Assembly: GCA_035477635.1 (NCBI GenBank)
Contig: DATIKK010000008.1
Coordinates: forward strand, 1 to 62,639
Direction of reading: 5' to 3'
Length of the DNA: 62,639 nt
Source of the DNA: Bacteroidales bacterium
Lineage (GTDB): Bacteria > Bacteroidota > Bacteroidia > Bacteroidales > UBA7960
Part shown: positions 1-62,639 of the stretch, in pieces
Layout of the letters: each line of letters starts with the position of its first letter
How positions within the stretch are numbered: the stretch's first letter is position 1
Notes under the pieces: model-generated
What the model was told of the DNA's origin: nothing
The model's input: only the letters and a program-made list of their open reading frames with translations
The model's database searches: none
Program-made: the position numbers and the translations under genes

Positions 1-91
1 GGCTGAAAATCAATATTGCGCAGAATTTTTCGTCTGTTAAGAATTTCTTAACAAATTTTAGCCTAAAAAAGTGAATAAAAAAGTACTTCGG

Positions 92-1021
92 CTATTGATT
101 TTTTCCAATTTTTTTTGTATTAAAATCGACAAACTTTTCACCGGTATTTTTGTCGAAAACCACGTCTATCATACCAATTCTAACGCCTCCGTAGCCAGTT
201 TGGACAATGGTAACCGGGTGGTTCCGGGCATTGTTTACCACAACAGGAGTATCGAGTATGGTATGGGTATGGCCACCAATTACTATATCGGTAAAGGAAG
301 TTTCACCTGAAAGTTTCAAGTCGCTGATTTGCTGATGATTGTATTGATATCCTAAATGCGATAGGCAAATTATCAAATCGCAATTAAAGCGGTTTTTAAG
401 GATTGTTTCAGTATCGCGGGCTACTTCAACCGGGTCGAGGTAAAAGGTGCCTTCAAACAATGCGGGGGAGACCAGGCCTGAAAGGTTAATACCCAATCCA
501 TATATTCCAATTTTTATCCCATTTCTTCGCAGTACCAGATAACGCATTATTTTTTCATGCAGTATGGTATGGCTAAAATCATAGTTGGATGAAACAAATG
601 GAAATTGGGCATAAGGAAGCACCTTCGAAAATCCTTGCAAACCGTTATCTAATTCATGATTGCCCATTGTGGCTGCGTCGTAACCCATCAGGCTCATTAA
701 TTTCAATTCCGGAACCCCACCAAACATATTAAAATAGGGCGTTCCCTGGAAAATATCACCGGCATCGAGCAATAGTATTTCTGGATCATTTCTTCTTACC
801 TGGCTGATAAAGGCTGCCCGGCGTGCGTAACCTCCCATTCCCGGATAATCAGGGTCGCCGGGTGGAAATGGATCAAGACGGCTGTGGGTGTCGTTGGTGT
901 GAAGAATAGTAACCTTTCGGAGGTTTTGATTAATTGCAGCCCATAAGGAAAACCCCCCGAGTGCTGCAACCCCGGATATCCCGGCCATGGCCAAAAATTT
1001 TCTTCGATTAAGAGGAACCAT
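92..1021 (-). CDS. UshA-like metallophosphoesterase (5'-nucleotidase N-terminal catalytic domain) with Tat-type signal peptide
   Basis: ORF track 92..1045. Metallophosphatase motifs HTNDTHS, DAGDIFQGT, GNHELD and GGHTH are present. The N-terminus MVPLNRRKFLAMAGISGVAALGG resembles a twin-arginine signal. The track start at 1045 is TTG, so the in-frame ATG at 1021 is preferred. Confidence 0.85.
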   Translation of the reverse strand: MVPLNRRKFLAMAGISGVAALGGFSLWAAINQNLRKVTILHTNDTHSRLDPFPPGDPDYPGMGGYARRAAFISQVRRNDPEILLLDAGDIFQGTPYFNMFGGVPELKLMSLMGYDAATMGNHELDNGLQGFSKVLPYAQFPFVSSNYDFSHTILHEKIMRYLVLRRNGIKIGIYGLGINLSGLVSPALFEGTFYLDPVEVARDTETILKNRFNCDLIICLSHLGYQYNHQQISDLKLSGETSFTDIVIGGHTHTILDTPVVVNNARNHPVTIVQTGYGGVRIGMIDVVFDKNTGEKFVDFNTKKIGKNQ

Positions 1022-1049
1022 AGTTTTAATAATGAATATGTGCAAGAAG

Positions 1050-1826
1050 TTACTCTAATATTGTAATGCGGCCATCAAGACTGGAAGTAAGCTTCCTGCC
1101 AAGCGCTTGCTGACTTTGCATATACAAAATGATAGCCTCCCGTACCCTGATTCCAACAATATGGGAGTTAACAGGATTAAGAAAAAAATTCATTTGATCC
1201 CCTCCCTGAGCCAAAAAGTCGGATGTGGCAATTTTATAGTTTCTGTTGAGGTCAAAGGGCTTTCCCTGAATTAGAACTTTGATTGGTTTTTTGTCCCTTA
1301 TCGTCAGATTAATTCCCGAAACTGGCATACCAAATCTTGAAGCGGCAAGGTACTGGAAAAGCTCCCAGGTTTTTTGTCCACTAAGGGTAATGATCATGAT
1401 CTCGTTCTCGAATGGCATCAATTCATAAACATTACCCATTGTAACGGGTCCTAAAGGTAGGCTTGCCCTTAACCCTCCATAATTAAGCAGGCAAAAATCT
1501 ATTGGAAGTCCGTCAGAAGGTTCATATTTTTCGCGGGCTATGCCGAACACAATATCGGCCACAAAGTTATTCAAAAGCCCTTCCGGACTATCCCGCCGCA
1601 TAGGTTGGGCAGATGCTGCCAGAACAAGGTTCATCTCTTCACCAAGTTTGCCACGATAAACGGTAACAATAGAATCTACGGTCGGGTCGGGGTGAGGCAC
1701 ATGTGCTGAGTCAATAACTGCCAATTGCCCCGAAATACTCTGCTGTAATTCACCTCTATGGCAAGCTGTCGGAACGACCAAAATACAAGCCAAAAGTGCA
1801 AAAAATACCCAGTGGTTTTTTACCAT
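1050..1826 (-). CDS. 5'-nucleotidase C-terminal (substrate-binding) domain protein, probable lipoprotein
   Basis: ORF track 1050..1871. Blocks LLNYGGLRASLPLGPVTMGNVYELMPFEN and TSDFLAQGGD are typical of the 5'-nucleotidase C-terminal domain. The hydrophobic N-terminus has Cys residues (FFALLACILVVPTAC). The track start is TTG, so the ATG at 1826 is preferred. Confidence 0.8.
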   Translation of the reverse strand: MVKNHWVFFALLACILVVPTACHRGELQQSISGQLAVIDSAHVPHPDPTVDSIVTVYRGKLGEEMNLVLAASAQPMRRDSPEGLLNNFVADIVFGIAREKYEPSDGLPIDFCLLNYGGLRASLPLGPVTMGNVYELMPFENEIMIITLSGQKTWELFQYLAASRFGMPVSGINLTIRDKKPIKVLIQGKPFDLNRNYKIATSDFLAQGGDQMNFFLNPVNSHIVGIRVREAIILYMQSQQALGRKLTSSLDGRITILE

Positions 1827-2141
1827 GTGCTTTACTGAAAAGGAATTGAGGAAAACGTTAAAGAAAAACAATATTAAGACTTATAGGGCAATAAAGCAAT
1901 ACAATGACAAAAAAAATTTAACCCAGATTGACAACTCAGGTTAATCAGATCCAGTAACGGCTTACTATGAAATGTTAGATTTTTTCATATATTCGTTTTA
2001 TGGTTAAGACCCACCCTACGTAACACAACTGAAAATCAACCACAAGTTGCGGTAAAACTGTTTTGACAGCAAAAGGATTTGAATTAAAAAACTACCGGAT
2101 TTGAGAAAAGAACAAATAGAAATATTGAGAAGAGTTGCTTC

Positions 2142-3188
2142 TTAATTGAAAAAACAATAAAATGTTTCATCGCCGCAAATTACTTTTTCAGGGATTCCAG
2201 AAATTCCAACAGGGGATTTTACTCCTTGTCCGAAAAATTGTTGCCCAACCATTACCCTGGCTTCATCCCAAAGTCCCTCATCTATAAAAGTTTGCAATAA
2301 TTGTCTTCCTCCTTCCACTAAAACCGATTGTATATTCAATGAATGCAGCAGGCTGCATAAGTGATGTAAATTCATTTGTCCTCCTGCAAAGGGAATACTG
2401 CAATATGTAACCCTGTTTTCGGTTTTATCTATTTTTTCGTTTATCACAAGGGTATCCTGCGAATTATCGAAGACTTGCAGGGATTTAGGCAATTCCAAAT
2501 GGCGATCGATAACAATTCGCAGTGGGTTTGTGCCCGTCCAGTCACGTACACTGAGTTTCGGATTATCGGCCAATGCAGTATTTGTTCCCACCATAATTGC
2601 AGACTCCTCGCTTCGCCATTTATGTACCCAAAGCCGAAACCTTTCGCTGGAAATTCTTGCCGGTGGTTTTTCATATGGAAATTCTCTGGGGGCATCAATG
2701 TAACCATCGGCTGTTTGAGCCCATTTCAAAACGATGTAAGGGCGCTTTTTTCCGTGAAAGGTAAAAAACCTCCGGTTGATATGCAGGCAGGAGTTTTTTA
2801 AAACACCAACCGTAACCTCGCACCCGTGATTTCTTAGCCTTGCAATCCCTTTACCGGCAACAACCGAATGCGAATCGATACTTCCTACAACCACTCTTTT
2901 TATCCCATTCTGTATAATCAAATCAGAGCAGGGAGGGGTTTTGCCAAAATGGCTACACGGCTCAAGGTTTACATACAGTGTAGATTCTGGAATAAGCAAT
3001 CGGTTTTGCACTGAATTGATGGCATAAACTTCGGCATGAGGTCCACCAAAAACCCTGTGAAAGCCTTCTCCAATAATATTGTCATGGCAAACAACCACGC
3101 TCCCGACTAAAGGGTTGGGCGCCACCGAACCAAGACCCTTCGCTGCCAAATCAAGGCAGCGATTCATAAATTGCTCATCCCTGTTCAT
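2142..3188 (-). CDS. ribD: Bifunctional riboflavin biosynthesis protein RibD (pyrimidine deaminase / uracil reductase)
   Basis: Zinc deaminase motifs HAEVYAI and PCSHFGKTPPC are present, followed by a RibD C-terminal reductase domain. The length is 348 aa and the start is ATG. Confidence 0.93.
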   Translation of the reverse strand: MNRDEQFMNRCLDLAAKGLGSVAPNPLVGSVVVCHDNIIGEGFHRVFGGPHAEVYAINSVQNRLLIPESTLYVNLEPCSHFGKTPPCSDLIIQNGIKRVVVGSIDSHSVVAGKGIARLRNHGCEVTVGVLKNSCLHINRRFFTFHGKKRPYIVLKWAQTADGYIDAPREFPYEKPPARISSERFRLWVHKWRSEESAIMVGTNTALADNPKLSVRDWTGTNPLRIVIDRHLELPKSLQVFDNSQDTLVINEKIDKTENRVTYCSIPFAGGQMNLHHLCSLLHSLNIQSVLVEGGRQLLQTFIDEGLWDEARVMVGQQFFGQGVKSPVGISGIPEKVICGDETFYCFFN

Positions 3189-3287
3189 GAAAATTGCTGG
3201 AAGAAATTTTTTAATGTTCTCCCAAAATTAGCTATAATTACGAAAGTAGGCTGGAATTGCCCTTTTTACAACCTCTTAAGGAGATAA

Positions 3288-6254
3288 TTATTTGGTTGCC
3301 TCGTGTTTGTTGTTTTCATTTTCCTCCAAACCCTGGAGCACTTTTTCCAATACAAGCATTATTAAGGATATGTCTTTCTCGATTTCGCCAAGAAGTCTCT
3401 GGACATCCTGAGGTTTTTTGTTGCTCCGGATCTGATTTTGCAAATGATCTATCTTTACTGATACTTCGGAGAAACCCAAATGTGAGAAACCTGGTTTTAT
3501 TTTGTGTAATGCCTGCGCTGCCAGCTCTCCCACATTATTTTTCAAATGTTTTTTTACCCTTTCAATGACCTGGGGAATATTGTTCATGAAATGCTTTACC
3601 AACGAAGCTGCTGCGCTTGAATTATCATCGAAAATCTTGGTTAATGAATCAATGGTCCTTTGCTTCAATACGTTGATTTCAGGCTCATCTCCTTCATCGA
3701 TACTCGAAGTAATGGCTGTTTCAATTTTCTGTTCTTCAGGCACTGTCGAAATATGGCTGATAATCTTACGGTATAATAGTTCTGAGTCGGTAGGTTTTAC
3801 AATATAATCGTTCATGCCGGCCATTTGAACCATAGTACGGGTTTCATCATTTACATCGGCTGTAAGTGCAATGACAATTACGTCAGGATTCAATACATAT
3901 GGTAAGCCTTTACGAATTTTCTCCACCGTTTCAAACCCATCCATTTCGGGCATATGAAGATCCATAAATACTACATCAAAAGCCTTTTTTGAAAGAATTT
4001 CCATGGCTACCCTGCCATTTTCCGCTTCCTCAACATCTGCATTCCATTTTCTGAGAAACTGAAGGATAACAAACCTGTTCATCGGGTCATCCTCAACCAG
4101 CAGGAATTTCAAACCTTTCAGATTTTTATCCTTTGGGCCGGTTTCCTGTACCATTACTTCGGGCGCTTTTTCGCTAACCTCAAAAGGAACCTCGAAAAAG
4201 AAGGTTGACCCTATACCTTCAATACTAACAACTCCAATTTCTCCTCCCAAAAGTTCAACCAACCTTTTGCTAATTGGAAGGCCTAAACCGGTACCCCCAT
4301 ATTTACGATAGGTTTTTTTATCTGCCTGGGTATAACTCTCGAAAATCATTGTCCGCTTTTGGGGGGGGATACCAATGCCGGTATCGGAAACTGAAAACCT
4401 GATCCGACTATGCTTAAGTGTTCTGCTAACTTGCTTAACATATATATTAATATTTCCTTCTGCGGTAAATTTTATCGCATTACTGAGCAAATTCAGTAAT
4501 ATTTGTCTGATTCTTCCTTCATCGCCCATAACATATTCAGGGAGGTTGGAATTTATACTTATTTTTACCGTTAAGCCTTTTTCCCGTGCTTTAAATTCAA
4601 TGGCTTTTGTGGTATTTTTTATCAGATTTGGAAGGTTAAGATAATCCTTATCCAAAACCACCTGACCCTCTTCTAATTTCGACAAATCAAGTACATCGTT
4701 AATTATTCCAAGCAGATGACGACTCGAATATTTTATTGAGCGAATATTTTCAGCAATTTCTTCGCGCATATTCTCGTTGAGGCTGAGCAATTCGGCCAAA
4801 CCAATGATCGAATTAAGGGGAGTCCTTATTTCGTGGCTAATACCTGTAAGAAAGTTTGCCTTTTGCCTTGCCGACTCTTCAGCAAGGATTTTAGCTTTTT
4901 CCAATTCTTTGGCTAACCGCTTGTCGTCAGTAATATCTATAATAATGGCGAAAACCAGATCCCTGCCATTTTCCCTATATTTATTTTCGTATATTTCTAC
5001 ATTACGGAACTGGCCATCCTTGAGCCTGTGCCTTGATTCTTTTGAGAACTTTCCGGGAATTGGAGAAGCAGGTGATATCTGTATCTCTTCAATATTCAAT
5101 TTGGTAATTTCTTCTTCGCTATAACCATAAAATTCGCAAGCAGACTTGTTGCATTTGGTAATGAACCCATTTTCAGGGTTATACACCAAAATTGCTAATG
5201 GATTATTATCGAAAAATCCTCTGAAACGGATGATGCTTTTCTGAAACTCTTCCTCAAAGAATTTCTGTTGATTTATATCATGATATGAACCTAAAACTTT
5301 TACCGGTTGAGAAGCTTCGTTATATACCACAGAAAGTCTAATTAGAATCCAGAGGTATCCTCCATCCTTGGACCTAAAACGGCATGTGAGCTTCTGATTG
5401 GGCACTTCACCCTTCATCATACACCGTTCCAATTCGTCATATATAACAAGATCTGCCGGATGAATCAAATCCTTAAGTACCCTAAGGGTATTATTTAAAT
5501 CATCATCAGAATAACCAAGCATTTCTTTCCATTGGGACGAAAGAAACAGTTCATTTGTTTCAATATTATATTCAGACAAACCATCAGTACTGACCTGCAT
5601 CAGCAACGAATGCCTGTGGTCGGCTTCCAGCATCTTGAGTTCCTGTTCATGTTTATTGGTAACATCAATGGCTGTTACCAGAAATGCAGCCTGGCCAAGA
5701 AACTCTATTTGTTTTGTCATTAACTCTGACCAAATTTCTTCTTTGCCTTTTTGGAGTAGCCTAAACTGTCCATTAATGAGAGGCGTTTTTTGGTTTAAAA
5801 ACCAATTTTTAACTGTTGTATCAGCAATACTCTCAGGATGAATTATTTGCCAAATTTCTAGCGACATAAGGTCTTTCCGCGAAAAACCTGTTAAGCGCTC
5901 CATCGCCTTATTTACATACTTAATTTTATTTTCCTGAAAAATTACCATACCTGCCGCTGATTCTTCGGTTAAATAGTAATAGAAATCCTTTTCAGCTTCT
6001 GCCTCTTTTTTGGTTCTTATCATCCAAAAAACATAAATACCGAGAAAAATTAGGGATAATAAAAGGATAATAATCGCAATGGTATAAAAAATACTTGCAT
6101 CGAGAAAAAGAAGATTGTAATCAACTGGAAACAAATAAGTTTGAAAGGGATAAACTTCAGGTGCTGCAACCATAGTACCGGAATTCTTGCAGGCAGGTGG
6201 CAGCCATTGAAATGAAAACAAGACAGTTAGAAATAAGATTAAAAGTTCTTTCAC
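3288..6254 (-). CDS. Hybrid sensor histidine kinase / response regulator with PAS domains and C-terminal HPt domain
   Basis: The 988 aa protein has N-terminal signal/TM segments and several PAS-like blocks. It has the H-box SHEIRTPLNSI and ATPase boxes LLSNAIKFT, DTGIGI and GGTGLGLPISK. A receiver domain follows (LLVEDDP, FMDLHMPEMDG), then an HPt-like segment (ALHKIKPGFSHLG). The start is GTG. Confidence 0.9.
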   Translation of the reverse strand: MKELLILFLTVLFSFQWLPPACKNSGTMVAAPEVYPFQTYLFPVDYNLLFLDASIFYTIAIIILLLSLIFLGIYVFWMIRTKKEAEAEKDFYYYLTEESAAGMVIFQENKIKYVNKAMERLTGFSRKDLMSLEIWQIIHPESIADTTVKNWFLNQKTPLINGQFRLLQKGKEEIWSELMTKQIEFLGQAAFLVTAIDVTNKHEQELKMLEADHRHSLLMQVSTDGLSEYNIETNELFLSSQWKEMLGYSDDDLNNTLRVLKDLIHPADLVIYDELERCMMKGEVPNQKLTCRFRSKDGGYLWILIRLSVVYNEASQPVKVLGSYHDINQQKFFEEEFQKSIIRFRGFFDNNPLAILVYNPENGFITKCNKSACEFYGYSEEEITKLNIEEIQISPASPIPGKFSKESRHRLKDGQFRNVEIYENKYRENGRDLVFAIIIDITDDKRLAKELEKAKILAEESARQKANFLTGISHEIRTPLNSIIGLAELLSLNENMREEIAENIRSIKYSSRHLLGIINDVLDLSKLEEGQVVLDKDYLNLPNLIKNTTKAIEFKAREKGLTVKISINSNLPEYVMGDEGRIRQILLNLLSNAIKFTAEGNINIYVKQVSRTLKHSRIRFSVSDTGIGIPPQKRTMIFESYTQADKKTYRKYGGTGLGLPISKRLVELLGGEIGVVSIEGIGSTFFFEVPFEVSEKAPEVMVQETGPKDKNLKGLKFLLVEDDPMNRFVILQFLRKWNADVEEAENGRVAMEILSKKAFDVVFMDLHMPEMDGFETVEKIRKGLPYVLNPDVIVIALTADVNDETRTMVQMAGMNDYIVKPTDSELLYRKIISHISTVPEEQKIETAITSSIDEGDEPEINVLKQRTIDSLTKIFDDNSSAAASLVKHFMNNIPQVIERVKKHLKNNVGELAAQALHKIKPGFSHLGFSEVSVKIDHLQNQIRSNKKPQDVQRLLGEIEKDISLIMLVLEKVLQGLEENENNKHEATK

Positions 6255-6526
6255 ACAAAAAATATTGATTACACACTCAATTCTTATGCCGGACAGGTTT
6301 TTTCAAAATTAAAGGTTAATTTTTAACATATAAACGTTTTAGAATAAATTTATTTTGGCAAAACTATACTAAACGTAGATAAATCTACATTTTTGCATAA
6401 AAAACTTAAGCAATTTAGGTGTTTCCCTTGGAGCTTACAAGGGTTTAGACGGGTGTGTGATGGGTTTTGAAAACGCATCAAATAAAATTTACATGCGTGG
6501 TGCAGAAAATTTGTAACTCATACATT

Positions 6527-7711
6527 TTAAACAAATTGAATGTTTGTTTCTTTCAGGAATTTTTTTTCAAGCGATTGGACAATTTTTTTGATTACTGTAC
6601 GGCGGATTTCCAGCTCGACCGGCAGGTTCGGGTCTTGATGCGCTACATTGATTGCCGTTCCAACAACAAAAGTTATGCTGTCAACTTCGAGAAACATTTT
6701 CACTATCGAATCAGCAGGGCCCGTGCCTAAATCAGTTCTAGGGCTGAATTTATCCAAAATTTCGGAAACCTTGCTTAGGGTAAGAATCCCTTCAGTAACC
6801 AGGTCTATTCCTTCCATGTAAGACACCGGGGGGAGGTCGGGATCTTCAAAATTAAGGGAGTCTTTGATGGTGATGTTTAATTCGTGTCCAATAATGCTCG
6901 CAGTTGTTCCACCACAAATGATCTTCTTTCCCTCAAAATCCCTGACCATAGCAGCCAACTCCCGGTCTTTTTCCTTATCAAATGGCGGGCCTGAGCAAAG
7001 CAGAAGGTTGCGGGGTTCGCGCAGGTAAACCACCACTGCGCTGATATCGTCTTTTGCCTGATAATTATCGTTTGCGTGTGCTTTGTTTACAAGCCGGCTT
7101 GCTAGTTTATCTGCCGAAATCTCAAATTTTTCTTCCAAACTTTCGAGTAGCATGTGTGCCACATTGTCATGCCCCCAGCCCAGCATGAATTTCCCTTTTC
7201 CTAAGCCCGACTGAGTTACTCCATCGCTCATAAGTACGATACGATCTTCTTTTCGGGAGTTAAAAGTACAGACCATAATTTCTTTTCCTGCAGTGTTTTC
7301 TCTATCCTGCATTATATTGGTCCAGGTGAGTTCCAGCAGTTTTTTATCTCTCAAAACAATAGGGGTGGGATTGTCGTAGTTGATAATGGTGGTTTTGCCC
7401 GATTCTTCAATATCAATTATTGAAAAGGTAGCATAGCTAATTTTCCGTTCGCTGCACACAGGAAGGGTGTTCAGGATAATGTCAGCAATTTTGCGACTAT
7501 CTTTATGTTCTTTGGTAAAATTAAGTGCCATCGTTGCAGTGATGGTCGAAAGGAGATTTGCTTTAACTCCATGACCCATACCATCAGATAATACCACAAC
7601 AGTGCGTTTTTCTTCCTTTACCTTTTGCGAGGCAAACGAATCGCCACAAATGCGTTCGCCTGTATGATTCCTTTGGAATGACCCAACCTCAATATAAAAC
7701 TCATCTTTCAT
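6527..7711 (-). CDS. PP2C/SpoIIE-family Ser/Thr protein phosphatase with uncharacterised C-terminal domain
   Basis: PP2C/SpoIIE motifs ICGDSF, LSDGMGHGVKA and LMSDGV lie in the first ~230 aa. The remaining ~160 aa (KIICGGTTASIIGHEL...VGTAINVAHQD) matches no domain I can name. The ATG overlaps the stop of the upstream H-domain gene as ATGA (7708-7711). Confidence 0.85.
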   Translation of the reverse strand: MKDEFYIEVGSFQRNHTGERICGDSFASQKVKEEKRTVVVLSDGMGHGVKANLLSTITATMALNFTKEHKDSRKIADIILNTLPVCSERKISYATFSIIDIEESGKTTIINYDNPTPIVLRDKKLLELTWTNIMQDRENTAGKEIMVCTFNSRKEDRIVLMSDGVTQSGLGKGKFMLGWGHDNVAHMLLESLEEKFEISADKLASRLVNKAHANDNYQAKDDISAVVVYLREPRNLLLCSGPPFDKEKDRELAAMVRDFEGKKIICGGTTASIIGHELNITIKDSLNFEDPDLPPVSYMEGIDLVTEGILTLSKVSEILDKFSPRTDLGTGPADSIVKMFLEVDSITFVVGTAINVAHQDPNLPVELEIRRTVIKKIVQSLEKKFLKETNIQFV

Positions 7712-9567
7712 GAGCCTTGTTGTTTCTTAAGTTTTTGATAGGTTTCGATGATTGAGTTCAGCATCTTTTCGGTATTGCTGGCGCCCTCACCCAAGAGGAA
7801 GGCTATGTTTTGAACCATTTTCAGGTTCTCGTCAATAACTTCTGTTACCCGATTTATAACCTCTTCTTTGCGTACTTCGGCAATGTGCATATCGCGAAAA
7901 ACACCACCGACTATTTTATTGCTTTTTAAAGAATATATGCTTACATTAAGCAGGTTTTCACCATGGTTAACATCCTTTCCGATTACATTCTCATCTTGTT
8001 CAAGTACATAGGCAAACAGGTTATAAATATTATGGGGGAGAAGCGATTTTAAATCAGCTCCGACCATGCCAGGAATTACCTCGTTGATTACGGCAGCATC
8101 TTCACCCAGAATTTTTACGAAACTCTGATTCGACTCAATAATTTGTAATTTCTCGTTCACAATAACGGCTGCAGATGGTAGGTTTTGAAACAGGGCCGAA
8201 ATGGTTTGGACCTCTTGTTTTATCTTCTGGTTTTCAGCCTTCAGGCCTTTTTCAACATCATTCTGGGTATCGGTCAGCTTTTTCAGTTTATCATTATTGC
8301 TTTTTAGTACCCTTATGTACTCACTTTTGCTCCTAATGGAATAATTGAGGCACATTTCGGGTTTGCTAAGCCCCTGGCTGATTGAAATGGCAAAATCGCG
8401 GCAACTCCGGTATCCGCAAGCGCTGCACGATGGTCTCTTTTCCAGGTCTTTTCCGAGGCTTTTCATTATTTCCTCTATTCGATCATTGCCCGGTACCGGA
8501 AGTCTCTGATCGTCTTTAACAAAGGTTCGCGATAGGTCGAGTGCAGAATAGTTTCTCATTTCCTGTTCCCATCTTGGCCTGTCAAAATCTTTCAGGCGCT
8601 TATTGGCATAAGCAACCACCATCGACCTTCGAAGAAATTTGTTTGATGACACTGTTGTTCCGGGTCCCATCAGGCAGCCCTGATCGTAGAAAAGGCTGAA
8701 ATGCTTTTTCATGGAATCTGATTCGGCTGAGAACTCTTCAACTGCGTGAATCATATTCTCCTTACCACTTGCCGATACCACCGAGCCGTAAAGCAAATCA
8801 GTACTGACTCCCGATGCATATGTGAATCCGTTTGGCAATGGGTACAGAGACCCCAGATAGCCTATGGGTGGATCAAAATCAGAAAACTCGACCATACCTT
8901 CCTTTATGTTAAATCTTTCGAACAACTGGCGAAGTTCCCTGAAAGTGAGTACTGCATCAATTCGTCCATCATCCTCAAAAAGATGTGCATCATATTTGGC
9001 CGACAGGCAGGGGCCAAAGCAAACAATTTTCACATCCATCCCGTATGTTTTTCGAACCACCTTTGCAGTGGCAGTCATGGGAGTTACAATGGGGGCAAGG
9101 TTTTCGGTAAGTTCAGGATGAAATTTTTCTACAAAAGAAACCAGACTCGGACAATTAGCCGTCAGATAATACTTCCCTTTGAAGTTTTCCAACAACGTTT
9201 TGTATTTTTCGGCTACCAGATCAACTCCAAACGAAATTTCGACAACATAATCGAACCCAAGGGTTCGGATCATCTCAACAAATTTCCTGTAGTCGAGTAT
9301 ATCCGGAAATTCGCCGCTTATGGTTGGATCAACAATAGCTGCAACCTTTTGCTCCGAAGCCAGCAATTCGACCGCCCTGTCGAGGTCGCTACAATGCGAA
9401 ACCGCATTCGACCCGCACACCGAAAGGCAACTGCCACATCCTATACACCTGTCGTGGTTTACCACAGGCTTTCCGTCGTCGCGCGATGAAATGGCTTTTA
9501 CCGGGCAAATCCGCACGCAGGCATATGATTTATTGCAGGCATTCAGATCAATGTTAATTATTTGCAT
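7708..9567 (-). CDS. Sensory-type [FeFe]-hydrogenase-like protein (HydS/HfsB-like): ferredoxin + H-domain + extra 4Fe-4S motif + PAS
   Basis: There are two N-terminal 4Fe-4S motifs (CNKSYACVRICP, CIGCGSCLSVC). The H-domain carries variant motifs TANCP, GPCLSAKYD and QGCLMGPG. A CSACGYRSC-x16-C motif and a C-terminal PAS-like domain follow. The protein is clearly paralogous to the 14502..16550 product, with shared blocks SFVEK(F/H)HP, LDL(S/T)RTF and DDQR. Confidence 0.85.
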   Translation of the reverse strand: MQIINIDLNACNKSYACVRICPVKAISSRDDGKPVVNHDRCIGCGSCLSVCGSNAVSHCSDLDRAVELLASEQKVAAIVDPTISGEFPDILDYRKFVEMIRTLGFDYVVEISFGVDLVAEKYKTLLENFKGKYYLTANCPSLVSFVEKFHPELTENLAPIVTPMTATAKVVRKTYGMDVKIVCFGPCLSAKYDAHLFEDDGRIDAVLTFRELRQLFERFNIKEGMVEFSDFDPPIGYLGSLYPLPNGFTYASGVSTDLLYGSVVSASGKENMIHAVEEFSAESDSMKKHFSLFYDQGCLMGPGTTVSSNKFLRRSMVVAYANKRLKDFDRPRWEQEMRNYSALDLSRTFVKDDQRLPVPGNDRIEEIMKSLGKDLEKRPSCSACGYRSCRDFAISISQGLSKPEMCLNYSIRSKSEYIRVLKSNNDKLKKLTDTQNDVEKGLKAENQKIKQEVQTISALFQNLPSAAVIVNEKLQIIESNQSFVKILGEDAAVINEVIPGMVGADLKSLLPHNIYNLFAYVLEQDENVIGKDVNHGENLLNVSIYSLKSNKIVGGVFRDMHIAEVRKEEVINRVTEVIDENLKMVQNIAFLLGEGASNTEKMLNSIIETYQKLKKQQGS

Positions 9568-9615
9568 GTCTTTTACTCTTAAAGGATTTTCGTAAAAGGT
9601 GAGCGGAGTTTCTTT

Positions 9616-9876
9616 CTATTTGTTTTCAAAAAACGCATCTAAAAACTCGATAACATTTGATTCGGTAACTTGACAAAAAAGGTTGTCATTAATTTTGAGT
9701 AAAGGCCCTTCCACACATTTTCCCAAACAATGCGACCCCTTAAAAATAACTCTGCGGGTCCGACCTGTTTCACGAAGGTAATCCATTATCGCTGGCAGGG
9801 TTTTCTTATTGCCACGTGAAAAACAACTGCTACCCATGCATATTGTAATTTCGAGAACAGGCTCTTCCATTCGCAT
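9616..9876 (-). CDS. Thioredoxin-like [2Fe-2S] ferredoxin (NuoE C-terminal-domain type, HfsA-like position)
   Basis: The 86 aa protein has a C-x4-C-x31-C-x3-C pattern (CMGSSC ... CLGKC). It is the first gene of the minus-strand operon ending in the PP2C phosphatase. Confidence 0.7.
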   Translation of the reverse strand: MRMEEPVLEITICMGSSCFSRGNKKTLPAIMDYLRETGRTRRVIFKGSHCLGKCVEGPLLKINDNLFCQVTESNVIEFLDAFFENK

Positions 9877-10134
9877 AACATTAGATTACAGGGCCTTAAT
9901 GCATTTGAACACCAGAAATTATTTGCCAACCGCAAAGGAAAACCGCAATTTTTCAATCGGACTGGATTTCACCCGGCCTGGTATCAAATCAGGTATTTTT
10001 TTAACACTTCCAAATTTAATAAACCTTTTCAAATTACCTGGTTAATTAAATAACAACCAGCATGTATTCATTTATTGAGTAGCATGGCATCTGCTCCCTA
10101 ACGGTTTGTCCTAATCTGATTTATTGATTGTTGC

Positions 10135-10159
10135 ATGTGAAAACCTGTTGTTTTAACAT
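10135..10159. promoter_or_regulatory. 25-bp imperfect palindrome ATGTGAAAAC-N5-GTTTTAACAT in the divergent hydrogenase control region
   Basis: Nine of 10 arm positions are complementary. It lies 87-111 nt upstream of hydC and about 260 nt upstream of the divergent ferredoxin gene. Confidence 0.35.
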
Positions 10160-10224
10160 AAATAGATAGGTAAATTAAAAATTTATGATCAAAAAGAATG
10201 ATTTTTGTCTTAACTTTATTAATA

Positions 10225-10242
10225 TTGTGAAAAAAATTACAA
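10225..10242 (+). promoter_or_regulatory. Candidate Rex operator TTGTGAA-AAAA-ATTACAA, 3 nt upstream of the hydC start
   Basis: It matches the published Rex box architecture TTGTGAA-N4-TTCACAA at 12 of 14 half-site positions. A rex gene lies in the same gene string. Confidence 0.4.
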
Positions 10243-10245
10243 CTC

Positions 10246-10728
10246 GTGCCAACACAATCTTATGAGGAAATTCTTCAAAAATTTCCCAACAGGCAACCTG
10301 AGGACCTCATACAGCTTTTGCATGAAATACAGGATGAACATGGCTACCTATCGGCCGAAGCAATTGGTGTTGTTAGCCGGTTTTTAGACATTTCGGTCAA
10401 TAAAATTTATGGAGTTGCTACTTTTTACGACAATTTTCGTTTCGCTCCAGTTGGCAAATATCATATCAGGATATGCAACGGGACCGCTTGTAAAGTATCG
10501 GGTTCTACTATGCTTATCAGGGAATTGGAAAAGCAACTTGGAATTTCTTCAGAACAACCCGAAGATTCTTCATTGTTTACTTTAGAAATAGTTTCTTGTC
10601 TCGGGGCATGCGGATTGGCTCCAATAATTGAAGTGAACGGCGAATTTTATACAGAAATGACAATTCAGAAACTTCAATTACTTCTGCACCACCTTCAAAC
10701 AAAAGACCAGGCCTTATATGAAACCTGA
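10246..10728 (+). CDS. hydC: NuoE-like [2Fe-2S] subunit of trimeric [FeFe] hydrogenase (HydC)
   Basis: The 160 aa protein has the NuoE pattern CNGTAC ... CLGAC. The start is GTG and there is no upstream in-frame ATG. Its stop overlaps the hydB start by 11 nt. Confidence 0.85.
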   Translation: MPTQSYEEILQKFPNRQPEDLIQLLHEIQDEHGYLSAEAIGVVSRFLDISVNKIYGVATFYDNFRFAPVGKYHIRICNGTACKVSGSTMLIRELEKQLGISSEQPEDSSLFTLEIVSCLGACGLAPIIEVNGEFYTEMTIQKLQLLLHHLQTKDQALYET

Positions 10729-12670
10729 AGATACTGATAACATCAAACGTTTCCTGATATCGGAGGTACTCTTCTCGCCCGAGGCACAGGCCGATCCTTC
10801 GGTAGCCAGGGAACTGTCGTATATCTGCCGGGAAAGGGTTTTCAAACCTATGGTTTATGTAGGGATGGGCTCTTGTGGGGTCATTGCAGGCGCTGGAAAA
10901 GTATTTGAGACCATCCGTCAATATATCGACGACCAGGCATTAAATGTTGACCTGATTGCAGGAGGTTGCCTGGGATTTTGCAGCGCAGAACCGATAGTTG
11001 ATGTTCAGTTGCCAGGCAAGGCAAGGATTTCGTTTGGCAATGTAACTGTTGATAAGGTTTCGCACATACTCGATGAAGTTTTGAACCATTGCATGCCACA
11101 AAATGTTAATGTTTTAGGGCAATATGCCAGCGAAATCTTCCAAAACTGGGAGGGAATCCCTAACCTGTTTTCGCACTCTTTTTTTTCGTCACAAAACCGC
11201 ATTCTTATGGATAACTGCGGTTTAATTGACCCGGTTTCGATCCATGAATACATTGCAAGGGGTGGATACAAGGCCTTCGCAAAATCTATTTCTTTCCATA
11301 CTCCGGCTGCTGTTTGCCAAGAAGTTGAAGATAGCCTGCTGGCAGGTCGTGGAGGTGGAGCCTTTCCAGTTGGAAAAAAATGGAGACTTGTTCTTAATGC
11401 CGTTTCTGGTCAAAAATACTTCATTTGCAATGCAGTAGAAAGTGACCCGGGAAGTTATATGAACAGGGCCATCATCGAAAGCAACCCTCACCGCCTTATT
11501 GAGGCCATTCTTATTGGAGCCTATGCAATAGGTGCCACCAAAGCATTTGTCTTCATCCGTAAGGAGTTTAAATTGGCAACAGAACGGTTTGAAAAGGCAC
11601 TAAACAACGCCCGTGAATTTGGCCTGATAGGCCACCATATCCTGGAATCGGGAGTAAACATTGAAATAACGTTAATAAAAGGTGCAAGGGCATTTGTTTG
11701 CGGCGAAGAAACCGCCCTTATCAACTCTGTGGAAGGAAAAAGGGCCATGCCAGACTCCAAACCCCCATTCCCTTCTGAAAGAGGCCTTTGGAATAAACCT
11801 ACCATTGTAAACAATGTTGAAACCCTTTTTAATGTCCCTCTTATCCTTCAGAACGGAGCTGATTGGTACAAAGCCATTGGAACCGAAAAAAGCAAGGGAA
11901 CAAAACTCTTTACCCTTTCGGGAAAGGTTCAACGGTCTGGCATAATTGAAGTGCCAATGGGTATTTCATTCAGGGAGATTGTGAATAAAATTTCAGGCGG
12001 TACTCTGAATGGAAAAAGGTTTAAGGCCATATTCCTTGGAATAAACTCCGGAAACTTCATCACCGAAAATACCATTGATGTGCGGGTTGATTTCGACGAA
12101 ATGATGAATATTGGAGCAGCCTTGGGCAGTGGAGGATTTGTGGTGGTTGACGAAACGGCCTGTATGGTAGATATGGCAAAATATTTTACCGGATTTTTTC
12201 AAAGGGAAAGTTGTGGTAAATGCATTCCGTGCAGGGAAGGAACAGCCAGAATGCTTGAAATAATGCAGCTTACAACTAAAAGACCAGGTAAAAGAAACAA
12301 ATTGCATACACTTGAACGTTTCAAAGGGGTGATGCAATTGCGCACCATGGCTTCTGTCATTAAGGAAACTTCGCTATGCGCCCTTGGCAGATCGGCTCCA
12401 AATGCAATCATTAATACCCTGCAAAGTTTTAAATCCGAATTTGAAAGTCATCTTTACGACAGAAAATGCCCGGCTGGAGTTTGCAGCGACTTGCGGGTTT
12501 TTTCAATTGATGTTGAGAAATGCACCGGGTGCACAGCATGCTATAAAAAATGCCCTGTTGAAGCTATTATAGGGTCGCCAAGAGTACCTCATTTTGTTGT
12601 TGAAGACCGCTGCACAGGCTGCGGCTTTTGTTACGACGCCTGTAAGTTCAACGCTGTTATGATATATTAA
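10718..12670 (+). CDS. hydB: NuoF-like flavoprotein subunit of trimeric [FeFe] hydrogenase (HydB)
   Basis: The 650 aa protein has an N-terminal thioredoxin-like domain and the FMN/NADH site GRGGGAFPVGKKW. It has the N3-type cluster motif ESCGKCIPCREG and C-terminal ferredoxin motifs CTGCTACYKKCP and CTGCGFCYDAC. Confidence 0.9.
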   Translation: MKPEDTDNIKRFLISEVLFSPEAQADPSVARELSYICRERVFKPMVYVGMGSCGVIAGAGKVFETIRQYIDDQALNVDLIAGGCLGFCSAEPIVDVQLPGKARISFGNVTVDKVSHILDEVLNHCMPQNVNVLGQYASEIFQNWEGIPNLFSHSFFSSQNRILMDNCGLIDPVSIHEYIARGGYKAFAKSISFHTPAAVCQEVEDSLLAGRGGGAFPVGKKWRLVLNAVSGQKYFICNAVESDPGSYMNRAIIESNPHRLIEAILIGAYAIGATKAFVFIRKEFKLATERFEKALNNAREFGLIGHHILESGVNIEITLIKGARAFVCGEETALINSVEGKRAMPDSKPPFPSERGLWNKPTIVNNVETLFNVPLILQNGADWYKAIGTEKSKGTKLFTLSGKVQRSGIIEVPMGISFREIVNKISGGTLNGKRFKAIFLGINSGNFITENTIDVRVDFDEMMNIGAALGSGGFVVVDETACMVDMAKYFTGFFQRESCGKCIPCREGTARMLEIMQLTTKRPGKRNKLHTLERFKGVMQLRTMASVIKETSLCALGRSAPNAIINTLQSFKSEFESHLYDRKCPAGVCSDLRVFSIDVEKCTGCTACYKKCPVEAIIGSPRVPHFVVEDRCTGCGFCYDACKFNAVMIY

Positions 12671-12685
12671 ACCCTGACAGAAGTT

Positions 12686-14392
12686 ATGAAATTTTTTATA
12701 AACGTCGATAATAGTCAGGTCGAAGTACAGGAGGGGGAAACCTTGCTCAATGTGCTCAAACGTCAGGGCATCAGGGTGCCAACCCTTTGTCATATGGAAA
12801 AGTTTTCACCCACCGGAGCGTGCAGGCTTTGCGTAGTCGAAGTGGAGGGAAAAAGGGATTTGATTACATCATGCAGTTACCCGGTTGAAAGAAACATGAA
12901 GGTTTTTACCAATACCCAAAGGGTTGTCAGGGCAAGAAAAATAATTGTTGAAATGCTACTGTCGGCGCATCCTGACGATTGCCTTTATTGCGAACGTAAT
13001 GGTAATTGTGAGCTACAAGTGTTATCTGAACAAATGAATGTAAAGGAGCGCAGGTTTTTTTCAAAGAAAAAGCCTTTGTACCCCGACTATTCAAGTCCAA
13101 GTGTGTTGCGCGACCCTTCTAAATGTGTTTTATGCGGCCGATGTGTGCGGATATGTGATGAAACTCAAATGGTTTCGGCTATTGATTTTATTGCAAGAGG
13201 CACCAAAACGCATGTGAACAGCGCTTATAAAAAGGGACTCAATGTAGAAAGCTGCATTCATTGTGGTCAATGCATTATGGTTTGTCCTACCAGCGCACTT
13301 TCCGACCATCCACACCTTGAAAAGGTGCAGGCCGCCCTTGGTGATCCCAAAAAGCAGGTAATTTTTTTGGTTTCGCCTGCCGTTACCGCTTCTTTAGACG
13401 ACATTTTTGGAATGAAACCCGAAAAAGATGCAGGCAACTATGCATGCGCATGTCTTAAAAAAATTGGAGCTCAAAAAGTTTTCGATTTAGGCATTGCATC
13501 CGATATTAATGTAAGTATGGACGCGCAACTTTTGGCAAGAAACATTGAACAGGGGGTAACCGGACCACTTATCAATTCCTGCTGTCCCGGATTTGTTAAA
13601 TTTGCTGAAGAATTCAGGCCGGATGTCTTATCGAGGCTGGCTCCATACAGGTCGCCACAGCAAATTTTCGGCAGGTTGCTGAAAACACTTTATACAAAGC
13701 AGAATAATATACATCCTGATAACCTGTACACCGTAGCCATAATGCCCTGCGTTGGCAGCAAATTTGAGGCTTCCCGTCAGGAAATGACCCAAAAGGGAAT
13801 ATCTGAGATAGATGCAATACTTACCACACGGGAGTTTTTGCGCTTGATAAGGACATTCGGGCTGGATTATAAATATGTTGAACCAGCCCCCTTTGATGAA
13901 CCCTTTCGTAAGGCATCCTCGTTTTCATTTAAAATGAGCTATTCTGGCGGAAAAGCTGAGGCTGTTGCTGCTGAACTTTACGAAAGATTGGGAAAATCCG
14001 GGCAAGAAACTTTTAAATTTCAATCTGTAAAAAAAGTTGGAGGAATAAGGGAAGCCAAAATGGTTGCTGGAGATAGAACCTTTGGTTTTGCCTGGGTCAG
14101 TGGAATTGCCAATGCATGCGCCTACCTTGACCAACTTTTTGAAGAGAAGCGGATGGATGTTCATTATGTTGAAGTAATGGCTTGCCAAAATGGCTGTCTG
14201 GGCGGCGGTGGACAACCAATATTCTTTGGCAATGATAAATTTCAGAACCGTAAAAAAACTTGCCAGGAATTAGAAAAATTTTCCCACTGTGTTCTGCCAA
14301 GCCATAATCAACAATTATGGCAGGTCTTGAAGGAAATGATGAAGGAGGCCGGAACAGAAGATTTACATGGTTATTTTCATCTTTTAAAATGA
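12686..14392 (+). CDS. hydA: [FeFe] hydrogenase catalytic subunit HydA with canonical H-cluster motifs
   Basis: The 568 aa protein has an N-terminal 2Fe-2S motif (C-x10-C-x2-C) and a His-ligated cluster motif HPDDCLYCERNGNC. It has two CxxCxxCxxxCP motifs. The H-cluster motifs are NSCCPGF (L1), MPCVGSKFE (L2) and EVMACQNGCLGGGGQP (L3). Confidence 0.93.
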   Translation: MKFFINVDNSQVEVQEGETLLNVLKRQGIRVPTLCHMEKFSPTGACRLCVVEVEGKRDLITSCSYPVERNMKVFTNTQRVVRARKIIVEMLLSAHPDDCLYCERNGNCELQVLSEQMNVKERRFFSKKKPLYPDYSSPSVLRDPSKCVLCGRCVRICDETQMVSAIDFIARGTKTHVNSAYKKGLNVESCIHCGQCIMVCPTSALSDHPHLEKVQAALGDPKKQVIFLVSPAVTASLDDIFGMKPEKDAGNYACACLKKIGAQKVFDLGIASDINVSMDAQLLARNIEQGVTGPLINSCCPGFVKFAEEFRPDVLSRLAPYRSPQQIFGRLLKTLYTKQNNIHPDNLYTVAIMPCVGSKFEASRQEMTQKGISEIDAILTTREFLRLIRTFGLDYKYVEPAPFDEPFRKASSFSFKMSYSGGKAEAVAAELYERLGKSGQETFKFQSVKKVGGIREAKMVAGDRTFGFAWVSGIANACAYLDQLFEEKRMDVHYVEVMACQNGCLGGGGQPIFFGNDKFQNRKKTCQELEKFSHCVLPSHNQQLWQVLKEMMKEAGTEDLHGYFHLLK

Positions 14393-14438
14393 CATTGAGT
14401 ATTGGGCATACAACTTGGGTCATTGAGCATGGGGCATA
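14393..14438 (+). repeat. Two 18-nt direct repeats (CATTGAGTATTGGGCATA / CATTGAGCATGGGGCATA) spaced 28 nt start-to-start
   Basis: Read directly from the sequence. Repeat 1 starts the base after the hydA stop codon. The two copies match at 16 of 18 positions. Confidence 0.8.
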
Positions 14439-14501
14439 GGGCGATATATTTGAGGTTCAATTCTCTAAAAGTTTTAAAAGTTAAAGTATATCTTTAATCA
14501 G

Positions 14502-16550
14502 ATGGAGCAACCTGCACAAAATCAATTTATATTCACTGTCAAGGACAGATGCAGGGTGTGTTATGCCTGTATTCGGGAATGCCCTGCCAAGGCCATAAGG
14601 ATTGAAAATGGGCAGGCCGAAATCATCCAGTCAAGATGTATTGTATGTGGCAATTGTGTTAAAGTGTGCAGCAGGAGCGCCAAAATGTTCTCATTTTCGA
14701 TTGACAGGGTAAAGAAATTGTTGCGTGAGCAGCCAAAAGTAGTTGCCATGGTAGCCCCAAGCATTGCAGCAGAATTTACCGATATTTCCGATTACAGGGC
14801 ATTTGTGGGGATGATAAAAGCCCTGGGTTTCAATTATGTAAATGAAGTAGCATTTGGGGCCGAACTGGTCGCCCACAAATACCAGGAACTGTTGAGCATG
14901 CATCCAGACCGGACTTATATTTCAACAAGTTGCCCGGCTATTGTAAGCTTTGTGGAAAAACATCACCCTCAGGTAATTGGTGCCCTCTCTCCAATTGTTT
15001 CGCCAATGATAGCCACTGCAAAAGTTCTGAAAAAGTTGCATGGCGACAACCTGCGGATTGTTTTCATTGGTCCTTGTATTGCCAAGAAAGGAGAAGCCGT
15101 ACGCAACCAGTATAGTGGTTTGATAGATGAGGTAATTTCTTTTATTGAGCTTCGGAGAATGTTCTTAGAAAAGGGATTAACCGAAAATAATGTAGAATCT
15201 TTTGAATTTGATCCTCCATTGGCTGGCAAAGGGGCAATTTTCCCAATTAGCGGAGGTATGCTTCAAACAGTTGACCTTGAAGAAGATTTCATTAAGGGTG
15301 AAATAGTTGTTGCTGAAGGTAAACAGGAAATCACCGGAGTACTTAAGGAGTTTGAAGAAGGTTATCTTGAGGCCAAACTGTTTGACCTTTTATGTTGCAA
15401 CGGGTGCATAAATGGCCCGGGAATGAGTCACAAACATCAGTTTTTCAATAAAAGAAAAAGCATTTCCAATTTCACAAAGCGTAAATTCGACATGTTAGAA
15501 TTGGAGGAGTGGAAAAGGAACCTGACAACTTACCTGGAACTTGACCTTACAAGAACTTTTCTCCCTGATGACCAGCGACCTCATAATGTTGTAGGAGTGG
15601 ATGAGGTAAAAAAGGTAATGAAGGAACTTGGAAAGCAAATTCCGGAAGATGAACTCAATTGCGGCGCATGCGGATATGATACCTGTATGGACCATGCTAT
15701 TGCAATAGTCAACGGGAATGCCGAAATCGAAATGTGCCTTCCAAATACCATAGAAAAACTGCATGAATACATAAAGGAACTTGACATATCTAACAAAAAA
15801 CTCGAATCGACCAGGGCGGCACTAAAACAAAGCGAAAAACTTGCCTCAATGGGACAGCTTGCTGCAGGGATTGCACACGAAGTAAATAACCCCTTAGGTG
15901 TGGTCATAATGTATAGCCATATACTTCTTGATGAAATTGACCCGGGGTCCCCGCTGTTTCGCGACTTGCAGCTAATCGTTGAACAGGCCGACCGTTGCAA
16001 AAAAATTATAGGCGGGCTGCTGAATTTTGCGCGCAAAAGCAAGGTTTATTTTACAAAAACCAATGTTAACCAACTGATTAAAGACGGATTACGCACACTT
16101 GTTCTCCCCGACAATATTAAATTGATGATTAATGTTCGTACAAAAGACCCTGTGTTGGAATGCGACCACGATCAAATGGTGCAGGCTTTTGGAAATCTAT
16201 TTAAAAATGCCGTTGATGCAATGCCACAAGGAGGTGTACTCAAAATAAAAGTTAGTGATGATATAGAAACTGATGAGGTTTTGTTTGAGATTTCTGACAA
16301 CGGTACTGGCATTTCGCCCGAAAACATGGAAAGAGTCTTTGAACCATTTTTTACAACCAAAGAAAGCGGACAAGGTACAGGACTTGGTTTACCAATAATT
16401 TATGGAATTGTAAAAATGCACCGCGGAAATATTAAGGTCGAAAGCAATAATGACCCTTCGAAAGAAGAGACGGGAACTACTTTTCTGGTATGGATTCCAA
16501 GACACAAGGTTGATGTTGGTGAAACAAAAGAGCAACAGGCGTCAAATTAA
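14502..16550 (+). CDS. Sensory-type [FeFe]-hydrogenase H-domain fused to a histidine kinase
   Basis: The 682 aa protein has ferredoxin motifs CRVCYACIRECP and CIVCGNCVKVC. The H-domain has motifs STSCP, GPCIAKKGE and LLCCNGCINGPG, followed by the extra motif CGACGYDTC-x16-C and a coiled-coil linker. The kinase part has the H-box AGIAHEVNNPL and ATPase boxes LFKNAVDAM, DNGTGI and GTGLGLPI. Confidence 0.88.
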   Translation: MEQPAQNQFIFTVKDRCRVCYACIRECPAKAIRIENGQAEIIQSRCIVCGNCVKVCSRSAKMFSFSIDRVKKLLREQPKVVAMVAPSIAAEFTDISDYRAFVGMIKALGFNYVNEVAFGAELVAHKYQELLSMHPDRTYISTSCPAIVSFVEKHHPQVIGALSPIVSPMIATAKVLKKLHGDNLRIVFIGPCIAKKGEAVRNQYSGLIDEVISFIELRRMFLEKGLTENNVESFEFDPPLAGKGAIFPISGGMLQTVDLEEDFIKGEIVVAEGKQEITGVLKEFEEGYLEAKLFDLLCCNGCINGPGMSHKHQFFNKRKSISNFTKRKFDMLELEEWKRNLTTYLELDLTRTFLPDDQRPHNVVGVDEVKKVMKELGKQIPEDELNCGACGYDTCMDHAIAIVNGNAEIEMCLPNTIEKLHEYIKELDISNKKLESTRAALKQSEKLASMGQLAAGIAHEVNNPLGVVIMYSHILLDEIDPGSPLFRDLQLIVEQADRCKKIIGGLLNFARKSKVYFTKTNVNQLIKDGLRTLVLPDNIKLMINVRTKDPVLECDHDQMVQAFGNLFKNAVDAMPQGGVLKIKVSDDIETDEVLFEISDNGTGISPENMERVFEPFFTTKESGQGTGLGLPIIYGIVKMHRGNIKVESNNDPSKEETGTTFLVWIPRHKVDVGETKEQQASN

Positions 16551-16561
16551 TAAATTGGAAG

Positions 16562-16960
16562 ATGCAACAAAGTAAAAAAATTACAATTCTGATCGTAGAT
16601 GACGATTTCGACTACCTTTTCCAGTTAAAAGCCGGTTTACTGGAAATGGGGTTTGAAGTTATTACAGCCGAAGGGCAAAAGGAAGCAGAGAAAATTCTTG
16701 AACGGCTTAAACCCGATATGGCAATCTTAGACCTTATGATGGAAAGCCATGATTCAGGATTTATTTTAAGCCATAGAATCAAAGACCTTTATCCCGATGT
16801 GCCCATTATTATAGTATCGGCAGTAACGGCCGAAACCGGTTTCGATTTTGATGTAACAAGTCTTGAAGAACAAAGCTGGATAAAAGCCGATTTGTTCCTC
16901 GATAAGGGTATCAGGAAGGATCAATTACAGCGAGAAATTTTTAAACTACTAAAACTTTAG
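16562..16960 (+). CDS. Single-domain response regulator (receiver only)
   Basis: The 132 aa protein has the receiver signature LIVDDD, phospho-acceptor context AILDLMM, and a conserved Lys in LDKG. It has no output domain. It lies 11 nt after the preceding kinase gene. Confidence 0.85.
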   Translation: MQQSKKITILIVDDDFDYLFQLKAGLLEMGFEVITAEGQKEAEKILERLKPDMAILDLMMESHDSGFILSHRIKDLYPDVPIIIVSAVTAETGFDFDVTSLEEQSWIKADLFLDKGIRKDQLQREIFKLLKL

Positions 16961-16962
16961 GC

Positions 16963-18087
16963 ATGGCAAAACTTGCCATAATGGTTGTTGATGATGAGCC
17001 CGGAATCAGAAGCGGGGTTACACGAATCCTCGAAAATTTCTCGGTTAGCTTTCCTTTTATGGATGAAGACTTCGATTTTGAAGTAACTGAGGTTTCGACT
17101 GGAGAGGAGGCCATCAACCAATTGTTGAACAGGCAATTCGATATTGTGCTGCTCGATAATAAACTACCCGGTATTCAAGGCGTTGACGTTTTAGATTTTA
17201 TCTCCAACAAGCAAATTGAAGTAATTGTGGTTATGATTACTTCATACGCTTCGCTTGATCTGGCAGTAAGAGCAACCCGGCAGGGCGCCTTTGATTTTGT
17301 TCCAAAGCCTTTTACCCCAAAGGAGCTTAGGGCCAACCTCGAAAATATTACAAAGCATCTCTTTTTGAAAAGAATGACCCAAAAAATGAACCTCGAAGGA
17401 AGGCATGCCAGATTCCAATTCCTTTCGGTATTGTCGCACGAACTCAAAGCTCCAATAAACGCAATTGAGGGTTATCTTAAAATGATGCAGGAAAAGAAAG
17501 CCGGAGAATACATTTCAGGTTATATGGAAATGATTGATCGCGCTTTAATGAGGTTGCAGAGTATGCGGAATCTCATTCTTGATATGCTGGACCTGACGCG
17601 GATCGAAAGTGGAAAAAAGAGCAGGTTTGTTGAACCAATTTTGCTTTGTGAAATTGCCCAACAGTGTATTGACACATTTCAGCCATTGAGCATCCAGAAG
17701 GGAATTGAAATTTATCTGAACTGTGTGCAGGAAATAATGGTTAACTCCGATAAAAAAGAAATGGAAATTGTTTTTAATAACCTAATCAGCAACGCAATAA
17801 AATACAATAAAGAAGGGGGAAGGGTAGATGTGAACCTGGGTGTTGAGCAAAATAATGCCGTAATTAAGGTAACCGATACAGGCATAGGCATGAAACCCGA
17901 TGACCTGGGTAAACTCTTCGAAGATTTTGTGAGGATAAAATCTGAAGAAACCAGGCATATAAGCGGAAGCGGGCTTGGCTTGTCAATTGTAAAAAAAATC
18001 CTCGATTTTTATGGAGCAATTATTCAAGTAGATAGCACTCCGGGCGAAGGCAGCAGCTTTGTAATTTATTTTCCAATGAAAAATTAA
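16963..18087 (+). CDS. Receiver-histidine kinase fusion (N-terminal REC, HisKA, HATPase)
   Basis: The 374 aa protein has a receiver domain (VVDDEP, VLLDNKLPG, VPKPF). It has the H-box LSHELKAPINAI and the boxes LISNAIKYN, DTGIGM and GSGLGLSI. It has no transmembrane or sensor domain. Confidence 0.88.
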   Translation: MAKLAIMVVDDEPGIRSGVTRILENFSVSFPFMDEDFDFEVTEVSTGEEAINQLLNRQFDIVLLDNKLPGIQGVDVLDFISNKQIEVIVVMITSYASLDLAVRATRQGAFDFVPKPFTPKELRANLENITKHLFLKRMTQKMNLEGRHARFQFLSVLSHELKAPINAIEGYLKMMQEKKAGEYISGYMEMIDRALMRLQSMRNLILDMLDLTRIESGKKSRFVEPILLCEIAQQCIDTFQPLSIQKGIEIYLNCVQEIMVNSDKKEMEIVFNNLISNAIKYNKEGGRVDVNLGVEQNNAVIKVTDTGIGMKPDDLGKLFEDFVRIKSEETRHISGSGLGLSIVKKILDFYGAIIQVDSTPGEGSSFVIYFPMKN

Positions 18088-18097
18088 TAACCGATTT

Positions 18098-18733
18098 ATG
18101 ATAAACAATAAATTAAAAGGCTTACCTGGTAGAACCGTTGAGAGGTTGAGTCAATACCGTCGGTTGCTTTACAACCTGGTCAACATAGATAAGGCTCATG
18201 TATTCTCCCATGAGTTGGCAACCATGATGAATCTTACTTCAGTGCAAGTGCGACGTGATCTTATGCTTATAGGTTATTCGGGGAGTCAAAGTAAAGGATA
18301 TCAGGTAAAAAGCCTTATTTCACTAATCAGCAATATAATTGACAGCGACCAAGGCCAACGTGTAGCAATTGCAGGAATGGGGAATCTTGGCAGGGCTATT
18401 TCGAGTTATTTTTCAGGCAAACGCGAAAAACTAATAATCGTGGCAGCTTTTGATAACGACCTTCAAAAGACCGATCGTATGATTGCCGGAATTCCTTGTT
18501 ATCATATTAATAAAATCAAAGAGGTGGTTAAGCTCGAAAACATAAATATTGCAATTCTCACCGTTGCCCCCGAGGCGGCCTACGATGTAGCAAAGATGTT
18601 TCTCGATGCTGGGGTAAAGGGACTTCTAAATTACACTTCTGTACCCCTTACTGTGCCTGAAGGCGTACACCTCGAAGAATACGATATTGTAACATCGCTC
18701 GAAAAACTCGCTTTCCTTGTGAAGCATCATTAG
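18098..18733 (+). CDS. rex: Redox-sensing transcriptional repressor Rex (NADH/NAD+ sensor)
   Basis: The 211 aa protein has an N-terminal winged-helix block ERLSQYRRLL...QVRRDL. It has the Rossmann motif AGMGNLGRA and the conserved blocks FDND and LLNYTSVPL. It lies 10 nt after the receiver-kinase gene. Confidence 0.88.
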   Translation: MINNKLKGLPGRTVERLSQYRRLLYNLVNIDKAHVFSHELATMMNLTSVQVRRDLMLIGYSGSQSKGYQVKSLISLISNIIDSDQGQRVAIAGMGNLGRAISSYFSGKREKLIIVAAFDNDLQKTDRMIAGIPCYHINKIKEVVKLENINIAILTVAPEAAYDVAKMFLDAGVKGLLNYTSVPLTVPEGVHLEEYDIVTSLEKLAFLVKHH

Positions 18734-18762
18734 ATTCTCCTGACCTTTTTTTTATAAAACCC

Positions 18763-19686
18763 ATGAACGTTTTTTACAGCATTGCCGCAACTGAAGGTAA
18801 AATACCTAATGCTGTTGTTACCACAGGGTCGTTTGATGGCGTACATGTTGGTCACAAAGCCATTATCAACCGGCTAAACTACCTGGCCGCACAATCTGGT
18901 GGACAATCGGTATTGATTACGTTCCATCCTCACCCCCGCAAAGTATTATATCCTGATCAGACCGACCTGAAACTTATTCATTCGCAGGAAGAAAAAATTC
19001 AACTCCTTGGCAAAACTGGCCTTCAGAACCTCATTATACTTCCGTTTTCCGCCGAATTTTCCAAAACATCCTCATACGATTTTGTCAGCAAAATATTAGT
19101 TGAAAAGCTTCAGGTCAAGGTAGTAGTTGTGGGCATGAACCACCACTTTGGGCACAACCGTCAGGGTGACTTTACATATTTATATAACCTCGGTTCAACA
19201 TTGGGTTTTAGGGTAGAGGAGATTTCGCTGCGCGATATCGAAAATGAAATTGTAAGCTCTACAAAGATTCGGAAAGCACTGGCTGAGGGAAACATACAAA
19301 GGGCAAATGCTTACCTGGATCATCAATATATCATTAGGGGCTACCTGCATCAAAATTTTAAACAAGAACTGCTCCCGCAAATCTCCTTCTTATCAATTGA
19401 AATTGAAGAGGAAGAAAAGTTAATTCCCCCGCCGGCCTTTTATGCAACGAGCTTGGTTTGCGAAAAAATGGTAAATAAATCAGTTACTCTGGTTGCTACT
19501 TCCGATGGGAAAGAAAAACCCGAGGTGTTGACTCATATAATTTCCGGCGAGCATAATTTGTTTAGTAATAAGGGAACCATTCTTTTTTACAAGAAATTGA
19601 TGGACTTGACCTGCCCATTAGACAGTGTTATTGACCTCCGGCAATTTGAACAGGCCAAAGAAATGGCAGAGGAGCTTCTGTATTAA
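18763..19686 (+). CDS. ribF: Bifunctional riboflavin kinase / FMN adenylyltransferase
   Basis: The 307 aa protein has the N-terminal nucleotidyltransferase motif GSFDGVHVGHK, the SSTKIR block and a C-terminal riboflavin kinase domain. Confidence 0.9.
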   Translation: MNVFYSIAATEGKIPNAVVTTGSFDGVHVGHKAIINRLNYLAAQSGGQSVLITFHPHPRKVLYPDQTDLKLIHSQEEKIQLLGKTGLQNLIILPFSAEFSKTSSYDFVSKILVEKLQVKVVVVGMNHHFGHNRQGDFTYLYNLGSTLGFRVEEISLRDIENEIVSSTKIRKALAEGNIQRANAYLDHQYIIRGYLHQNFKQELLPQISFLSIEIEEEEKLIPPPAFYATSLVCEKMVNKSVTLVATSDGKEKPEVLTHIISGEHNLFSNKGTILFYKKLMDLTCPLDSVIDLRQFEQAKEMAEELLY

Positions 19687-19697
19687 GCAATAAAAAA

Positions 19698-20477
19698 ATG
19701 TCAGGCTCTACACCTATGCGTATTACTTTTCTTGGTACAGGTACCTCAACGGGTGTGCCTGTTGTTGCCTGCAATTGCCCTGTTTGCCGGAGTGCCGATC
19801 AACGTGATAGCAGGTTGCGGACTTCGGTTCTGGTCGAAATAAACGGAAATAATTTTGTTATTGACTGTGGGCCTGACTTTCGCTACCAGATGATTCGCGA
19901 AAGAGTTGACGACATTGAAGCCATATTGTTCACACACGGTCATCGTGATCATATTGCCGGTATTGACGACATAAGAGGTTTTAATTATGTACTTAATAAA
20001 ACTATTAACCTTTACGCAAGTCAGGAGGTAATTAACGACATCAACAAGGAATTTCCATACATACTTAATGAAAAGAGGTTTTTTGGCGCTCCCCAGCTAA
20101 AGTTTCATGTAATTGAAAACAAGCCATTCAGTATTGGTTCCATCGATGTTTTACCCATTGAAGTGTTGCACTACAAGTTGCCGGTATTGGGTTTTCGCAT
20201 AGGTGGGTTCACCTACATTACCGATGCCAGTTTTATATCTGAAAACGAAATCCCTAAGGCTATTGGCTCTGATGTCCTTGTTATTAATGCATTGCGCAAA
20301 TCTAAGCATATTTCACACTTTTCGCTCGAAGAAGCTCTCGCTGTGATTAACCAGCTTAAGCCTGGCCGCGCCTATATTACCCATTTGAGCCACTTCATTG
20401 GTTTCCATCAAATTGTGCAGAAAGGATTGCCTGCCAATGTTTTTCTCGCCTACGATGGACTGAAAGTGGAAATTTGA
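19698..20477 (+). CDS. MBL-fold metallo-hydrolase (PhnP-like)
   Basis: The 259 aa protein has the metallo-beta-lactamase motif HGHRDH and an N-terminal Cys cluster CNCPVC, as in PhnP-type phosphodiesterases. Confidence 0.75.
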   Translation: MSGSTPMRITFLGTGTSTGVPVVACNCPVCRSADQRDSRLRTSVLVEINGNNFVIDCGPDFRYQMIRERVDDIEAILFTHGHRDHIAGIDDIRGFNYVLNKTINLYASQEVINDINKEFPYILNEKRFFGAPQLKFHVIENKPFSIGSIDVLPIEVLHYKLPVLGFRIGGFTYITDASFISENEIPKAIGSDVLVINALRKSKHISHFSLEEALAVINQLKPGRAYITHLSHFIGFHQIVQKGLPANVFLAYDGLKVEI

Positions 20478-20566
20478 TACCGCCAAATCTATTTAGGTAT
20501 TTCTGGTATTTAAACCTTTTTTTGCAGAAAATAATGTCAATCTGATTTTCGACCATTAGGTTTACC

Positions 20567-20574
20567 TACCTTTG
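20567..20574 (+). promoter_or_regulatory. Bacteroidota-type -7 promoter box TACCTTTG upstream of hydG
   Basis: It is an exact TAnnTTTG match, 25 nt upstream of the hydG ATG. I saw no clear -33 TTTG. Confidence 0.4.
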
Positions 20575-20598
20575 TAAGACAATTACATTAACCGAAAC

Positions 20599-22029
20599 AT
20601 GATTTACAACCCTGAAAAATACAGGCTTAAAGATGAACGGATGAAGCCCTTTATAGATCCGGAAGAACTATTGGGTTTTATCACAAATGTAAAAGCCGAA
20701 AAAACGCGGGTCAGGGAAGTAATTCAGGCATCACTTGACAAAAAACGCTTGTCGGTTGAAGAAACTGCAGTTCTTCTTAACACCGACGATCCTGATTTGA
20801 TAGAAGAAATCAAGGAAGGAGCCAGAAAGCTGAAAGAGAAGATATATGGCGAACGGATCGTGCTTTTTGCTCCCTTGTACGTGGGCGACCTTTGCACAAA
20901 TAATTGTCAGTATTGCGGCTTCAGGTCGGCAAATACAGGTATAAAACGGATAACACTTTCTAAGGATCAACTAATTGCCGAAACCCGCGCTCTTATTGAT
21001 CATGGTCATAAACGTTTAATCCTCGTTTATGGTGAACATCCAAAATATTCGGCCGATTTTATTGCCGAAACTGTTCGGATTGTTTACGGTGTAAGGCATG
21101 TCAACGGTGAAATCCGCCGTGTAAACATCAATGCAGCCCCTTTCGACATTCCTGGTTTTAGGGTGATAAAAGATGCCCGTATAGGTACGTATCAGATATT
21201 TCAGGAAACCTATCATCAGCCTACCTATGCCAAGGTTCATCTCGGAGGGATAAAGCAAAATTATGACTATAGGTTAACTGCCCTTGACCGTGCTCAAGAA
21301 GCCGGAATTGACGATGTCGGCATTGGGGCGCTTTTTGGCTTGTACGACTGGCGCTTTGAAGTATTGGGGCTGGTGCGCCATGTCAATCACCTGGAAGCGG
21401 TTTATAACGTCGGGCCGCATACTATTTCATTTCCAAGAATTCAAAATGCACTTTCGTTCGACATAGAAAAATGTAATCTGGTGAAGGATGATGAATTTGT
21501 AAGACTTGTTGCAATCCTTCGCCTTGCAGTACCCTATACTGGTATGATCCTCACCGCGAGGGAACCTTCGCACATCCGCGACCAGGTGCTGCGCTTTGGG
21601 GTATCACAAATTGATGGGGGAACAAATCTTGAATTGGGAGGTTACTCCAAAGCTAAGAAGCAAGGAGAACAGGATCTTACTATGGAACAATTTCAGATTA
21701 ACGACACCAGGTCGTTGAACGAAATTATGGACGAACTGATTAAAACCGGATATATACCCTCTTTTTGCACGGCATGTTATCGACTCGACCGAACAGGGGA
21801 ACATTTCATGGAATTTACCGTACCTGGTTTTATTAAACGTTTCTGTTCACCAAATGCCTTGCTTACGCTTGCTGAATACCTTGAAGATTATGCTCCGCCT
21901 CAAACTAAAGAAAGCGGGTACCGCCTTATTGACCAAAAGATTTCAGAACTTTCGGAAACACAACCAGTCGAAAGTCTAAAAGAGAAACTTAACCAGGTAA
22001 AACAAGGCAAAAGGGACTTATATTTTTAA
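20599..22029 (+). CDS. hydG: [FeFe] hydrogenase H-cluster radical SAM maturase HydG
   Basis: The 476 aa protein has the radical SAM motif CTNNCQYCGF. Its C-terminal C-x2-C-x22-C motif (CTACYRLDRTGEHFMEFTVPGFIKRFC) distinguishes HydG from ThiH. Confidence 0.9.
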   Translation: MIYNPEKYRLKDERMKPFIDPEELLGFITNVKAEKTRVREVIQASLDKKRLSVEETAVLLNTDDPDLIEEIKEGARKLKEKIYGERIVLFAPLYVGDLCTNNCQYCGFRSANTGIKRITLSKDQLIAETRALIDHGHKRLILVYGEHPKYSADFIAETVRIVYGVRHVNGEIRRVNINAAPFDIPGFRVIKDARIGTYQIFQETYHQPTYAKVHLGGIKQNYDYRLTALDRAQEAGIDDVGIGALFGLYDWRFEVLGLVRHVNHLEAVYNVGPHTISFPRIQNALSFDIEKCNLVKDDEFVRLVAILRLAVPYTGMILTAREPSHIRDQVLRFGVSQIDGGTNLELGGYSKAKKQGEQDLTMEQFQINDTRSLNEIMDELIKTGYIPSFCTACYRLDRTGEHFMEFTVPGFIKRFCSPNALLTLAEYLEDYAPPQTKESGYRLIDQKISELSETQPVESLKEKLNQVKQGKRDLYF

Positions 22030-22044
22030 ACCAGTATAAAATGC

Positions 22045-22082
22045 AACGAGCATGATTCGTTAAACACAAATACGGATGAAAA
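22045..22082 (+). repeat. Conserved leader motif copy 1 (AACGAGCATGATTCG-TT-AAACACA-AAT-ACGGATGAAAA), ending in the start codon of the first TM1266-like gene
   Basis: It is near-identical to 39304-39340. A 15-nt block, a 7-nt block and an 11-nt block are each identical. Confidence 0.75.
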
Positions 22083-22351
22083 ACAACCTCATACTTGGCA
22101 TACTTGTTTTTGACCGGATAAAAGAAGCCGGGCGCACCCAAAAGGTACTGTCCACGCATGCAGGTATTATAAAAACGCGCCTGGGCTTTCACGAACTTTC
22201 GGATTCTGTTTGTAGCAGAGTAGGCACAATTTTGCTTGTTCTCGAAGGTGACCAGGCTGGCTTGGAAGCTCTTACAGACGATTTGTCGAAAATCGGAGGA
22301 ATAGAAGTAAAAGAGTTTACCTTCGAATTTTATACTAAAAAATTTACCTGA
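22076..22351 (+). CDS. TM1266-like small putative iron-only hydrogenase system regulator (NikR C-terminal/ACT-like), paralogue a
   Basis: The 91 aa protein has the pattern LGILV-DR...IKTRLG-HEL...ILLVLEG. It lies immediately downstream of hydG. Family assignment is by size, sequence pattern and context. Confidence 0.6.
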   Translation: MKNNLILGILVFDRIKEAGRTQKVLSTHAGIIKTRLGFHELSDSVCSRVGTILLVLEGDQAGLEALTDDLSKIGGIEVKEFTFEFYTKKFT

Positions 22352-22352
22352 T

Positions 22353-22604
22353 ATGGCTGAATTAAGAATTCTTGGCATCTTAGTATCGCAACGAAGCAAG
22401 GCTGCAGTTTCGGTTCAGCAAATACTAACAAAGTACGGTGGTTGCATTAAAACCCGACTTGGCTTGCATGAGCTGGATAAGCCCGACTGCGAGGATTGCG
22501 GTCTGATTATTCTGGAACTGTCGTGTGATGAGGAGGAATGTAACAGACTCGAAAATGAATTGTTGGAAGTATCGGGAGTCAAATTGCAAAAAATGGTATT
22601 TTAG
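22353..22604 (+). CDS. TM1266-like small putative regulator, paralogue b (Cys-rich)
   Basis: The 83 aa protein is alignable to paralogue a (LGILVSQR...IKTRLGLHEL...IILEL). It has extra cysteines (GGC, CEDC, SCDEEEC). Its start is 1 nt after the stop of paralogue a. Confidence 0.6.
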   Translation: MAELRILGILVSQRSKAAVSVQQILTKYGGCIKTRLGLHELDKPDCEDCGLIILELSCDEEECNRLENELLEVSGVKLQKMVF

Positions 22605-22642
22605 CGATATTTTTGAAATTTTCTTTTGAACAGGCAGAACTT

Positions 22643-23059
22643 ATGGCAAAACTGGTACATTTTTCTGAGGCGGCATCATTGGCACTGCATGCAATGGTAA
22701 TTATTGCCCAAAACAACATTCATGTCAACGTAAATTATTTATCGGAGGAAATGGGAGCCTCGCGAAATCACTTGGCCAAGGTGCTACAACAGTTGGTAAA
22801 GTTCAACTATCTTCGCTCGGTCAGGGGCCCGAATGGTGGATTTGTTCTCAACAAACCAGCTCATGAAATTTCTATTCTTAACATTTATGAAGCTATTGAG
22901 GGAAAAATTGATACTCCTGAATGTCCCCTCGACCGGCCTATATGTCCTTTTGATAAATGCCTGATGGGTGGCCTTATCAAGGATGTTACTCTTCAATTCA
23001 AGGCCTATTTTAATGAGCAAACGCTGCAAAGTTACCTCCCTCCCCGGGTCGGTTCTTAG
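22643..23059 (+). CDS. Rrf2-family transcriptional regulator with three clustered Cys (probable Fe-S sensor)
   Basis: The Rrf2 helix-turn-helix block is LSEEMGASRNHLAKVLQQLVKFNYLRSVRGPNGGFVL, with a Cys cluster ECPLDRPICPFDKC. The track start at 22613 is TTG, so the ATG at 22643 (MAKLVHFSEAA) is preferred. Confidence 0.85.
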   Translation: MAKLVHFSEAASLALHAMVIIAQNNIHVNVNYLSEEMGASRNHLAKVLQQLVKFNYLRSVRGPNGGFVLNKPAHEISILNIYEAIEGKIDTPECPLDRPICPFDKCLMGGLIKDVTLQFKAYFNEQTLQSYLPPRVGS

Positions 23060-23221
23060 GGTTTTAACCTCACCGAAATTTCCTTGTTGACAGTTGTAAA
23101 TTTTTCTGCCTTCAATCACGTACATGGAGTGGTGATATATAATTGAGGTTAATGCTGATTTTTTCCATGAAAAGATTGTTTATTTACCGATTTTTTAGAA
23201 ACAAAGCTTAATTACCAATGT

Positions 23222-23250
23222 TTTGCATCGCTTAAACTTAATTATTTTTG
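23222..23250 (+). promoter_or_regulatory. Candidate Bacteroidota promoter upstream of dxs (-33 TTTG, -7 TATTTTTG)
   Basis: TTTG lies at 23222-23225 and TATTTTTG at 23243-23250, with 17-nt spacing. The box is 36 nt upstream of the dxs ATG. Confidence 0.45.
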
Positions 23251-23285
23251 TCCCGTTGTAGATATTATCGCTCAAGTTTCTGCTA

Positions 23286-25220
23286 ATGTCAATTTATCCA
23301 ATTTTAAGCAAAGTTGATTATCCATCCGATCTGAAAATTTTGACGGCTGATGAGTTGGTGCAGCTTTGTTCGGAAATCAGACAATTTTTAATTGACGCTG
23401 TCAGTTCCAATCCCGGACATTTCGGTGCCAGCCTTGGAGTTGTGGAGCTTACGGTGGCTATACATTACGTTTTCAATACACCATACGACAAATTGATATG
23501 GGATGTCGGCCACCAGGCTTATCCGCATAAAATTCTGACGGGCCGAAAGAAGTTGTTTCATACAAACCGGCGATACAAAGGGATAAGCGGTTTTCCTAAA
23601 ATGCAGGAAAGCCCTTACGATGCCTTCGGAACTGGTCATTCATCAACCAGTATTTCGGCAGCGCTCGGCATGGCAGTGGCTTCTAAACTAAAAGGAGAAA
23701 CAACCAGACAGCATATTGCAGTGATTGGCGATGGCAGTATGACTGCAGGTATGGCTTTTGAGGCGCTTAACCATGCCGGGGTTTCAAATTCAAATATATT
23801 GGTAATCCTTAACGACAACGGCATTGCAATTGACCAGAATGTTGGAGCATTAAAGGAATATCTGACAGATATTACCACTTCAAGAACCTACAACCGCATA
23901 AAAGACGAAATCTGGAACATTTTGGGCGCCATCGGCAAATACGGCCCTGATGCACGTGGATTAATCCAGAAACTTGAAGCAGCTATAAAGACATCAGTGT
24001 TCAAGGAAAGCAACTTGTTCGAGTCGCTCAATTTTCGCTACTTTGGACCGATTGACGGGCACGATGTAAACTACCTGACAAACATCCTGGCTGATCTTAA
24101 ACAGATAAGGGGTCCTAAATTGTTGCACGTTATAACAGTTAAGGGAAAAGGCTACCCGTTTGCTGAAAAAGAACAAACACGCTTTCATGCTCCCGGATTT
24201 TTTGATAAGCACACCGGAGAAAGCATTGAAACCAGTTCATCCGTTGGTCAACCCCCCAGGTACCAGGACGTTTTTGGGGAAACATTACTTGAATTGGCAA
24301 CAATTAACCCTGCAATTATTGGTATTACTCCAGCCATGACTACGGGCTGCTCCATGAACATTATGATGGCCAGCATGCCTGAACGAACATTCGATGTGGG
24401 TATTGCCGAACAACATGCCGTTACTTTCGCAGCAGGTTTGGCAAGCCAGGGGTTTATTCCATACTGCAATATTTATTCTTCGTTTTTCCAACGCTCTTAC
24501 GATCAGACTATTCATGATGTGGCCCTTCAGGGATTACCGGTAGTATTTTGCCTTGACAGGGCAGGCCTGGTTGGTGAGGACGGAGCTACACACCATGGGT
24601 CATTTGACCTTGCTTTTTTACGTTGTATTCCAGGACTTACCATTGCATCGCCAATGAATGAGGAAGAGTTTCGAAACCTTTTGTACACGGCACAACTAAA
24701 ACAGCAGGGTCCGTTTGTGATTCGCTATCCCAGGGGTAAAGGGGTAATAAAAGACTGGAAAAGACCATTTACTGAAGTGCCAGTCGGCAAGGGAAGGATC
24801 GTCAAGGAGGGAAGACAAGCAGCAGTAATCACTATTGGCCCTGTTGGAAATACGGCTTTGCAGGCTGTTACTGAACTCGAAATTTCGCATGGATATTCTG
24901 TTGCCCTGTATGACCTGCGGTTTTTGAAACCCATTGATAACGAATTACTTCATAAGGTATTCTTAAATTTTTCGTTAGTTATTACCATTGAAGACAACTC
25001 GGTTGCAGGTGGTATGGGCTCGGCTGTGGTGGAATTTATGTCAGATAACAAATACAAGGCATCGGTAGTGCGAATGGGCATTCCAGACCGTTTCATTGAG
25101 CAGGGTACTCTTGATGAGCTACATATCGATTGTGGTTTCAGCATAAATGATATTAAAAATTCCCTTTTGAAAGAACTTGAACCGTTAGCTAATCCTATAT
25201 TAAAGGACCAATGGAAGTAG
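23286..25220 (+). CDS. dxs: 1-deoxy-D-xylulose-5-phosphate synthase
   Basis: The 644 aa protein has the TPP-binding motif [15 protein letters not shown]. The N-terminal [12 protein letters not shown] block and the transketolase-like domains are present. Confidence 0.93.
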
Positions 25221-26059
25221 AAGGAATTTCTGGTTTTTTTGGTGATCCGGACAGGGTTTTGATAGCTTTTGGCTTAACCCTATTTGCAGGACTTGCAACT
25301 GGTTTTGGCAGCGCCATTGCCTTTTTTGCAAAAAGGACCAACACCAAATTTCTGTCAGTTTCGCTTGGATTTTCGGCTGGCGTTATGATTTATGTTTCGT
25401 TTGTTGAAATACTCTTTAAAGCCAGACAAATACTATCTCTCGAACATGGCGAAGCAGTTGGTTACATTATAACCTTGGCGGCTTTTTTCACAGGCATGGT
25501 CTTAATTGCCGTAATCGACAAGCTGGTTCCTACCTTCGAAAATCCTCATGAAGTTAAATTGGTTGAGAAAATTTTTATCAGTGATCCAACTAACGGTAAC
25601 CGAGTAAAATTATACCGCATGGGTATGCTTTCGGCGGTCGCTATTGCCTTACACAATTTTCCTGAAGGTTTGGCTGCGTTTATGGCGGCTTTGCACGATT
25701 TGTCGCTAGGAATTCCTATTGCTGTAGCTATCGCGATACACAATATACCAGAAGGTGTTGCCATATCGGTTCCGATTTATCATGCTACCGGCAGCAAGCG
25801 AAAAGCATTCAGTCTTTCATTCCTTTCGGGACTTGCAGAACCTTTGGGGGCGCTTGTCGGATTTCTGATTCTTGCCCCTTTGATGACCGAAACCTTGTTC
25901 GGCTTCCTTTTTGCAGCAGTTGCCGGTATAATGGTTTTTATATCTGTAGATAACCTGCTGCCTGCTGCACGCGAATATGGCGAACCTCATTTATCCATTT
26001 ACGGACTTATGGCAGGAATGGCTATTATGGCTTTAAGCCTGTTTATGTTCGTGGTTTAG
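25211..26059 (+). CDS. zupT: ZIP-family zinc transporter ZupT
   Basis: The 282 aa polytopic protein has duplicated motifs HNFPEGLA and HNIPEGVA. It overlaps the dxs stop by 10 nt. Confidence 0.85.
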
Positions 26060-26199
26060 CCATGGTTATGCCCTGCCATGTTTGACCATGGTAAAAAAAT
26101 TCCAAATCATAGGCATCAATTTGGTTTTGGCTCTTGAAAGTTCTTAGATGCTATTCAGGCCGGAAGCTATTTGCAGGCCAAGAACACTGTATCCCTTAC

Positions 26200-26808
26200 T
26201 TATAGTATGGCCCTGATAAACTCGAGTAAAAAGTCAGGGTTAATTATTGAAATATACACTATACCAAAGACAGCGCCCCAGAAATGAACGTCATGCCCAA
26301 TGTTATCTGTCCCCCTCTTTGCCATGTATGCAGAATAAACAAGATAAAATAGCCCGAAAACAAAGGCGGGAATGGGTATCGGAATGAACATGATGAAGAC
26401 GCTTCCCTCCGGATTTAGAATTATACTGGCAAACAAAACAGCCGAAACGGCCCCGCTTGCACCAACCGCATTATAGTAATAGTTTTTTCTATGTCTGAAG
26501 TAGGAGGGAAGTGTGCTGAATAATAGTGAAGAAACATATAGCATCAGAAAAAAAAACCTGCCTATTGCTTCAAACTCCTGCACCAGGATATTTTCAACCG
26601 TCGAACCGAATGAAAACAATACAAACATGTTTACAACAAGGTGCATCCAATCGGCGTGCAACAATCCGTATGAAAAGAAACGATAAAACGACTTACGCTT
26701 ACTAATTTCAAAAGCGTTGAACTTCATTCTCTCAAGCATAAGGCTGTTTCTGAAGGCAGTAAAAGAAACCAATACTGTCAGGATTATCAGGAAAAGTGTA
26801 ATGCTCAT
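26200..26808 (-). CDS. Rhomboid-family intramembrane serine protease
   Basis: The 202 aa protein has the motifs HADWMHLVVN (H-x4-H-x3-N), GASGAV (catalytic Ser) and HFWGA (catalytic His). Confidence 0.85.
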   Translation of the reverse strand: MSITLFLIILTVLVSFTAFRNSLMLERMKFNAFEISKRKSFYRFFSYGLLHADWMHLVVNMFVLFSFGSTVENILVQEFEAIGRFFFLMLYVSSLLFSTLPSYFRHRKNYYYNAVGASGAVSAVLFASIILNPEGSVFIMFIPIPIPAFVFGLFYLVYSAYMAKRGTDNIGHDVHFWGAVFGIVYISIINPDFLLEFIRAIL

Positions 26809-26869
26809 ATGAAGATTTTATGCAAAGATAATTTTAATTGCACTTGTTCGTGTATTTGCCACATAAAGC

Positions 26870-26877
26870 TACTTTTG
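26870..26877 (+). promoter_or_regulatory. -7 promoter box TACTTTTG upstream of the HAD hydrolase gene
   Basis: It is an exact TAnnTTTG match, 25 nt upstream of the GTG start. Confidence 0.4.
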
Positions 26878-26901
26878 ACCCTCTAATTCAAATTTTACAA
26901 G

Positions 26902-27534
26902 GTGATAAAAACGATTATTTGGGACTGGAACGGGACTCTTTTTAATGATGTAAAGATTTGTCTTGACGTGATAAACACACTTTTAAAAAAAAGAAATTTA
27001 GCCAGCCTAAGTTTGAATTATTACCTTGAAATTTTTACTTTTCCTGTAAAAGATTATTACCTGGCAGCAGGTTTTAATTTCGAGGATGAGCCATTCGAAA
27101 AGCCTGCCGAGGAATTTATTCTCTGCTACCAGCAATTGCTCCATCGGGCTTCGTTGTTCGATGATGTTGAAGCAGTATTAAGTCATTACAGGGAAAAAGG
27201 CTTCAGGCAGTTTATCCTTTCGGCCATGAAACATGAAGCCCTTAAACAATCAGTTCAGGACAATGGTATAACTCATTTTTTTGAACAAGTGTGCGGGATT
27301 GAGAACAATTTGGCATTCTCGAAAGCTGGTCGCGCAAAAAAGATGATGGAATATGCCAATATCAGGAGTTCCGAAGCCATCATGGTAGGCGACACCCTGC
27401 ATGATGTCGAAGTAGCCGACGAAATAGGAGTTGATGTAATTTTGATAGGCAGAGGCCATCAAAGCCAAAGCCGCCTCAGGGTCGCCGGTAAAATCTTGCT
27501 TCCCGATCTGCTATCACTGAAGGCAATGGTATAG
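26902..27534 (+). CDS. HAD-superfamily hydrolase (phosphoglycolate phosphatase-like)
   Basis: The 210 aa protein has HAD motif I as a variant WDWNGTL and motif IV GDTLHDVEVA. The start is GTG, 25 nt downstream of a TACTTTTG box. Confidence 0.75.
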   Translation: MIKTIIWDWNGTLFNDVKICLDVINTLLKKRNLASLSLNYYLEIFTFPVKDYYLAAGFNFEDEPFEKPAEEFILCYQQLLHRASLFDDVEAVLSHYREKGFRQFILSAMKHEALKQSVQDNGITHFFEQVCGIENNLAFSKAGRAKKMMEYANIRSSEAIMVGDTLHDVEVADEIGVDVILIGRGHQSQSRLRVAGKILLPDLLSLKAMV

Positions 27535-27583
27535 CCTATACCTGGATGATTTCCTTCGAAAGTATTTTTACTGACAAGGTTGT

Positions 27584-29194
27584 TTATCTGTACCGAATGT
27601 TCATTTCCCGGAATAGGTTGCCCTGAATAAGCTCTATCGCTTTGTTGATGGAGTCGTCTTCTTGTGCCAAAACCTGTATATAGGCATCGAATCCAAACAA
27701 ATTCCGCGCAACAAGACCTTTTAATTGTAAATAAAACAAATCTTCAGGGGTTGCAATTGCCTCATTGCCTGGATTAATACCATTTTTCACGGCATAGGCC
27801 AACATTTGATTAACCAAAGCTTCATCCACATTGAATTTTTCCATGAAACTGAACAGGTCAGGATATTGCTGTAAAAGAAGTTCACGGTTTTGGTTTGTAA
27901 ATTCTATCCCAAAATTGTTTAAAACCCCACTTCTGACTAATTGAGCATAAAACTCTGATACAAGTGTTGTGTCGATGGGAATAAAAAAATCGGGCATTAT
28001 TCCGCCGCCTCCAAAAACCTCACGCTTGTTTATTTTGGTGTAGTATTTGAGTGAATCGGGAAAAGTAACATTTTTTGAACTGACCAACTCACCTAAACGA
28101 AGTCTTTGCGTAAGCTCGTCGAAATAAGCATCGCTTCCTTCTTCATAAGGTTTTTGGATGCTTCTACCGGTAGGAGTATGATAACGGGCGGTTGTCAGCC
28201 TGATAGCCGATCCTCCGGGCAGGTTGAAAGATTGTTGCACAAGGCCTTTTCCGAAAGAACGTCTGCCAACAATGAATCCGCGATCCCAGTCCTGAATGGC
28301 ACCGGCAAGAATTTCGCTCGCAGAGGCGCTACCTTCATTGATCAATACAACCAATTTTCCTTTGAGAAAGGCTCCTTGATTTGTGCTGTAACGCCGTTGG
28401 GTTGGAGAAGCATTACCTTCGGTATAAACAATCAGTTTATTAGCATCCAGAAATTGGTCGGTTAGATTAATGGCTACATCCAGTAGTCCGCCAGAGTTAA
28501 AGTTCAGATCGAGAATAAGGTGCTCCATTCCCTGCTTTTCAAGTTGCGAAAGGGCTTCTAAGAACTCCTGTATTGTGGTTACCGCAAATCTGCTTATCTT
28601 GATATAACCTATCCTGGGAGCAGCCATAAATGCTGCATCAACTGAATTGATCGGGATTCGGTCGCGGGTTATGTTAAACTGTAAAACTTCGTTGCTGCCA
28701 CGACGAGCAATTCCAACCGTAACCTGCGTACCCCGCCTACCTCTTAAACGATCGAGTACGAATTGGTTGTTAACGTGGCTTCCCACTGATGATTTACCAT
28801 CAATAGTAACAATTTTATCACCCGGAAGAATTCCTACGCGTTCAGATGGCCCATCGGGAACAGCGCTTACAACCACAATAGAGTCGTTAATTACATTGAA
28901 TTGCACGCCAATTCCATCAAAACTGCCAAGAAGTGGCTCGTTGGCCTGGCGAAGTTCTTCGGCTGTCAGATAAACACTGTGCGGATCCAATTCGCGCAAC
29001 ATACCTCTAATGGCATTTTCTACCAGTGCAGCATCAGTTACAGGTTCAATATAAAGCGACCTGACTATCTGAAGTGCGCGAAGCATTTTTTCATAATGGA
29101 TATTCCCGCTCTGAGCCCTTAGCTCAGGGACGAAAACAAAAAAGAAAACAAATAGAATAAAAATGCCTTTAATTTGAACAAATGGAAGCTTCAT
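27584..29194 (-). CDS. S41-family C-terminal processing peptidase (Ctp/Tsp) with PDZ domain
   Basis: A PDZ block (GILPGDKIVTIDG), the catalytic Ser context NEGSASASEI and the Lys context RSFGKGLVQ are present. The track start at 29236 is TTG, so the ATG at 29194 (MKLPFVQIKGIFILF signal peptide) is preferred. Confidence 0.88.
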   Translation of the reverse strand: MKLPFVQIKGIFILFVFFFVFVPELRAQSGNIHYEKMLRALQIVRSLYIEPVTDAALVENAIRGMLRELDPHSVYLTAEELRQANEPLLGSFDGIGVQFNVINDSIVVVSAVPDGPSERVGILPGDKIVTIDGKSSVGSHVNNQFVLDRLRGRRGTQVTVGIARRGSNEVLQFNITRDRIPINSVDAAFMAAPRIGYIKISRFAVTTIQEFLEALSQLEKQGMEHLILDLNFNSGGLLDVAINLTDQFLDANKLIVYTEGNASPTQRRYSTNQGAFLKGKLVVLINEGSASASEILAGAIQDWDRGFIVGRRSFGKGLVQQSFNLPGGSAIRLTTARYHTPTGRSIQKPYEEGSDAYFDELTQRLRLGELVSSKNVTFPDSLKYYTKINKREVFGGGGIMPDFFIPIDTTLVSEFYAQLVRSGVLNNFGIEFTNQNRELLLQQYPDLFSFMEKFNVDEALVNQMLAYAVKNGINPGNEAIATPEDLFYLQLKGLVARNLFGFDAYIQVLAQEDDSINKAIELIQGNLFREMNIRYR

Positions 29195-29507
29195 TTTGAA
29201 ATACCTTAAATTTTGAACAATTTTGGTTTCTCTCAAGTCTTTTGAACAACAATGTTATGACCACGCTGGACGAGTACCAAATAAAATTAGAAATGGAATT
29301 ACAAGATTACCTCAACTCATATTACAAAAACCAAACCAGAATAGGTTAATCTTTTTTTAAATTTTTCAATAACCCATTAAAGAAAACATGGCCTTTAGAG
29401 AACAACAAAATTAGCCTTTTTAGCCGAAGTTACCTTTACAAATTTCATCCTCAGTTTGTACAATTAACAATTTTGTGATTACTTTAGTTTGATTTAACAG
29501 AAATCAG

Positions 29508-30212
29508 ATGGATGCCGAACATGAAGAAATTTCTAACGCTCCGAATGTAAAGAGACTTTTACTTAATACTCTGGCCATTCCGTTGGGAATAGTATTGATC
29601 ATGTGGATTTCGAAACTTGCTGAGTTAATTTTCAATGTCAGGTTCACAGGTCTGGGGATATTCCCCCTGTCTGCACAGGGCCTTGTGGGAATACTGGTGT
29701 CGCCTTTTATTCACAGCGATTTTTCACACCTTGCCGGAAATTCTATATCGATAATCGTTTTGGGCGGATTGCTGTTTTATTTTTACAAGGAATTGGCATT
29801 AAGGGTACTAATTTATGGTTGGGTTGTTACCGGGTTTTGGGTTTGGGTTGCTGCCCGTGATGCCTGGCATATAGGAGCAAGCGGAGTGGTTTACAGCCTT
29901 GCTGCTTTTCTTTTTACCAGCGGTTTGTTGCGACGCAACCCTCAACTTATTGCCATAACCTTGCTGGTAGTATTTCTTTATGGCGGCCTTGCCTGGGGAG
30001 TTTTTCCTATTCAGGAAAGGATTTCCTGGGAATCTCATCTCCTTGGTATGGCATCGGGTGTTGTGCTCGCAATATTTTTTAAAAATACAGGCCCTGTACG
30101 AAGAATATATTCGTGGGAGATTGAAGAAGATGAAAAAGATGAAGTAGATGAAGACTTTGATCCTGGAATTAAAAATGACTCTATTGAAAAAGAGATAAAG
30201 AGGATGCCGTAA
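29508..30212 (+). CDS. Rhomboid-family intramembrane serine protease with acidic C-terminal tail
   Basis: The 234 aa protein has the motifs HSDFSHLAGN, GASGVVY and SHLLGMASG. It ends in an acidic tail, EIEEDEKDEVDEDFD. Confidence 0.82.
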   Translation: MDAEHEEISNAPNVKRLLLNTLAIPLGIVLIMWISKLAELIFNVRFTGLGIFPLSAQGLVGILVSPFIHSDFSHLAGNSISIIVLGGLLFYFYKELALRVLIYGWVVTGFWVWVAARDAWHIGASGVVYSLAAFLFTSGLLRRNPQLIAITLLVVFLYGGLAWGVFPIQERISWESHLLGMASGVVLAIFFKNTGPVRRIYSWEIEEDEKDEVDEDFDPGIKNDSIEKEIKRMP

Positions 30213-30263
30213 GGAGTTTACAAATGTAAACCTGAATGGTTGTATTCCTACAAGGTGTTAATT

Positions 30264-30710
30264 TCAGCTATCTACCCGGTCTATTTCGCGCTGCATATCC
30301 TTGGTTTTGAGGGTATCGCGCTTGTCGTGAAGTTTCTTACCTTTTGCCAGGGCAATTTCGAGTTTTGCAATCCCGCGTTCGTTTATAAATAGGAATGTAG
30401 GAATTAAAGTAAGCCCTTTTTCGTCAAGTTTTGCTTTTAGCTTTCGCAATTCGCGGGCATTAAGCAACAATTTCCTCTCCCGTTTAGGGTCGTGGTTATT
30501 GTATGTTCCGTAATCATATTCAGAAATGTGCATGTTTCTAACATACAACTCTCTTCCAACAAAAGCGCAATAGGCCTCATTGATACTTGCCTTACCAGCC
30601 CTGATCGATTTAATCTCGGTTCCGGTAAGAACTAGACCGGCAATGTATTTTTCGAGAAGAAAATACTCAAACCCTGCTTTTTTGTTCCTTATGGAAATTT
30701 TTCCGGCCAT
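30264..30710 (-). CDS. smpB: SsrA-binding protein SmpB
   Basis: The 148 aa protein has the blocks NKKAGFEYFLLEKYIAGLVLTGTEIKSIR and a basic C-terminal tail. Confidence 0.92.
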   Translation of the reverse strand: MAGKISIRNKKAGFEYFLLEKYIAGLVLTGTEIKSIRAGKASINEAYCAFVGRELYVRNMHISEYDYGTYNNHDPKRERKLLLNARELRKLKAKLDEKGLTLIPTFLFINERGIAKLEIALAKGKKLHDKRDTLKTKDMQREIDRVDS

Positions 30711-30870
30711 AGTTCTAATTGATTGGCAAAATTAGCAAAACAGAGTAAGTATTTCGGGTTTTGTCTGGCCAAATGTTTTGGGCATTGTATTTTATGCCAA
30801 TTTTAATCCAACAATTAGTTAAAATTATTTAAAACCTTATAAATCAATGTCCTAAATTATTTTTTAAAAG

Positions 30871-30901
30871 TTTGCGTATCATTCAAAAAAAATTACTTTT
30901 G
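30871..30901 (+). promoter_or_regulatory. Candidate Bacteroidota promoter upstream of the DUF2795 gene (-33 TTTG, -7 TACTTTTG)
   Basis: TTTG lies at 30871-30874 and TACTTTTG at 30894-30901, with the consensus 19-nt spacing. The box is 32 nt upstream of the ATG. Confidence 0.55.
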
Positions 30902-30932
30902 CAGAAATTTAAAAAATACAAACCAAATTGCT

Positions 30933-31154
30933 ATGTACTGGACGCTTGAATTGGCTTCAAAACTCGAAGATGCGCCCTGGCCAGCCACTAAAGAGGAACT
31001 AATTGATTATGCACTGCGTTCGGGCGCCCCTATGGAGGTAATTGAAAATTTACAGGAAATAGAAGATGAAGGGGAAGTTTATGAAAGCATCGAGGACATT
31101 TGGCCTGATTATCCTACAAAAGAGGATTTCTTCTTCCACGAAGATGAGTACTAA
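30933..31154 (+). CDS. DUF2795-family small protein
   Basis: The 73 aa protein has the pattern WPATKEELIDYALRSGAP-EVIENL, typical of DUF2795. It has its own promoter and a strong terminator. Confidence 0.65.
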   Translation: MYWTLELASKLEDAPWPATKEELIDYALRSGAPMEVIENLQEIEDEGEVYESIEDIWPDYPTKEDFFFHEDEY

Positions 31155-31163
31155 CTGAAAAAT

Positions 31164-31199
31164 GCAACAACCGGCGCCAAGCCGGTTGTTGCTTATTAT
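31164..31199 (+). terminator. Rho-independent terminator after the DUF2795 gene
   Basis: A perfect 12-bp GC-rich stem (GCAACAACCGGC / GCCGGTTGTTGC) with a 5-nt loop starts 10 nt after the stop codon. It is followed by a T-rich tail, TTATTAT. Confidence 0.8.
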
Positions 31200-31244
31200 C
31201 CCGTAGGTTAAGTGCAATACGCAGATTTTTTTTTCAAATTGGTT

Positions 31245-31252
31245 TACCTTTG
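31245..31252 (+). promoter_or_regulatory. -7 promoter box TACCTTTG upstream of secA
   Basis: It is an exact TAnnTTTG match, 49 nt upstream of the secA ATG and downstream of the terminator. Confidence 0.4.
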
Positions 31253-31300
31253 CTTTTCTTTAATTTCGCCAAATTTAAAAAGAACACTTACCAATAAGTT

Positions 31301-34300
31301 ATGCTCCATATTTTAAAAAAAATCTTTGGAAGCAAAGCAGAAAGAGACTTCCGTGAGATCACACCACTTCTCGACAAAGTTTTTGCAGCCTATGAAACCA
31401 TAAGGCAACTCGACAACGACCTTTTAAGGGCTAAAACACCGGAATTTCGTCAAAGGATACATGATCACGTTCGTACAGAGCGGGATCAGATAGATGCCCT
31501 TCGCAAAAAGATCGAAACGGAGTATGCGATGGATGTGGAAGAAAAAGAAAAAATTTACAACCATATTGATTCCATCGAAAAGATCGTTGACGAAAAAACT
31601 GAGGCCATTTTATTGGAAATCCTTCCGGAGGCGTTTTGCGTTATTAAGGAAACAGCCAGGAGGTTAAAGGAGGGAGCCGTTACAGTAACAGCTACCCAAA
31701 ACGACCGTGATCTGGCTGCCATCAAACCGAGCATTACGGTGCAAGGAAATAAGGCCGTTTATCAAAACCAATGGATAGCCGGAGGAAACCTGATTACCTG
31801 GGATATGGTGCATTATGATGTTCAGCTAATCGGCGGAATTCACCTGCACAGCGGAAAAATTGCCGAAATGGCCACAGGCGAAGGAAAAACCCTTGTTGCA
31901 ACCCTGCCTGTTTATTTAAATGCACTTCCTGGTAAAGGAGTTCATATAGTTACGGTCAATGACTACCTCTCTAAACGCGACGCCGAATGGATGGGTATGC
32001 TTTTCGAGTTTCATGGATTAATTGTTGACTGCATTGACAAACACGAGCCCAATTCGCAACAGAGAAGAAAAGCTTACCAGGCCGACATTACTTACGGAAC
32101 AAACAACGAGTTTGGTTTCGATTACCTGCGCGACAATATGACCAGAAACCCTGAAGAGTTGGTGCAGAGAAAGCACAATTATGCCATTGTTGACGAAGTT
32201 GACTCGGTACTGGTTGACGATGCACGAACACCACTTATCATTTCGGGACCAACACCACAGGGCGAGAAACATGAATTTCACGAACTTAAACCAAAGGTTG
32301 AAAAATTATACAGCGCTCAGCGAAATCTGGTTACAAATATGTTGGCAGATGCCCGTAAATTGCTTACAGGGCGCGAAGGAGAGATCGACGAGAAAAAAGG
32401 CGGAGAACTCCTTTTGAGGTGTCACAGAGGCCTTCCTAAAAGCAAGGCGCTGATCAAGCTCCTGTCGGAGAGCGGAATGAAGACCATCCTGCAAAAAACC
32501 GAAAATTTCTACATGCAGGAGCAAAACAAGCATATGCACATTATCGACGACGAGTTGTTTTTTGTTATCGAAGAAAAAAACAACTCTATTGAGCTTACAG
32601 AAAAAGGTATCGACCTTATTACAAGCCAAACCGACGATCCAAGATTTTTCATCATGCCCGACATGGGTTCAGAGATTGCCGAACTTGAAAAATCAAACCT
32701 TTCGGCAAAAGAAAAGCTGGAAAAGAAAAATCTGTTGCTAAGTGATTTTTCCATAAAGAGCGAACGTATCCATACGGTAAATCAGCTACTTAAGGCATAT
32801 ACCCTTTTCGAAAAAGACACCGAATATGTAATTATTGACAATAAGATAAAAATTGTTGATGAACAAACAGGCCGTATTATGGAGGGCCGCAGGTATTCCG
32901 ACGGGTTGCACCAGGCTTTGGAGGCCAAGGAAAACGTAAAGGTTGAAGCTGCTACACAAACTTATGCCACCATTACCCTGCAGAACTATTTTCGTATGTA
33001 CCGCAAACTGGCTGGCATGACTGGTACAGCAGAAACTGAGGCCGGTGAATTCTGGAGTATTTATAAGCTCGATGTTGTTGTCATCCCGACTCACCGAAAA
33101 GTTATCAGGAATGACTCTGAGGACATGATTTTCAAGACCAAACGCGAGAAGTACAATGCAGTGATTGATGAGGTAAGCGCTTTGGTCGATGCCGGAAGGC
33201 CTGTACTTGTAGGGACAACATCGGTTGAAATTTCCGAACTTTTGAGCCGCATGCTCAGTCTCCGAAGAATAAAGCACAATATACTCAATGCCAAGCAACA
33301 CCAAAAGGAGGCCCATATTGTTGCCGAAGCCGGAAAGGCGGGAACTGTAACCATTGCCACAAATATGGCAGGACGTGGTACCGACATTAAACTAGGGCCA
33401 GGAGTTAAAGAAGCTGGCGGTTTGGCCATACTTGGTACAGAGCGTCATGAGTCAAGGCGGGTTGACCGGCAGTTGCGTGGCCGCTCCGGAAGACAGGGGG
33501 ATCCGGGATCCTCACAGTTCTATGTGTCGCTCGAGGATGACCTTATGCGGATTTTCGGCTCTGGAAGAATTTCGAGGATCATGGACCGACTTGGCCTTCA
33601 GGAAGGCGAGGTGATACAGCATAGCATGATAACAAAATCCATCGAAAGAGCACAGAAAAAGGTGGAAGAAAACAACTTCGGCATCCGTAAACGCCTGCTC
33701 GAGTACGACGATGTGATGAACGCCCAAAGGGAGGTCATTTATCGCAAACGCCGAAATGCTTTGTTTGGCGAACGGTTGGCAGTAGATATAGCAAATATGA
33801 TGTACGACACCTGCGAGCAGTACGTGTTAGAACATCAGGACCAGGGCGACTATGGGGCTTTTGAAATGGACCTGATAAAAACCTTTAGCATTGAATCCCC
33901 ATTTAACGACCAGGAGTTTTTAAACGAAAAGGCTGAAAAACTTACTGAAATTCTTTATTCAAAAGTTATTCAGAGTTATAAGGTGAAAAATGAAAGTATA
34001 GCCTCATCTGCATATCCGGTTATAAAGGATGTTTACGAAAATTCTGCACAACAATACGAAAACATTGCCATTCCTATTACCGACGGTCAAAAGAACCTCA
34101 ATGTAGTTGCAAACCTGAAAAAAGCTTATGAAACTGATGGGCGCGAGGTTTCACTTGCAATCGAAAAAAGTATTACCCTTGCTTTTATTGACAACGCCTG
34201 GAAGGAACACCTGCGTGAAATGGACGACCTGAAGCAATCTGTCCAGAGCGCTACGTACGAACAGAAGGACCCTTTGCTCATTTATAAGTTCGAGTCGTTT

Positions 34301-34567
34301 CAGCTTTTCAAGCGAATGATTCAAAAAGTAAATAAGGATATCATTTCGTTTCTGGTCAAAGCGCGGCTTCCAATTCAAAGTGCCGACCAGGTGAAAAAGG
34401 CTGCAACCCCCGAACGAACCGATATGAGCCGCTTGCAGGCAGGAAGAAGCGATTTTGCAGGCGGTGTCCGTCGTAAAACTGAACCCGTTAGGGTCGAAAA
34501 GAAAGTCGGGCGCAATGAACCATGTCCATGCGGAAGTGGTAAAAAATTCAAACATTGCCACGGGTGA
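31301..34567 (+). CDS. secA: Preprotein translocase ATPase SecA
   Basis: The 1088 aa protein has Walker A MATGEGKT and the DEAD-like motif [19 protein letters not shown]. The C-terminal zinc motif is [14 protein letters not shown]. Confidence 0.95.
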
Positions 34568-34587
34568 TATAGTTGGATAGGTTGATT

Positions 34588-35004
34588 ATGATGATAAGTG
34601 AAACGCAAATACGGGTAAGATACGGTGAAACCGACCAGATGGGGTTTGTATATTACGGCAATTATGCACTGTATTTTGAGGTAGGAAGGGCAGAAGCCAT
34701 GCGAAAGCTCGGTATGAGTTACCGGCAAATGGAAGAAAAAGGTGTTTATATGCCAATTGCACAACTTAATGTGAAATACCTTAAGCCTGCCCGCTACGAC
34801 GACCTGCTTACAGTGCGAACCATAGTACGGGAAATGCCTGCTTCGCGAATGACATTCGACTATGAAGTGTATAACACAGATAAAACACTTCTCTGCACAG
34901 GAAGCACTGTACTGGCATTCGTAAAAACCCAAACCAACAGGCCATGTCCGGCTCCAGACTGGTTAATTGAAAAATTGAACACATTGATGAACCAAAAACC
35001 TTAA
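34588..35004 (+). CDS. YbgC/4HBT-family acyl-CoA thioesterase
   Basis: The hotdog-fold signature IRVRYGETDQMGFVYYGNYALYFEVGRAEAMR is present. The track start at 34573 is TTG, so the ATG at 34588 is preferred. Confidence 0.85.
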   Translation: MMISETQIRVRYGETDQMGFVYYGNYALYFEVGRAEAMRKLGMSYRQMEEKGVYMPIAQLNVKYLKPARYDDLLTVRTIVREMPASRMTFDYEVYNTDKTLLCTGSTVLAFVKTQTNRPCPAPDWLIEKLNTLMNQKP

Positions 35005-35017
35005 AGTGCCTATAAAA

Positions 35018-35413
35018 ATGAACATGGAAATAATTCTTGGAGAAAATAAAAGAGTCGAGGCTCATTATAAAGGATTTATTATTCATACCGACCAACCGGT
35101 AGTGTCAGGCGGTGATGGAAGCGCTCCTGGCCCATTCGACCTTTTTATGGCCTCAATAGGAACATGCGCAGGATTTTACGTGAAAAGCTTCTGCCAGCAA
35201 CGAGGCATTCCGACCGAAAATATCAGGCTTGTGCAAATAATGCATCGCGATATGGAAACCCGCATGGTCAAAAGCATTGAAATTACTATCCACCTTCCGG
35301 CTGATTTTCCTGAAAAGTATCGGGAGTCGGTTATTGCTGCTGCCAATGCCTGTACCGTAAAAAAACATATTGCCATGGCACCCGAATTTGTTTTGAATAC
35401 AACAAAAGACTAA
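35018..35413 (+). CDS. OsmC-family protein
   Basis: This is a ~131 aa protein with OsmC-like blocks (SGGDGSAPGPFDLFMASIGTCAG, ACTVKKHI). The track start at 35006 is GTG, so the ATG at 35018 is used. Confidence 0.7.
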   Translation: MNMEIILGENKRVEAHYKGFIIHTDQPVVSGGDGSAPGPFDLFMASIGTCAGFYVKSFCQQRGIPTENIRLVQIMHRDMETRMVKSIEITIHLPADFPEKYRESVIAAANACTVKKHIAMAPEFVLNTTKD

Positions 35414-35417
35414 TTCC

Positions 35418-35780
35418 ATGGGAAAAAAAACTCTGGTTCTTGGAGCAAGCCCCAAACCTGACAGGTACTCAAACAGAGCAATTTTATCGCTTGTTGAGCA
35501 TGGGCACGAAGTGGTGGCTATCGGAAGGAGGGAGGCTACAGTTGGAAAAGTAACCATAGTTAAAGGCCTCCCTGAGCTACTGAATATTCACACAGTTACA
35601 ATGTACTTAAGCCCGCCTAACCAGGAGGAGTATCTGGATTATATTTTAAAATTGAAACCCAAGCGTATAATTTTCAATCCCGGAACCTGGAATCCCAAAC
35701 TTTCGGAAGAAGCTGAAAAAATTGGTATTGAAGTTGAAAACGATTGCACCCTTATAATGGTAAGTTCAGGGTGTTATTAA
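35418..35780 (+). CDS. CoA-binding domain protein (YccU/YneT-like)
   Basis: The 120 aa protein has the pattern KTLVLGASPKPDRYSNRAILSLVEHGHEVVAIG, typical of small CoA-binding proteins. Confidence 0.7.
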   Translation: MGKKTLVLGASPKPDRYSNRAILSLVEHGHEVVAIGRREATVGKVTIVKGLPELLNIHTVTMYLSPPNQEEYLDYILKLKPKRIIFNPGTWNPKLSEEAEKIGIEVENDCTLIMVSSGCY

Positions 35781-35813
35781 CATTTGGCCCGATTAACCAA
35801 AAATTATAAATAG

Positions 35814-36995
35814 ATGGAAACAAATAAGCTGGGTTTTAATTCAAAACTAATACACGCCGGAAACCTCGACGATCAGTTTGGGAGCGCCACTGTCCCTATT
35901 TACCAGACCAGCACATTCAGGTTTAAGGATGCCGACCATGGTGCAAGATGTTTTTCGGGCGAATCGGATGGATACATTTACACAAGAATAAACAACCCGA
36001 CTATCGATGCCCTTGAAAAACTGGTTGCAGAACTGGAAAACGGTTATCGTGGAATTGCAACCAGCTCTGGCATGGGAGCCGTAAACACCATATACATGGG
36101 TTTACTCAGCAAGGGCGACCACATGATAAGCTCTGCAGCTGTTTATGGCCCATCGAGGGTGATTATGGAAAATCATTATTCAAAATTTGGGATAAAATCT
36201 ACATATATAGATACCACTAATCTATCAAATGTTCGTAAATCTATCAGACCAAACACCAAGGTCATTTTTATTGAAACACCCGCCAATCCCACAATGGATA
36301 TTACCAACTTGGAAGGGATCGTCGAAATTGCATCAAAACACAAGATAATCACAGTTGCTGATAATACTTTTTGCAGCCCATATCTGCAAAGACCGCTGGA
36401 TTTTGGATTTGATGTAGTTTTTCACAGCATTACCAAATTCCTCAACGGGCATGCTGATGTGGTTGGAGGAATAATAATTACGCGTAATGAAAGTTTGGAT
36501 AAGATTCTTCGTCCGGTAATGATCAATCTGGGATGCAATATGGATCCGCACCAGGCCTATTTGGTCATTCGCGGTTTAAAGACACTTGCCTTGCGGTTGG
36601 AGCGCTCTCAGGAAAATGCGCAACAAATTGCCCTGTATCTTCAGCAGCATCCTAAAGTGCTGTCTGTCAATTATCCCGGATTGGAAAGCCACCCACAATA
36701 TGTTTTATCAAAAAAGCAAATGAAAGGACCAGGAGGGATTATCAGTTTTGAGCTAAAGGGTGGTATTGAAGCCGGCAGGGTGCTTATGAACAGCGTTAAG
36801 CTTTGCATGCTCGCTGTTTCGTTGGGAGGAGTGGAAACTCTTATTCAACACCCTGCAAGTATGACTCATTCAAAGTTAATTAAAGAAGAAAGGTTAAAGG
36901 CAGGAATCACTGATGGCCTGGTTCGTTTTTCTGTTGGAATAGAGGATGTTGATGATATTATCAGCGATTTGGACCAGGCTCTGGCCAAAGTGTAG
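35814..36995 (+). CDS. PLP-dependent trans-sulfuration family enzyme, probably methionine gamma-lyase
   Basis: The 393 aa protein has YTRINNPT and the PLP-lysine context SITKFLNGHADVVGG. The exact specificity (methionine gamma-lyase, cystathionine gamma-synthase or cystathionine gamma-lyase) cannot be settled by eye. Confidence 0.8.
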   Translation: METNKLGFNSKLIHAGNLDDQFGSATVPIYQTSTFRFKDADHGARCFSGESDGYIYTRINNPTIDALEKLVAELENGYRGIATSSGMGAVNTIYMGLLSKGDHMISSAAVYGPSRVIMENHYSKFGIKSTYIDTTNLSNVRKSIRPNTKVIFIETPANPTMDITNLEGIVEIASKHKIITVADNTFCSPYLQRPLDFGFDVVFHSITKFLNGHADVVGGIIITRNESLDKILRPVMINLGCNMDPHQAYLVIRGLKTLALRLERSQENAQQIALYLQQHPKVLSVNYPGLESHPQYVLSKKQMKGPGGIISFELKGGIEAGRVLMNSVKLCMLAVSLGGVETLIQHPASMTHSKLIKEERLKAGITDGLVRFSVGIEDVDDIISDLDQALAKV

Positions 36996-37218
36996 AAATA
37001 TAGTTGACAATTGATAGAGCAATTGCTAAGCAGCATATCTGGTTAGCCATGCCATTTAACTTAAATGGTTAATACCGTTGAAAATATTACTATTTTTGTG
37101 CCTGTTCTAAGAAATAAAGTACGCTCACACCATTTTTTGGTTCGCTGTCAGCATAAATATTGCCCAATGCGTGATTACCAATACTTTAATTAGTAATTAT
37201 TAACCTTGCTGAATAAAA

Positions 37219-39210
37219 ATGAAGGAACAACTGAACCCCAAAGTCGAGTCAAACGAACAAGGGGATGAGAATCTGAATTTAGAATTACAGGAACAAAACC
37301 AGGAACAAAACAACCAGGACCTCAACCAGGAAGTAGCGTTAACAGGGGTAATCGAACAAGATGTTGCCTCAGGTATTCAGGTTGACGATTCGCTAAAGGG
37401 TATTTCATTTCCTGAAGACCAGGAAGAAGAGGAGGAAGAAGAGGCTGTAAGGGCCGAGATATCGGAAGGAGACGAGGATCCAGCCGAAAAATACGGCAAA
37501 ATGAGCCGTTCGGAATTGGTTTTGGTGCTTGAAGCATTAGTAAAGCACGAAGATATAAACTTCATAAGGAACCACATTGGGTTCATCAGGGCTGCTTTCA
37601 GAAAGCATTTGAAGGAAGAAAGTCTGGAGAATTATGAAAAAACCATTGCCCATCAGGATTCCCTCATTGAAATACAGGAAATAACCGTTGCACAAGTTGA
37701 TCCATTGGTCAAACGCTTTGATGACGCTCTTTTGATTTACAAGGATAAAAAGGCCTTGTTTGACCAGGCAATTGAAAAGCAAAAGGTTGAAAACCTGAAG
37801 GCAAAAGAACAATTACTTGAAGAACTGCGTCACCTAATAGAATCGGAAGAGGAACTAAAAAAAACCTATGATAAATTCAGGGACCTTCAGGAGAAATGGC
37901 GCAATTATGGTCCAGTGCCACAAACTTCAAAGAATACACTATGGAATAATTACCATTTTCTGGTCGAAAAATTCTTTGATAAAATAAAAATAAACAAGGA
38001 GCTAAAAGACCTTGACCTTAAAAAGAACCTTGAACAAAAGACTCTATTATGCGAGAAGGCAGAAGAGCTGCTGCTCGAACCTTCAATAATCACATCGTTT
38101 CAGCGTCTTCAGAAACTGCACGAGGCCTGGAAAGAATCTGGTCCTGTCCCGGGTGATAAAAAAGATGAAATTTGGGATCGCTTTAAGGCTGCCACCGAGA
38201 AGCTTAATCGGCGCCGCCAGGAGTACTACGATACCCTCCATGAAGAACAGCAAGAAAACCTTGAGGCAAAACAGCAGCTTTGTGAAAAAGCAGAATTGCT
38301 GTCGGCCTCAACCCCTGATACTCCCCGCCAGTGGCAGAACCTTACTAACCAGATTAACGAACTCTTTCAAACCTGGAAAACCGTTGGATTTGCCCCGAAA
38401 AAAATTAATAATGAAGTGTGGAACCGATTCCGGGCTGCTCTCGATGTCTTTTTCCGGAATAAAAAGGAATTTTTCAGCAAGTTTAAAGAAAATCAAACCG
38501 AGAATTATAATCAAAAGTTAAACCTGTGCTTGCAGGCTGAGGCTTTAAAAGACAGCACAGATTGGCGTCGCACTACTAACGAACTTATTGCCCTTCAACA
38601 GGAATGGAAAAAAATTGGGCCGGTGCCAAATAAATTTTCGGATAAAATCTGGAAACGCTTCAGGGCAGCATGCGATGAGTTTTTTATTCGAAAAGCTCAA
38701 CATATATCGAGCATTGAGGGAGCCCATGAAGAAAACCTTAACCTGAAGAAGGAACTCATTGCCAATATAAAAACCTTCAATTACTCTTCAAACAACATTG
38801 AGAACCTGCGCATAATCAATGAGTTTCAAAGACAATGGATGGAAATAGGGCATGTGCCTATCAAACTTAAAGATAAACTGCAGGCTGAGTATCGCAATGC
38901 TATTGACGAACAGTTTGAAAAGCTTGGTATAAGCCAAAAAGCTAAAAGCACCCTTACTTTCAGAACAAAGATCGAAAATTTAAAAAACTCACCCAACGCT
39001 ACCCATGTTATCCTGAAAGAGAGGAGTTTCATTCTGAAACGGGTTAGCGACTTGCAATACGAGATCAAGGTCTGGGAAAACAATATCGGATTCTTTGCTT
39101 CATCCAAAAAAGCCGATATTTTAAAGAATGAATTTGAAGAAAAAATTGAAAAAGCTAAGCAGGAAATAAATATTCTGGAAGAGAAACTGCGAATATTACG
39201 TGAAACGTAA
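37219..39210 (+). CDS. DUF349 repeat protein with acidic N-terminal region
   Basis: The 663 aa protein has five copies of the DUF349-type repeat W(K/R)x(I/S/Y)GPVPxxxxxxxWxRF. An N-terminal Q/N/E-rich tract includes EEEEEEEA. Confidence 0.8.
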   Translation: MKEQLNPKVESNEQGDENLNLELQEQNQEQNNQDLNQEVALTGVIEQDVASGIQVDDSLKGISFPEDQEEEEEEEAVRAEISEGDEDPAEKYGKMSRSELVLVLEALVKHEDINFIRNHIGFIRAAFRKHLKEESLENYEKTIAHQDSLIEIQEITVAQVDPLVKRFDDALLIYKDKKALFDQAIEKQKVENLKAKEQLLEELRHLIESEEELKKTYDKFRDLQEKWRNYGPVPQTSKNTLWNNYHFLVEKFFDKIKINKELKDLDLKKNLEQKTLLCEKAEELLLEPSIITSFQRLQKLHEAWKESGPVPGDKKDEIWDRFKAATEKLNRRRQEYYDTLHEEQQENLEAKQQLCEKAELLSASTPDTPRQWQNLTNQINELFQTWKTVGFAPKKINNEVWNRFRAALDVFFRNKKEFFSKFKENQTENYNQKLNLCLQAEALKDSTDWRRTTNELIALQQEWKKIGPVPNKFSDKIWKRFRAACDEFFIRKAQHISSIEGAHEENLNLKKELIANIKTFNYSSNNIENLRIINEFQRQWMEIGHVPIKLKDKLQAEYRNAIDEQFEKLGISQKAKSTLTFRTKIENLKNSPNATHVILKERSFILKRVSDLQYEIKVWENNIGFFASSKKADILKNEFEEKIEKAKQEINILEEKLRILRET

Positions 39211-39303
39211 AAAAAAGGAGAAAAATTTCCGTCTTTTACGTAAGTTTTATTGGAACATTGTTTGTTATTTAGTCAGTATCTTTAAGCTAACTATTTGGCA
39301 AGA

Positions 39304-39340
39304 AACGAGCATGATTCGCAAAACACATTACGGATGAAAA
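39304..39340 (+). repeat. Conserved leader motif copy 2 (AACGAGCATGATTCG-CA-AAACACA-TT-ACGGATGAAAA) upstream of the OMP gene
   Basis: It is near-identical to 22045-22082. Its ATG opens an 11-codon uORF. The 13-mer TTACGGATGAAAA recurs at 39382-39394, where it supplies the OMP start codon. Confidence 0.75.
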
Positions 39341-39387
39341 TTCATCATGCGAGATTCATCCGACCTTAATCTTAAAATTATTTACGG

Positions 39388-40011
39388 ATGAAAAAGATTT
39401 TGATTACGGCAGTTATTGTTGTTTTTTCAATTAGTGCAGCCCACTCGCAAACCGCTTCATTTGGTTTGAAAGGTGGTTTGAATTTTTCCAGCATATCCGA
39501 ATTACGTACCGGGCAAAGCGTTAATTACACGGTTTCGGCCTTGGAAGATGCTTACACCGGATTTCATATCGGGGTAGTTGGATTTTTCAGGTTGCCTGGT
39601 TTTTTTCTTCAGCCTGAATTTCTTTATACCCAGAATGGACGCGATATGGTGGTTATAAGGAGCGCCACACCAAACGTTAGTGAGCACTTTGTCCAAAAAT
39701 ATAGTCATCTTACAATGCCTGTTCATGTGGGAATGAACCTTGGCCCGATTAAAATTGGGGGTGGTCCGGTGTTTAATTTCCTGCTGGATGAGTGGAACGA
39801 CCTGGATGACATTTCTTTCGAGCAGGCGATGAACAGATTAACTTTAGGCTACCAGTTGGGAGCAGGTTTAAAACTTGGAAGTTTAATTATCGATTTTCGC
39901 TATGAGGGAAGTTTTGCCGATTTGGGTACAGGTGTAACTGTTGGAGGTCAAACTATTAGTTTTGACAACAGGCCAAGGCAATATATTTTGAGTCTCGGCT
40001 TTTTGTTCTGA
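39388..40011 (+). CDS. Small outer-membrane beta-barrel (porin-family) protein
   Basis: The 207 aa protein has the signal peptide MKKILITAVIVVFSISAAHSQ. It shows alternating beta-strand pattern and the C-terminal sequence LSLGFLF, ending in Phe as in OMP beta-signals. Confidence 0.7.
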   Translation: MKKILITAVIVVFSISAAHSQTASFGLKGGLNFSSISELRTGQSVNYTVSALEDAYTGFHIGVVGFFRLPGFFLQPEFLYTQNGRDMVVIRSATPNVSEHFVQKYSHLTMPVHVGMNLGPIKIGGGPVFNFLLDEWNDLDDISFEQAMNRLTLGYQLGAGLKLGSLIIDFRYEGSFADLGTGVTVGGQTISFDNRPRQYILSLGFLF

Positions 40012-40014
40012 TAA

Positions 40015-41235
40015 TTATCTGAAAATTATAGCCCTAACAGGCGATATTCGGGCAACAATCATTGACGGTCCGATTAACATAAACATGCAAACGGCAAAGG
40101 TTCCCGCGTTTAGACCTAAAACATAAACCAATTCAAGGTTTATAGGAACCACCGAAACATAGTATGAATCCTGAGGCAGGGTTACAATGCCAAGATAGTT
40201 TTGGATAAGGCAAAAAGATAATCCCAGAACATTACCCCAGAACAGGCCTTTTAGAATTACGAAAGCAGCGTTATACAAAAAAACATTTTTCACAAGGCGG
40301 TTGGATGCTCCAACCGCCTTTAATATTCCAATCATGTTGGTTTTTTCGAGAACTGCAACCAACAAGGTGGTTACCATGTTGATACCAGCCACCAATACCA
40401 TAAGAAACAAAATAACATACACGTTCATATCGAGCAGGGCAAGCCAATCGAATATTTGAGGGTATATTTCGCGAATGCTCCTTGCATTAAGGTGATATGG
40501 TATATGGTTAAAAACCTGACCGGCAACTTCGTCGAGTTTATCAAAATCATTCACAAGGATTTCGTATCCGCCAATTTGATCCGGCTCCCAACGGTTTATA
40601 CGCTGAATATGTTTAATATCTCCTAACACAAAAATCCGGTCAAGCTCCTCAAGTCCTGTTTCATAAATTCCAGCAACCTGCAACCTTCTCAAAGCAGGTG
40701 GATCCTGAATAAAATAAAGAAAAAATCTATCGCCAGTTTCAAGGAAAAGCTGCTCAGCAATATAGCGAGATATTATTACTTCGTTGGTTGCGGCTGTGTC
40801 AGAAAAAACTAGCCTGCCACCTTCAACCATGCGTTGTTCAAAGAATGACCAGTCGAAATCAGGGCCAATACCTTTCATTACCACACCGTGAATATCTTCC
40901 TCTGTCTTGATAATGCCTGTTTTTGAGGCAAATTCCTGAACATGCCTTATACCAGGCAGTCCGGCAACTGACTCTAATAATTCTGGATCCCTTACAATGG
41001 GTGTGAGTTCAGGTGTTGCACTTGCCTGAAAATTGGTTACCTGGATATGTGATCCAAAACCAATGACCTTATCCCTGATAGCTATCTGAAATCCCGTTAC
41101 CACTGCTACCGCAACAATCATAACTGCCAGCCCCAGCGCAATACTTAGTACCGAAATTTTTCTAATGAGGCCAGTAAAAGTCTTACCTTGCTTTGAAGGA
41201 CTTATTTTCCGCGCTATGAACAGTGGAGTATTCAC
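40015..41235 (-). CDS. FtsX/LolE-family ABC transporter permease
   Basis: The 406 aa protein has an N-terminal TM segment, a large periplasmic MacB-like domain and a C-terminal FtsX 3-TM bundle. The start is GTG. Confidence 0.8.
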   Translation of the reverse strand: MNTPLFIARKISPSKQGKTFTGLIRKISVLSIALGLAVMIVAVAVVTGFQIAIRDKVIGFGSHIQVTNFQASATPELTPIVRDPELLESVAGLPGIRHVQEFASKTGIIKTEEDIHGVVMKGIGPDFDWSFFEQRMVEGGRLVFSDTAATNEVIISRYIAEQLFLETGDRFFLYFIQDPPALRRLQVAGIYETGLEELDRIFVLGDIKHIQRINRWEPDQIGGYEILVNDFDKLDEVAGQVFNHIPYHLNARSIREIYPQIFDWLALLDMNVYVILFLMVLVAGINMVTTLLVAVLEKTNMIGILKAVGASNRLVKNVFLYNAAFVILKGLFWGNVLGLSFCLIQNYLGIVTLPQDSYYVSVVPINLELVYVLGLNAGTFAVCMFMLIGPSMIVARISPVRAIIFR

Positions 41236-41470
41236 AATTTTCTTGCAAAAATAACTGTTCCTTTCATGCTAAATCCGGGAACCTTGCAATTGTCAAGGAA
41301 ATATTTTTAATTTTTTGGTCATAGAGAATTTTCAATTTTTGAAAACCAAATTTCGTGTTGAGGTTCACTTTTGAATAAAAGTGCCATTTTTTCAGGGGAC
41401 TCAAAAGGGTTGAAAAAATGTTGAGGTTTTGAATTGTTTTCGTAATATTGCTAACTTAATTCAAAAATTC

Positions 41471-42685
41471 ATGAAGAGAATAGCATTACACTGGCAAATA
41501 TTCATTGCAATTGCTCTTAGCATCATGTTCGGGTTGTTTCTTCCTGGCTGGGTAAGATATGTTGAATGGTTAGGTACAATATTTCTTCGTGCCTTACAAA
41601 TGCTCATAGTCCCGCTTATATTTTCATCGATTGTTACCGGAATAATGGGAATTGGTTCTGCTGAAAACCTGGGTAGAATGACACTCAAAACCATTTCATA
41701 TTACATTTTTACCAGCTTGTTGGCCATCATAACCGGACTTGTACTGGTAAATTTAATCAAGCCAGGCATCGGAGCAGATCTTGGACTGAAAGAAACGATT
41801 GAAGGGCTTAATGCGCATCAGTACAGTTTTGGCGAAACTCTTATGCGGATCATTCCCACCAACATTATCGATGCAATGACCAGGGGCGACATGGCTGCCA
41901 TAATTTTCTTTGCAGTTTTTTTTGGATTTTTTGCTACCAGGGTTTCTGCTGTTTATCGCGATCCGATTGCTAATTTCTTCAATGGTACCTTTGAAGTTAT
42001 GATGAAAATTACCATGTTCGTGATAAAACTTGCTCCAATAGGCATTTTTGGCATTGTTTCGGCAATGGTTGCCGAGCAGGCCGGTAACCTTCTGGTGGTT
42101 TTCAGGCAGTTGGGCATATATATGCTTACGGTTATTGCTGGATTGGCTTTTCATTCAATGATTACCAATCCGCTACTTTTAAAGTTTATGGGCAGGGTCA
42201 ACCCGAGGAAGCATTATAAGGCCATATCAGTGCCCCTGCTTACTGCTTTTTCGACTGCAAGCAGCAGCGCCACATTGCCATTGACCATAAAGGCGGTGGA
42301 ACAAAATATCGGGGTTTCGAACAAAACCAGCAGTTTTGTTTTGCCCTTAGGCGCCACTATTAATATGGACGGAACTGCTCTTTATCAATGCGTTGCTGTA
42401 TTATTCATTGCTCAGGCATACGGGGTTGAGCTTACCTTTGTTCAGCAACTAATTGTGATGATTATGGCCCTTGTTGCCTCGATTGGCGCAGCAGGCATTC
42501 CTATGGCAGGGCTTGTTATTATGACGGTAATCCTTTCGGCTGTTGGCCTTCCGCTTGAAGGTGTGGGGCTAATTCTTGCCGTTGACCGCCTGCTCGACAT
42601 GTTTCGCACCTCCGTGAATGTATTGGGCGATACATGTGCAGCAGTTATCATTGCCAAATCAGAAGGCGAAAAACTAAATATATAA
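41471..42685 (+). CDS. Dicarboxylate/amino acid:cation symporter (DAACS family)
   Basis: The motifs SSSATLPL and NMDGTALYQ are present in a polytopic protein. The track start at 41429 is TTG, so the ATG at 41471 (MKRIALHWQIF) is preferred. Confidence 0.88.
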   Translation: MKRIALHWQIFIAIALSIMFGLFLPGWVRYVEWLGTIFLRALQMLIVPLIFSSIVTGIMGIGSAENLGRMTLKTISYYIFTSLLAIITGLVLVNLIKPGIGADLGLKETIEGLNAHQYSFGETLMRIIPTNIIDAMTRGDMAAIIFFAVFFGFFATRVSAVYRDPIANFFNGTFEVMMKITMFVIKLAPIGIFGIVSAMVAEQAGNLLVVFRQLGIYMLTVIAGLAFHSMITNPLLLKFMGRVNPRKHYKAISVPLLTAFSTASSSATLPLTIKAVEQNIGVSNKTSSFVLPLGATINMDGTALYQCVAVLFIAQAYGVELTFVQQLIVMIMALVASIGAAGIPMAGLVIMTVILSAVGLPLEGVGLILAVDRLLDMFRTSVNVLGDTCAAVIIAKSEGEKLNI

Positions 42686-42877
42686 TCAAATTATGAATGA
42701 GGCCAGAAGGGTAGGGGATGGAAGAAACATTCATTCTACATCCGGTATGGCCGCAGACACAAGGCTATAATATGATTATTCAGGTTAGAATCAATTCAAA
42801 ATTTAAACAATTATTTAAATATTTCCTTCGCCGACAGCCTTTTTATGTACCTTTACACCTTTTAATAATCTTCAGTT

Positions 42878-43966
42878 ATGGTTAGTACCAGACGCTATTC
42901 AGTTATAAAAGGCACGGGTACATATATTCCCGAGGTTATCATAAAGAACGATTTTTTTCTTGATTACAGGTTCTTTGGAAAGGACGGAAGACCTGTGATG
43001 AAATCGAATGCCGAAATCATTGAGAAATTTAAGGAAATCACCGAAATCGAGGAAAGACGGTATGCAGAACCCCAACATAATACCTCAGATCTGGGATATT
43101 TCTCAGCACTTGAAGCTATAGAAGATGCAGGGATTGACCCTGAAAACCTTGATTATATAATTGTAGCGCATAATTTTGGTGATGTTTATCACGGGAATTC
43201 AGCTGTTGATATGATGCCTACAATAGCAGCCAGAATTAAGAAAAAACTTGGAATTAAAAATCCAAACACCATTGCATATGACCTTCCGTTTGGTTGCCCG
43301 GGATGGGTACAAGCCATGATTCATGCCGATTATTTTTTAAAATCGGGCGACGCAAACCTCGCTTTGGTAATTGGGGCAGAAACCCTTTCACGCATTTCGG
43401 ACCCACATGATATCGACAGTATGATATATTCGGACGGAGCTGGTGCAACCATTCTTCAGGCCGAAGAAAGCTCCGAACCTGTCGGAATTATTGCTCATAA
43501 AACTCGAAGCGATACAATTGAACATTGTAAATTGCTCTGGATGGATAAATCCAACAATCCCGAATATCAGACAAACGAACTATTCATCAAGATGTTGGGA
43601 CACAAAGTGTATGAATATGCCATTACATATGTTCCCATTCTCGTTAAAGAATGTATTGAAAAGGCCGGGGTTGGTATCAGGGACATCAAAAAAATCCTGG
43701 TTCACCAGGCAAATGGAAAAATGGATAGTGTCATCCTTCAAAAAACCCTCAAAAAGTTTGGGTTAAATGATACTCCAGAACATATTATGCCGATGATTAT
43801 TTCGCGTTTGGGTAACAATTCAGTGGCTACAGTTCCTGTGCTACTCGATTTTGTCAGAAAAAACAAGATGGAAAATCATGCCATCAGCCCGGGTGAACAT
43901 ATGGTTTTTGCATCGGTTGGCGCCGGAATGAATATAAATGCTATAGTTTACAAGGTGCCTGAATAA
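42878..43966 (+). CDS. 3-oxoacyl-ACP synthase III (KAS III / FabH-like) family protein
   Basis: The 362 aa protein has the active-site Cys in FGCPGWVQAM, His in VHQANGKM and Asn in LGNNSVATVP. Confidence 0.8.
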   Translation: MVSTRRYSVIKGTGTYIPEVIIKNDFFLDYRFFGKDGRPVMKSNAEIIEKFKEITEIEERRYAEPQHNTSDLGYFSALEAIEDAGIDPENLDYIIVAHNFGDVYHGNSAVDMMPTIAARIKKKLGIKNPNTIAYDLPFGCPGWVQAMIHADYFLKSGDANLALVIGAETLSRISDPHDIDSMIYSDGAGATILQAEESSEPVGIIAHKTRSDTIEHCKLLWMDKSNNPEYQTNELFIKMLGHKVYEYAITYVPILVKECIEKAGVGIRDIKKILVHQANGKMDSVILQKTLKKFGLNDTPEHIMPMIISRLGNNSVATVPVLLDFVRKNKMENHAISPGEHMVFASVGAGMNINAIVYKVPE

Positions 43967-44080
43967 ATCCCTCAAAGTCTCCTGATAAAGTCCAGGCTAT
44001 TTTTGAAAAATAGTGGCCTAAAGTTTATAGAATTTTGTCCTATAATTAATATTATGTTAAATAGCAACTATATACTAAAA

Positions 44081-44113
44081 AAACTGCTCCATATATTGAT
44101 TCTGGAGCAGTTT
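44081..44113. terminator. Bidirectional terminator hairpin between convergent KAS III and TPR genes
   Basis: The stem is 11 bp, AAACTGCTCCA / TGGAGCAGTTT, with an 11-nt loop. The A-run on one side and T-run on the other give a U-tail on both strands. Confidence 0.7.
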
Positions 44114-44144
44114 CGATTCGAACAAATTGTAGGAAAAAAAGGAA

Positions 44145-45368
44145 TTATTGAGGGTTTCCGGTTAGGCTATCATAAATTTCCTGCATTTCCTGAAGTTTTT
44201 CGGCCTGATTGGTTCTTGCATAAAGCTGCAAAAGGGAGACAACAACCACCTCGTAATTTGGATCGTTTATATCAATCATGTTTATAGCCAGCTCGAGGTA
44301 CGGCTGAGCTTTTAGCCATTGTTCCTGAAAACGCTTTTCTTCTCTTTCGTATTCGCGGAAACCGGCAGCTGTGGGATTTTTGCGAAGCCGGGCATCTGCT
44401 GCTTCGAATATCCTTATGCCTTCATTAAAGTAAATCACTCCGAGATTGTAAATAGCGTCGAAATAATTGGGATCCAATTCAATAGCTCTGGAATAAGCAT
44501 TAATGGCTTCATTGTAAGCAAATTGCCTTTCTTCAAGTGTACGCAGGGTGTCCTGGGCCACATTGTCGAAATTGGCGCCAAGAGCAAAATGAAGGTTGGG
44601 GTTATTTGGGTCGCGCTCTATGGCAGTATTAAGGGCTTGGCGTGCCTTTTCAGACTGACGGGTAAAAATATAAATATTTGCTTCTGAAAACAACAGATTT
44701 AGGTCATCAGGAAATTTCGAGCGGCCTAATGTAATATACTCTAGCGCCTTGGCTGTATCGCCCAATACCATAGTGATGTTACCCATTGAAGAATACAAGA
44801 AAGGTTGAGGGTAATTCAACTCGATCAAACGGGCATAATGTGTTTTTGCTTTATTTATATCCCCGCCCAGTTCGGCTGCAAGGGCAGCATTATAAAGCGT
44901 TGTAGTATCAATTGCTGCAGAAAATTCAGCAACTTGAAATGACCTAAGAAAAGATCTGCTTGCTTCAAGGAAATCCTTTGCATTATATTGAACAACAGCT
45001 TTGTTATACAGCAACTCACTTAAGAATCGCTCATGTTGCTCAATTTCAAGTACCCGTAATCCGATTTTGTCTGTTTCCCTTGCTCTTTGCAAAGCCTCAT
45101 CAGCCACCTGAAGGGGGTTTGGATGCAATGCGTTAACAGCAGTATCCTGGCTATTAAAAATATCCATATAGATGCGCGACTTCAGAATAAAAGTATAAGA
45201 ATCCTGCAATGCGGCCTCATCGTTTAGGGCTGCATCTATAAATTGCTTTGCTGCGGCAATATTACCACGGCTGTGCTGAGTATTTGCCCTTCTGACATCT
45301 CTGGCTTGCCCGTAGGTAATTGTAACTGTTGATATACAAATAATTAAAGCAAAAATTGTCCGTTTCAT
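44145..45368 (-). CDS. Tetratricopeptide-repeat protein with signal peptide
   Basis: The 407 aa protein has the N-terminal signal MKRTIFALIICISTVTITYGQ. It has multiple TPR-like A-x-x-Y/F-x-x-A-I/L-E-L-D-P-N repeats. Confidence 0.75.
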   Translation of the reverse strand: MKRTIFALIICISTVTITYGQARDVRRANTQHSRGNIAAAKQFIDAALNDEAALQDSYTFILKSRIYMDIFNSQDTAVNALHPNPLQVADEALQRARETDKIGLRVLEIEQHERFLSELLYNKAVVQYNAKDFLEASRSFLRSFQVAEFSAAIDTTTLYNAALAAELGGDINKAKTHYARLIELNYPQPFLYSSMGNITMVLGDTAKALEYITLGRSKFPDDLNLLFSEANIYIFTRQSEKARQALNTAIERDPNNPNLHFALGANFDNVAQDTLRTLEERQFAYNEAINAYSRAIELDPNYFDAIYNLGVIYFNEGIRIFEAADARLRKNPTAAGFREYEREEKRFQEQWLKAQPYLELAINMIDINDPNYEVVVVSLLQLYARTNQAEKLQEMQEIYDSLTGNPQ

Positions 45369-45440
45369 TGTAGGTTATTTTTGTTTGATTGAGTATAATG
45401 TTTCACAAAAGTAGTTAATTTGTTTGAGTCAATATTTGAA

Positions 45441-47957
45441 TCAATTTGATTTTTCATCAAGAGTTTCGGTATTAGGCTTGTCTTCATTCTTTTCACCACT
45501 TGTTCCGTTTCCATTAAGGCTTGTTTCCTTCACTTTTGTAACAGCAGCTATTTCGTCGTCGTTTCTGAGGGTAATCAGTCTTACTCCCTGAGTTGCACGA
45601 CCCATATCCCGCAAGGTATTAACTGAAAGCCTTATTGTAAGTCCTGATTTGTTAATGATCATCAAGTCGTCGGTGTCAATTACATTAACCATTGATATCA
45701 TTGGGCCTGTTTTATTTGTAACATTTAAAGTTTTCACACCTTTGCCTCCGCGGTTAGTTACCCGGTACTCTTCAACCGGTGATCGTTTTCCATAACCTTT
45801 TTCAGACACAACCAGTACGCTGCTTTTTTCATCTTCTACACAAACCATGCCAACTACCGAGTCGCTTTGGCCTGATAAGGTAACGCCCTTTACTCCTGCA
45901 GCATTCCTCCCCATGGGTCTTACCTGCGATTCGTTAAATCTAATAGCTTTTCCGCATCTCAACCCGATTAGAACTTCGCTTTTTCCACTCGTGAGATTGG
46001 CTTCGATCAATTCGTCCCCTTCCCTTATATTTATGGCATTTATCCCATTTGCTCTCGGCCTGCTATAGGCTTCAAGACTGGTCTTTTTTATGACACCTTT
46101 TTTGGTACAAAGAATTATGTAGTTGTTCGCAATATAAAATTTATCTGTCAGATCCTTTAAATTCACAATGGCTTTGATTTTATCGTCAGAAGGGATATTT
46201 ATCATGTTCTGGATAGCCCTTCCTTTGGAAGCCTTGGCGCCCTCGGGTATTTCGAATACTCTCATCCAGTAGCATTTACCCTTTTCGGTAAAAAACAGCA
46301 GATAGTTGTGATTTGTAGCCACAAAAAGGTGTACTACAAAATCTTCGTCTCTTGTAGCAGAACCTTTGCTACCACGCCCTCCCCTGCTCTGCGTTTTAAA
46401 ATCGCTTAGGGGGGTTCGCTTAATATACCCAAGGTGTGATATGGTAATAACCACATTTTCGTCGGCTATTGTATCTTCAATTCTGAAATCACCTGCAGTG
46501 TAATCAATTTCTGTTTTAGGTTTATCGCCATACTTTTCCTTAATGGCAAGCATTTCTTCTTTAATAATTTCCATACGGAGAGTTTTGTCTGCCAGTATAG
46601 ATTTCAGGTAGTCAATTTTTTTGAGTAACTCAACGTACTCTTCCTTAATTTTTGTTCGTTCAAGCCCGGTAAGCCGCTGAAGGCGCATGTCGAGAATAGC
46701 TCTTGCCTGAATTTCGGTTAACCCGAATTTTTCCATCAACCCTGTTCGGGCCTCCTCTGGGGTCTGGGAGGCTCTGATAAGAGCAATTACCTCATCAAGG
46801 TGATCGAGAGCGATCAGAAGGCCTTCAAGAATATGTGCCCTTTTCTCGGCTTCAAGAAGTTCGAAGGCGGTACGCCTGGTAACCACTTCATGCCTGTGAT
46901 CAACATAATGAACGATTAAATCTTTTAAATTCAAAACCAATGGTCTGCCATTGACCAGGGCTATGTTATTTACATTAAAAGCGGTTTGGAGCGCCGTATG
47001 CTGATATAATTGGTTAAGAACTACATTTGGAATAGCATCTTTTCGTAATTCATATACAATCCGCATTCCCTGCCTGTCGGATTCATCGCGTAAGTCGGTA
47101 ATGCCATCAATCTTTTTATCGTTTACCAGGTCGGCTGTTTTTTTTATCATTTCGGCTTTGTTGACCTGATATGGAATTGATGTAACCACAATAACATCTT
47201 TTCCGCTATCGCCCGATTCGAATGTAGCTTCGCCCCTGATTACAATCTTTCCTTTTCCTGTATGGTAGGCTTCTTTAACGCCATCGTGGCCATATATAAG
47301 GCCTCCAGTTGGAAAATCGGGACCTTTTATGAATTTCATTAGCCCTTCTATGGTAATTTCCGGGTCGTCAATGTATGACACAATACCATCAATCACCTCA
47401 GTTAAATTGTGGGGTGGCATATTGGTTGCCATTCCGACAGCTATCCCTGAAGTTCCGTTGACCAGCAAATTTGGAATTCGTGCAGGCAACACTGTTGGTT
47501 CTTCGAGTGTATCATCAAAATTATTTTGAAAATTAACAGTATCCTTATCCAGATCGATCAATAATTCTTCAGCAATTTTCCGGAGCCTTACTTCAGTATA
47601 GCGCATCGCCGCAGGACTATCGCCATCAATACTGCCAAAGTTTCCCTGACCATCAACAAGAGGGTAACGAAGTGACCACTCCTGCGCCATACGAACCATG
47701 GCATCGTAAACTGAGGTATCGCCATGAGGATGATACTTTCCTAAAACCTCCCCTACTATACGTGCAGATTTTTTGTACGGACGGTTACTTAGCATGCCTA
47801 ACTCATGCATTCCAAAAAGGACCCTTCTGTGTACAGGCTTTAGGCCATCCCGTACATCGGGTAATGCTCTCGATACAATGACAGACATCGCGTAATCGAT
47901 GTATGCCGTTTTCATCTGATCTTCGATATCTACCTTTACAATCCTTTCGACAGACAT
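45441..47957 (-). CDS. gyrA: DNA gyrase subunit A
   Basis: The blocks [11 protein letters not shown] and [20 protein letters not shown], the active-site AAMRYTE, and C-terminal beta-pinwheel repeats are present. The track start at 47996 is TTG, so the ATG at 47957 ([13 protein letters not shown]) is preferred. Confidence 0.95.
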
Positions 47958-48130
47958 ATTGATTAATAAGGCTTTAGGAAAAAAATTTTGTTTCAAAACG
48001 AAGCATCAAAGTTACTCTTTTATGGTCAATCTTTTAGGTTAATGTGTAAATATCTGCTTTAGCTAAACAAATTCCAGTTAATTAATGTTAACTAAAAATG
48101 GTTTTTACGTATAATAAATAATATTCTAAT

Positions 48131-48138
48131 TAATTTTG
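48131..48138 (+). promoter_or_regulatory. -7 promoter box TAATTTTG upstream of clpC
   Basis: It is an exact TAnnTTTG match, 25 nt upstream of the clpC ATG. Confidence 0.4.
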
Positions 48139-48162
48139 GTTGGTTAAATTGATTTAATCTAC

Positions 48163-50703
48163 ATGGAAGCAAAATTTTCGCAAAGAGTGCGAGATGTAAT
48201 TACTTACAGCCGGGAAGAAGCCCTTCGTAACGGAAATGATTACATAGGAATAGAACATTTATTCCTTGGAATAATACGTGAGGGCGAGGGACTTGCAGTA
48301 AAAATTCTCAACCACCTTGGTGTTGACTTAATGAAACTAAAGGCCATTATTGAGAATACTCTTAAAGGGCCTTCAACGCGTGGATATAAAAACCTTGATA
48401 ATATTCCCCTGGTTAAACAAGCCGAAAGGGTACTGAAAATAACATACCTTGAAGCCAAATTATTTAATAGCGAACTTATTGGAACAGAGCATTTGCTTTT
48501 AAGTATCCTAAAAGATACCGATAATCTTGCTACAAAGACGCTTCACCAACAAGGTGTTGATTATGAATTATTTAAAGATGAGGTTCAGAATTGGACAGGT
48601 AGTTATCCCGAAGGCGAAAAACCTTCAGGAATAAAATCGGAGTTGTCGCCAGGCAGCGAGGATGAAGAAGCAGGTGAAAGCGGTTTTGGAAGCTCATTCA
48701 AAAAAACATCGGATAAATCTAAAACCCCGGTATTGGACAATTTTGGCCGCGATTTGACAAAGGCTGCTGAAGAAAACCGGCTCGACCCGGTAGTTGGAAG
48801 AGAGAAGGAACTGGAGCGTATTGCTCAGATTTTATCGCGCCGGAAAAAGAACAACCCAATTCTTATTGGCGAACCGGGAGTTGGAAAATCAGCCATTGCC
48901 GAGGGTCTTGCCTTACGAATTGTGCAACGTAAAGTTTCCCGTGCTCTTTTTAACAAGCGACTGGTAACACTCGATATTGCTTCGCTGGTTGCAGGCACAA
49001 AGTATCGCGGACAATTCGAAGAGCGTATGAAGGCTTTGCTCAACGAGTTGGAAAAGAATCCGGATGTCATTTTATTTATTGACGAATTACATACAATTGT
49101 TGGTGCTGGCGGGGCTTCGGGCTCACTCGATGCCAGCAACATGTTTAAACCGGCTCTTGCCAGGGGAGATCTGCAATGCATCGGAGCTACAACTCTTGAT
49201 GAGTACCGGCAGCATATTGAAAAAGACGGGGCGCTGGAACGACGCTTTCAGAAAATACTTGTTGACCCCACCACACCCGAAGAAACAATTGAAATATTAC
49301 ATAACATTAAGCAAAAATACGAAGATCATCACCTGGTTTCCTATTCGGATGAAGCTATAAAGGCTTGTGTTAATCTTACCAACAGGTACGTGAGCGATCG
49401 TTGCCTTCCTGATAAGGCTATTGATGCACTCGATGAGGCTGGTTCGCGTGTACATATCAGCAATATAAGGGTGCCTGAGAATATTATTGAGATAGAGGGA
49501 CAGATTGACCGCGTAAAAGATGAAAAAACCAAAGCCATAAGGAGCCAGAAATATGAACAAGCTGCCAAGCTTCGTGACCAGGAACGGGAATTGACCGAAA
49601 AGCTCGACAGGGAAAAGCGAAGGTGGGAAGAGGAATCGAAACTGCACCGCGACACTGTTACCGAGCAAAATGTGTCGGAAGTTGTTTCTATGATTACAGG
49701 TGTTCCGGTTCATAGGATCGCTCTGAATGAAAGTGAGCGGCTAATAAACATGGAAAAAGACCTTGAAAAGAGTGTAATTGGTCAGTATGAGGCTATTGAG
49801 AAGGTTGTAAGAAGTATCAGGCGAAACCGTGCCGGCTTAAAAGACCCCAACAAACCGATTGGCACATTTATTTTTCTTGGTCCGACGGGTGTTGGTAAAA
49901 CCCACCTGGCTAAAGTGCTTTCTAAACACCTGTTCGACTCACAGGATGCGCTTGTACGCATTGACATGAGCGAGTATATGGAAAAGTTTGCCGTAAGCCG
50001 CCTTATAGGAGCACCTCCTGGATATGTAGGCTATGAAGAAGGCGGGCAGCTTACTGAAAAAATTCGCCGTAAACCATACTCAGTAGTTCTGCTCGATGAA
50101 ATTGAAAAGGCACATCCTGATGTGTTTCATCTTCTCCTGCAGGTTCTTGATGACGGTCAGCTTACCGATAGTTTGGGGCGAAGGGTCGATTTCAAAAATA
50201 CCATAGTCATTATGACTTCCAATATTGGTTCAAGGCAGCTCAAAGACTTTGGTATGGGAGTAGGTTTCAGCACGGCTGCCAAACAATCAATATCAAGCGA
50301 ATATGCTCAGAGCGTTATAGAAAGTGCCCTGAAAAAAGCTTTTGCTCCAGAATTTTTGAACCGGGTCGATGACGTTGTTATTTTTGAATCACTTAAAAAA
50401 GAACACATTTTCAAAATTATCGACATAGAGTTGGCCGGGCTCTTTAAACGAACCCATGACCTGGGTTACTCAATTGAACTTTCGGCTGAGGCAAAAGATT
50501 TCATTGCTGAAAAAGGTTGGGATCCTGCCTTTGGTGCAAGACCTTTGAAGAGGGCTATTCAAAAATATTTAGAAGACCCGCTTGCCGAAGAGATCATCAA
50601 GGCCCGGGTAAAAGAAGGCGAAGTAATCTATGTCGATTTCGATAAGGATAGCCAGGAAATCCAAATAACTCCAAAGAAATTGGAAGTTCAGACTGACAAA
50701 TAA
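48163..50703 (+). CDS. clpC: ATP-dependent Clp protease ATP-binding subunit ClpC
   Basis: The 846 aa protein has two Clp N-terminal repeats. Its Walker A motifs are GEPGVGKSA and GPTGVGKT. A UVR-like segment (IRSQKYEQAAKLRDQE) lies between the AAA modules. Confidence 0.9.
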   Translation: MEAKFSQRVRDVITYSREEALRNGNDYIGIEHLFLGIIREGEGLAVKILNHLGVDLMKLKAIIENTLKGPSTRGYKNLDNIPLVKQAERVLKITYLEAKLFNSELIGTEHLLLSILKDTDNLATKTLHQQGVDYELFKDEVQNWTGSYPEGEKPSGIKSELSPGSEDEEAGESGFGSSFKKTSDKSKTPVLDNFGRDLTKAAEENRLDPVVGREKELERIAQILSRRKKNNPILIGEPGVGKSAIAEGLALRIVQRKVSRALFNKRLVTLDIASLVAGTKYRGQFEERMKALLNELEKNPDVILFIDELHTIVGAGGASGSLDASNMFKPALARGDLQCIGATTLDEYRQHIEKDGALERRFQKILVDPTTPEETIEILHNIKQKYEDHHLVSYSDEAIKACVNLTNRYVSDRCLPDKAIDALDEAGSRVHISNIRVPENIIEIEGQIDRVKDEKTKAIRSQKYEQAAKLRDQERELTEKLDREKRRWEEESKLHRDTVTEQNVSEVVSMITGVPVHRIALNESERLINMEKDLEKSVIGQYEAIEKVVRSIRRNRAGLKDPNKPIGTFIFLGPTGVGKTHLAKVLSKHLFDSQDALVRIDMSEYMEKFAVSRLIGAPPGYVGYEEGGQLTEKIRRKPYSVVLLDEIEKAHPDVFHLLLQVLDDGQLTDSLGRRVDFKNTIVIMTSNIGSRQLKDFGMGVGFSTAAKQSISSEYAQSVIESALKKAFAPEFLNRVDDVVIFESLKKEHIFKIIDIELAGLFKRTHDLGYSIELSAEAKDFIAEKGWDPAFGARPLKRAIQKYLEDPLAEEIIKARVKEGEVIYVDFDKDSQEIQITPKKLEVQTDK

Positions 50704-50765
50704 TTACATCCCGGTTTTGGTGCTTACTTTTTAAATCAGACCCAAGCAAATAAGGCTGTCAGGTT

Positions 50766-52544
50766 TTAAAAACGGTATTCGTTATCTGTAATTAACTTTG
50801 CAGCGATTCTCCTTCTTGTCTCTTTTACATTTACACCCGCAACCTTTGAAAGTAATTCTATTGCTTCTGCAAGTGATTCGGCCATAGCCTTTTCAGGAAG
50901 CGAATAAACACAATCAAGGCCAAATTTTCTGATTTTCAGGGAAGCATCAAATATAAATACATCGAGTATATCGCGGTAGATAGCATAATCAAGGTTTAAA
51001 GCCTCCAACTTTTTAACACGCAGTGCAAGCGACTCAGCCACATAAACTTCCGATATAATATCTGCAATGTTCATTGTTATTTCCTGTTCTTTGGCCAGTT
51101 TTCTCGAAAACTGAACGGATGCTGCATTGAGAGTAAGAAGGGCTACTTTTTTCAGATTAGATAATGTATTTGATTTGGCCTGATGGTAATCGTTTAGCTC
51201 TGTGTTTTTGCAATCTATCTGATTAAGGTTATTATACAACTCTTCAGCTTTGCCAAAAAGATCGAAATCGCCTTTCAGCGCCCTTTTAATTGCCGTGTCG
51301 GTTACCAGCAGCCGGTTTATTTCGTTGGTTCCCTCAAAAATCCTGTTAATGCGGGAATCGCGGTAACCCCGTTCAACATTCATTTCGGCCGAGTATCCCA
51401 TCCCGCCGTGAATTTGAACAGCTTCATCGGCAACATAATCAAGCATTTCAGAACCATAAACTTTCAGAATGGCATCTTCTACGGCATAATGGCTTATAGC
51501 CTCAATTGCAGCACGTCCATAATCAGGTTCTGTTTGCTTTATGACATCCATCAAGTCGTCGATGTCTTTACTGACTCTATAAATTGCCGATTCATGAGCA
51601 AACGTTCTGATAACCATTTCGGCCAGTTTATGCTGAATGGCGCCAAACGAAGAAATTAGCACACAAAATTGTTTTCGTTCGTTAGAGTATTTCACACTGT
51701 CGGTTATGGCCTTTTTTGCTGCGCCAATAACATTTGCTCCGAGTTTCATCCTGCCCATATGAAGTACGTTCAGTGCAATACGAAATCCCTCTCCCCGGGC
51801 TCCAAGCATATTTTCGGCCGGGACCTTCACATCGTTATAGTAAATCTGGGCTGTGGAAGACCCTTTTATGCCCATCTTATGCTCGTCGGGGCCAATTACA
51901 ACTCCGGGTGTATCGCTATCGACGATAAAAGCGCTCAATATGCGATCGTTTTCAACTTTGGCAAAAACCACCTGTGTATCGCAAAATCCGGCATTGGTTA
52001 TCCACATTTTCTGCCCATTCAACACATAGTATTTGCCATCAGGTGTAGGTATGGCAGAGGTTTTTCCCGAGTTGGCATCGCTTCCTGCACCAGGTTCGGT
52101 AAGGCAATAAGCCCCAAGCAACTCGCCTGTAGCAAGTTTAGGAACATATCGCTGGCGTTGATCTGCATTGCCGTAATACATTATTGGCAATGTGCCAATT
52201 CCGCAATGAGCCATATATGCTACCGAGAACGAAAAGGCAGCGCCCATGGTTTCGGCAGCAAGCATTTGTGTAACAAACGATTGGCCAAAGCCGTTGTACT
52301 CTTCGGGGATTGAGATACCCATCAGACCAAGTTCGCCCGATTTCTTTAATATTTCCTTCATCAACTCACGATCACCTTTGTCGAGTTTGTCGAGATGTGG
52401 ATATACTTCTGAATCAATAAAATCCTTGCACGTCTGGGCAATCATTCGCTGTTCCTCGCTGAACTCCTCGGGAATAAAAACATCGTTGGCATCGATATCC
52501 CTGGTTAAAAATTCGCCACTTTTCAGGTTCAGTAACTTTTCCAT
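50766..52544 (-). CDS. Long-form acyl-CoA dehydrogenase
   Basis: The 592 aa protein has ACAD blocks (GAYCLTEPGAGSD, WITNAG, QIHGGMGY) plus a ~200 aa C-terminal extension. It is the last gene of the etf operon. Confidence 0.88.
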   Translation of the reverse strand: MEKLLNLKSGEFLTRDIDANDVFIPEEFSEEQRMIAQTCKDFIDSEVYPHLDKLDKGDRELMKEILKKSGELGLMGISIPEEYNGFGQSFVTQMLAAETMGAAFSFSVAYMAHCGIGTLPIMYYGNADQRQRYVPKLATGELLGAYCLTEPGAGSDANSGKTSAIPTPDGKYYVLNGQKMWITNAGFCDTQVVFAKVENDRILSAFIVDSDTPGVVIGPDEHKMGIKGSSTAQIYYNDVKVPAENMLGARGEGFRIALNVLHMGRMKLGANVIGAAKKAITDSVKYSNERKQFCVLISSFGAIQHKLAEMVIRTFAHESAIYRVSKDIDDLMDVIKQTEPDYGRAAIEAISHYAVEDAILKVYGSEMLDYVADEAVQIHGGMGYSAEMNVERGYRDSRINRIFEGTNEINRLLVTDTAIKRALKGDFDLFGKAEELYNNLNQIDCKNTELNDYHQAKSNTLSNLKKVALLTLNAASVQFSRKLAKEQEITMNIADIISEVYVAESLALRVKKLEALNLDYAIYRDILDVFIFDASLKIRKFGLDCVYSLPEKAMAESLAEAIELLSKVAGVNVKETRRRIAAKLITDNEYRF

Positions 52545-52576
52545 TGCTTGGTTATTACTCTATTAATTATTGGTTT

Positions 52577-53371
52577 TCAAATTTCAAGGGCCTGTGCAAT
52601 TAATTCGGCTATATCAAGGTTTTTAACTGCATCCTCACAATTTTTGTATTTCAGACCATCGGTCATCATCGTCATGCAAAACGGACATGATGTAGCAATA
52701 ATTTCTGCCCTGGTTTGCAGGGCATCTTCAATTCGTTCAATAAATACCTCCCTCTCCCCTTTTTCAGCTTCCTTGAACATTTGTCCGCCTCCTGCTCCGC
52801 AGCATAAAGCAAAACTTCTGTTGCGTTCCATCTCTATTAGCTTGCCTGTGAGGGTTTTCAGAATCCTTCGCGGCGACTCATAGATGTTGTTTGCACGGCC
52901 AAGATAGCACGGGTCGTGAAAGGTAACTTTTGCTTCAGCAAATTTTTCCGGGTCAGGACTCAGGCGACCCGAAGAAATCATTTCATCCATAAAATCTACA
53001 TAGCTAATCACTTCGTAGTAACCTCCCAGATCAGGGTATTCATTTTTGAAAATATTATAGCAATGCGGGCAAATGGTCAAAATCTTTTTTACTTCATATG
53101 ATGCTAAGACTTCAATATTGCTGATTGCCTGCATTTGGTAAAGCATTTCGTTACCGGCACGACGTGCCGGATCGCCTGTGCATGATTCCTCCTTGCCAAG
53201 CACAGCATAGCTCACATTGGCATAGGAAAGGATTTTAGCAAATGCAGCAGCAACTTTTTTGTAACGGTCGTCATAGGCCCCTGCGCATCCCACCCAAAAA
53301 AGATACTCAGGTTTTTCGCCTCTGGCAAAACATTCGGCCATTACCGGAACTTCCAATTTTTTTGTATCCAT
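52577..53371 (-). CDS. Cysteine-rich CCG-domain Fe-S protein (HdrD/DsrK/GlpC C-terminal type)
   Basis: The 264 aa protein has two CCG-type cysteine-rich blocks (WVGCAGAYD...CPHC, and ALCCGAGGG...SCPFC). It starts 8 nt after the stop of the membrane Fe-S gene. Confidence 0.8.
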   Translation of the reverse strand: MDTKKLEVPVMAECFARGEKPEYLFWVGCAGAYDDRYKKVAAAFAKILSYANVSYAVLGKEESCTGDPARRAGNEMLYQMQAISNIEVLASYEVKKILTICPHCYNIFKNEYPDLGGYYEVISYVDFMDEMISSGRLSPDPEKFAEAKVTFHDPCYLGRANNIYESPRRILKTLTGKLIEMERNRSFALCCGAGGGQMFKEAEKGEREVFIERIEDALQTRAEIIATSCPFCMTMMTDGLKYKNCEDAVKNLDIAELIAQALEI

Positions 53372-53379
53372 AGGTAAAT

Positions 53380-54714
53380 TTAAAAACTTCTGACTTTATG
53401 GGACTTTAATTCCAGGTCTTTTGCCCACAACAGGCGATCTTCGCGAGAGTATTGCCATGGAGCGCCATTGTTTTCAATATTACTGAATACAGATTTCAAC
53501 TCTCCCGGCACGGAGCCTTCTTCCATAACCAAATATCTGCGCATATCTACGATAATGGAAGGTTGGTTTATATTGATGGGGCATTCTTTGGCACAAGCGT
53601 TGCAGGTGGTACATGCCCACAGTTCTTCTTCGCTTATATAATCGCGTAAAAGGGCCTTTTGGTCAGTATATCTCTTTCCGGATTTTAATAGACCGCGACT
53701 TTTTTCGCGCATCCTGGCCCGCAAATCCATGACAATTTTTCGGGGCGACAATTTTTTTCCTGTGATGGATGCAGGGCAAACCGACGTACATCTGCCACAT
53801 TCGGTGCATGAAAGTGAATCCAGATAATTCTTCCAGGTTACATCCTCCACATCTTTTATTCCAAAGCGCTCTGGCTCGCTCTGAGTTTCCTTTAAAGAAG
53901 TAAAAGAATCAGGATTGAGCATAAGTCTTACTTCGCGGGTTACGGTTTCCATGTGGGTCAACTTACCCAAAGGCTCAAGTCTCGAAAGGAAAACATTCGG
54001 CACCGACATGAATACGTGAAAGTGTTTGCTGTATGGCAAAAGGTTGGCAAACAAAAAAATAAGCAAAATATGCAGCCACCAGTGAACCTCGTGATGAATG
54101 TAAATTACATTTAAATTCATACCCGACATCAGACCGGCAAGAAAATGGCTAACCGGATAAACACCGTAAACAGGGTTGCCTGATGCTTCCTGATAGGCAA
54201 TATAACTCGTATTTAATCCCAAAAGGGTTACCATGAGAAAGAAAATAATGCCCAGGGCAATTTTGGCGTCGGCATGCGATACTTTATTCATTTCCAAGCC
54301 TTCAAACCTTTTAACGAGAGTAAACAGACGCCTGCATAGAAATACCAGGATGGCTATTAATATTATCAGGGCAAATACGTCGCCCGAAGCCATTACTAAA
54401 TCGTAAAACCACCCTAGAAACTTTAATGAACGTTCAACACCCCAAAGGCCATCAACCACCATTTCAATACTACCCAGCAAAATAACCAGAAAGCCCCAAA
54501 AAACCAATGCATGCAAAATCCCCGAAAATGGTTTGCGAAACATTTTTGATTGAACGAATGCAATCTTTATAGTAATGGAAATTCGTCTAACCAGGTCTTT
54601 AATAGGGAAAGCAGCTTTCGTGATTGAAAATAGCCTGAAGTATTTCCATGTAGTGTAAGCGAAAACTGACAAGGTGATTAGAAGTGTAAATGCGAAGATG
54701 ATTTGACTGGTCAT
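53380..54714 (-). CDS. Membrane-integral Fe-S oxidoreductase subunit (NarI/DsrM-like TM domain + 2x[4Fe-4S] ferredoxin domain)
   Basis: The 444 aa protein has about 5 TM helices with conserved His residues ([22 protein letters not shown]). Two ferredoxin motifs follow, [12 protein letters not shown] and [12 protein letters not shown]. Confidence 0.8.
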
Positions 54715-54743
54715 AACCGGTTCATTTTAGGGCTAGTCTTTAA

Positions 54744-55715
54744 CTACTTTAGTTTCATCTTTTTTACAGCCTCGACCAACTGCGGAAGCACCTTTAATGC
54801 ATCTCCTGCAATGCCATATTGGGCTGACTCAAAAATTGGAGCAGACTTGTCGGAATTGATGGCGACAATAAACTTTGAAGAGCTTACTCCGGCAAGATGC
54901 TGGGTTGCACCCGAAATACCAACTGCAATGTAGAGGTTAGGAGCAATTATCTTACCTGTTTGGCCTGTATGTTCTTCATGTGGGCGCCAGCCTTCGTCCG
55001 AAACCGGCCTTGAACAGGCCGTTGCAGCACTCAGAAGTTCAGCCAGTTCTAAAATTGGCTGCCAGTTATCAGCCGATTTCATGCCACGCCCTCCGGCAAC
55101 TACAATTTCGGCATCGGTCAAAAGTATTTTACCGCCTTGTTTTTGGGTTTCAACAACCCTTGTTTTTATTGAGTTAGCCTCAATTTCTAATGACAGGTTT
55201 TCGATACTGCAATTTACTGGTTTTTCTGATAATTCATAGGAATTCTGCGCAAGGGTAATGACTTTTGTTTTGGTATTTAAAGTCAATTTAGCAAAAGCTC
55301 CTCCAGAAAAAACTTTTTTGCTTACTACAAAAGGATCAGTACCAAGCGGCAATTGGTTAACCCCTGATGCCAGAGCTGCATGTAATCTTACCGAAATCCG
55401 AGGTGCAATTGCCTTGCCTGAATTAGTAAAGCCAAGCAGAACAACCTGAGCTTCCACTTGTTGAGCCACTTGCGAAATGACCCTCGCATAAGTCTGGCTA
55501 TCGTGAGTATTTAAAAAGTTGTCGTTTATTGAAAAAATTCTGCCAACTCCAAATTGACCAAGTTTTTTTAACTCAGCCTCTTCGACCTTACCTATTGAAA
55601 CAGCAACAAGACCGGTTTTTAGCATTTCGGCCAATTTTGCTCCGTATGATGCCAACTCAAAACTTAATTTCTTGAACTTTCCATCCCAGTTTTCGGTATA
55701 AACTAATACTGACAT
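54744..55715 (-). CDS. etfA: Electron transfer flavoprotein alpha subunit
   Basis: The 323 aa protein has the C-terminal FAD-binding block GGRGM...SRPVSDEGW...[22 protein letters not shown]. Confidence 0.92.
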
Positions 55716-55743
55716 ATGCTTTCAAATTAATTTTTAGAGATAA

Positions 55744-56493
55744 TTAAATTATTTTGGCCTCGTTCTGAAGCAGTTCAATAAGCAATTCAGGTTTATCAGG
55801 ATCAATAAATCTGCAGGCAGCCCTGGCTTTTGGAGGCTCAAAACCGGAAACGCTGACAATAGGCTCTACCAGGGAAGCTTCTACAAGGTTAATGAATTTT
55901 GTTCGTGCTTGCATAATGCCCCTCATTGCCGCAATACGCGGCTCTTTGGCAATACCCTTTTGCACAATTCCAACAAAAGGCGTTGGGATGTTCAAAACTT
56001 CCTTGCCCCCATCTATCTCGCGAGTAATAACAACATTACCAGCATCAATTGATAAGGAGGAAATGGCCGAAACTGAGGGATAATCAAGGAGTTCGGCAAG
56101 CATACCACCTACATTTGAGCCATTGTAATCGCTCGACTCTATTCCGCATAGAATTATATCGAACGAACCTTTTTTAACTACGGCTGCCAGGGCATTGGCA
56201 GTTTGAAATGCGTCGGTTGGATCGATGTTGACCCTATATGCATTATCAGCGCCTATAGCCAATGCTTTGCGAATGGTAGGTTCCGATGTGGCAAGACCAA
56301 CATGTACCACACTTACCTGTTTAACACCTATGTTGGGATTATCGCGCAATTCGAGTGCGCGGGTAAGGGCTAACTCATCCCATGGGTTTATTATCCACTG
56401 AATGCCTGATGTTTCGATCCGCTTGTTGTCGTCAACAAATTTTATTCTGGTTGTTGTGTCTGGAACCTGGCTTATGCAAACCAAAATATTCAT
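55744..56493 (-). CDS. etfB: Electron transfer flavoprotein beta subunit
   Basis: The 249 aa protein has the EtfB blocks ILVCISQVPD, NPWDELALTRALEL and ILCGIESSDYNGSNVG. Confidence 0.92.
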   Translation of the reverse strand: MNILVCISQVPDTTTRIKFVDDNKRIETSGIQWIINPWDELALTRALELRDNPNIGVKQVSVVHVGLATSEPTIRKALAIGADNAYRVNIDPTDAFQTANALAAVVKKGSFDIILCGIESSDYNGSNVGGMLAELLDYPSVSAISSLSIDAGNVVITREIDGGKEVLNIPTPFVGIVQKGIAKEPRIAAMRGIMQARTKFINLVEASLVEPIVSVSGFEPPKARAACRFIDPDKPELLIELLQNEAKII

Positions 56494-56598
56494 ATTATCT
56501 GATTTAAATTTTAAACTTACTTTATTAGCTCTTGATAACTGCTGTAAAAATCAGCAAGGGCAATTAAAAAAGAAAAACAGTCAAATACCAGGCGGGTA

Positions 56599-57468
56599 TT
56601 ATTTTTTCTTCATTACTTTTTCCTTCTCTAAAATGTCGTCGAAGCATTCGCCCTGGCAAGTAAAGCAGCTTTGTATTAGTTTATCGCTGATACCCATTGT
56701 AGAATAACCACCATCGTTGAAGATATTCTGCATGGTTACTTTCCTTGTAAGATCAGAAAACATAACAATACAAAAATCGGCACAATCGTCGGATGAAGCA
56801 TTTCCAAGTGGCGACATACAGTGGGCGTAAGCATAAAAACTTTTGAAACCACCGACCCCTGTTCCGGCAGTGGTAATTGTCGGCGATTGCGAAATGGTAT
56901 TAACACGTACCTTTCGTTTTAATCCATAGTGATAGCCAAAGCTACGGGCTATTGACTCGAGCATGGCTTTAGCCTGCGCCATATCACTGTAAGTTGAGTA
57001 TGTGCGTTGTGCTGCGATATAGCTTAAGGCCAAAACACTTCCCCATTCATTTATGGCGTCGAGCTTATAAGCAACCTGAAGCACCTTATGGAAAGAAACT
57101 GCCGAAACATCAAGAGTTTTGTTAAGGTAGTTGTAATCGAGGTCGGTATAGGCATATCCCTTTCTTACGTTGGGCGACATTCCTACCGAGTGCAGCACAA
57201 AGTCGATCTTGCCGTCAAAAATATTCATGCTTTCCTGGAAAAGATGATCCAGTTCATCAACCTGGGTAATATCTGCCGAAATTACTTCAGCATTAATTTT
57301 TTCACCCAACCTGAAAATATCGCCTTTACGAAGGGCTATAGGGGCATTAGAAAGTACCATCTTAGCACCGTGATCAAATGCTCGCTCGGCTACTTTCCAT
57401 GCTATCGAGTTTTCGTCAAGGGCGCCGAATATGATGCCCTTTTTGCCTTTTAGCAACTGAATTGACAT
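56599..57468 (-). CDS. fabI: Enoyl-[acyl-carrier-protein] reductase (NADH) FabI
   Basis: The 289 aa protein has the N-terminal block GKKGIIFGALDENSIAW. The catalytic Y-x6-K lies in YSDMAQAKAMLES. Confidence 0.88.
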   Translation of the reverse strand: MSIQLLKGKKGIIFGALDENSIAWKVAERAFDHGAKMVLSNAPIALRKGDIFRLGEKINAEVISADITQVDELDHLFQESMNIFDGKIDFVLHSVGMSPNVRKGYAYTDLDYNYLNKTLDVSAVSFHKVLQVAYKLDAINEWGSVLALSYIAAQRTYSTYSDMAQAKAMLESIARSFGYHYGLKRKVRVNTISQSPTITTAGTGVGGFKSFYAYAHCMSPLGNASSDDCADFCIVMFSDLTRKVTMQNIFNDGGYSTMGISDKLIQSCFTCQGECFDDILEKEKVMKKK

Positions 57469-57479
57469 GAGTTTACAAT

Positions 57480-59147
57480 TTAATTATTACCTGAATTGGA
57501 AATGAGTTCACGGGCAGTTGCCATCATGGCCTCTGTCGGGTTCAAGCCACCAAGCATTTTTGCAACTTCCAAAATACGTTCATGGCTTCCGGTGGTTTTT
57601 ATGTCGGTTCGGGCCTTCCCTTTTTCTATAATTTTTTGTACAACCAGGTGGCTGTTACCTCGGGAAGCAATCTGAGCAATGTGCGTGATTGCAATCACCT
57701 GCATATTCCTGGAAATTGAAAATAAGATGTTTGCTACCCGCGAGGCTGTCTCACCTGAAATACCTGCATCTATTTCATCGAAGATAATTGTTGGCAACAG
57801 GTTTTTTTGAGAAATCATTGATTTAATGGTTAACATGAGACGCGAAAGTTCGCCACCTGAAGCAACCTTTGCAATTTCGCGTGGTTCGCCGCCCACATTG
57901 GCATTGAAAAGAAAAGAGATTTGATCGGTTCCGTTAAAGGTAAGTCCCTGTGCTGTTTCGGTCGAAATTATAAACTTACCACCTGGCATTCCGAGTTGCT
58001 TCAACAACGTGGTAACTTCTTTTTCAATGGCCGGTATTACTTTTTTTCTTCGTTCTGATATATGTGAAGCTATACTGAAAAGTTTTTCTTCAACAACGCT
58101 TAATTCTTTCTGGGATTCAGCAATTTTGTCTTCAAGCGATTCAACCGCAAGAATTTTTCCCCTGTATTCGTCGCGAATTTTTTCCAATTCTTCAATATCT
58201 GCTGCCTGATGTTTCTGAAGAAGCTTATTAAGCAAATCAAGTCTCAGTTGAACTAATATGGCCTTATCGGGGTCATGTACTACATTATCGGCTTCACGCT
58301 CCAATTCTCCGTTCAGGTCTTTAGTCTCAATTAACAAAGATTCAACTCTTTGGAGCAACCCGGCGTATTTTTCATTGTAACGCGCAAGAGGCTTAAGCAA
58401 TTGCACAAGCTCTCCATAAACAGAAAAGGTATTTACTTCGTCACCCGACAGCAGAAAAGAGGCCTTTTGAAAATTATGTTTTATAGTTTCTGCATGCCGC
58501 AACACCTCAAGCTCGCTCTCAAGGCGGCTGTATTCTCCCTGATTAAGACTTGCTTTGTCGAGTTCGTCAAATTGAAAATTAAAATAGTCGAAATCAGCCT
58601 TTGACCTCTTTTCAGATGCCTGAAGTTGAGCCAAAGCATTTTTTTGCTGTTGCCACTGCCTAAAAAGCTGCCTGTATTCTGCAACTTGCTGCAGTCCTGA
58701 CGAATAACTGTCAACCACGTCGAACTGGAATGTTGAATTCCCGATAATAAGGTTATGGTGCTGCGAATGAATGTCAATGAGTCTCTCCGAAAGGTCTTTC
58801 AGAACATTCAGATTTACTGGAGTATCGTTTACAAAAGCCCTCGATTTTCCCTGCGGGGTGATTTCACGTCTGAATGTACTGTTGTCGTCGTAATCCAGTT
58901 GATGAAGCTCAAACAGGTCTTTTATCTGAATGTTGCCGAGGAAAAAGGTGCCCTCCACAATGCATTTGCGCTCTTTGTCAAGCAGGGCGAGTGTATCGGC
59001 GCGCTGGCCAAGTATCAGTGATAAAGCCCCAAGCAAAATTGACTTACCTGCCCCTGTTTCACCTGTTATTACGGTAAGACCATCATTAAACGAAATGTTG
59101 AGCCTTTCGATGAGGGCATAATTTTCTACCAACAGGTGCTTCAGCAT
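57480..59147 (-). CDS. recN: DNA repair protein RecN
   Basis: Walker A GETGAGKS, a long coiled-coil, and the C-terminal signature ASGGELSRLML plus Walker B IIFDEIDAGISG are present. The track start at 59156 is TTG, so the ATG at 59147 (MLKHLLVENYALIE) is preferred. Confidence 0.92.
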   Translation of the reverse strand: MLKHLLVENYALIERLNISFNDGLTVITGETGAGKSILLGALSLILGQRADTLALLDKERKCIVEGTFFLGNIQIKDLFELHQLDYDDNSTFRREITPQGKSRAFVNDTPVNLNVLKDLSERLIDIHSQHHNLIIGNSTFQFDVVDSYSSGLQQVAEYRQLFRQWQQQKNALAQLQASEKRSKADFDYFNFQFDELDKASLNQGEYSRLESELEVLRHAETIKHNFQKASFLLSGDEVNTFSVYGELVQLLKPLARYNEKYAGLLQRVESLLIETKDLNGELEREADNVVHDPDKAILVQLRLDLLNKLLQKHQAADIEELEKIRDEYRGKILAVESLEDKIAESQKELSVVEEKLFSIASHISERRKKVIPAIEKEVTTLLKQLGMPGGKFIISTETAQGLTFNGTDQISFLFNANVGGEPREIAKVASGGELSRLMLTIKSMISQKNLLPTIIFDEIDAGISGETASRVANILFSISRNMQVIAITHIAQIASRGNSHLVVQKIIEKGKARTDIKTTGSHERILEVAKMLGGLNPTEAMMATARELISNSGNN

Positions 59148-59218
59148 ACATGGCAAAATATAGATGGCGCAAAGTTAAAAAACTTTAAATAAAGAAAAAG
59201 GAAAAATTAATCAAGCGT

Positions 59219-60139
59219 TTAACGGACTCCAATTCCGCTATCTTCATTAATCCGTTGATATTTGGCGCTATTGGCCGGATCCAATTCGCTCAGGAGGGCA
59301 ATTGCTCTGGTTCGCTCGGCCGGTGCAGATTGTGAGAAAAGATTTACCATTTCATCGCCCTTGGTAGTAAGAATAATCTGAATCAGAAAACTTCCTGGCC
59401 GCTGCCTGTTAGCGTTCTGTATCATTTCAAGCGCCGCTATTACTTGCTGACGGGCCATACCTACATTTTGAGTCATAATGTCGAACCCCAGCCGGTGGTA
59501 TTTATACATGGCCTCACGTACAGGTCTGTAAGCCGTATTGAACATGTTCTCGATCAGCCAGTAACGGTTCCGTTGTCCTTCGAATGATTTCCAGCCCCTT
59601 TCATGGGTATTTTGGGCTTGATTTACAATGTTCTGGGCTTTCTCAAAAAATGCATTTCCGCCAAGGGGTGCAAAAGAGTCGAAATCGAAACCAAGTATTA
59701 CATAGACATAAAATGCAATTAGTGATGTGAGGTTTGATGTAAATACATTATCGGCAAATTCGAGGGGTTGCCCTTCCTGATAAAGAAACTCAACATCTCT
59801 GTCGAGGTGATTGAACATAGGGGAATTATATGAAGTCTGAAAAACCGGACGGCGTGATTGGATTTGAATGGTTCCCCTGAATAGATCGTTGTTACGTTCA
59901 TTTATTGTCAGGGTGATTGAGGCTTCGATCCTTTCTTGTGGCAAGAATTTATACTGTGTCCAGGTTCGTTGATTAACAAACTCCATTAGGTCGGTTTGCA
60001 AGGTATGAAGTATCCTTCTGTCTGTTTCCTGCAGTCCCGGCGAATTTATAACCACTATGCAGTTAAGCTCCTGGGCAACACCTGCCCCATTCCACAAACC
60101 GAAAATCAGAAAAAATCCATAAACTATGAGCTTTCTCAT
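59219..60139 (-). CDS. DUF4835-family protein (Bacteroidota-specific, PorD-like)
   Basis: The product has a signal peptide (MRKLIVYGFFLIFGLWNGAGVAQ). Its position between rpoZ and recN is the conserved Bacteroidota arrangement. The track start at 60208 is TTG and would overlap rpoZ by 50 nt, so the ATG at 60139 is preferred. Confidence 0.6.
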   Translation of the reverse strand: MRKLIVYGFFLIFGLWNGAGVAQELNCIVVINSPGLQETDRRILHTLQTDLMEFVNQRTWTQYKFLPQERIEASITLTINERNNDLFRGTIQIQSRRPVFQTSYNSPMFNHLDRDVEFLYQEGQPLEFADNVFTSNLTSLIAFYVYVILGFDFDSFAPLGGNAFFEKAQNIVNQAQNTHERGWKSFEGQRNRYWLIENMFNTAYRPVREAMYKYHRLGFDIMTQNVGMARQQVIAALEMIQNANRQRPGSFLIQIILTTKGDEMVNLFSQSAPAERTRAIALLSELDPANSAKYQRINEDSGIGVR

Positions 60140-60158
60140 CAGTTCTGGTATTACTCTT

Positions 60159-60470
60159 TTATGGAATCCGGTAATATATTTTCCCGTGTTGGTATTCATA
60201 AATAGCAACCAGGGTTGGCTTGGGAAGTTGTTCGTAATGCTTTGCTATTTCAACTTGCTCACGGTTTTCAAAAACTTCCTCCAGGTTATCTGTTGAAGAT
60301 GTAAATTCATCGAGTTTGTTGCTCAACTCTTCTTTAACGTTAAGGGCAATTTGATTCGATCTTTTTGAAATAATTGCAACTGTCTGATATATATTTCCGG
60401 TTTCACGGGCAAATTCTCTCAGATCGCGAGTAACAGTGTTAATTTCAGGTTTCGATTTTTTTAATTCCAT
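60159..60470 (-). CDS. rpoZ: DNA-directed RNA polymerase omega subunit (Bacteroidota long form)
   Basis: The 103 aa protein has the block NIYQTVAIISKRSNQIA. It lies immediately downstream of bamD, as in other Bacteroidota. Confidence 0.65.
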   Translation of the reverse strand: MELKKSKPEINTVTRDLREFARETGNIYQTVAIISKRSNQIALNVKEELSNKLDEFTSSTDNLEEVFENREQVEIAKHYEQLPKPTLVAIYEYQHGKIYYRIP

Positions 60471-60475
60471 AATCT

Positions 60476-61312
60476 TTATTGATTTTCAGAAATTTGGTCG
60501 ATAGGCTTTAGGCGGTTGATACTTGCCTGGGCATTATCACGTAACTGTTCCGATTGTGCCAGAAACCTGCTTTCCGGAAACTGCCTGATTAATCGGTTAT
60601 GTGCCGTAATAACAGCACCAAATCGTTCTAACTGCCTGGCAACAATGCTATGGTAGGCAAACTCAAAATTAGCCTGCACAATGCGGAAAAGTGCCTCCTC
60701 TCTTAGGCGGGTATCAGGAAAATCCCTGATAAGAACATTAAATGTAGTAACAGCAGCCGTGTATTGCGACAGATAGTAAAAAAGCATTGCCTGATCAAAA
60801 ACCTTTTGTTCGAGGCGCTTCCGAAGCTCATCGATCAGGCGGTTTGACTCCTCCACCCTTTCGCTGGCAGGAAAACGGTTCACAAAGGTTTGAAATGAAG
60901 CAATTGCCTCACGGGTGGCCTTTTGGTCGAGACTTGAGCGAGGAGCAATCAGGTATTTTGTATAAGCAGCAAGGAAAAGAAATTCCTCAGCGTGCCTGCT
61001 ACGTGGAAATGCCTGGTAAAAATTCATAAAAAGTTCGCTGGCCATTATATAATCGCGCATTCTGTAATGCACCATTGTATAATAATAGTTTACGTCCTCC
61101 GATCGTAATGTACCCCTGAAGACAGGTATAAGATTAGTTAGTAATCCAAGCGCCCTGTCATAATTTTCATTTTCGTAGTACTCTACGGCGCGGGTAAACT
61201 GAAGTTCATGGTCAGTGCTTCTCAGCAATCTTTGATAACCACTGCACGAAACGGCTATAAGCAAAATCAGCAGGGATGCAATAACAGGAGTTCTGGATAA
61301 TGTTTTTAACAT
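60476..61312 (-). CDS. bamD: Outer membrane protein assembly factor BamD (TPR lipoprotein)
   Basis: The product has a lipobox (LLIAVSCSG) and TPR-like repeats. The track start at 61363 is TTG, so the ATG at 61312 (MLKTLSRTPVIASLL) is preferred. Confidence 0.75.
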   Translation of the reverse strand: MLKTLSRTPVIASLLILLIAVSCSGYQRLLRSTDHELQFTRAVEYYENENYDRALGLLTNLIPVFRGTLRSEDVNYYYTMVHYRMRDYIMASELFMNFYQAFPRSRHAEEFLFLAAYTKYLIAPRSSLDQKATREAIASFQTFVNRFPASERVEESNRLIDELRKRLEQKVFDQAMLFYYLSQYTAAVTTFNVLIRDFPDTRLREEALFRIVQANFEFAYHSIVARQLERFGAVITAHNRLIRQFPESRFLAQSEQLRDNAQASINRLKPIDQISENQ

Positions 61313-61435
61313 GAATGTTTCAAAGAAATAAATTGCTTTGACAAAGGAAGCAAATTCGTTCAAATAATTTGCAAAGGTAACATTTTTTAACGTTCAAGCA
61401 AATTATTGGAAGATGAACCCTTTTTGAAACCTTCC

Positions 61436-62182
61436 CTATCTGAAAAATTGTTTAAGATTTGCATAACCCGATTTACTAACCGAAACCTTCTGCCCGTTCT
61501 TTAATTTAGCTATAAAAGCGTCTTTCGAATAAGGTTCAATCTTTCTGATTGCATCGATGCGTATTAGATATGAACGGTGAACTTTCACAAAAAAGTCAGG
61601 ATCAAGGTTTTCTTCAAAATATTTAAGTGTTTTCTTCTTCAAAAAGGTATCATTTGCGGTACATATTTTAACATAATCGTCGGCAGCTTCAACGTACAGG
61701 ATTAAATGCTCCGGAATAATCTGCAACCCCTGGCTTGTCCGCAGTACTACCCTTTCAAGATATTTACCAGGCAGTGCCGTTGTCTCAATGGTTTTCTTAC
61801 GCCTGCCTCCTGATTCTTTCTGGACTTTAAGTATTTGTAAGGCTTTTTCAACTGATTGCTTAAACCTGTTAGCCGAAATTGGTTTCAAGAGATAATCAAT
61901 TGCGTTATGGTCAAATGCCTTAATTGCATACTGATCATAGGCTGTAGTAAAAATAACCACAGGAAACTCTTCATCGTCAAGAAGTTCGAGCATTTCAAAC
62001 CCGTTAAGCCTTGGCATCTGGATGTCGAGAAAAACCAAATCGGGTTTATACTGCCCTATTGCCTTAATTCCCTCAAACCCGTCAATACATTCAGCTATGA
62101 GTTCGATTTGAGGAAATTCTGTAAGGAAAATCCTGATCAGGTCGCGGGCAGGCTTTTCATCATCAATAATTATGGTAGTCAC
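61436..62182 (-). CDS. LytTR-family response regulator (REC + LytTR DNA-binding domain)
   Basis: The receiver domain has IIIDDEKPARD, VFLDIQMPRLNG and LLKP. The C-terminal LytTR domain has YVEAADDYVKI...VHRSYLIRI. The track ATG at 62245 adds 21 atypical residues and overlaps the kinase by 62 nt. A GTG at 62182 (giving TTIIIDDE) or at 62191 is more typical, so the start is uncertain. Confidence 0.8.
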   Translation of the reverse strand: MTTIIIDDEKPARDLIRIFLTEFPQIELIAECIDGFEGIKAIGQYKPDLVFLDIQMPRLNGFEMLELLDDEEFPVVIFTTAYDQYAIKAFDHNAIDYLLKPISANRFKQSVEKALQILKVQKESGGRRKKTIETTALPGKYLERVVLRTSQGLQIIPEHLILYVEAADDYVKICTANDTFLKKKTLKYFEENLDPDFFVKVHRSYLIRIDAIRKIEPYSKDAFIAKLKNGQKVSVSKSGYANLKQFFR

Positions 62183-62183
62183 C

Positions 62184-62639
62184 TTATTCACGGAAAATTT
62201 TTTTGGGAAAGGTAAGGCTTGCAGTAAAGGTAGTTTGCCCTGCATTTATGGTGAGCAATTTGCCATTTCCATAAATCAATCGCAACCTATTTCTGATATT
62301 GCTTAGCCCCACGCCCTCAGCTTTAAACCTGGCTAAATTACTGTCGTAGGTATTGCTTACCGAATATGTTACAGAATTATCAGAATTCTCTTCGGCAGTG
62401 AAGACAATCTTCACATTTCCCGGGGTATTTTGCACCCCATGTTTAATGGAGTTCTCGAACAAAGGCTGAAGGATCATAACTGGAACCTCAAGGTTAAGCA
62501 TAGTCTCCTCAACTTCTTCAAAACAGGTCTGCAACCTGTCACCAAAACGTACTCTTTCAATATTCAGATAAAGCTGCACATTCTCCAATTCATTTTGCAG
62601 CGAAGTCAATTGCATTGCATCTTGTTTTAAGGCATAACG
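62184..62639 (-). CDS. LytS/YehU-type sensor histidine kinase, C-terminal part (gene runs off the window)
   Basis: The block YLNIERVRFGDRL and the HATPase boxes are present (FENSIKHG, GVGLSNIRNRL). The reading frame stays open upstream of the track ATG to position 62639, so the gene is 5'-truncated by the window edge. Confidence 0.8.
   Translation of the reverse strand, partial: RYALKQDAMQLTSLQNELENVQLYLNIERVRFGDRLQTCFEEVEETMLNLEVPVMILQPLFENSIKHGVQNTPGNVKIVFTAEENSDNSVTYSVSNTYDSNLARFKAEGVGLSNIRNRLRLIYGNGKLLTINAGQTTFTASLTFPKKIFRE

Follow-up and report, generated by a model that had tools for sequence, protein, structure and literature searches.

A conserved Bacteroidales gene block around a predicted Bfu-type [FeFe] hydrogenase, with two H-domain paralogues and candidate Rex-like operators

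Gene content of the hydrogenase block

The window, a 62,639-nt Bacteroidales MAG contig, carries a block of 16 genes for which our open reading frame check returned exactly the coordinates and gaps given in an earlier note on this DNA, including the 109-nt and 369-nt gaps and the 2–29 nt spacing of the downstream gene string. The 369-nt gap (9877–10245) is a divergent control region between fdx and hydC. On the plus strand, hydC (10246..10728, GTG start) encodes a NuoE-like [2Fe-2S] subunit (PF01257, E 3.8e-46; PDB matches 8a6t_C and 7p5h_C), and hydB (10718..12670) a NuoF-like, FMN/NADH-binding subunit, assigned by domain search, which has an N-terminal 2Fe-2S-like and a C-terminal 2x[4Fe-4S] domain and aligns over residues 46–649 to the BfuB chains of solved bifurcating enzymes (9n5u_B, 7t2r_B, 7q4v_B, 8a6t_B and 7p5h_B). 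Judged by these PDB matches, both are full-length, intact Bfu subunits. Domain and PDB matches identify hydA (12686..14392, +) as the gene for an M3-type [FeFe] hydrogenase large subunit, with T. kivui bifurcating HydA1 as top match (8a6t_A, E 3.5e-123). By its sequence, HydCBA is a Bfu-type [FeFe] hydrogenase linked to NADH and ferredoxin. The canonical L1/L2/L3 motifs previously ascribed to HydA did not hold up: its motifs read NSCCPGF, MPCVGSKFE and EVMACQNGCLGGGGQP, every H-cluster Cys ligand is present, and the second-sphere and proton-pathway residues are non-canonical (K358S, T297N, W303F, E279D, E282L, R286N and S319A). HydA also scores under the NCBIfam group A cut-offs (542 vs 765; 334 vs 406). 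K358S and the loss of E282, R286 and S319 make it uncertain that HydA is catalytically competent.

Across a gap of 109 nt from hydA lies the gene for HydS-HK (14502..16550, +), identified by domain search as an H-domain–histidine kinase, which opens a string running to the MBL gene with gaps of 11, 2, 10, 29 and 11 nt. The protein consists of two [4Fe-4S] domains, the H-domain, a Cx2Cx4Cx16C cluster, a coiled coil, HisKA and HATPase, an architecture common to more than 100 90%-identity clusters. With the motifs STSCP (C299S), GPCIAKKGE (M353G, K358 kept) and LLCCNGCINGPG, its site retains the full H-cluster ligand set, lacks the proton-relay Cys and is accompanied by the extra C-terminal [4Fe-4S] cluster. 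In HydS-HK the cluster ligands C144, C192, C299, C302, C387, C390, C395 and C412 and the phospho-accepting H459 are invariant, and C298 is nearly so (at least 90% of sequences). Next come a single-domain receiver, REC (16562..16960, +; PF00072), whose translation shows the DD/D/S/K receiver residues and which shows the highest conservation among the block proteins compared (median pairwise identity 64%), and a REC-HisKA-HATPase protein (16963..18087, +; domain search), a receiver-regulated kinase devoid of sensor or output domain that is found in 39 of 41 block-carrying loci.

Divergent from hydC, the minus strand encodes a thioredoxin-like [2Fe-2S] protein, fdx (9616..9876; PF01257, E 6e-10), which matches profile positions 67–143 and resembles the C-terminal half of NuoE/HydC; the gene is present in the 62–87% identity group and missing from many loci at ~50–55% identity. 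It is followed by HydS-PAS (7708..9567, −; Fe_hyd_lg_C and FeS domains), comprising a 2x[4Fe-4S]-like N-terminus, a degenerate H-domain, a Cx2Cx4Cx16C cluster, a coiled coil, a PAS fold and a helical hairpin. The PAS domain claimed earlier stays under the Pfam threshold (E 0.005–0.014) and shows up only in the predicted fold: residues 464–559 of the AF2 model have pLDDT ~77–91 (10-residue blocks), and a Foldseek search of the PDB gave 93 matches at E<=1e-3, those listed being nearly all PAS or PAS-containing sensors. The PP2C gene (6527..7711, −) overlaps the HydS-PAS stop by 4 nt at its start and directly follows HydS-PAS in 53 of 59 loci; its residues 1–230 form a SpoIIE/RsbX-type Ser phosphatase (PF07228, E 1.6e-16; PDB matches SpoIIE and RsbX), and the 165-aa C-terminal domain has no Pfam match at E<=5.

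HydS-HK and HydS-PAS are 40% identical over 421 aa, and each is merely 25% identical to HydA, which supports, on sequence, the earlier view of paralogous group-C-like H-domain proteins flanking HydABC; the different outputs, a His kinase in one and PAS with an adjacent PP2C for the other, were likewise borne out. That both are H2 sensors remained likely for HydS-HK, with its full ligand set, and faltered for HydS-PAS, whose motifs are TANCP (C299N), GPCLSAK (M353G, K358A) and FYDQGCLMGPG. Its fourth H-cluster cysteine, C499, is replaced by Tyr, in a first set of 15 homologues and then in all 78 checked, with N, D, H or C at position −3, and its first ferredoxin motif is CxxSxxCxxxC, with Ser for Cys. 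The missing C499 makes a role in H2 sensing doubtful, and together with the Ser substitution makes it unsafe to treat HydS-PAS as an equal H2 sensor. These features, and the extra cluster beside the output module in both paralogues, are what would be expected if the H-domain proteins sensed redox or electron flux, or sat on HydABC as accessory 'T' subunits, and read how reduced the Fe-S chain is (ferredoxin/NADH poise) to produce phosphorylation signals; in the available part of PMC11406978 such proteins are treated as BfuT subunits, and the P1–P3 motifs are barely findable in some group C1 proteins. We consider this reading unlikely, since HydS-HK keeps all H-cluster ligands and K358, its C299 and M353 are substituted as in Thermotoga HydS, whose bound H-cluster is functional, and hydG is kept in the block.

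The string continues with rex (18098..18733, +), encoding the NADH/NAD+-sensing repressor (NF003995, 199 bits vs cut-off 126), a RibF-like FAD synthetase gene (18763..19686, +), always next after rex in the loci compared, and an MBL-fold hydrolase gene (19698..20477, +). Beyond a -7 box, TACCTTTG, at 20567 lie hydG (20599..22029, +; TIGR03955, 501 vs cut-off 312), two TM1266/CPF_0552-like genes (22076..22351 and 22353..22604, +) and rrf2 (22613..23059, +), in an order shared with loci L081 and L083; family scores agree with the earlier naming of Rex, the TM1266-like pair and Rrf2. The true start of rrf2 is probably an internal ATG at 22643, because its orthologues are 136–141 aa long. At the other edge, a PAS-PAS-HisKA-HATPase-REC hybrid kinase (3288..6254, −; Pfam) with a weak C-terminal Hpt match (E 4e-4, under cut-off) is an optional neighbour, lying 3′ of PP2C in L081, L083, L085 and ~12 of 80 metagenomic loci and missing in L086 and others.

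Promoter elements and conservation of the arrangement

Three nucleotides 5′ of the hydC GTG start lies box A (10225..10242, +), a candidate Rex-like operator, TTGTGAAAAAAATTACAA, of the form TTGTGAA-N4-ATTACAA, which is the sole match with <=2 mismatches to TTGTGAANNNNTTCACAA across the 62.6 kb. L081 and L087 carry exactly the same sequence, its regex family is represented in 49 of the 60 unique regions upstream of hydC, and its density there, 3.4/kb against 0.020/kb elsewhere in the same loci, amounts to a ~170-fold enrichment; distant relatives carry Rex-like sites in tandem at the hydC control region. On the minus strand, a candidate fdx-operon promoter (10011..10056) comprises the Rex-like box B, TTGTTATTTAATTAACCA (10039–10056), then GAAAAGGTTT and a Bacteroidetes-type -7 box, TAAATTTG (10018..10011). 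Relatives keep this layout of box, GAAAAGGTTT and TAnnTTTG, with the box at the same position in L087. The operator core, TGTGA-N6-T(C/T)ACA, has a degenerate right half (ATTACAA, ATATCAA, TTAGCA) and fits CRP/FNR-type regulators too. The link to NADH that had been proposed gains support from the Rex-like sequence in the promoter of hydC. The hydA–HydS-HK gap holds another Bacteroidetes-type -7 box, TATATTTG (14445..14452, +), possibly a window-specific internal promoter, given a -7 box background of 0.55 per kb per strand; L081 and L083 have shorter gaps here (15 and 55 nt), and in L086 the two genes overlap. Scans for sigma-70 promoters and terminators yielded no operon boundaries.

A synteny survey had been named beforehand as the refuting test of the arrangement, and the complete layout survives in 39 of the 44 related metagenomic loci whose flanks span 9 kb or more; in it, hydC-B-A, the H-domain–kinase, REC, REC-kinase and rex diverge from fdx, H-domain–PAS and PP2C. 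Gene order and strands are kept at 47–87% protein identity, the entire block recurs in L081, L083, L085 and L086, and the core module of hydCBA, HydS-HK, REC and REC-HK extends to Ignavibacteriota and Kuenenia, making three phyla. With this synteny and gaps of 2–29 nt or overlaps, we rejected adjacency by chance without a functional link, which is vanishingly improbable.

HydA evolves faster than any other large protein of the block, and in 627 of 630 locus pairs it is more divergent than HydS-HK. Among its 120 closest homologues, position 358 is Lys in 71 and Asn in 44, with Ser in the window alone; Glu282 occurs in 5, Ser319 in 67 (with Ala there in 50 others) and Arg286 in 66, and the L001 protein has C299A. 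Four loci (L155, L158, L161 and L162) keep rex-ribF-hydG and fdx-HydS-PAS-PP2C with hydCBA absent, and the locus encodes no DNA-binding output for either signalling branch. All of this would suit a clade with a slow or altered HydABC, in which the block is mainly an H2/NADH sensing hub for pathways elsewhere, for instance a second hydrogenase or branches of fermentation. We regard this as improbable, however: all 120 homologues have the four Cys ligands, 112 have Cys at position 299 and 117 have Glu at position 279, HydB and HydC are intact, and a Rex operator at hydC suits an NADH-disposal enzyme.

A proposed regulatory scheme

We think it fairly probable that the block is the conserved Bacteroidales form of a 'BfuABC plus BfuT' hydrogenase regulon that works as follows. 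At low NADH/NAD+, Rex would keep hydCBA and the sensor string repressed, as well as the fdx-HydS-PAS-PP2C operon, and a rise in NADH would de-repress both operons and allow H2 production; operator position, conservation and known Rex biology suggest this step. HydS-HK would probably sense H2, or else the redox state of the H-cluster, with cluster reduction altering its autophosphorylation through the coiled coil and HisKA/HATPase. Phosphate may then pass to the single-domain REC and the REC-kinase, which would relay or buffer it toward an output presumably encoded elsewhere, since the locus lacks a DNA-binding receiver. By analogy with R. albus HydS and Thermoanaerobacterium HfsBC, HydS-PAS and PP2C could form a second branch with Ser-phosphate chemistry, in which HydS-PAS may report Fe-S or electron-flux status instead of H2, as its H-domain lacks one cluster cysteine. 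HydG, the TM1266-like pair, Rrf2 and RibF would supply or tune the H-cluster, Fe-S and flavin cofactors. We infer that either sensor might control hydCBA; since the neighbourhood encodes neither an output regulator nor a Ser kinase or STAS partner, both branches may act on targets other than hydCBA.

Comparison with known systems

The [NiFe] regulatory hydrogenase HoxBC-HoxJ-HoxA of Ralstonia follows the same logic, with a low-activity hydrogenase module controlling a histidine kinase, but HoxBC has an unrelated metal centre and fold, and its DNA-binding response regulator HoxA is known, whereas the window locus has no output regulator. Closer is Thermotoga maritima HydS (M2f, group C sensory; PMC8163306, PMC10055695), which shares the N-terminal 2x[4Fe-4S] domain, the replacement of C299, Gly for M353 and the C-terminal Cx2Cx4Cx16C cluster, and likewise adjoins a bifurcating HydABC. 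HydS-HK differs from it in having HisKA-HATPase in place of PAS and Ser, not Ala, at position 299; HydS-PAS resembles it in its PAS fold but is without C499 and K358. Ruminococcus albus HydS and Thermoanaerobacterium hfsABCD, for which a signalling role has been proposed (PMC5707799), share a PAS-bearing H-domain protein co-encoded with a PP2C-type phosphatase and are likewise linked to Rex and fermentation-balance control. Unlike hfsABCD, the minus-strand operon has no HfsD-like Ser kinase (HATPase) gene, its PP2C has the extra 165-aa domain without a family match, and the host is a Gram-negative Bacteroidales.

In Caldithrix abyssi, rex-hydCBA (Cabys_3675-3679) combines Rex and a bifurcating hydrogenase with a candidate promoter Rex box, and both a Rex consensus and this site have been reported (PMC5317091). 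There and in the Kuenenia locus L003, rex lies upstream, whereas in the window it is downstream of the kinases, and Caldithrix lacks the second sensor/PP2C operon. The Caldithrix cluster is the reference for the sub-type V layout in the available part of PMC11406978, a 2024 study that also sets out BfuT types. The earlier note could not say if Bacteroidota were already known to have the arrangement, and that part answers the question: the core layout of two sensors around hydCBA has been known since 2024. Its sub-type V BfuABC with a BfuT kinase fusion has the same hydC-hydB-hydA then H-domain–His-kinase order, and its two-bfuT variant, matched here by published description, likewise has a second, divergent H-domain gene upstream of hydC, in the same order, Bacteroidales. 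Two sensor genes (bfuT), one upstream of bfuC and one downstream of bfuA, are given there for three Bacteroidota isolates (Perlabentimonas gracilis, Tenuifilum thalassicum and Williamwhitmania taraxaci), their significance being called "unclear"; a group C1 gene also adjoins Hnd in Petrimonas mucosa (PMC7768429). The available part of the PMC11406978 account contains neither the REC/REC-kinase pair, the Rex operator and the PP2C partner nor the upstream paralogue's missing C499 and the non-canonical HydA residues. The Rex-like operator at hydC and the second box at the fdx promoter are new here.

Gene order and its conservation

The window is identical in sequence to the 62,639-bp contig of a Bacteroidales MAG, and every gene named in the earlier note was recovered where it had been placed when open reading frames were mapped and scanned against Pfam and NCBIfam, as was the 369-nt gap between the divergent strands. 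The minus strand carries a small 2Fe-2S protein gene (fdx, 9616-9876), an H-domain protein (HydS-PAS, 7708-9567) and a PP2C-domain protein (6527-7711). On the plus strand, hydC, hydB and hydA are followed after 109 nt by a string with intergenic gaps of 2-29 nt, which encodes an H-domain-HisKA-HATPase fusion (HydS-HK, 14502-16550), a receiver (REC), a receiver-kinase (REC-HK), Rex, RibF and an MBL protein; a further gap of 121 nt leads to hydG, two TM1266/CPF_0552-like genes and rrf2. Neither hydE nor hydF was found among the window's large ORFs, and an Rfam search of the entire window returned no RNA family. The RibF-like gene (18763-19686) always lies directly after rex, with a Pfam match limited to its FAD-synthetase half and scores below every NCBIfam RibF cut-off, and ribD (2142-3188) lies just outside the block, as it does in the long contigs L085 and L086, so that a recurring link to flavin supply emerges. 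The listed TTG start of rrf2 (22613-22643) gives a protein of 148 aa, compared with 136-141 aa for the orthologues, which makes a start at the ATG at 22643 more probable. Rrf2 carries a Cx6Cx4C triad that would be compatible with an Fe-S cluster. Elsewhere on the contig, a minus-strand run of genes for an acyl-CoA dehydrogenase, a CCG-domain protein, a 4Fe-4S protein and ETF-alpha (50766-56493) appears to form a redox module linked to Etf and distinct from the hydrogenase block.

Four long contigs obtained by exact-protein look-ups share the gene order and strands of the window within the flanks fetched. A metagenome scan with the HydS-PAS alignment yielded 80 loci (47-87% identity), and the block of hydC-B-A, HydS-HK, REC, REC-HK and rex is complete in 39 of the 44 that have at least 9 kb upstream, with REC-HK alone missing from two and the block missing from three. 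hydC is divergent from HydS-PAS in 58/62 loci, and PP2C follows HydS-PAS in 53/59. Lack of conservation in related genomes had been put forward as the sign of chance adjacency; the layout is conserved, and the synteny data rule chance adjacency out.

The core of hydCBA, HydS-HK, REC and REC-HK also occurs without the divergent operon, in another Bacteroidales lineage, in Ignavibacteriota and in Kuenenia. A contig scan keyed on kinase-domain peptides returned 80 loci, of which 75 hold unrelated kinases and L001-L005 are relevant. The signalling genes of Ignavibacteriota lie between two hydrogenase operons, and in both L002 (12001-19441) and L004 (11975-19400) the sensor kinase is followed by REC, a REC-PAS-kinase and a second REC. 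The second hydrogenase set of these two loci comprises a 398-aa HydB without ferredoxin domains and a HydA with a small-subunit-like tail, and is followed by a 473-aa ORF; an NtrC-type regulator was considered for this ORF and rejected, as Pfam identifies a membrane histidine kinase. In L155, L158, L161 and L162, rex is directly divergent from HydS-PAS and the hydCBA and sensor-kinase block is absent between them, with rex accompanied by ribF and/or hydG, and HydS-PAS by fdx and PP2C, as far as these short contigs reach. These four loci suggest that the block is built from separable modules. Immediately past PP2C, about ten distant loci (L117, L118, L133, L143, L148-L152 and L163) have a second hydC/hydA/hydB-like set on the opposite strand, and this set includes two hydB-like ORFs.

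The hydrogenase and its putative sensory paralogues

The HydA of the window (12686-14392) contains an H-domain with the H-cluster cysteines C300, C355, C499 and C503 and the proton-relay C299, preceded by an M3-type N-terminus in which Pfam recognizes a 2Fe-2S, a His-ligated 4Fe-4S and a 2x4Fe-4S domain. HydB is NuoF-like and ends in a 2x[4Fe-4S] domain; the 2Fe-2S domain at its N-terminus is a weak match (E 0.017). HydC is NuoE-like, and all three proteins align over their full length with subunits of solved electron-bifurcating enzymes. In its domains and cysteine ligands, as read from sequence, HydABC conforms to the Bfu type (group A3), for which bifurcating or confurcating activity with NAD(H) and ferredoxin is predicted. 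HydA scores below the NCBIfam group A cut-offs (542 vs 765 for NF040763 and 334 vs 406 for TIGR02512).

The canonical motifs that the earlier note ascribed to HydA were not borne out. Numbering of HydA coincides with that of CpI across residues 209-412, and the window's protein carries K358S, E279D, E282L, R286N and S319A, together with W303F and N297. K358, E282, R286 and S319 count as conserved positions among prototypical group A enzymes. Among the 120 closest homologues of HydA (51-100% identity, the named ones being Bacteroidales or Bacteroidota MAGs), C300, C355, C499 and C503 are cysteine in all 120, and position 299 is Cys in 112, Asp in seven and Asn in one. Position 358 is Lys in 71 and Asn in 44, with a few Glu, Ala and Ser; position 282 is Glu in five, 286 is Arg in 66, and 319 is Ser in 67 and Ala in 50. 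These four positions vary clade-wide, unlike E279, which is Glu in 117 of the 120. In the Ignavibacteriota and Kuenenia versions of the core module, HydA has the canonical residues. Across 36 complete loci HydA has a median pairwise identity of 45%, the lowest among the proteins compared, and it falls below HydS-HK in 627 of 630 locus pairs, making it the least conserved large protein of the block. L001 comes from a more remote Bacteroidales lineage, one without the divergent sensor operon; the 'HydA' of its hydCBA (8001-9818) has the motifs ITACPAW (C299A), TPCMAMKFE and EVMTCPGGCIHGAGLPF, which resemble those of sensory enzymes.

HydS-HK and HydS-PAS are paralogues, 40% identical across the 421 aa that comprise the N-terminal ferredoxin domain, the H-domain and an extra cluster, and each is 25% identical to HydA. 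HydS-HK has an N-terminal 2x[4Fe-4S] domain with full CxxCxxCxxxC motifs, a C-terminal Cx2Cx4Cx16C cluster and an H-box His, and its H-domain reads STSCP at L1 (C299S), GPCIAKKGE at L2 (M353G, with K358 kept) and LLCCNGCINGPG at L3. All of these features are invariant among its homologues save one L3 cysteine (C298), which is nearly invariant. The published feature list of the M2f/HydS enzymes consists of 2x[4Fe-4S], retained Cys ligands, replaced C299 and M353, Cx2Cx4Cx16C and PAS (PMC8163306, PMC10055695), and HydS-HK, with its H-cluster cysteines kept and C299 and M353 replaced, can be assigned on its residues to this group C sensory class. A C-terminal PAS is absent, and HisKA and HATPase_c come directly after a coiled coil, so the protein combines the published hallmarks of Thermotoga HydS with a kinase where Thermotoga HydS has PAS. 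This output fits the type of BfuT, the H-domain subunit associated with Bfu hydrogenases, that is described with a His kinase in PMC11406978.

The earlier note had counted both paralogues as putative H2 sensors; such a role is likely for HydS-HK, with its Thermotoga HydS hallmarks, but doubtful for HydS-PAS, which lacks the C499 ligand. HydS-PAS (L1 TANCP; L2 GPCLSAK, with K358A; L3 FYDQGCLMGPG) keeps C300, C355 and C503, whereas the C499 position is Tyr in 15/15 close and 78/78 metagenomic homologues, and the residue beside it varies between N, D, H and C. Its first ferredoxin motif has Ser for the second Cys, a change shared by the close clade, and its Cx2Cx4Cx16C cluster is formed by C381, C384, C389 and C406. 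Because sensory enzymes have been published as keeping the cluster cysteines, HydS-PAS departs from the family definition. The C-terminal PAS match of HydS-PAS lies below the Pfam threshold, and neither a PDB profile search with the C-terminal region nor an hhalign comparison between the HydS-PAS alignment and the PAS part of the neighboring hybrid kinase gave a match. An AF2 model of residues 405-619, built from 62 sequences, contains a β2-α4-β3 unit with pLDDT of ~77-91 per 10-residue block, and its listed Foldseek matches in the PDB (E down to 6e-6) are nearly all PAS or PAS-containing sensors, among them CitA PASc (TM 0.77), Aer2, FixL and NifL. HydS-PAS is accordingly modeled with a C-terminal PAS domain at the level of predicted fold; the AF2 model of the whole protein, at pLDDT 49, is too poor for use.

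The PP2C domain might belong to a partner-switching system of the SpoIIE/RsbU/RsbX kind, which would pair it with a cognate STAS substrate and a HATPase Ser kinase. The annotated ORFs of the locus include neither a STAS protein nor an RsbW-like gene, and they likewise encode no DNA-binding receiver or Ser kinase. Residues 230-394 of the PP2C protein (6527-7030) form a conserved C-terminal domain of 165 aa with no Pfam or PDB sequence match. A weak Hpt-like segment (3288-3800; E 4e-4, below cut-off) forms the end of the neighboring PAS hybrid kinase and, if real, would make this protein an unorthodox phosphorelay kinase able to feed the orphan receivers.

Candidate operators and promoters

The Rex protein scores 199 bits against a curated cut-off of 126. 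With up to two mismatches allowed, the Rex consensus TTGTGAANNNNTTCACAA (PMC5317091) matches the window once, at 10225-10242, 3 nt before the hydC start; this site is identical in orthologous loci despite the diverged spacer that surrounds it. A relaxed pattern, TTGT[GT]AA-N4-[AT]TNNCA, is present in 49 of 60 unique hydC-upstream regions, at 3.4 per kb compared with 0.020 per kb elsewhere in these loci, and more distant relatives have two Rex-like sites 17 nt apart. In the Ignavibacteriota and Kuenenia loci, no Rex box within two mismatches precedes hydC. On the minus strand of the window, a second box (10039-10056) is followed by GAAAAGGTTT and then by a -7 element of the Bacteroidetes type, TAAATTTG, which faces fdx, and the same order of box, GAAAAGGTTT and -7 element is found at the fdx side in relatives. 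With a Rex protein above cut-off and a putative operator of the TTGTGAANNNNTTCACAA type, the locus has the makings of a Rex regulon, and Rex, judged by motif similarity, is the probable binding factor; a CRP/FNR-type factor could read the same core.

Both the hydA-hydS and the MBL-hydG gap contain a further Bacteroidetes-type -7 box (TAnnTTTG) in coding-strand orientation, at 14445-14452 and 20567-20574; the distances to hydS-HK and hydG are 57 and 32 nt, respectively. These boxes suggest that, in the window's genome, the sensor string and hydG-rrf2 each have a promoter of their own. The element before hydS-HK is not general, as the hydA-hydS gap is at most 15 nt in several relatives. A scan for sigma-70 promoters and terminators, which was not designed for Bacteroidetes, gave counts equal to those of shuffled controls and is therefore uninformative on operon structure. 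Within the 62-80% identity group, 17 control regions drawn from L081, L085, L086 and L088-L112 share a conserved element, TGTTATTTAGATTAA[AT]T, at a fixed position ~175 nt ahead of hydC; neither the window nor locus L087 contains it.

Proposed signaling and known systems

To our knowledge, the output of none of the group C 'sensory' [FeFe] hydrogenases is known, and this locus type sets two proposed output chemistries, His-Asp and Ser-phosphate, beside one hydrogenase and a putative Rex operator. We propose that both divergent operons would be under Rex-dependent, NADH-responsive control. HydS-HK would sense H2 or the redox state of its H-cluster and pass the signal into a His-Asp network formed by REC and REC-HK, in which the direction of phosphotransfer presumably runs from the sensor; in some genomes the neighboring PAS-kinase-REC-Hpt hybrid may perhaps join. 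HydS-PAS and PP2C would form a second, Ser-phosphate branch, and hydG, the TM1266-like pair, Rrf2 and RibF could support cofactor supply. Domain content, ligand conservation, synteny and operator conservation are observed; Rex as the factor at the operators, H2 as the signal, the direction of phosphotransfer and any effect on hydCBA are inferred. We also considered, as an unlikely reading, that in this Bacteroidales clade the regulatory part of the block is more tightly constrained than the enzyme, given the drift of HydA at K358, E282 and S319 and the loss of one cluster Cys from HydS-PAS. The block would then be a multi-input hub that takes in H2 through HydS-HK, Fe-S status or electron flux through the three-Cys HydS-PAS and PP2C, and NADH through Rex, with its main targets beyond the locus; HydABC would serve as a slow, tuned valve or might even belong to the sensor. 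The naturally drifting K358, E282 and S319 of HydA and the three-Cys HydS-PAS variant offer leads for enzymologists.

HydDB lists kinase-linked (C1) and phosphatase-linked (C3) classes, both as putative, and the labels are used inconsistently, in that PMC7768429 calls a Bacteroidales neighbor C1 while PMC11406978 calls PAS and His-kinase BfuT both C3. PMC11406978 describes BfuABC sub-types whose BfuT bears a PAS or His-kinase domain, and three cultured Bacteroidales isolates in which bfuC is preceded by one bfuT and bfuA is followed by a second, an arrangement whose significance it terms "unclear". The locus type is abundant in Bacteroidales of anaerobic sediments and digesters, and this abundance together with the three isolates makes it a practical system for asking how fermenters sense H2 partial pressure along with NADH load. 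A C1 gene lies beside Hnd in Petrimonas (PMC7768429), and a Rex site has been predicted for the Caldithrix cluster (PMC5317091). Given these precedents, the window is another member of a published arrangement, and the genomic arrangement itself is not new; what is added here is the breadth of its conservation, the candidate operators, the conserved REC/REC-kinase pair, the missing cysteine of HydS-PAS and the drifting active-site environment of HydA.

Follow-up and report, generated by a model that had tools for sequence, protein, structure and literature searches.

Three co-oriented open reading frames on the minus strand make up the module considered here, and encode proteins of 86 aa (9616-9876), 619 aa (7708-9567) and 394 aa (6527-7711), exactly where the original prediction had placed three minus-strand genes. 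They lie in a 62.6-kb window, by which we mean the whole stretch of DNA analysed; the host lineage is an uncultured Bacteroidales bacterium of soil or sediment. A gap of 48 nt separates the stop of the 86-aa gene from the start of the 619-aa (sensor) gene, and a sequence check confirmed that the ATG of the 394-aa (phosphatase) gene overlaps the sensor stop as ATGA (7708..7711, minus strand). This coupling had been read as a sign of a stoichiometric complex, but the overlap is not kept in relatives: in related loci the phosphatase start lies anywhere between -11 and about +270 nt from the sensor stop, the two genes overlap in only about 9 of 75, and all that is conserved between them is adjacency on one strand. 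As such, no argument for a stoichiometric complex can rest on the overlap. In 80 Bacteroidales species genomes, whose sensors are 52-86% identical to the window protein, the genes for the 2Fe-2S protein, the sensor and the phosphatase come in this same order and are divergent from hydCBA. Since a synteny tally over these genomes found the identical order in every locus of sufficient length, the arrangement is not one of chance. The phosphatase gene is followed by one for a hybrid histidine kinase or by ribD.

The 86-aa product (9616..9876, minus strand) is an HfsA-like, thioredoxin-like [2Fe-2S] protein, as had been predicted, with the verified spacing Cys13-x4-Cys18-x31-Cys50-x3-Cys54 and a match to PF01257 (E 6e-10, 39.6 bits against a cutoff of 24.8). 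Among PDB entries it comes closest to the 2Fe-2S domain at the C-terminus of T. maritima HydA (residues 572-641, E 1.5e-6). In most of the 80 loci the gene precedes that of the sensor; in about 15 it went undetected.

The 619-aa protein (7708..9567, minus strand, as are the segments below) is HydS/HfsB-like by its Pfam matches (Fer4 families, PF02906, PF04060) and by its AlphaFold model (mean pLDDT 86.7), for which [FeFe]-hydrogenases are the top Foldseek matches in the PDB (E about 1e-20). The best 120 of its 2495 homologs are 61-87% identical to it and about 617 aa long, and those entries among them whose source is named come from Bacteroidales or Bacteroidota. By motif, the protein begins with a 2x[4Fe-4S]-type ferredoxin domain (residues 1-60, 9388..9567), in which the second motif is C41/44/47/51 and the first reads C11-x2-S14-x2-C17-x3-C21-P, with Ser14 replacing the second Cys; of 116 aligned close homologs, 114 have Ser and 2 have Thr at position 14, but Cys is found there in 130 of 142 less closely related representatives of groups C and D. 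The H-domain (residues 62-340, 8548..9384; PF02906, Fe_hyd_lg_C, residues 74-301, E 6e-35) is followed by an accessory Fe-S motif, C381-x2-C384-x4-C389-x16-C406 (8338..8445; PF04060, E 3.7e-6), whose cysteines are invariant in 120 close homologs and 8 distant family representatives, and which has been described as the feature that unites the group C and D enzymes (PMC13104023). An AlphaFold helix (residues 407-461, 8185..8349), probably a coiled coil, leads from this region to a PAS-like unit and is the least conserved segment of the sensor (mean identity 41% to the window protein). The PAS-like alpha/beta unit itself (residues 466-559, 7891..8172) is modelled with the topology beta-beta-4 helices-beta-beta-beta. 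It is weakly detectable from sequence, PAS_8 (E 0.004) and PAS_9 (E 0.013) both falling below the Pfam threshold and a profile search of PDB sequences returning no match, and its assignment draws on the model and on an NCBIfam PnpS match over residues 411-569 (E 4e-7). Last comes a helix (residues 563-617, 7717..7881) bearing the motif ...AFLLGEGAS.TEKMLNSII.., which is the most conserved segment of the sensor (mean identity 80%; 44% of columns at least 95% conserved) and a candidate output or docking element, modelled at low confidence (pLDDT 55-69). In 78 sequences reaching down to 24% identity, conservation is 90% or higher at its residues Q586, I588, L592, G593, E594 and L603, and the motif is retained in the HydS of L081, a metagenomic contig from another lineage. 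The domain content foreseen for this protein stands as regards the ferredoxin region, PF02906 and the CxxCxxxxC-x16-C motif, and needs qualification for Ser14 in ferredoxin motif 1, for an H-domain with three of four cysteines and for a PAS unit below Pfam thresholds.

Pocket positions, taken from alignments to CpI and TmHydA, show that this H-domain differs from the standard sensory one and that its metal site departs from the textbook arrangement. Three of the four H-cluster cysteines are present, C139 in L1 (TANCP), C187 in L2 (GPCLSAKYD) and C298 in L3 (FYDQGCLMGPG), and the position of the fourth ligand, equivalent to C499 of CpI, is taken by Asp295 (codon 8683-8685). Of 120 close homologs, 119 have Asp, His or Asn at this position, as do 72 of the 80 species; across both sets the residue is limited to Asp, His, Asn, Ser or Cys, and at least 9 state changes on a neighbour-joining tree introduced no further type. 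Elsewhere in the pocket, Asn138 stands for the proton-relay Cys (117 of 120 close homologs), Gly185 for Met353 and Asp80 for Ala230 (Asp in 120 of 120), Ser or Asn occupies the L3 Glu/Asp position, and Ala190-Lys191 replaces Lys358-Lys359. Ala190 aligns with CpI K358, a position held by Ala, Ser, Val, Thr or Leu among close homologs, and the K191 position is Lys or Arg in 116 of the 120. C139, C187, C298, G185, P186, G297, G301, D80 and P81 are 100% conserved in the close homologs, and the strictly conserved D80, N138 and H289 are pocket residues new to the clade. With these residues fixed, and with 32% of H-domain columns at least 95% conserved over the 80 species, a share no smaller than in any other region except the C-terminal helix, the pocket is under selection and not decaying. 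The replaced proton-relay Cys, Gly185 at Met353 and the C-terminal Cx2Cx4Cx16C are, on alignment, sensory-type signatures from the list drawn up for TmHydS (PMC10055695).

The 394-aa protein (6527..7711, minus strand) is an HfsC-like SpoIIE/RsbU-type PP2C phosphatase (PF07228, residues 34-229, E 1.6e-16), in agreement with the prediction. Its PDB sequence matches are SpoIIE and RsbX, and Foldseek ranks SpoIIE (5mqh, E 1.6e-11) ahead of RssB and RsbX. The catalytic domain (residues 1-231, 7019..7711), of SpoIIE/RsbX-like fold, keeps all PPM metal-binding motifs (D24, D43-G44, D163-G164 and D221-D222), which are invariant in 41 homologs. An uncharacterised alpha/beta domain follows (residues 235-394, 6530..7009); it matches no Pfam family even at E 10, and shows weak similarity to methylglyoxal synthase and UbiX in Foldseek (E 0.01-0.03) and to SIS-domain phosphoheptose isomerase by profile (E 0.031). 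Conservation of this domain is high (an alignment of 28 sequences, L081 among them, has 41 invariant columns), and it is possibly a second input. The 62.6-kb window has no gene for a STAS protein, an anti-sigma kinase or a Ser/Thr kinase, and so no phosphatase substrate is visible there.

The module forms part of a conserved island of about 17 kb that also holds the divergent hydCBA genes, a second H-domain protein, two-component genes and Rex. The intergenic stretch that separates the sensor operon from the divergent hydC (9877..10245) contains a Rex-like box, TTGTGAAAAAAATTACAA, at 10225-10242, which is the sole match with one mismatch to TTGTNAANNNNTTNACAA across the window; in 32 of 71 loci this intergenic stretch carries such boxes, whose density is 0.69 per kb there and 0.014 per kb in the flanks. 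Beyond it on the plus strand, hydC (NuoE-like), hydB (NuoF-like) and hydA (10246..14392, by Pfam) encode a HydABC-type [FeFe]-hydrogenase, presumably the target of the module or the source of its signal, and their divergent arrangement is conserved across loci. The window HydA, of 568 aa and without a C-terminal 2Fe-2S domain, scores 542 bits against the NCBIfam model for group A6 NADH-dependent hydrogenases, below the curated cutoff of 765, and the match therefore does not name it. Downstream of hydA, and conserved there across loci, is the gene for a second sensory-type H-domain protein of 682 aa with fused HisKA and HATPase domains (14502..16550, plus strand; PF02906 E 7e-48, PF04060, HisKA, HATPase_c), which has all four H-cluster cysteines and Lys-Lys in L2 (STSCP, GPCIAKKGEA, LCCNGCINGPG). 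A receiver protein (16562-16960) and a receiver-histidine kinase (16963-18087), both assigned by Pfam/NCBIfam, and Rex (18098-18733; NCBIfam 199 bits against a cutoff of 126) follow on the same strand and are likewise conserved in the loci. The gene for the H-cluster maturase HydG lies 11 kb from the module. The original prediction had passed over this island with its second sensor and Rex, as well as the loss of the fourth cysteine, the lack of conservation of the overlap and the weakness of the PAS match.

Taken by its sequences, the module is of an already known kind, a group C phosphatase-linked putative sensory [FeFe]-hydrogenase; HydDB group C3 is defined as 'phosphatase-linked (putative)' (PMC5037454). 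On the L081 contig, genes for a 2Fe-2S protein (83 aa), HydS (578 aa) and a SpoIIE protein (387 aa) are followed by those for another small 2Fe-2S protein and a hydrogenase. Full-length identities of the first three to the window proteins are 37%, 31% and 50% respectively, figures that refer to this metagenomic contig and not to the Thermoanaerobacterium sequences themselves, and the match extends to the PAS-like unit, to the terminal helix and to the additional domain of the phosphatase. The hfsABCD genes of Thermoanaerobacterium saccharolyticum and T. thermosaccharolyticum likewise place a small protein, an H-domain/PAS protein and a Ser phosphatase in the same order, and genetic work there has proposed a regulatory and not a catalytic role for HfsB, with a phenotype that depends on hfsC and hfsD (PMC5707799; PMC11837493). 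The predicted hfsABC-like, phosphatase-linked character thus holds in homology and gene order (L081, HydDB C3), but no hfsD-type, ferredoxin-dependent hydrogenase follows the window module, whose partner hydrogenase is the divergent hydCBA, and the H-domain is nonstandard: the hfs-like L081 sensor retains the fourth H-cluster Cys and the ferredoxin Cys that are both replaced here.

Among characterised systems, TmHydS of Thermotoga maritima (group C, M2f) shares the ferredoxin domain, an H-domain lacking the proton-relay Cys, Gly at Met353, the C-terminal four-Cys cluster and PAS (PMC10055695; PMC13104023), but it is reported to keep every ligating cysteine along with the residues hydrogen-bonded to the di-iron site, and its H-cluster has been seen by spectroscopy (PMC10055695), whereas the Asp ligand of the window sensor is known from sequence. 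HydS of Ruminococcus albus is a putative H2 sensor with an H-cluster subunit, PAS and a neighbouring Ser/Thr phosphatase, beside hydrogenase genes whose expression follows the H2 level; its gene shares a transcript with those of a ferredoxin-only hydrogenase and an alcohol dehydrogenase, whereas the neighbour in the window is a HydABC-type enzyme (PMC6776011). The histidine-kinase-linked group C1 [FeFe] sensors and the HoxBC-HoxJ regulatory [NiFe] hydrogenase also couple a hydrogenase-derived sensor to a phosphorylation output (PMC5037454; PMC5707799), although the output in the window module is a Ser/Thr phosphatase and not a His kinase. The 682-aa protein in the same island is of the C1 type. 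In RsbP, the energy-stress phosphatase of Bacillus subtilis, a PAS unit, a coiled coil and a PP2C domain of the SpoIIE/RsbU family lie in one chain, the PAS unit and helical linker controlling the phosphatase. The window elements come in the same order but on two polypeptides, with the PAS unit placed after a hydrogenase-derived domain and with no STAS protein or partner kinase nearby.

We consider it probable, with some reserve, that the module is a Bacteroidales version of HfsA-HfsB-HfsC/HydS, that its role is in signalling and not in metabolism, and that it reports H2 or redox state to the phosphatase. That the 619-aa protein is instead an ordinary H2-evolving or H2-consuming enzyme, with the phosphatase gene an unrelated neighbour, seems to us highly improbable; its H-domain fold, the catalytic hydrogenases among its top structural matches and the nearby maturase gene would suit such an enzyme, but Asn138 replaces the proton-relay Cys, one ligand of the cluster is a residue other than Cys, the protein also bears a PAS-like unit and a conserved output helix, the phosphatase gene is next in every long-enough locus of the 80 species and also in the distant lineage, and characterised relatives show very low activity (PMC8924675). 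It is also rather unlikely that the 86-aa protein is no partner of the sensor but a detached HydABC subunit, comparable to the T. maritima HydA C-terminal 2Fe-2S domain or to HydD. That domain is its nearest solved relative, the window HydA lacks it, and the gene sits between the sensor gene and hydC; but this gene shares the strand of the sensor gene and lies only 48 nt upstream of it, the 83-aa homolog precedes HydS on L081 with no hydABC nearby, and in the roughly 15 loci without a detected 86-aa gene hydA is no longer, leaving no room for a fused domain.

A doubtful but possible alternative is that the sensor has lost the di-iron subcluster and does not react with H2, sensing ferredoxin/NADH poise through ordinary Fe-S clusters fed by the 86-aa protein, while the kinase-fused neighbour with intact ligands senses H2. 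Given the missing Cys499, Ala at Lys358, Asp at Ala230 and Ser or Asn at the L3 Glu/Asp position, all clade-specific changes, the pocket may indeed have lost its hold on the subcluster; Lys358 variants of CpI block H-cluster assembly (PMC9516953), the paralog at 14502-16550 retains four Cys and Lys-Lys, and characterised sensory enzymes keep all ligating cysteines and di-iron hydrogen-bonding residues (PMC10055695). The lysine argument is weak, however, as the catalytic HydA of the window itself reads MPCVGSKFEA, and its orthologs carry Lys, Asn, Ser, Met or Glu at the Lys358 position with the Lys one residue on invariant, a Lys that the sensor has too, as K191. Furthermore, the bridging Cys298 and the pocket Gly and Pro residues are invariant, and the strict conservation of D80, N138 and H289 fits a working pocket. 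Asp and Ser at the fourth-ligand position have also been tolerated in the laboratory: Chlamydomonas HydA1 C362D and C362S, altered at the same first Cys of L3, four residues before the bridging Cys, bind the [4Fe-4S] cluster and still take up the di-iron subcluster, which C362A does not, although they are loaded to only 10-20% and are slow and biased towards H2 uptake (PMC5855289). An engineered His at this position, C362H, has also been reported. Unlike these mutants of a catalytic enzyme, the window substitution is natural, recurrent and set in a sensory-type scaffold with more pocket changes.

A literature search, consistent with the original prediction, found no paper demonstrating a function for phosphatase-linked sensory modules in Bacteroidota. 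On the signalling reading that we favour, the 619-aa protein would carry Fe-S clusters and a remodelled H-cluster pocket, and would most likely exchange electrons with the small 2Fe-2S protein. A redox- or H2-dependent state of the metal site would pass through the C-terminal [4Fe-4S] region, the long helix and the PAS-like unit to the terminal helix, and from there to the SpoIIE-type PP2C of the adjoining gene, changing its activity towards some phospho-Ser/Thr protein. The Asp295-type ligand would make a natural site-differentiated [4Fe-4S] cluster, still bound, and its substitution may shift the set-point of the sensor. Working beside Rex and the histidine-kinase-fused H-domain sensor, the module would presumably tune the divergent HydABC hydrogenase and the redox balance of fermentation.

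The three minus-strand reading frames of the original prediction are present at 9616-9876 (86 aa), 7708-9567 (619 aa) and 6527-7711 (394 aa), with 48 nt separating the first two. Their designation as an hfsABC-like, phosphatase-linked module is correct as a statement of homology, since HydDB lists a class of 'C3, phosphatase-linked (putative)' sensory [FeFe]-hydrogenases (PMC5037454) and since the three proteins match those of L081, a metagenomic contig from another lineage, over their full lengths (37%, 31% and 50% identity for the small 2Fe-2S protein, the H-domain sensor and the phosphatase, respectively). The match takes in the PAS-like unit and terminal helix of the sensor and the additional domain of the phosphatase, all of which are discussed below. 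The order on L081 is iron alcohol dehydrogenase, 83-aa 2Fe-2S protein, 578-aa HydS, 387-aa SpoIIE protein (its gene overlapping that of HydS by 8 nt), 90-aa 2Fe-2S protein and 475-aa hydrogenase, which is the layout described for hfsABCD (PMC11837493). [quoted passage not shown]

A total of 2495 sensor homologs are detectable; the best 120 share 61-87% identity with the sensor and have lengths near 617 aa. A library clustered at 50% identity holds 708 representatives below E 1e-30, and among the full-length representatives listed (~616-623 aa) only eight match over the whole length, the last 190 residues included. For the genomic comparison, the 80 best genomic matches to the sensor were taken as related loci and the window proteins were compared with them by tblastn; all 80 belong to uncultured Bacteroidales or Bacteroidota from sediments, digesters and lakes. 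The window itself carries a type IX secretion gene (PorD), and nearly identical DNA is present in soil and sediment DNA metagenomes; a search for transcripts that might show an operon turned up only such DNA metagenomes and no RNA runs. The phosphatase gene directly follows the sensor gene in every sufficiently long locus among these 80 species. The ATGA overlap from which translational coupling had been argued does exist in the window as a 4-base overlap of sensor and phosphatase, but it is not kept in relatives, where the distance between the two genes ranges from -11 to about +270 nt, and it was rejected as a conserved coupling signal. Rfam and tRNA scans returned nothing, and promoter and terminator scans gave counts at chance level. 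A literature search found no functional work on such modules in Bacteroidota, as had been supposed.

The 619-aa sensor contains an H-domain (PF02906, residues 74-301, E 6e-35), and its structural model (mean pLDDT 86.7) matches [FeFe]-hydrogenases in Foldseek at E about 1e-20. The anticipated 4Fe-4S ferredoxin motifs are there, with the qualification that motif 1 lacks its second cysteine and has Ser14 in its place. The extra four-cysteine motif, C381-x2-C384-x4-C389-x16-C406, lies inside a PF04060 match and is invariant in 120 close homologs and in eight distant family representatives; a C-terminal four-cysteine cluster of this kind is among the sensory signatures described for TmHydS (PMC10055695) and is shared by group C and D enzymes (PMC13104023). 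Asn138 stands at the position of the proton-relay cysteine (C299 in the numbering of the reference hydrogenase CpI) and Gly185 at that of Met353, and both of these residues are also replaced in the sensory hydrogenase TmHydS (PMC10055695). A place for the sensor in the C3 clade is suggested by the group C architecture of its best matches outside the family and by its full-length match to L081. The proposed PAS domain is a candidate, weak by sequence: at default thresholds Pfam finds no PAS in the sensor, the isolated segment gives sub-threshold matches only (E 0.004-0.013), and a 26-sequence profile of the segment finds no match among PDB sequences. The model nevertheless places a five-stranded alpha/beta unit at residues 466-559, with a 55-residue helix before it and a helix of residues 563-617 after it, and residues 411-569 match PnpS at E 4e-7. 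No other part of the sensor is conserved as strongly as this terminal helix (80% mean identity), and its LGE motif is retained down to 24% overall identity.

The H-domain of the sensor holds only three cysteines (C139, C187 and C298). Of the four H-cluster cysteines of CpI (C300, C355, C499 and C503), the equivalent of C499, the first cysteine of motif L3, is Asp295 in an alignment with the window HydA, a kinase-fused H-domain paralog encoded nearby and 270 homologs. Of the 120 closest homologs, 44 have Asp here, 42 His, 31 Asn, two Ser and one Cys, while Cys is found in 7 of 8 distant full-length relatives and in 135 of 142 further representatives of groups C and D. For the 80 species, a neighbour-joining tree requires at least nine changes among Cys, Asp, His and Asn, with Cys in the basal lineages. 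Tyr, Lys, Gln and Glu are a single mutation away from the observed states and yet are absent; because no residue types beyond Asp, His, Asn, Ser and Cys occur, the position is constrained rather than free. Other pocket differences are fixed in the clade relative to the rest of group C (Asp80 for Ala230, His289, and Asn/Ser291 for Glu/Asp), the Gly and Pro residues of the pocket, like the bridging Cys298, do not vary, and the H-domain as a whole equals most of the remaining sensor in conservation. At the codons of the ligand and its neighbour (8680-8685), the residue after His is always non-acidic and either small or hydrophobic (Ala, Ser, Gly, Thr or Leu), and Asp, Asn and Cys precede Glu, Gln or Lys; since the His sequences form one clade, the pairing of His with a non-acidic neighbour amounts to a single event.

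A further pocket residue, Ala190, aligns with CpI K358, the lysine that contacts the distal cyanide and whose variants block H-cluster assembly (PMC9516953), and is followed by Lys191. Ala190, at first taken as proof of H-cluster loss, does not decide the matter either way, given that the window HydA and its orthologs also vary at this position and keep the next lysine. The window HydA reads MPCVGSKFEA, with Ser-Lys in place of the Lys-Lys of model hydrogenases, and its orthologs have Lys, Asn, Ser, Met or Glu at the first lysine and an invariant second. Because the first position varies and the second is always kept, the alignment suggests that the second lysine may be able to take over the cyanide contact. 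The same HydA (12686-14392, plus strand) has Phe in place of Trp in motif L1, NSCCPGF.

As had been claimed, the 394-aa product belongs to the SpoIIE-type PP2C phosphatases (PF07228, E 1.6e-16), with its closest structural matches to SpoIIE (Foldseek E 1.6e-11), RsbX and RssB. Its catalytic site is intact, D24, D43-G44, D163-G164 and D221-D222 being invariant in 41 homologs. Residues 235-394 form a second alpha/beta domain that is conserved even in L081; it has no Pfam match, a profile search against the PDB gives a SIS-domain match at E 0.031 only, and Foldseek returns only weak matches to methylglyoxal synthase and UbiX. This additional domain may bring in another signal. The succession of sensor and phosphatase recalls RsbP of Bacillus subtilis, with its PAS, helix and PP2C layout. 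A search for a partner-switching context around the phosphatase turned up neither a STAS substrate nor an anti-sigma kinase, and no Ser/Thr kinase either, among the window ORFs of at least 120 aa that were scanned.

The module is part of an island of about 17 kb that is conserved across the 80 loci. One arm runs outward from hydC through hydB, hydA, the H-domain-kinase gene, a receiver gene, a receiver-kinase gene and rex to ribF, and the other arm from the 2Fe-2S gene through the sensor and phosphatase genes (and in some loci a hybrid kinase gene) to ribD. The divergent hydCBA genes (10246-14392, plus strand) are followed immediately by the paralog (14502-16550, plus strand), a 682-aa protein in which a sensory-type H-domain is joined to HisKA and HATPase domains. 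A Rex-like box, TTGTGAAAAAAATTACAA, predicted to be an operator, lies at 10225-10242, 3 nt before the hydC start; it is the sole match to the Rex pattern in the window with one mismatch, and 32 of 71 loci carry such boxes between the two divergent gene sets, at about 50 times the density of the flanks. A second Rex-like operator position was noted at 10039-10056. The rex gene itself is at 18098-18733, a HydG maturase is encoded at 20599-22029 (plus strand; TIGR03955, 501 bits against a cutoff of 312), and an Rrf2-family regulator at 22613-23059; neither hydE nor hydF was found among the window ORFs scanned. Downstream of the phosphatase by 272 nt and on the same strand is a 988-aa hybrid histidine kinase (3288-6254, minus strand) with three PAS domains, HisKA, HATPase, a receiver and a weak Hpt match, and after it ribD. 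As the hybrid kinase is missing from many loci, where ribD directly follows the phosphatase gene, it was rejected as a core component of the module. HydB is an FMN protein; in nearly all of the 80 loci the island has a riboflavin/FAD gene at either end, ribD (2142-3188) and ribF (18763-19686), an arrangement that could be functional or just conserved backbone. In some of the numbered related loci L063-L080, the phosphatase gene is immediately followed, on the opposite strand, by a second set of NuoE-, HydA- and NuoF-like genes. Elsewhere in the window, the minus-strand cluster at 50766-56493 (acyl-CoA dehydrogenase, an LdhH/TfrB-like Fe-S oxidoreductase, an unassigned 444-aa protein and EtfA/EtfB) may be another electron-bifurcating system of the same genome. 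With hydCBA divergent from it, and with a Rex box and a kinase-fused paralog in the same island, the module likely serves to regulate the HydABC hydrogenase and the redox balance.

What the altered H-domain would bind can be approached through Chlamydomonas HydA1, whose C362 precedes the bridging C366 by four residues (PMC5855289). Replacement of C362 by Asp or Ser leaves the [4Fe-4S] cluster in place, with the di-iron subcluster taken up in part (10-20%) and a low activity biased toward H2 uptake, and replacement by Ala prevents di-iron uptake (PMC5855289); a His variant has also been studied, according to a citing source. Asn, Gln and His are found in the first coordination sphere of accessory clusters in other hydrogenases (PMC5855289). 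By analogy, since the H-domain is conserved and Asp or Ser in place of C362 is tolerated in HydA1, the sensor likely carries a [4Fe-4S] cluster with a non-Cys fourth ligand; as to whether the di-iron subcluster is present as well, we consider the odds about even. The main alternative is a pseudo-hydrogenase: devoid of the di-iron site, it would respond to redox poise alone, and the paralog would be the one to sense H2. We regard this as possible though on balance doubtful. The paralog, unlike the sensor, has all four H-cluster cysteines and the Lys-Lys pair and is conserved in related loci, and the bridging cysteine of the sensor is itself invariant. The recurrent ligand states and clade-fixed differences raise the further prospect that the pocket in this Bacteroidales clade has been remade for another job, as a tuned [4Fe-4S] cluster or a di-iron-free site, which we hold to be unlikely; were the di-iron subcluster absent, the pocket, with its new invariant polar residues Asp80, Asn138 and His289, might hold another ligand or an open iron site. 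That the sensor is a catalytic hydrogenase, as its fold might suggest, is very improbable in a protein with Asn138 at the proton-relay position and Asp295 in place of a cluster cysteine.

The 86-aa protein is indeed a thioredoxin-like ferredoxin (PF01257, E 6e-10, 39.6 bits against a cutoff of 24.8) with the cysteine pattern Cys13-x4-Cys18-x31-Cys50-x3-Cys54. Among solved structures, its best match is to the C-terminal domain of T. maritima HydA, and for this reason it might serve HydABC instead of the sensor, an explanation compatible with each of the other alternatives; the strand and spacing of its gene and the arrangement in L081 favour partnership with the sensor, and we regard service to HydABC as distinctly improbable. 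The small gene is undetected in about 15 of the 80 loci (L057, L062-L067, L070, L072, L073, L075 and L077-L080), where the intergenic region mostly spans no more than about 200-340 bp and the first ferredoxin motif of the sensor keeps all four cysteines. Fusion of the 2Fe-2S domain to HydA in these loci was discarded, there being no room for such a domain. Ser14 of the sensor occurs only in loci with the small gene, an association that represents few independent events and may perhaps reflect mere shared ancestry.

Homology, the order of the domains, an intact phosphatase site, conserved adjacency and the ligand change are established by the comparisons above. Taking the sensor and the small protein as partners, it is reasonable to postulate a route from metal site to phosphatase, of which we infer the electron link, the signal relay and the helix docking. 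The small 2Fe-2S protein and the N-terminal clusters would link the H-site to cellular electron carriers, and the state of the metal site would be passed through the C-terminal cluster region and the long helix to the PAS-like unit and on to the terminal helix, which would dock on the PP2C protein and set its activity. On the less likely reading of a remade pocket, the ligand residue could be a natural dial of the potential of a site-differentiated [4Fe-4S] cluster, and hence of how much H2, or what redox state, it takes to switch the phosphatase.

Sensory [FeFe]-hydrogenases are believed to tune the metabolism of fermenters to ambient H2. We know of none whose signalling pathway has been traced, and of no lineage in which the substrate of the phosphatase has been identified. 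The class has been catalogued, and its physiology is still putative (PMC8924675; PMC12578642). The module itself belongs to the known HydDB group C3, common in metagenomes, and finding it is a useful lead rather than a surprise. What is new is the natural and recurrent swap of an H-cluster ligand, the remodelled H-cluster pocket, and a conserved arrangement in which HydABC and Rex are accompanied by two H-domain sensors of different wiring. The island is a simple, conserved test case, with two hydrogenase-derived sensors around one HydABC, plus Rex, and with outputs that differ, one being a phosphatase and the other a kinase. On either reading of a remade pocket, the sensor would have as its neighbour a canonical H2 sensor, the histidine kinase fusion; a di-iron-free pocket that held another ligand or an open iron site would make it a new class of hydrogenase-derived sensor. 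The Asp, His, Asn and Cys series mirrors in nature the laboratory mutants that tune catalytic bias, and it offers a ready set of proteins for asking how cluster ligation sets the threshold of a sensor.

Follow-up and report, generated by a model that had tools for sequence, protein, structure and literature searches.

A hydrogenase-type domain and a histidine kinase are joined here in a single polypeptide, encoded beside a HydABC-type hydrogenase, which raises the question of what such a protein senses, how its signal might reach the kinase, and what the kinase controls. We analysed this gene and its surroundings in the window, i.e. the whole 62,639-nt stretch of Bacteroidales contig DATIKK010000008.1. 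Features and their positions are collected in Table 1.

Table 1. Features of the sensor kinase gene and its neighbourhood, with positions in the window.
Feature	Position	Strand	Basis or remark
Candidate Rex operator TTGTGAAAAAAATTACAA	10225..10242	+	4 nt upstream of hydC start; weak
hydC, NuoE-like [2Fe-2S] subunit	10246..10728	+	PF01257 E 4e-46; NuoE family match
hydB, NuoF-like flavin and Fe-S subunit	10718..12670	+	Complex1_51K, NADH_4Fe-4S, Fer4; nuoF_fam E 2e-132
hydA, catalytic [FeFe]-hydrogenase subunit	12686..14392	+	Pfam; aligns to CpI and T. kivui HydA1
Hydrogenase-type sensor histidine kinase, whole gene	14502..16550	+	ATG start, 682 aa; ORF call and Pfam
F-domain, two ferredoxin-type [4Fe-4S] motifs (C17/20/23/27 and C46/49/52/56)	14538..14678	+	Fer4 matches
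H-domain, residues 79-306 (L1 C144; L2 C192/K195/E198; L3 C299/C302)	14736..15419	+	PF02906
C-terminal Cx2Cx4Cx16C motif (C387, C390, C395, C412)	15660..15737	+	PF04060
Coiled-coil signalling helix, L413 to just before H459	15738..15875	+	Heptads, AF2 helices
HisKA/DHp, phospho-acceptor His459 (codon 15876-15878)	15849..16037	+	PF00512
HATPase_c catalytic domain (N, G1, F and G2 boxes)	16164..16502	+	PF02518
Stand-alone receiver (REC), 132 aa	16562..16960	+	PF00072; begins 11 nt past kinase stop
REC-HisKA-HATPase hybrid kinase, 374 aa	16963..18087	+	Pfam; about 410 nt downstream of kinase
Rex, redox-sensing (NADH/NAD+) transcriptional repressor	18098..18733	+	NCBIfam Rex models E 6e-59, above cutoff
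hydG, H-cluster radical-SAM maturase	20599..22029	+	TIGR03955 E 2e-150, above cutoff

Architecture and fold of the kinase

Pfam searches resolved the protein, from the N- to the C-terminus, into a Fer4 dicluster (residues 13-59, with Fer4_10, Fer4_7 and Fer4_9 matches), an Fe_hyd_lg_C domain (PF02906, residues 79-306, E 7e-48), a PF04060 'FeS' motif (residues 385-414, E 1.4e-11), HisKA (PF00512, residues 450-512, E 2e-12) and HATPase_c (PF02518, residues 555-667, E 6e-26); a PDB sequence search also bore out this architecture. It was shared by 120 full-length homologues among the matches listed (53-87% identity), which makes it more than a chance arrangement. Judging from its sequence, the input module is a complete sensory-type [FeFe]-hydrogenase, in which the H-cluster site is preceded by two accessory [4Fe-4S] clusters and followed by a [4Fe-4S] domain on the C-terminal side. 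Pfam gave no match to a PAS domain in the kinase, and a coiled coil and HisKA-HATPase stand there instead. No membrane segment was found in the protein, the highest 19-residue Kyte-Doolittle mean (1.64) lying inside the H-domain core. It reads as a soluble, probably dimeric, class-I histidine kinase.

A first-pass annotation, made from the sequence, had described a 682-aa protein with ferredoxin motifs and an H-domain, without a transmembrane segment, and ending in a coiled coil and a complete HisKA-HATPase transmitter. Our results agree with this description: the domains through Pfam and cysteine mapping, the solubility through the hydropathy scan, and the transmitter through the heptads and kinase boxes described below.

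The fold of the H-domain matched those of CbA5H, TmHydA and CpI over about 430 columns (Foldseek, E 1e-12 to 1e-14). The AF2 model of the kinase was of moderate quality (mean pLDDT 72), with low confidence in the L3 loop and in the DHp domain, so that the geometry of the site cannot be confirmed from it.

The H-cluster site and the Fe-S motifs

Residues were mapped onto CpI through a family-profile alignment, and through an alignment of the window's own HydA to CpI. The three H-cluster motifs were identified as STSCP (L1, with C144), GPCIAKKGE (L2, with C192, K195 and E198) and LLCCNGC (L3, with C298, C299 and C302). The H-cluster cysteines C144, C192, C299 and C302 corresponded to CpI C300, C355, C499 and C503, respectively, and were kept in every ungapped homologue of the 120 listed. 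Within L3, C299 was invariant in all 120 listed homologues, while C298 was replaced by Leu in four; both CpI alignments, moreover, set the kinase C299 opposite CpI C499, with a one-residue deletion. On these grounds, the L3 ligand pair is most likely C299-x2-C302 (CxxC) rather than C298-x3-C302. The AF2 model was considered as an arbiter between the two cysteines and set aside, as the pLDDT of the L3 loop was below 50 and thus uninformative; conservation and the alignments were used.

The surroundings of the site also resembled those of CpI. A85-P86-S87 aligned with A230-P231-S232, P168 with P324, K195 with K358, E198 with E361 and F247 with F417, and the 2Fe-subsite pocket residues P86/S87, P168, K195, E198 and F247 were invariant in the family alignment. 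Their retention counts in favour of an H-cluster site, since they would be of no use to a protein with Fe-S clusters alone. It bears on the proposal that the site is degenerate, has no 2Fe subsite in vivo and behaves like NreB or FNR-type cluster sensors, using Fe-S to detect O2, NO or iron/sulfur status. We consider this improbable: an earlier survey did have difficulty in recognising H-cluster motifs in Group C1 sequences of Hydrogenedentota (PMC11406978), neither HydE nor HydF was found within the window, and the co-resident PAS-type paralogue has lost an H-cluster cysteine, but the kinase family conserves all four H-cluster cysteines together with the equivalents of CpI K358, E361, P231, S232 and F417. 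Furthermore, hydG lies nearby, and on a related contig hydF, a HydG-like gene and a second radical-SAM gene follow the cassette directly on the same strand.

At three positions characteristic of Group A enzymes, namely CpI C299, Met353 and Met497, the kinase carried S143, G190 and L297, respectively. Group D residues were likewise replaced, with M253 in place of Glu and G190 in place of a hydroxyl residue (PMC10407848, PMC8163306). Across the wider family, the position of CpI C299 was occupied by D, T, S, A or P. Relatives thus do not handle protons at the site in a uniform way, and a polar residue at this position was ruled out as a family signature. Around CpI E279/E282 the alignment was ambiguous, MAFFT giving Y127/L130 and the profile alignment K126/E129.

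All eight cysteines of the ferredoxin motifs were kept in every homologue that was ungapped there (117 of the 120 listed). The four cysteines of the C-terminal motif (C387-x2-C390-x4-C395-x16-C412) were invariant in the 120 listed homologues, with the x16 spacing in all family members. The same Cx2Cx4Cx16C motif has been described for TmHydS and TamHydS (PMC8163306), and is predicted to be the accessory [4Fe-4S] site that is usual in sensory hydrogenases of Groups C and D.

Most of what had been read from the sequence at the outset was upheld by this mapping: the L2 Lys and Glu are retained, the proton-relay Cys is absent (S143), and the extra CxxCxxxxC-x16-C motif coincides with the PF04060 match. 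The presence of all four H-cluster cysteines also stood, with C299 rather than C298 as the probable third ligand.

Linker and transmitter

Following C412, heptad a/d positions were occupied by L413, I417, L420, I424, L427, N431, L434, R438 and L441, with the invariant Asn431 at an 'a' position, and AF2 predicted helices at residues 413-433 and 437-478. The distance from the last Fe-S cysteine, C412, to His459 was 47 residues in all 120 listed family members and in 72 of 77 locus ORFs from other phyla; most of the other distances corresponded to 47 plus or minus 7n residues (40, 54, 33, 68 and 12). This fixed distance, with exceptions of whole heptads, points to rigid helical coupling between the Fe-S cysteine and the phospho-acceptor His. 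A signal passing through the C-terminal Fe-S domain, if there is one, would be structural and would not depend on a redox change of that domain itself.

The kinase boxes were complete (H459, N565, D599xGxG, F613 and G623xGxGL). The kinase part aligned with the structures of ZraS, CckA and KinB, and H459, invariant in the 120 listed homologues, aligned with the H-box of ZraS (9jfj). These observations speak against a protein that is essentially a catalytically relevant hydrogenase subunit, in which the kinase part is vestigial or serves for dimerisation only. Such a role would be in keeping with the low H2 turnover of TmHydS and TamHydS (PMC8163306, PMC10407848); however, the kinase retains intact H, N, G1, F and G2 boxes, a cognate-looking REC-kinase hybrid follows in nearly every related locus (67 of 69), and the proton-relay Cys of Group A is missing. 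We judge it highly improbable.

Gene neighbourhood

The kinase gene begins 109 nt after hydA, the last gene of a hydC-hydB-hydA set that directly precedes the kinase in 52 of 62 related loci. The placement of the kinase directly downstream of a hydrogenase, as first annotated, was thus confirmed and is conserved, the enzyme being of the HydABC type. The hydA product keeps the Group A motifs L1 to L3 (SCCP, MPC..K..E and VMACQNGC..GGGQP) and scored 542 bits against FeFe_hydrog_A6, under the 765-bit cutoff. Downstream of the kinase, the REC-HisKA-HATPase hybrid was found in 67 of 69 related loci and the lone REC in 58 of 69. The first-pass annotation had referred to two adjacent receiver proteins: both do carry REC, one as a lone domain, while the other is itself a hybrid kinase, which would make the pathway multi-step.

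Of 78 related loci, 45 encoded Rex, on the downstream side in 26 and on the upstream side in 19. Rex was the only protein with a DNA-binding domain among the conserved neighbours, where no DNA-binding response regulator was found. HydG was encoded near the cassette in many related loci, and lies 4 kb downstream in the window. The synteny spans Bacteroidota, Planctomycetota, Myxococcota, Hydrogenedentota, Verrucomicrobiota and others. For example, a Planctomycetes contig carries rex-hydCBA-kinase-REC-RECHK followed, on the same strand throughout, by a pair of radical-SAM genes, of which one is HydG-like and has a BATS domain, and then by a lyase gene and hydF.

This setting also lends itself to a reading in which the protein senses the electron pool rather than free H2. 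The F-domain clusters would exchange electrons with ferredoxin, or with the Fe-S chain of HydABC if docked there, the H-cluster would act as an electron sink or vent only, and the kinase would report how reduced the pool is. The strict conservation of the two N-terminal [4Fe-4S] clusters, the almost invariable position of the kinase gene after hydA and the presence of another redox sensor, Rex, within the same block are consistent with it, and others have considered that Group C proteins whose genes accompany bifurcating hydrogenases may have a metabolic or subunit role (PMC8542988; 'BfuT', PMC11406978). However, a plain Fe-S sensor would not need the 2Fe-subsite pocket residues that are kept across phyla, and reaction with H2 has been described for both TmHydS and TamHydS (PMC8163306). 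We regard this reading as possible but unlikely.

Promoter, operator and transcript searches

The candidate Rex operator TTGTGAAAAAAATTACAA was the only site in the window within two mismatches of the Rex consensus TTGTGAAnnnnTTCACAA. A Rex-like site (two mismatches or fewer) was found upstream of hydC in just 4 of 52 related loci, and a Rex operator as the link to hydABC was accordingly kept as a weak lead. A sigma-54 promoter, which would be expected upstream of hydC if an NtrC-type regulator were the output, was rejected: there was no intergenic match, and the window-wide count was that of chance.

A scan for sigma-70 promoters and terminators between positions 9400 and 23400 gave counts no higher than shuffled sequences. 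Neither the hydA-kinase gap nor the kinase gene contained a terminator-like site, and there was no inverted repeat in the gap. A TAnnTTTG-like motif ('TATATTTG') was observed about 50 nt upstream of the kinase ATG, although so short a motif is expected by chance. Rfam yielded no RNA family anywhere in the window. In a search for transcripts, the sequence was matched in DNA metagenomes from soil and sediment only.

Class, distribution and reuse of the sensor module

Relatives of the kinase were encoded in at least 566 species genomes from a dozen or more phyla, and the culturable Draconibacterium orientale was among the carriers matched. By its match to the class description in HydDB (Sondergaard, Pedersen and Greening 2016; PMC5037454), the kinase fits [FeFe] Group C1, 'histidine kinase-linked (putative)', with a sensory-type H-domain and HisKA/HATPase_c fused in one ORF. 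The class is therefore not new, having been in HydDB since 2016, and the value of the present kinase lies in a tractable model and mechanistic hints rather than in a new kind of protein. The literature searched contained no biochemistry on kinase-fused members, and the only putative sensory [FeFe] hydrogenases that it named as characterised were the PAS-type TmHydS of Group C and TamHydS of Group D (PMC8163306, PMC10407848, PMC13104023). The original description of a catalogued, biochemically uncharacterised kinase-linked class thus holds. New here are the conserved gene neighbourhood, the fixed linker register and the reuse of the sensor module.

Regarding this reuse, the sensor module (residues 1-440) matched 1013 clusters at 50% identity (E<=1e-30). 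Among 71 scanned representatives, it was fused to HisKA/HATPase in 24-26, to PAS in about 12 and to sigma-54 activator domains in 14, of which 9 carried HTH_8 as well. With such varied fusions, the N-terminal module behaves as a portable input domain.

Proposed mechanism and significance

Taken together, we favour a sensor kinase that responds to H2 (or to an H2-linked redox state) and regulates the bifurcating hydrogenase encoded next to it; to this reading we assign a probability of roughly 0.6. In the proposed mechanism, H2 would react at the H-cluster and shift the populations of its redox and protonation states; since the kinase does not keep the proton path of Group A, turnover would be slow, which may be what allows H2 to shift these states. 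The resulting change in the H-domain and the C-terminal Fe-S domain packed against it would travel through the rigid coiled coil, along the helix that runs in fixed heptad register from the last cluster ligand, C412, to His459, and switch the kinase/phosphatase balance of the DHp-CA transmitter. The phosphoryl group would then pass to the co-encoded REC-HisKA-HATPase hybrid, the lone REC, or both. Beside Rex, which senses NADH/NAD+, this relay would tune the expression or activity of HydABC to ambient H2.

A bolder version, which we find quite unlikely, has H2 driving a phosphorelay whose output is non-canonical, the candidates being direct post-translational control of HydABC and an action of the lone REC on Rex. 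It draws on the four-gene block of hydrogenase-kinase, lone REC, REC-kinase hybrid and nearby Rex that recurs across a dozen or more phyla. If true, the C-terminal Fe-S domain and the fixed-register coiled coil would constitute a general cluster-to-helix transducer; the fusions to sigma-54 activators and to PAS domains employ the same module.

For the favoured H2-responsive kinase, the interest is partly experimental. TmHydS and TamHydS have no directly readable enzymatic output, and how [FeFe]-type sensors signal onward is the question; a kinase-fused member offers a direct readout through autophosphorylation and phosphotransfer under H2 versus inert gas, and concrete constructs and mutants are suggested by the linker of 47 residues in heptad register and by the conserved partners, REC and REC-HK. 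In hundreds of anaerobes that come from soils, sediments and digesters, moreover, the cassette lies alongside a bifurcating hydrogenase, and so is probably a common means by which fermenters fit H2 production to H2 partial pressure, an adjustment that underlies syntrophy.

Comparison with known systems

The closest catalogued class is HydDB Group C1, in which, as here, an H-domain of the sensory type is linked to a histidine kinase. A C1 gene is reported to adjoin a Group A3 bifurcating hydrogenase in Petrimonas mucosa (PMC7768429), as are 21 of 53 C1 genes in Hydrogenedentota (PMC11406978). However, some C1 kinases are encoded by a separate neighbouring gene (PMC8542988), whereas the two parts are fused here, and the best-matching HydDB reference is without the HATPase domain (PMC11406978) that is present in this kinase.

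TmHydS resembles the kinase in its N-terminal 2x[4Fe-4S] domain, the absence of the C299 relay Cys, the replacement of M353 by Gly, and a signalling domain placed after the C-terminal Cx2Cx4Cx16C cluster (PMC8163306, PMC13104023). The output is PAS in TmHydS and a coiled coil with HisKA-HATPase here; position 299 is Ala versus Ser, and the M497 position Ser versus Leu, respectively. TamHydS shares Leu at the M497 position (PMC8163306, PMC10407848) but carries no fused output domain and has Ser at the M353 position, where the kinase has Gly (G190). Its E252, which belongs to a Group D-specific proton path (CpI V423 position), is absent here, the kinase having M253 (PMC10407848).

In its logic, the proposed system recalls HoxBC-HoxJ-HoxA of Cupriavidus necator (group 2b), in which hydrogenase genes are regulated by a histidine kinase that is itself under the control of a slow, sensor-grade hydrogenase (PMC5037454, PMC5665086). 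The metal site and fold of HoxBC, a [NiFe] regulatory hydrogenase, are nevertheless unrelated, and HoxBC and HoxJ are separate proteins with a sigma-54 type DNA-binding output, whereas here the parts are fused and no DNA-binding regulator lies alongside. For the transmitter, the best match in sequence and fold was to HisKA kinases of the ZraS/AtoS/NtrB type (residues 439-667 against the ZraS cytoplasmic domain, 9jfj: phmmer E 3e-34, Foldseek E 2e-15), with which it shares an H-box of the 'AHExxNPL' type; those kinases differ in being membrane-anchored, with periplasmic or PAS inputs and NtrC-type partners.

Table. Genes of the window (nt, ORF coordinates; gaps are to the next gene) and features of the kinase protein (residues; domains from Pfam).
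Feature	Position	Strand	Gap, CpI counterpart or remark
988-aa hybrid kinase gene	3288-6254	-
PP2C/SpoIIE phosphatase	6527-7711	-	second cassette
Fer4 + H-domain + Cx2Cx4Cx16C + coiled coil + PAS-like tail, 619 aa	7708-9567	-	second cassette
Small thioredoxin-like [2Fe-2S] protein	9616-9876	-	second cassette
hydC		+	overlaps hydB
hydB		+	15 nt
hydA	12686-14392	+	109 nt
Kinase gene	14502-16550	+	11 nt
REC (stand-alone receiver)	16562-16960	+	2 nt
REC-HisKA-HATPase hybrid	16963-18087	+	10 nt
rex	18098-18733	+	29 nt
ribF-like	18763-20477 (with MBL hydrolase)	+	11 nt
MBL hydrolase		+	121 nt
hydG	20599-22029	+
Rrf2/IscR-family regulator	22613-23059	+
Ferredoxin-type dicluster domain	13-59		C17/20/23/27, C46/49/52/56
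[FeFe]-hydrogenase large-subunit C-terminal domain	79-306		E 7e-48
FeS domain PF04060	385-414		Cx2Cx4Cx16C: C387/390/395/412
HisKA	450-512
HATPase_c	555-667
Pocket	A85-P86-S87		A230-P231-S232
Relay Cys absent	S143		C299
L1 STSCP, ligand	C144		C300
Pocket	P168		P324
As in TmHydS	G190		M353
L2 GPCIAKKGE, ligand	C192		C355
Pocket	K195		K358
Pocket	E198		E361
Pocket	F247		F417
As in TamHydS	L297		M497
L3 CCNGC	C298/C299/C302
Predicted ligand	C299		C499
Predicted ligand	C302		C503

Domain organization and predicted structure

The kinase gene starts with ATG and encodes a 682-aa protein, in which Pfam and a PDB sequence search agreed on the domain series proposed by the first-pass annotation (ferredoxin, H-domain, HisKA-HATPase). 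The PDB matches divided the protein into the same two halves as Pfam, with residues ~11-279 resembling the [FeFe] hydrogenases TmHydA, T. kivui HydA1, and CpI (the Group A reference), and residues 439-667 resembling histidine-kinase cytoplasmic domains (top match ZraS, 9jfj, E 3e-34). Every cysteine named in that annotation was present, and, as it had stated, the protein has no membrane segment, the most hydrophobic 19-mer (Kyte-Doolittle mean 1.64) falling within the H-domain core.

An AF2 model, based on a 36-sequence alignment (mean pLDDT 72, pTM 0.57), was confident for the H-domain core and the CA domain, and not for the L3 loop and DHp. When this model was compared with the PDB by Foldseek, it matched the ZraS kinase domain (E 2e-15) and, over ~430 columns, CbA5H, TmHydA, T. 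kivui HydA1, and CpI; no solved structure joining the hydrogenase and kinase halves was found.

The H-cluster site

CpI numbering was reached by two routes: by aligning the kinase protein with HydA, whose own alignment with CpI was unambiguous, and, separately, by aligning a family profile with CpI residues 189-513. Both gave the same mapping of the site residues, including the serine in place of the proton-relay Cys, whose loss had already been noticed; around CpI E279/E282 the two methods disagreed. Both also showed a deletion that brings the last two H-cluster cysteines one residue closer together than in CpI. Given this deletion, the invariance of C299 across 120 homologues (C298 is replaced by Leu in four), and the single Cys, in the same CxGC layout, of PAS-type paralogues, the L3 ligand pair is most likely C299/C302.

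The positions in contact with the CpI 2Fe subsite were conserved family-wide, which argues for binding of a real H-cluster rather than a cubane alone. This conservation and the nearby maturase genes make it improbable that the protein lacks the 2Fe subsite and uses its cubanes to sense O2, NO, or iron.

HydA retains C299, C300, C355, C499, C503, M353, and M497 (CpI numbering), with D, L, N, and A at the other Group A proton-path positions E279, E282, R286, and S319, and Met at F417; the residues of T. kivui HydA1 are the canonical ones. Against NCBIfam A6, HydA scored 542 bits, below the cutoff of 765.

A linker of fixed register

The last Fe-S cysteine (C412) and the phospho-acceptor (H459) were separated by 47 residues in 120 out of the 120 family members listed and in 72 out of 77 ORFs of the cross-phylum loci, the others showing distances of 40 (four ORFs) or 13 (one). 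Of 31 remoter 50%-identity representatives in which an H-box could be recognised, 27 had a distance of 47, 40, 54, 33, 68, or 12, each value being 47 ± a multiple of 7. Starting at L413, the heptad a/d positions hold L, I, L, I, L, N, L, R, and L, and N431 is invariant in the family; Asn at an 'a' position is usual in parallel dimeric coiled coils. The linker and DHp were modelled as helices 413-433, 437-478, and 484-511. Such conservation of register is seen in sensor kinases whose input domain drives DHp via a continuous helix, and it provides the chief clue to mechanism obtained here. The fixed register also agrees with the reported behaviour of the C-terminal cluster of TamHydS (Group D), whose redox state is unchanged under H2 (PMC13104023); the Fe-S domain may pass on a conformational change, not an electron.

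Gene neighbourhood

Neighbour proteins of the window were searched by tblastn against 80 related loci, nearly all encoding full-length matches and representing the best 80 of at least 566 genomes that encode a relative (one genome per species scanned). The position of the kinase gene directly downstream of the hydrogenase, as initially described, proved to be a shared arrangement: of the 62 loci with sufficient flanking sequence, 52 had hydCBA immediately upstream in the same orientation. The REC-kinase hybrid was found downstream in 67 out of 69 loci and a lone REC in 58 out of 69. One Planctomycetes contig carried, on one strand, rex-hydC-hydB-hydA-kinase-REC-RECHK, a pair of radical-SAM genes (one of them HydG-like, with a BATS domain), a lyase gene, and hydF. 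No response regulator with a DNA-binding domain was present among the conserved neighbours examined in related loci. That the kinase protein is chiefly a catalytic subunit seems very unlikely, its kinase being intact and its partners conserved.

The gene for the redox-sensing repressor Rex belongs to the same gene string as hydCBA-kinase and was detected in 45 of 78 loci (26 downstream and 19 upstream of the kinase gene). The top Rex-box match in the window, TTGTGAAAAAAATTACAA (10225-10242, 2 mismatches), is a candidate site 4 nt 5' of the hydC start, poorly conserved (4 of 52 related loci). After rex come genes for a ribF-like FAD synthetase and an MBL-fold hydrolase, an order that recurs in related loci (ribF in 22, hydrolase in 7); this may connect provision of the flavin cofactor with the flavin-dependent HydB. 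Next comes the gene for the HydG maturase (TIGR03955, E 2e-150) and, after it, one for an Rrf2/IscR-family regulator; neither HydE nor HydF was found anywhere in the window.

Divergent from hydCBA, a second sensory-type hydrogenase cassette (6527-9876) fits HydDB Group C3, 'phosphatase-linked', so that two different putative H2 sensors flank one hydrogenase. This trio recurs in 17 related loci, chiefly of Bacteroidota. Its PAS-type paralogue reads FYDQGC in L3 near residue 298, with Asp at the CpI C499 ligand position; ~11 of the 17 orthologues have Cys (FFC[HEN]GC), and in ~5 the residue is Asp or Asn. The site would be either degenerate or that of a cluster with an Asp ligand. Just downstream of the PP2C gene, a soluble hybrid kinase with several PAS domains, HisKA, HATPase, and REC was not conserved (weak matches in just 2 related loci).

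Spread and fusions of the sensor module

Among the matches listed by a protein search, 120 full-length proteins shared the Pfam architecture (53-87% identity), the majority from Bacteroidales MAGs. The best 80 genome matches span Bacteroidota, Planctomycetota, Myxococcota, Hydrogenedentota, Calditrichota, Verrucomicrobiota, and Spirochaetota, as well as Thermoleophilia, Melainabacteria, Acidobacteriota, Fibrobacterota, Desulfobacterota-type MAGs, and Ca. Kuenenia. Residues 1-440 alone matched 1013 50%-identity clusters (E<=1e-30). In 71 scanned representatives, this module was accompanied by HisKA/HATPase_c (24-26), PAS domains (~12), or, in direct fusion, a sigma-54 activator AAA+/sigma-54 interaction domain (14, nine also with a Fis-type HTH), and thus behaves as a portable input domain ahead of varied signalling outputs. 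The sigma-54 fusions would be one-component hydrogenase-like enhancer-binding proteins; no description of a Fer4 + H-domain + FeS module fused to sigma-54 activators was found in the literature searched.

Interpretation and comparison with known systems

Architecture, pocket conservation, and synteny support the proposal that the H-domain kinase is a hydrogenase-type sensor of a catalogued class. Our favoured reading (probability about 0.6) is that it would be an H2-responsive sensor kinase feeding the REC/REC-kinase relay, which, in parallel to Rex, would tune the adjacent bifurcating hydrogenase. It is less probable, though conceivable, that the protein reports, via its F-clusters, how reduced ferredoxin or HydABC itself is. 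The protein would be well suited to experiments on [FeFe] hydrogen sensing, the useful new details being the linker with its fixed register, the sigma-54 fusions, and a conserved relay in which no DNA-binding output is obvious.

Kinase-linked sensory [FeFe] hydrogenases have been on record since 2016. The first-pass view of them as catalogued but biochemically uncharacterised agrees with the literature searched, where surveys report C1 genes and where no biochemistry, such as autophosphorylation, was found for an H-cluster hydrogenase fused to a histidine kinase. A Group C1 gene is reported to lie near Hnd/HydABC genes in the Bacteroidales isolate Petrimonas mucosa (PMC7768429), and C1 genes with a HATPase domain are reported to adjoin A3 genes in Hydrogenedentota (PMC11406978). 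Cloacimonadota encode the kinase in a gene of its own next door (PMC8542988), whereas in the window it is fused to the H-domain. The only characterised cases in the biochemical literature searched, TmHydS (Group C) and TamHydS, are of the PAS type and without an output domain, respectively, whereas the kinase protein described here carries a HisKA-HATPase_c output.
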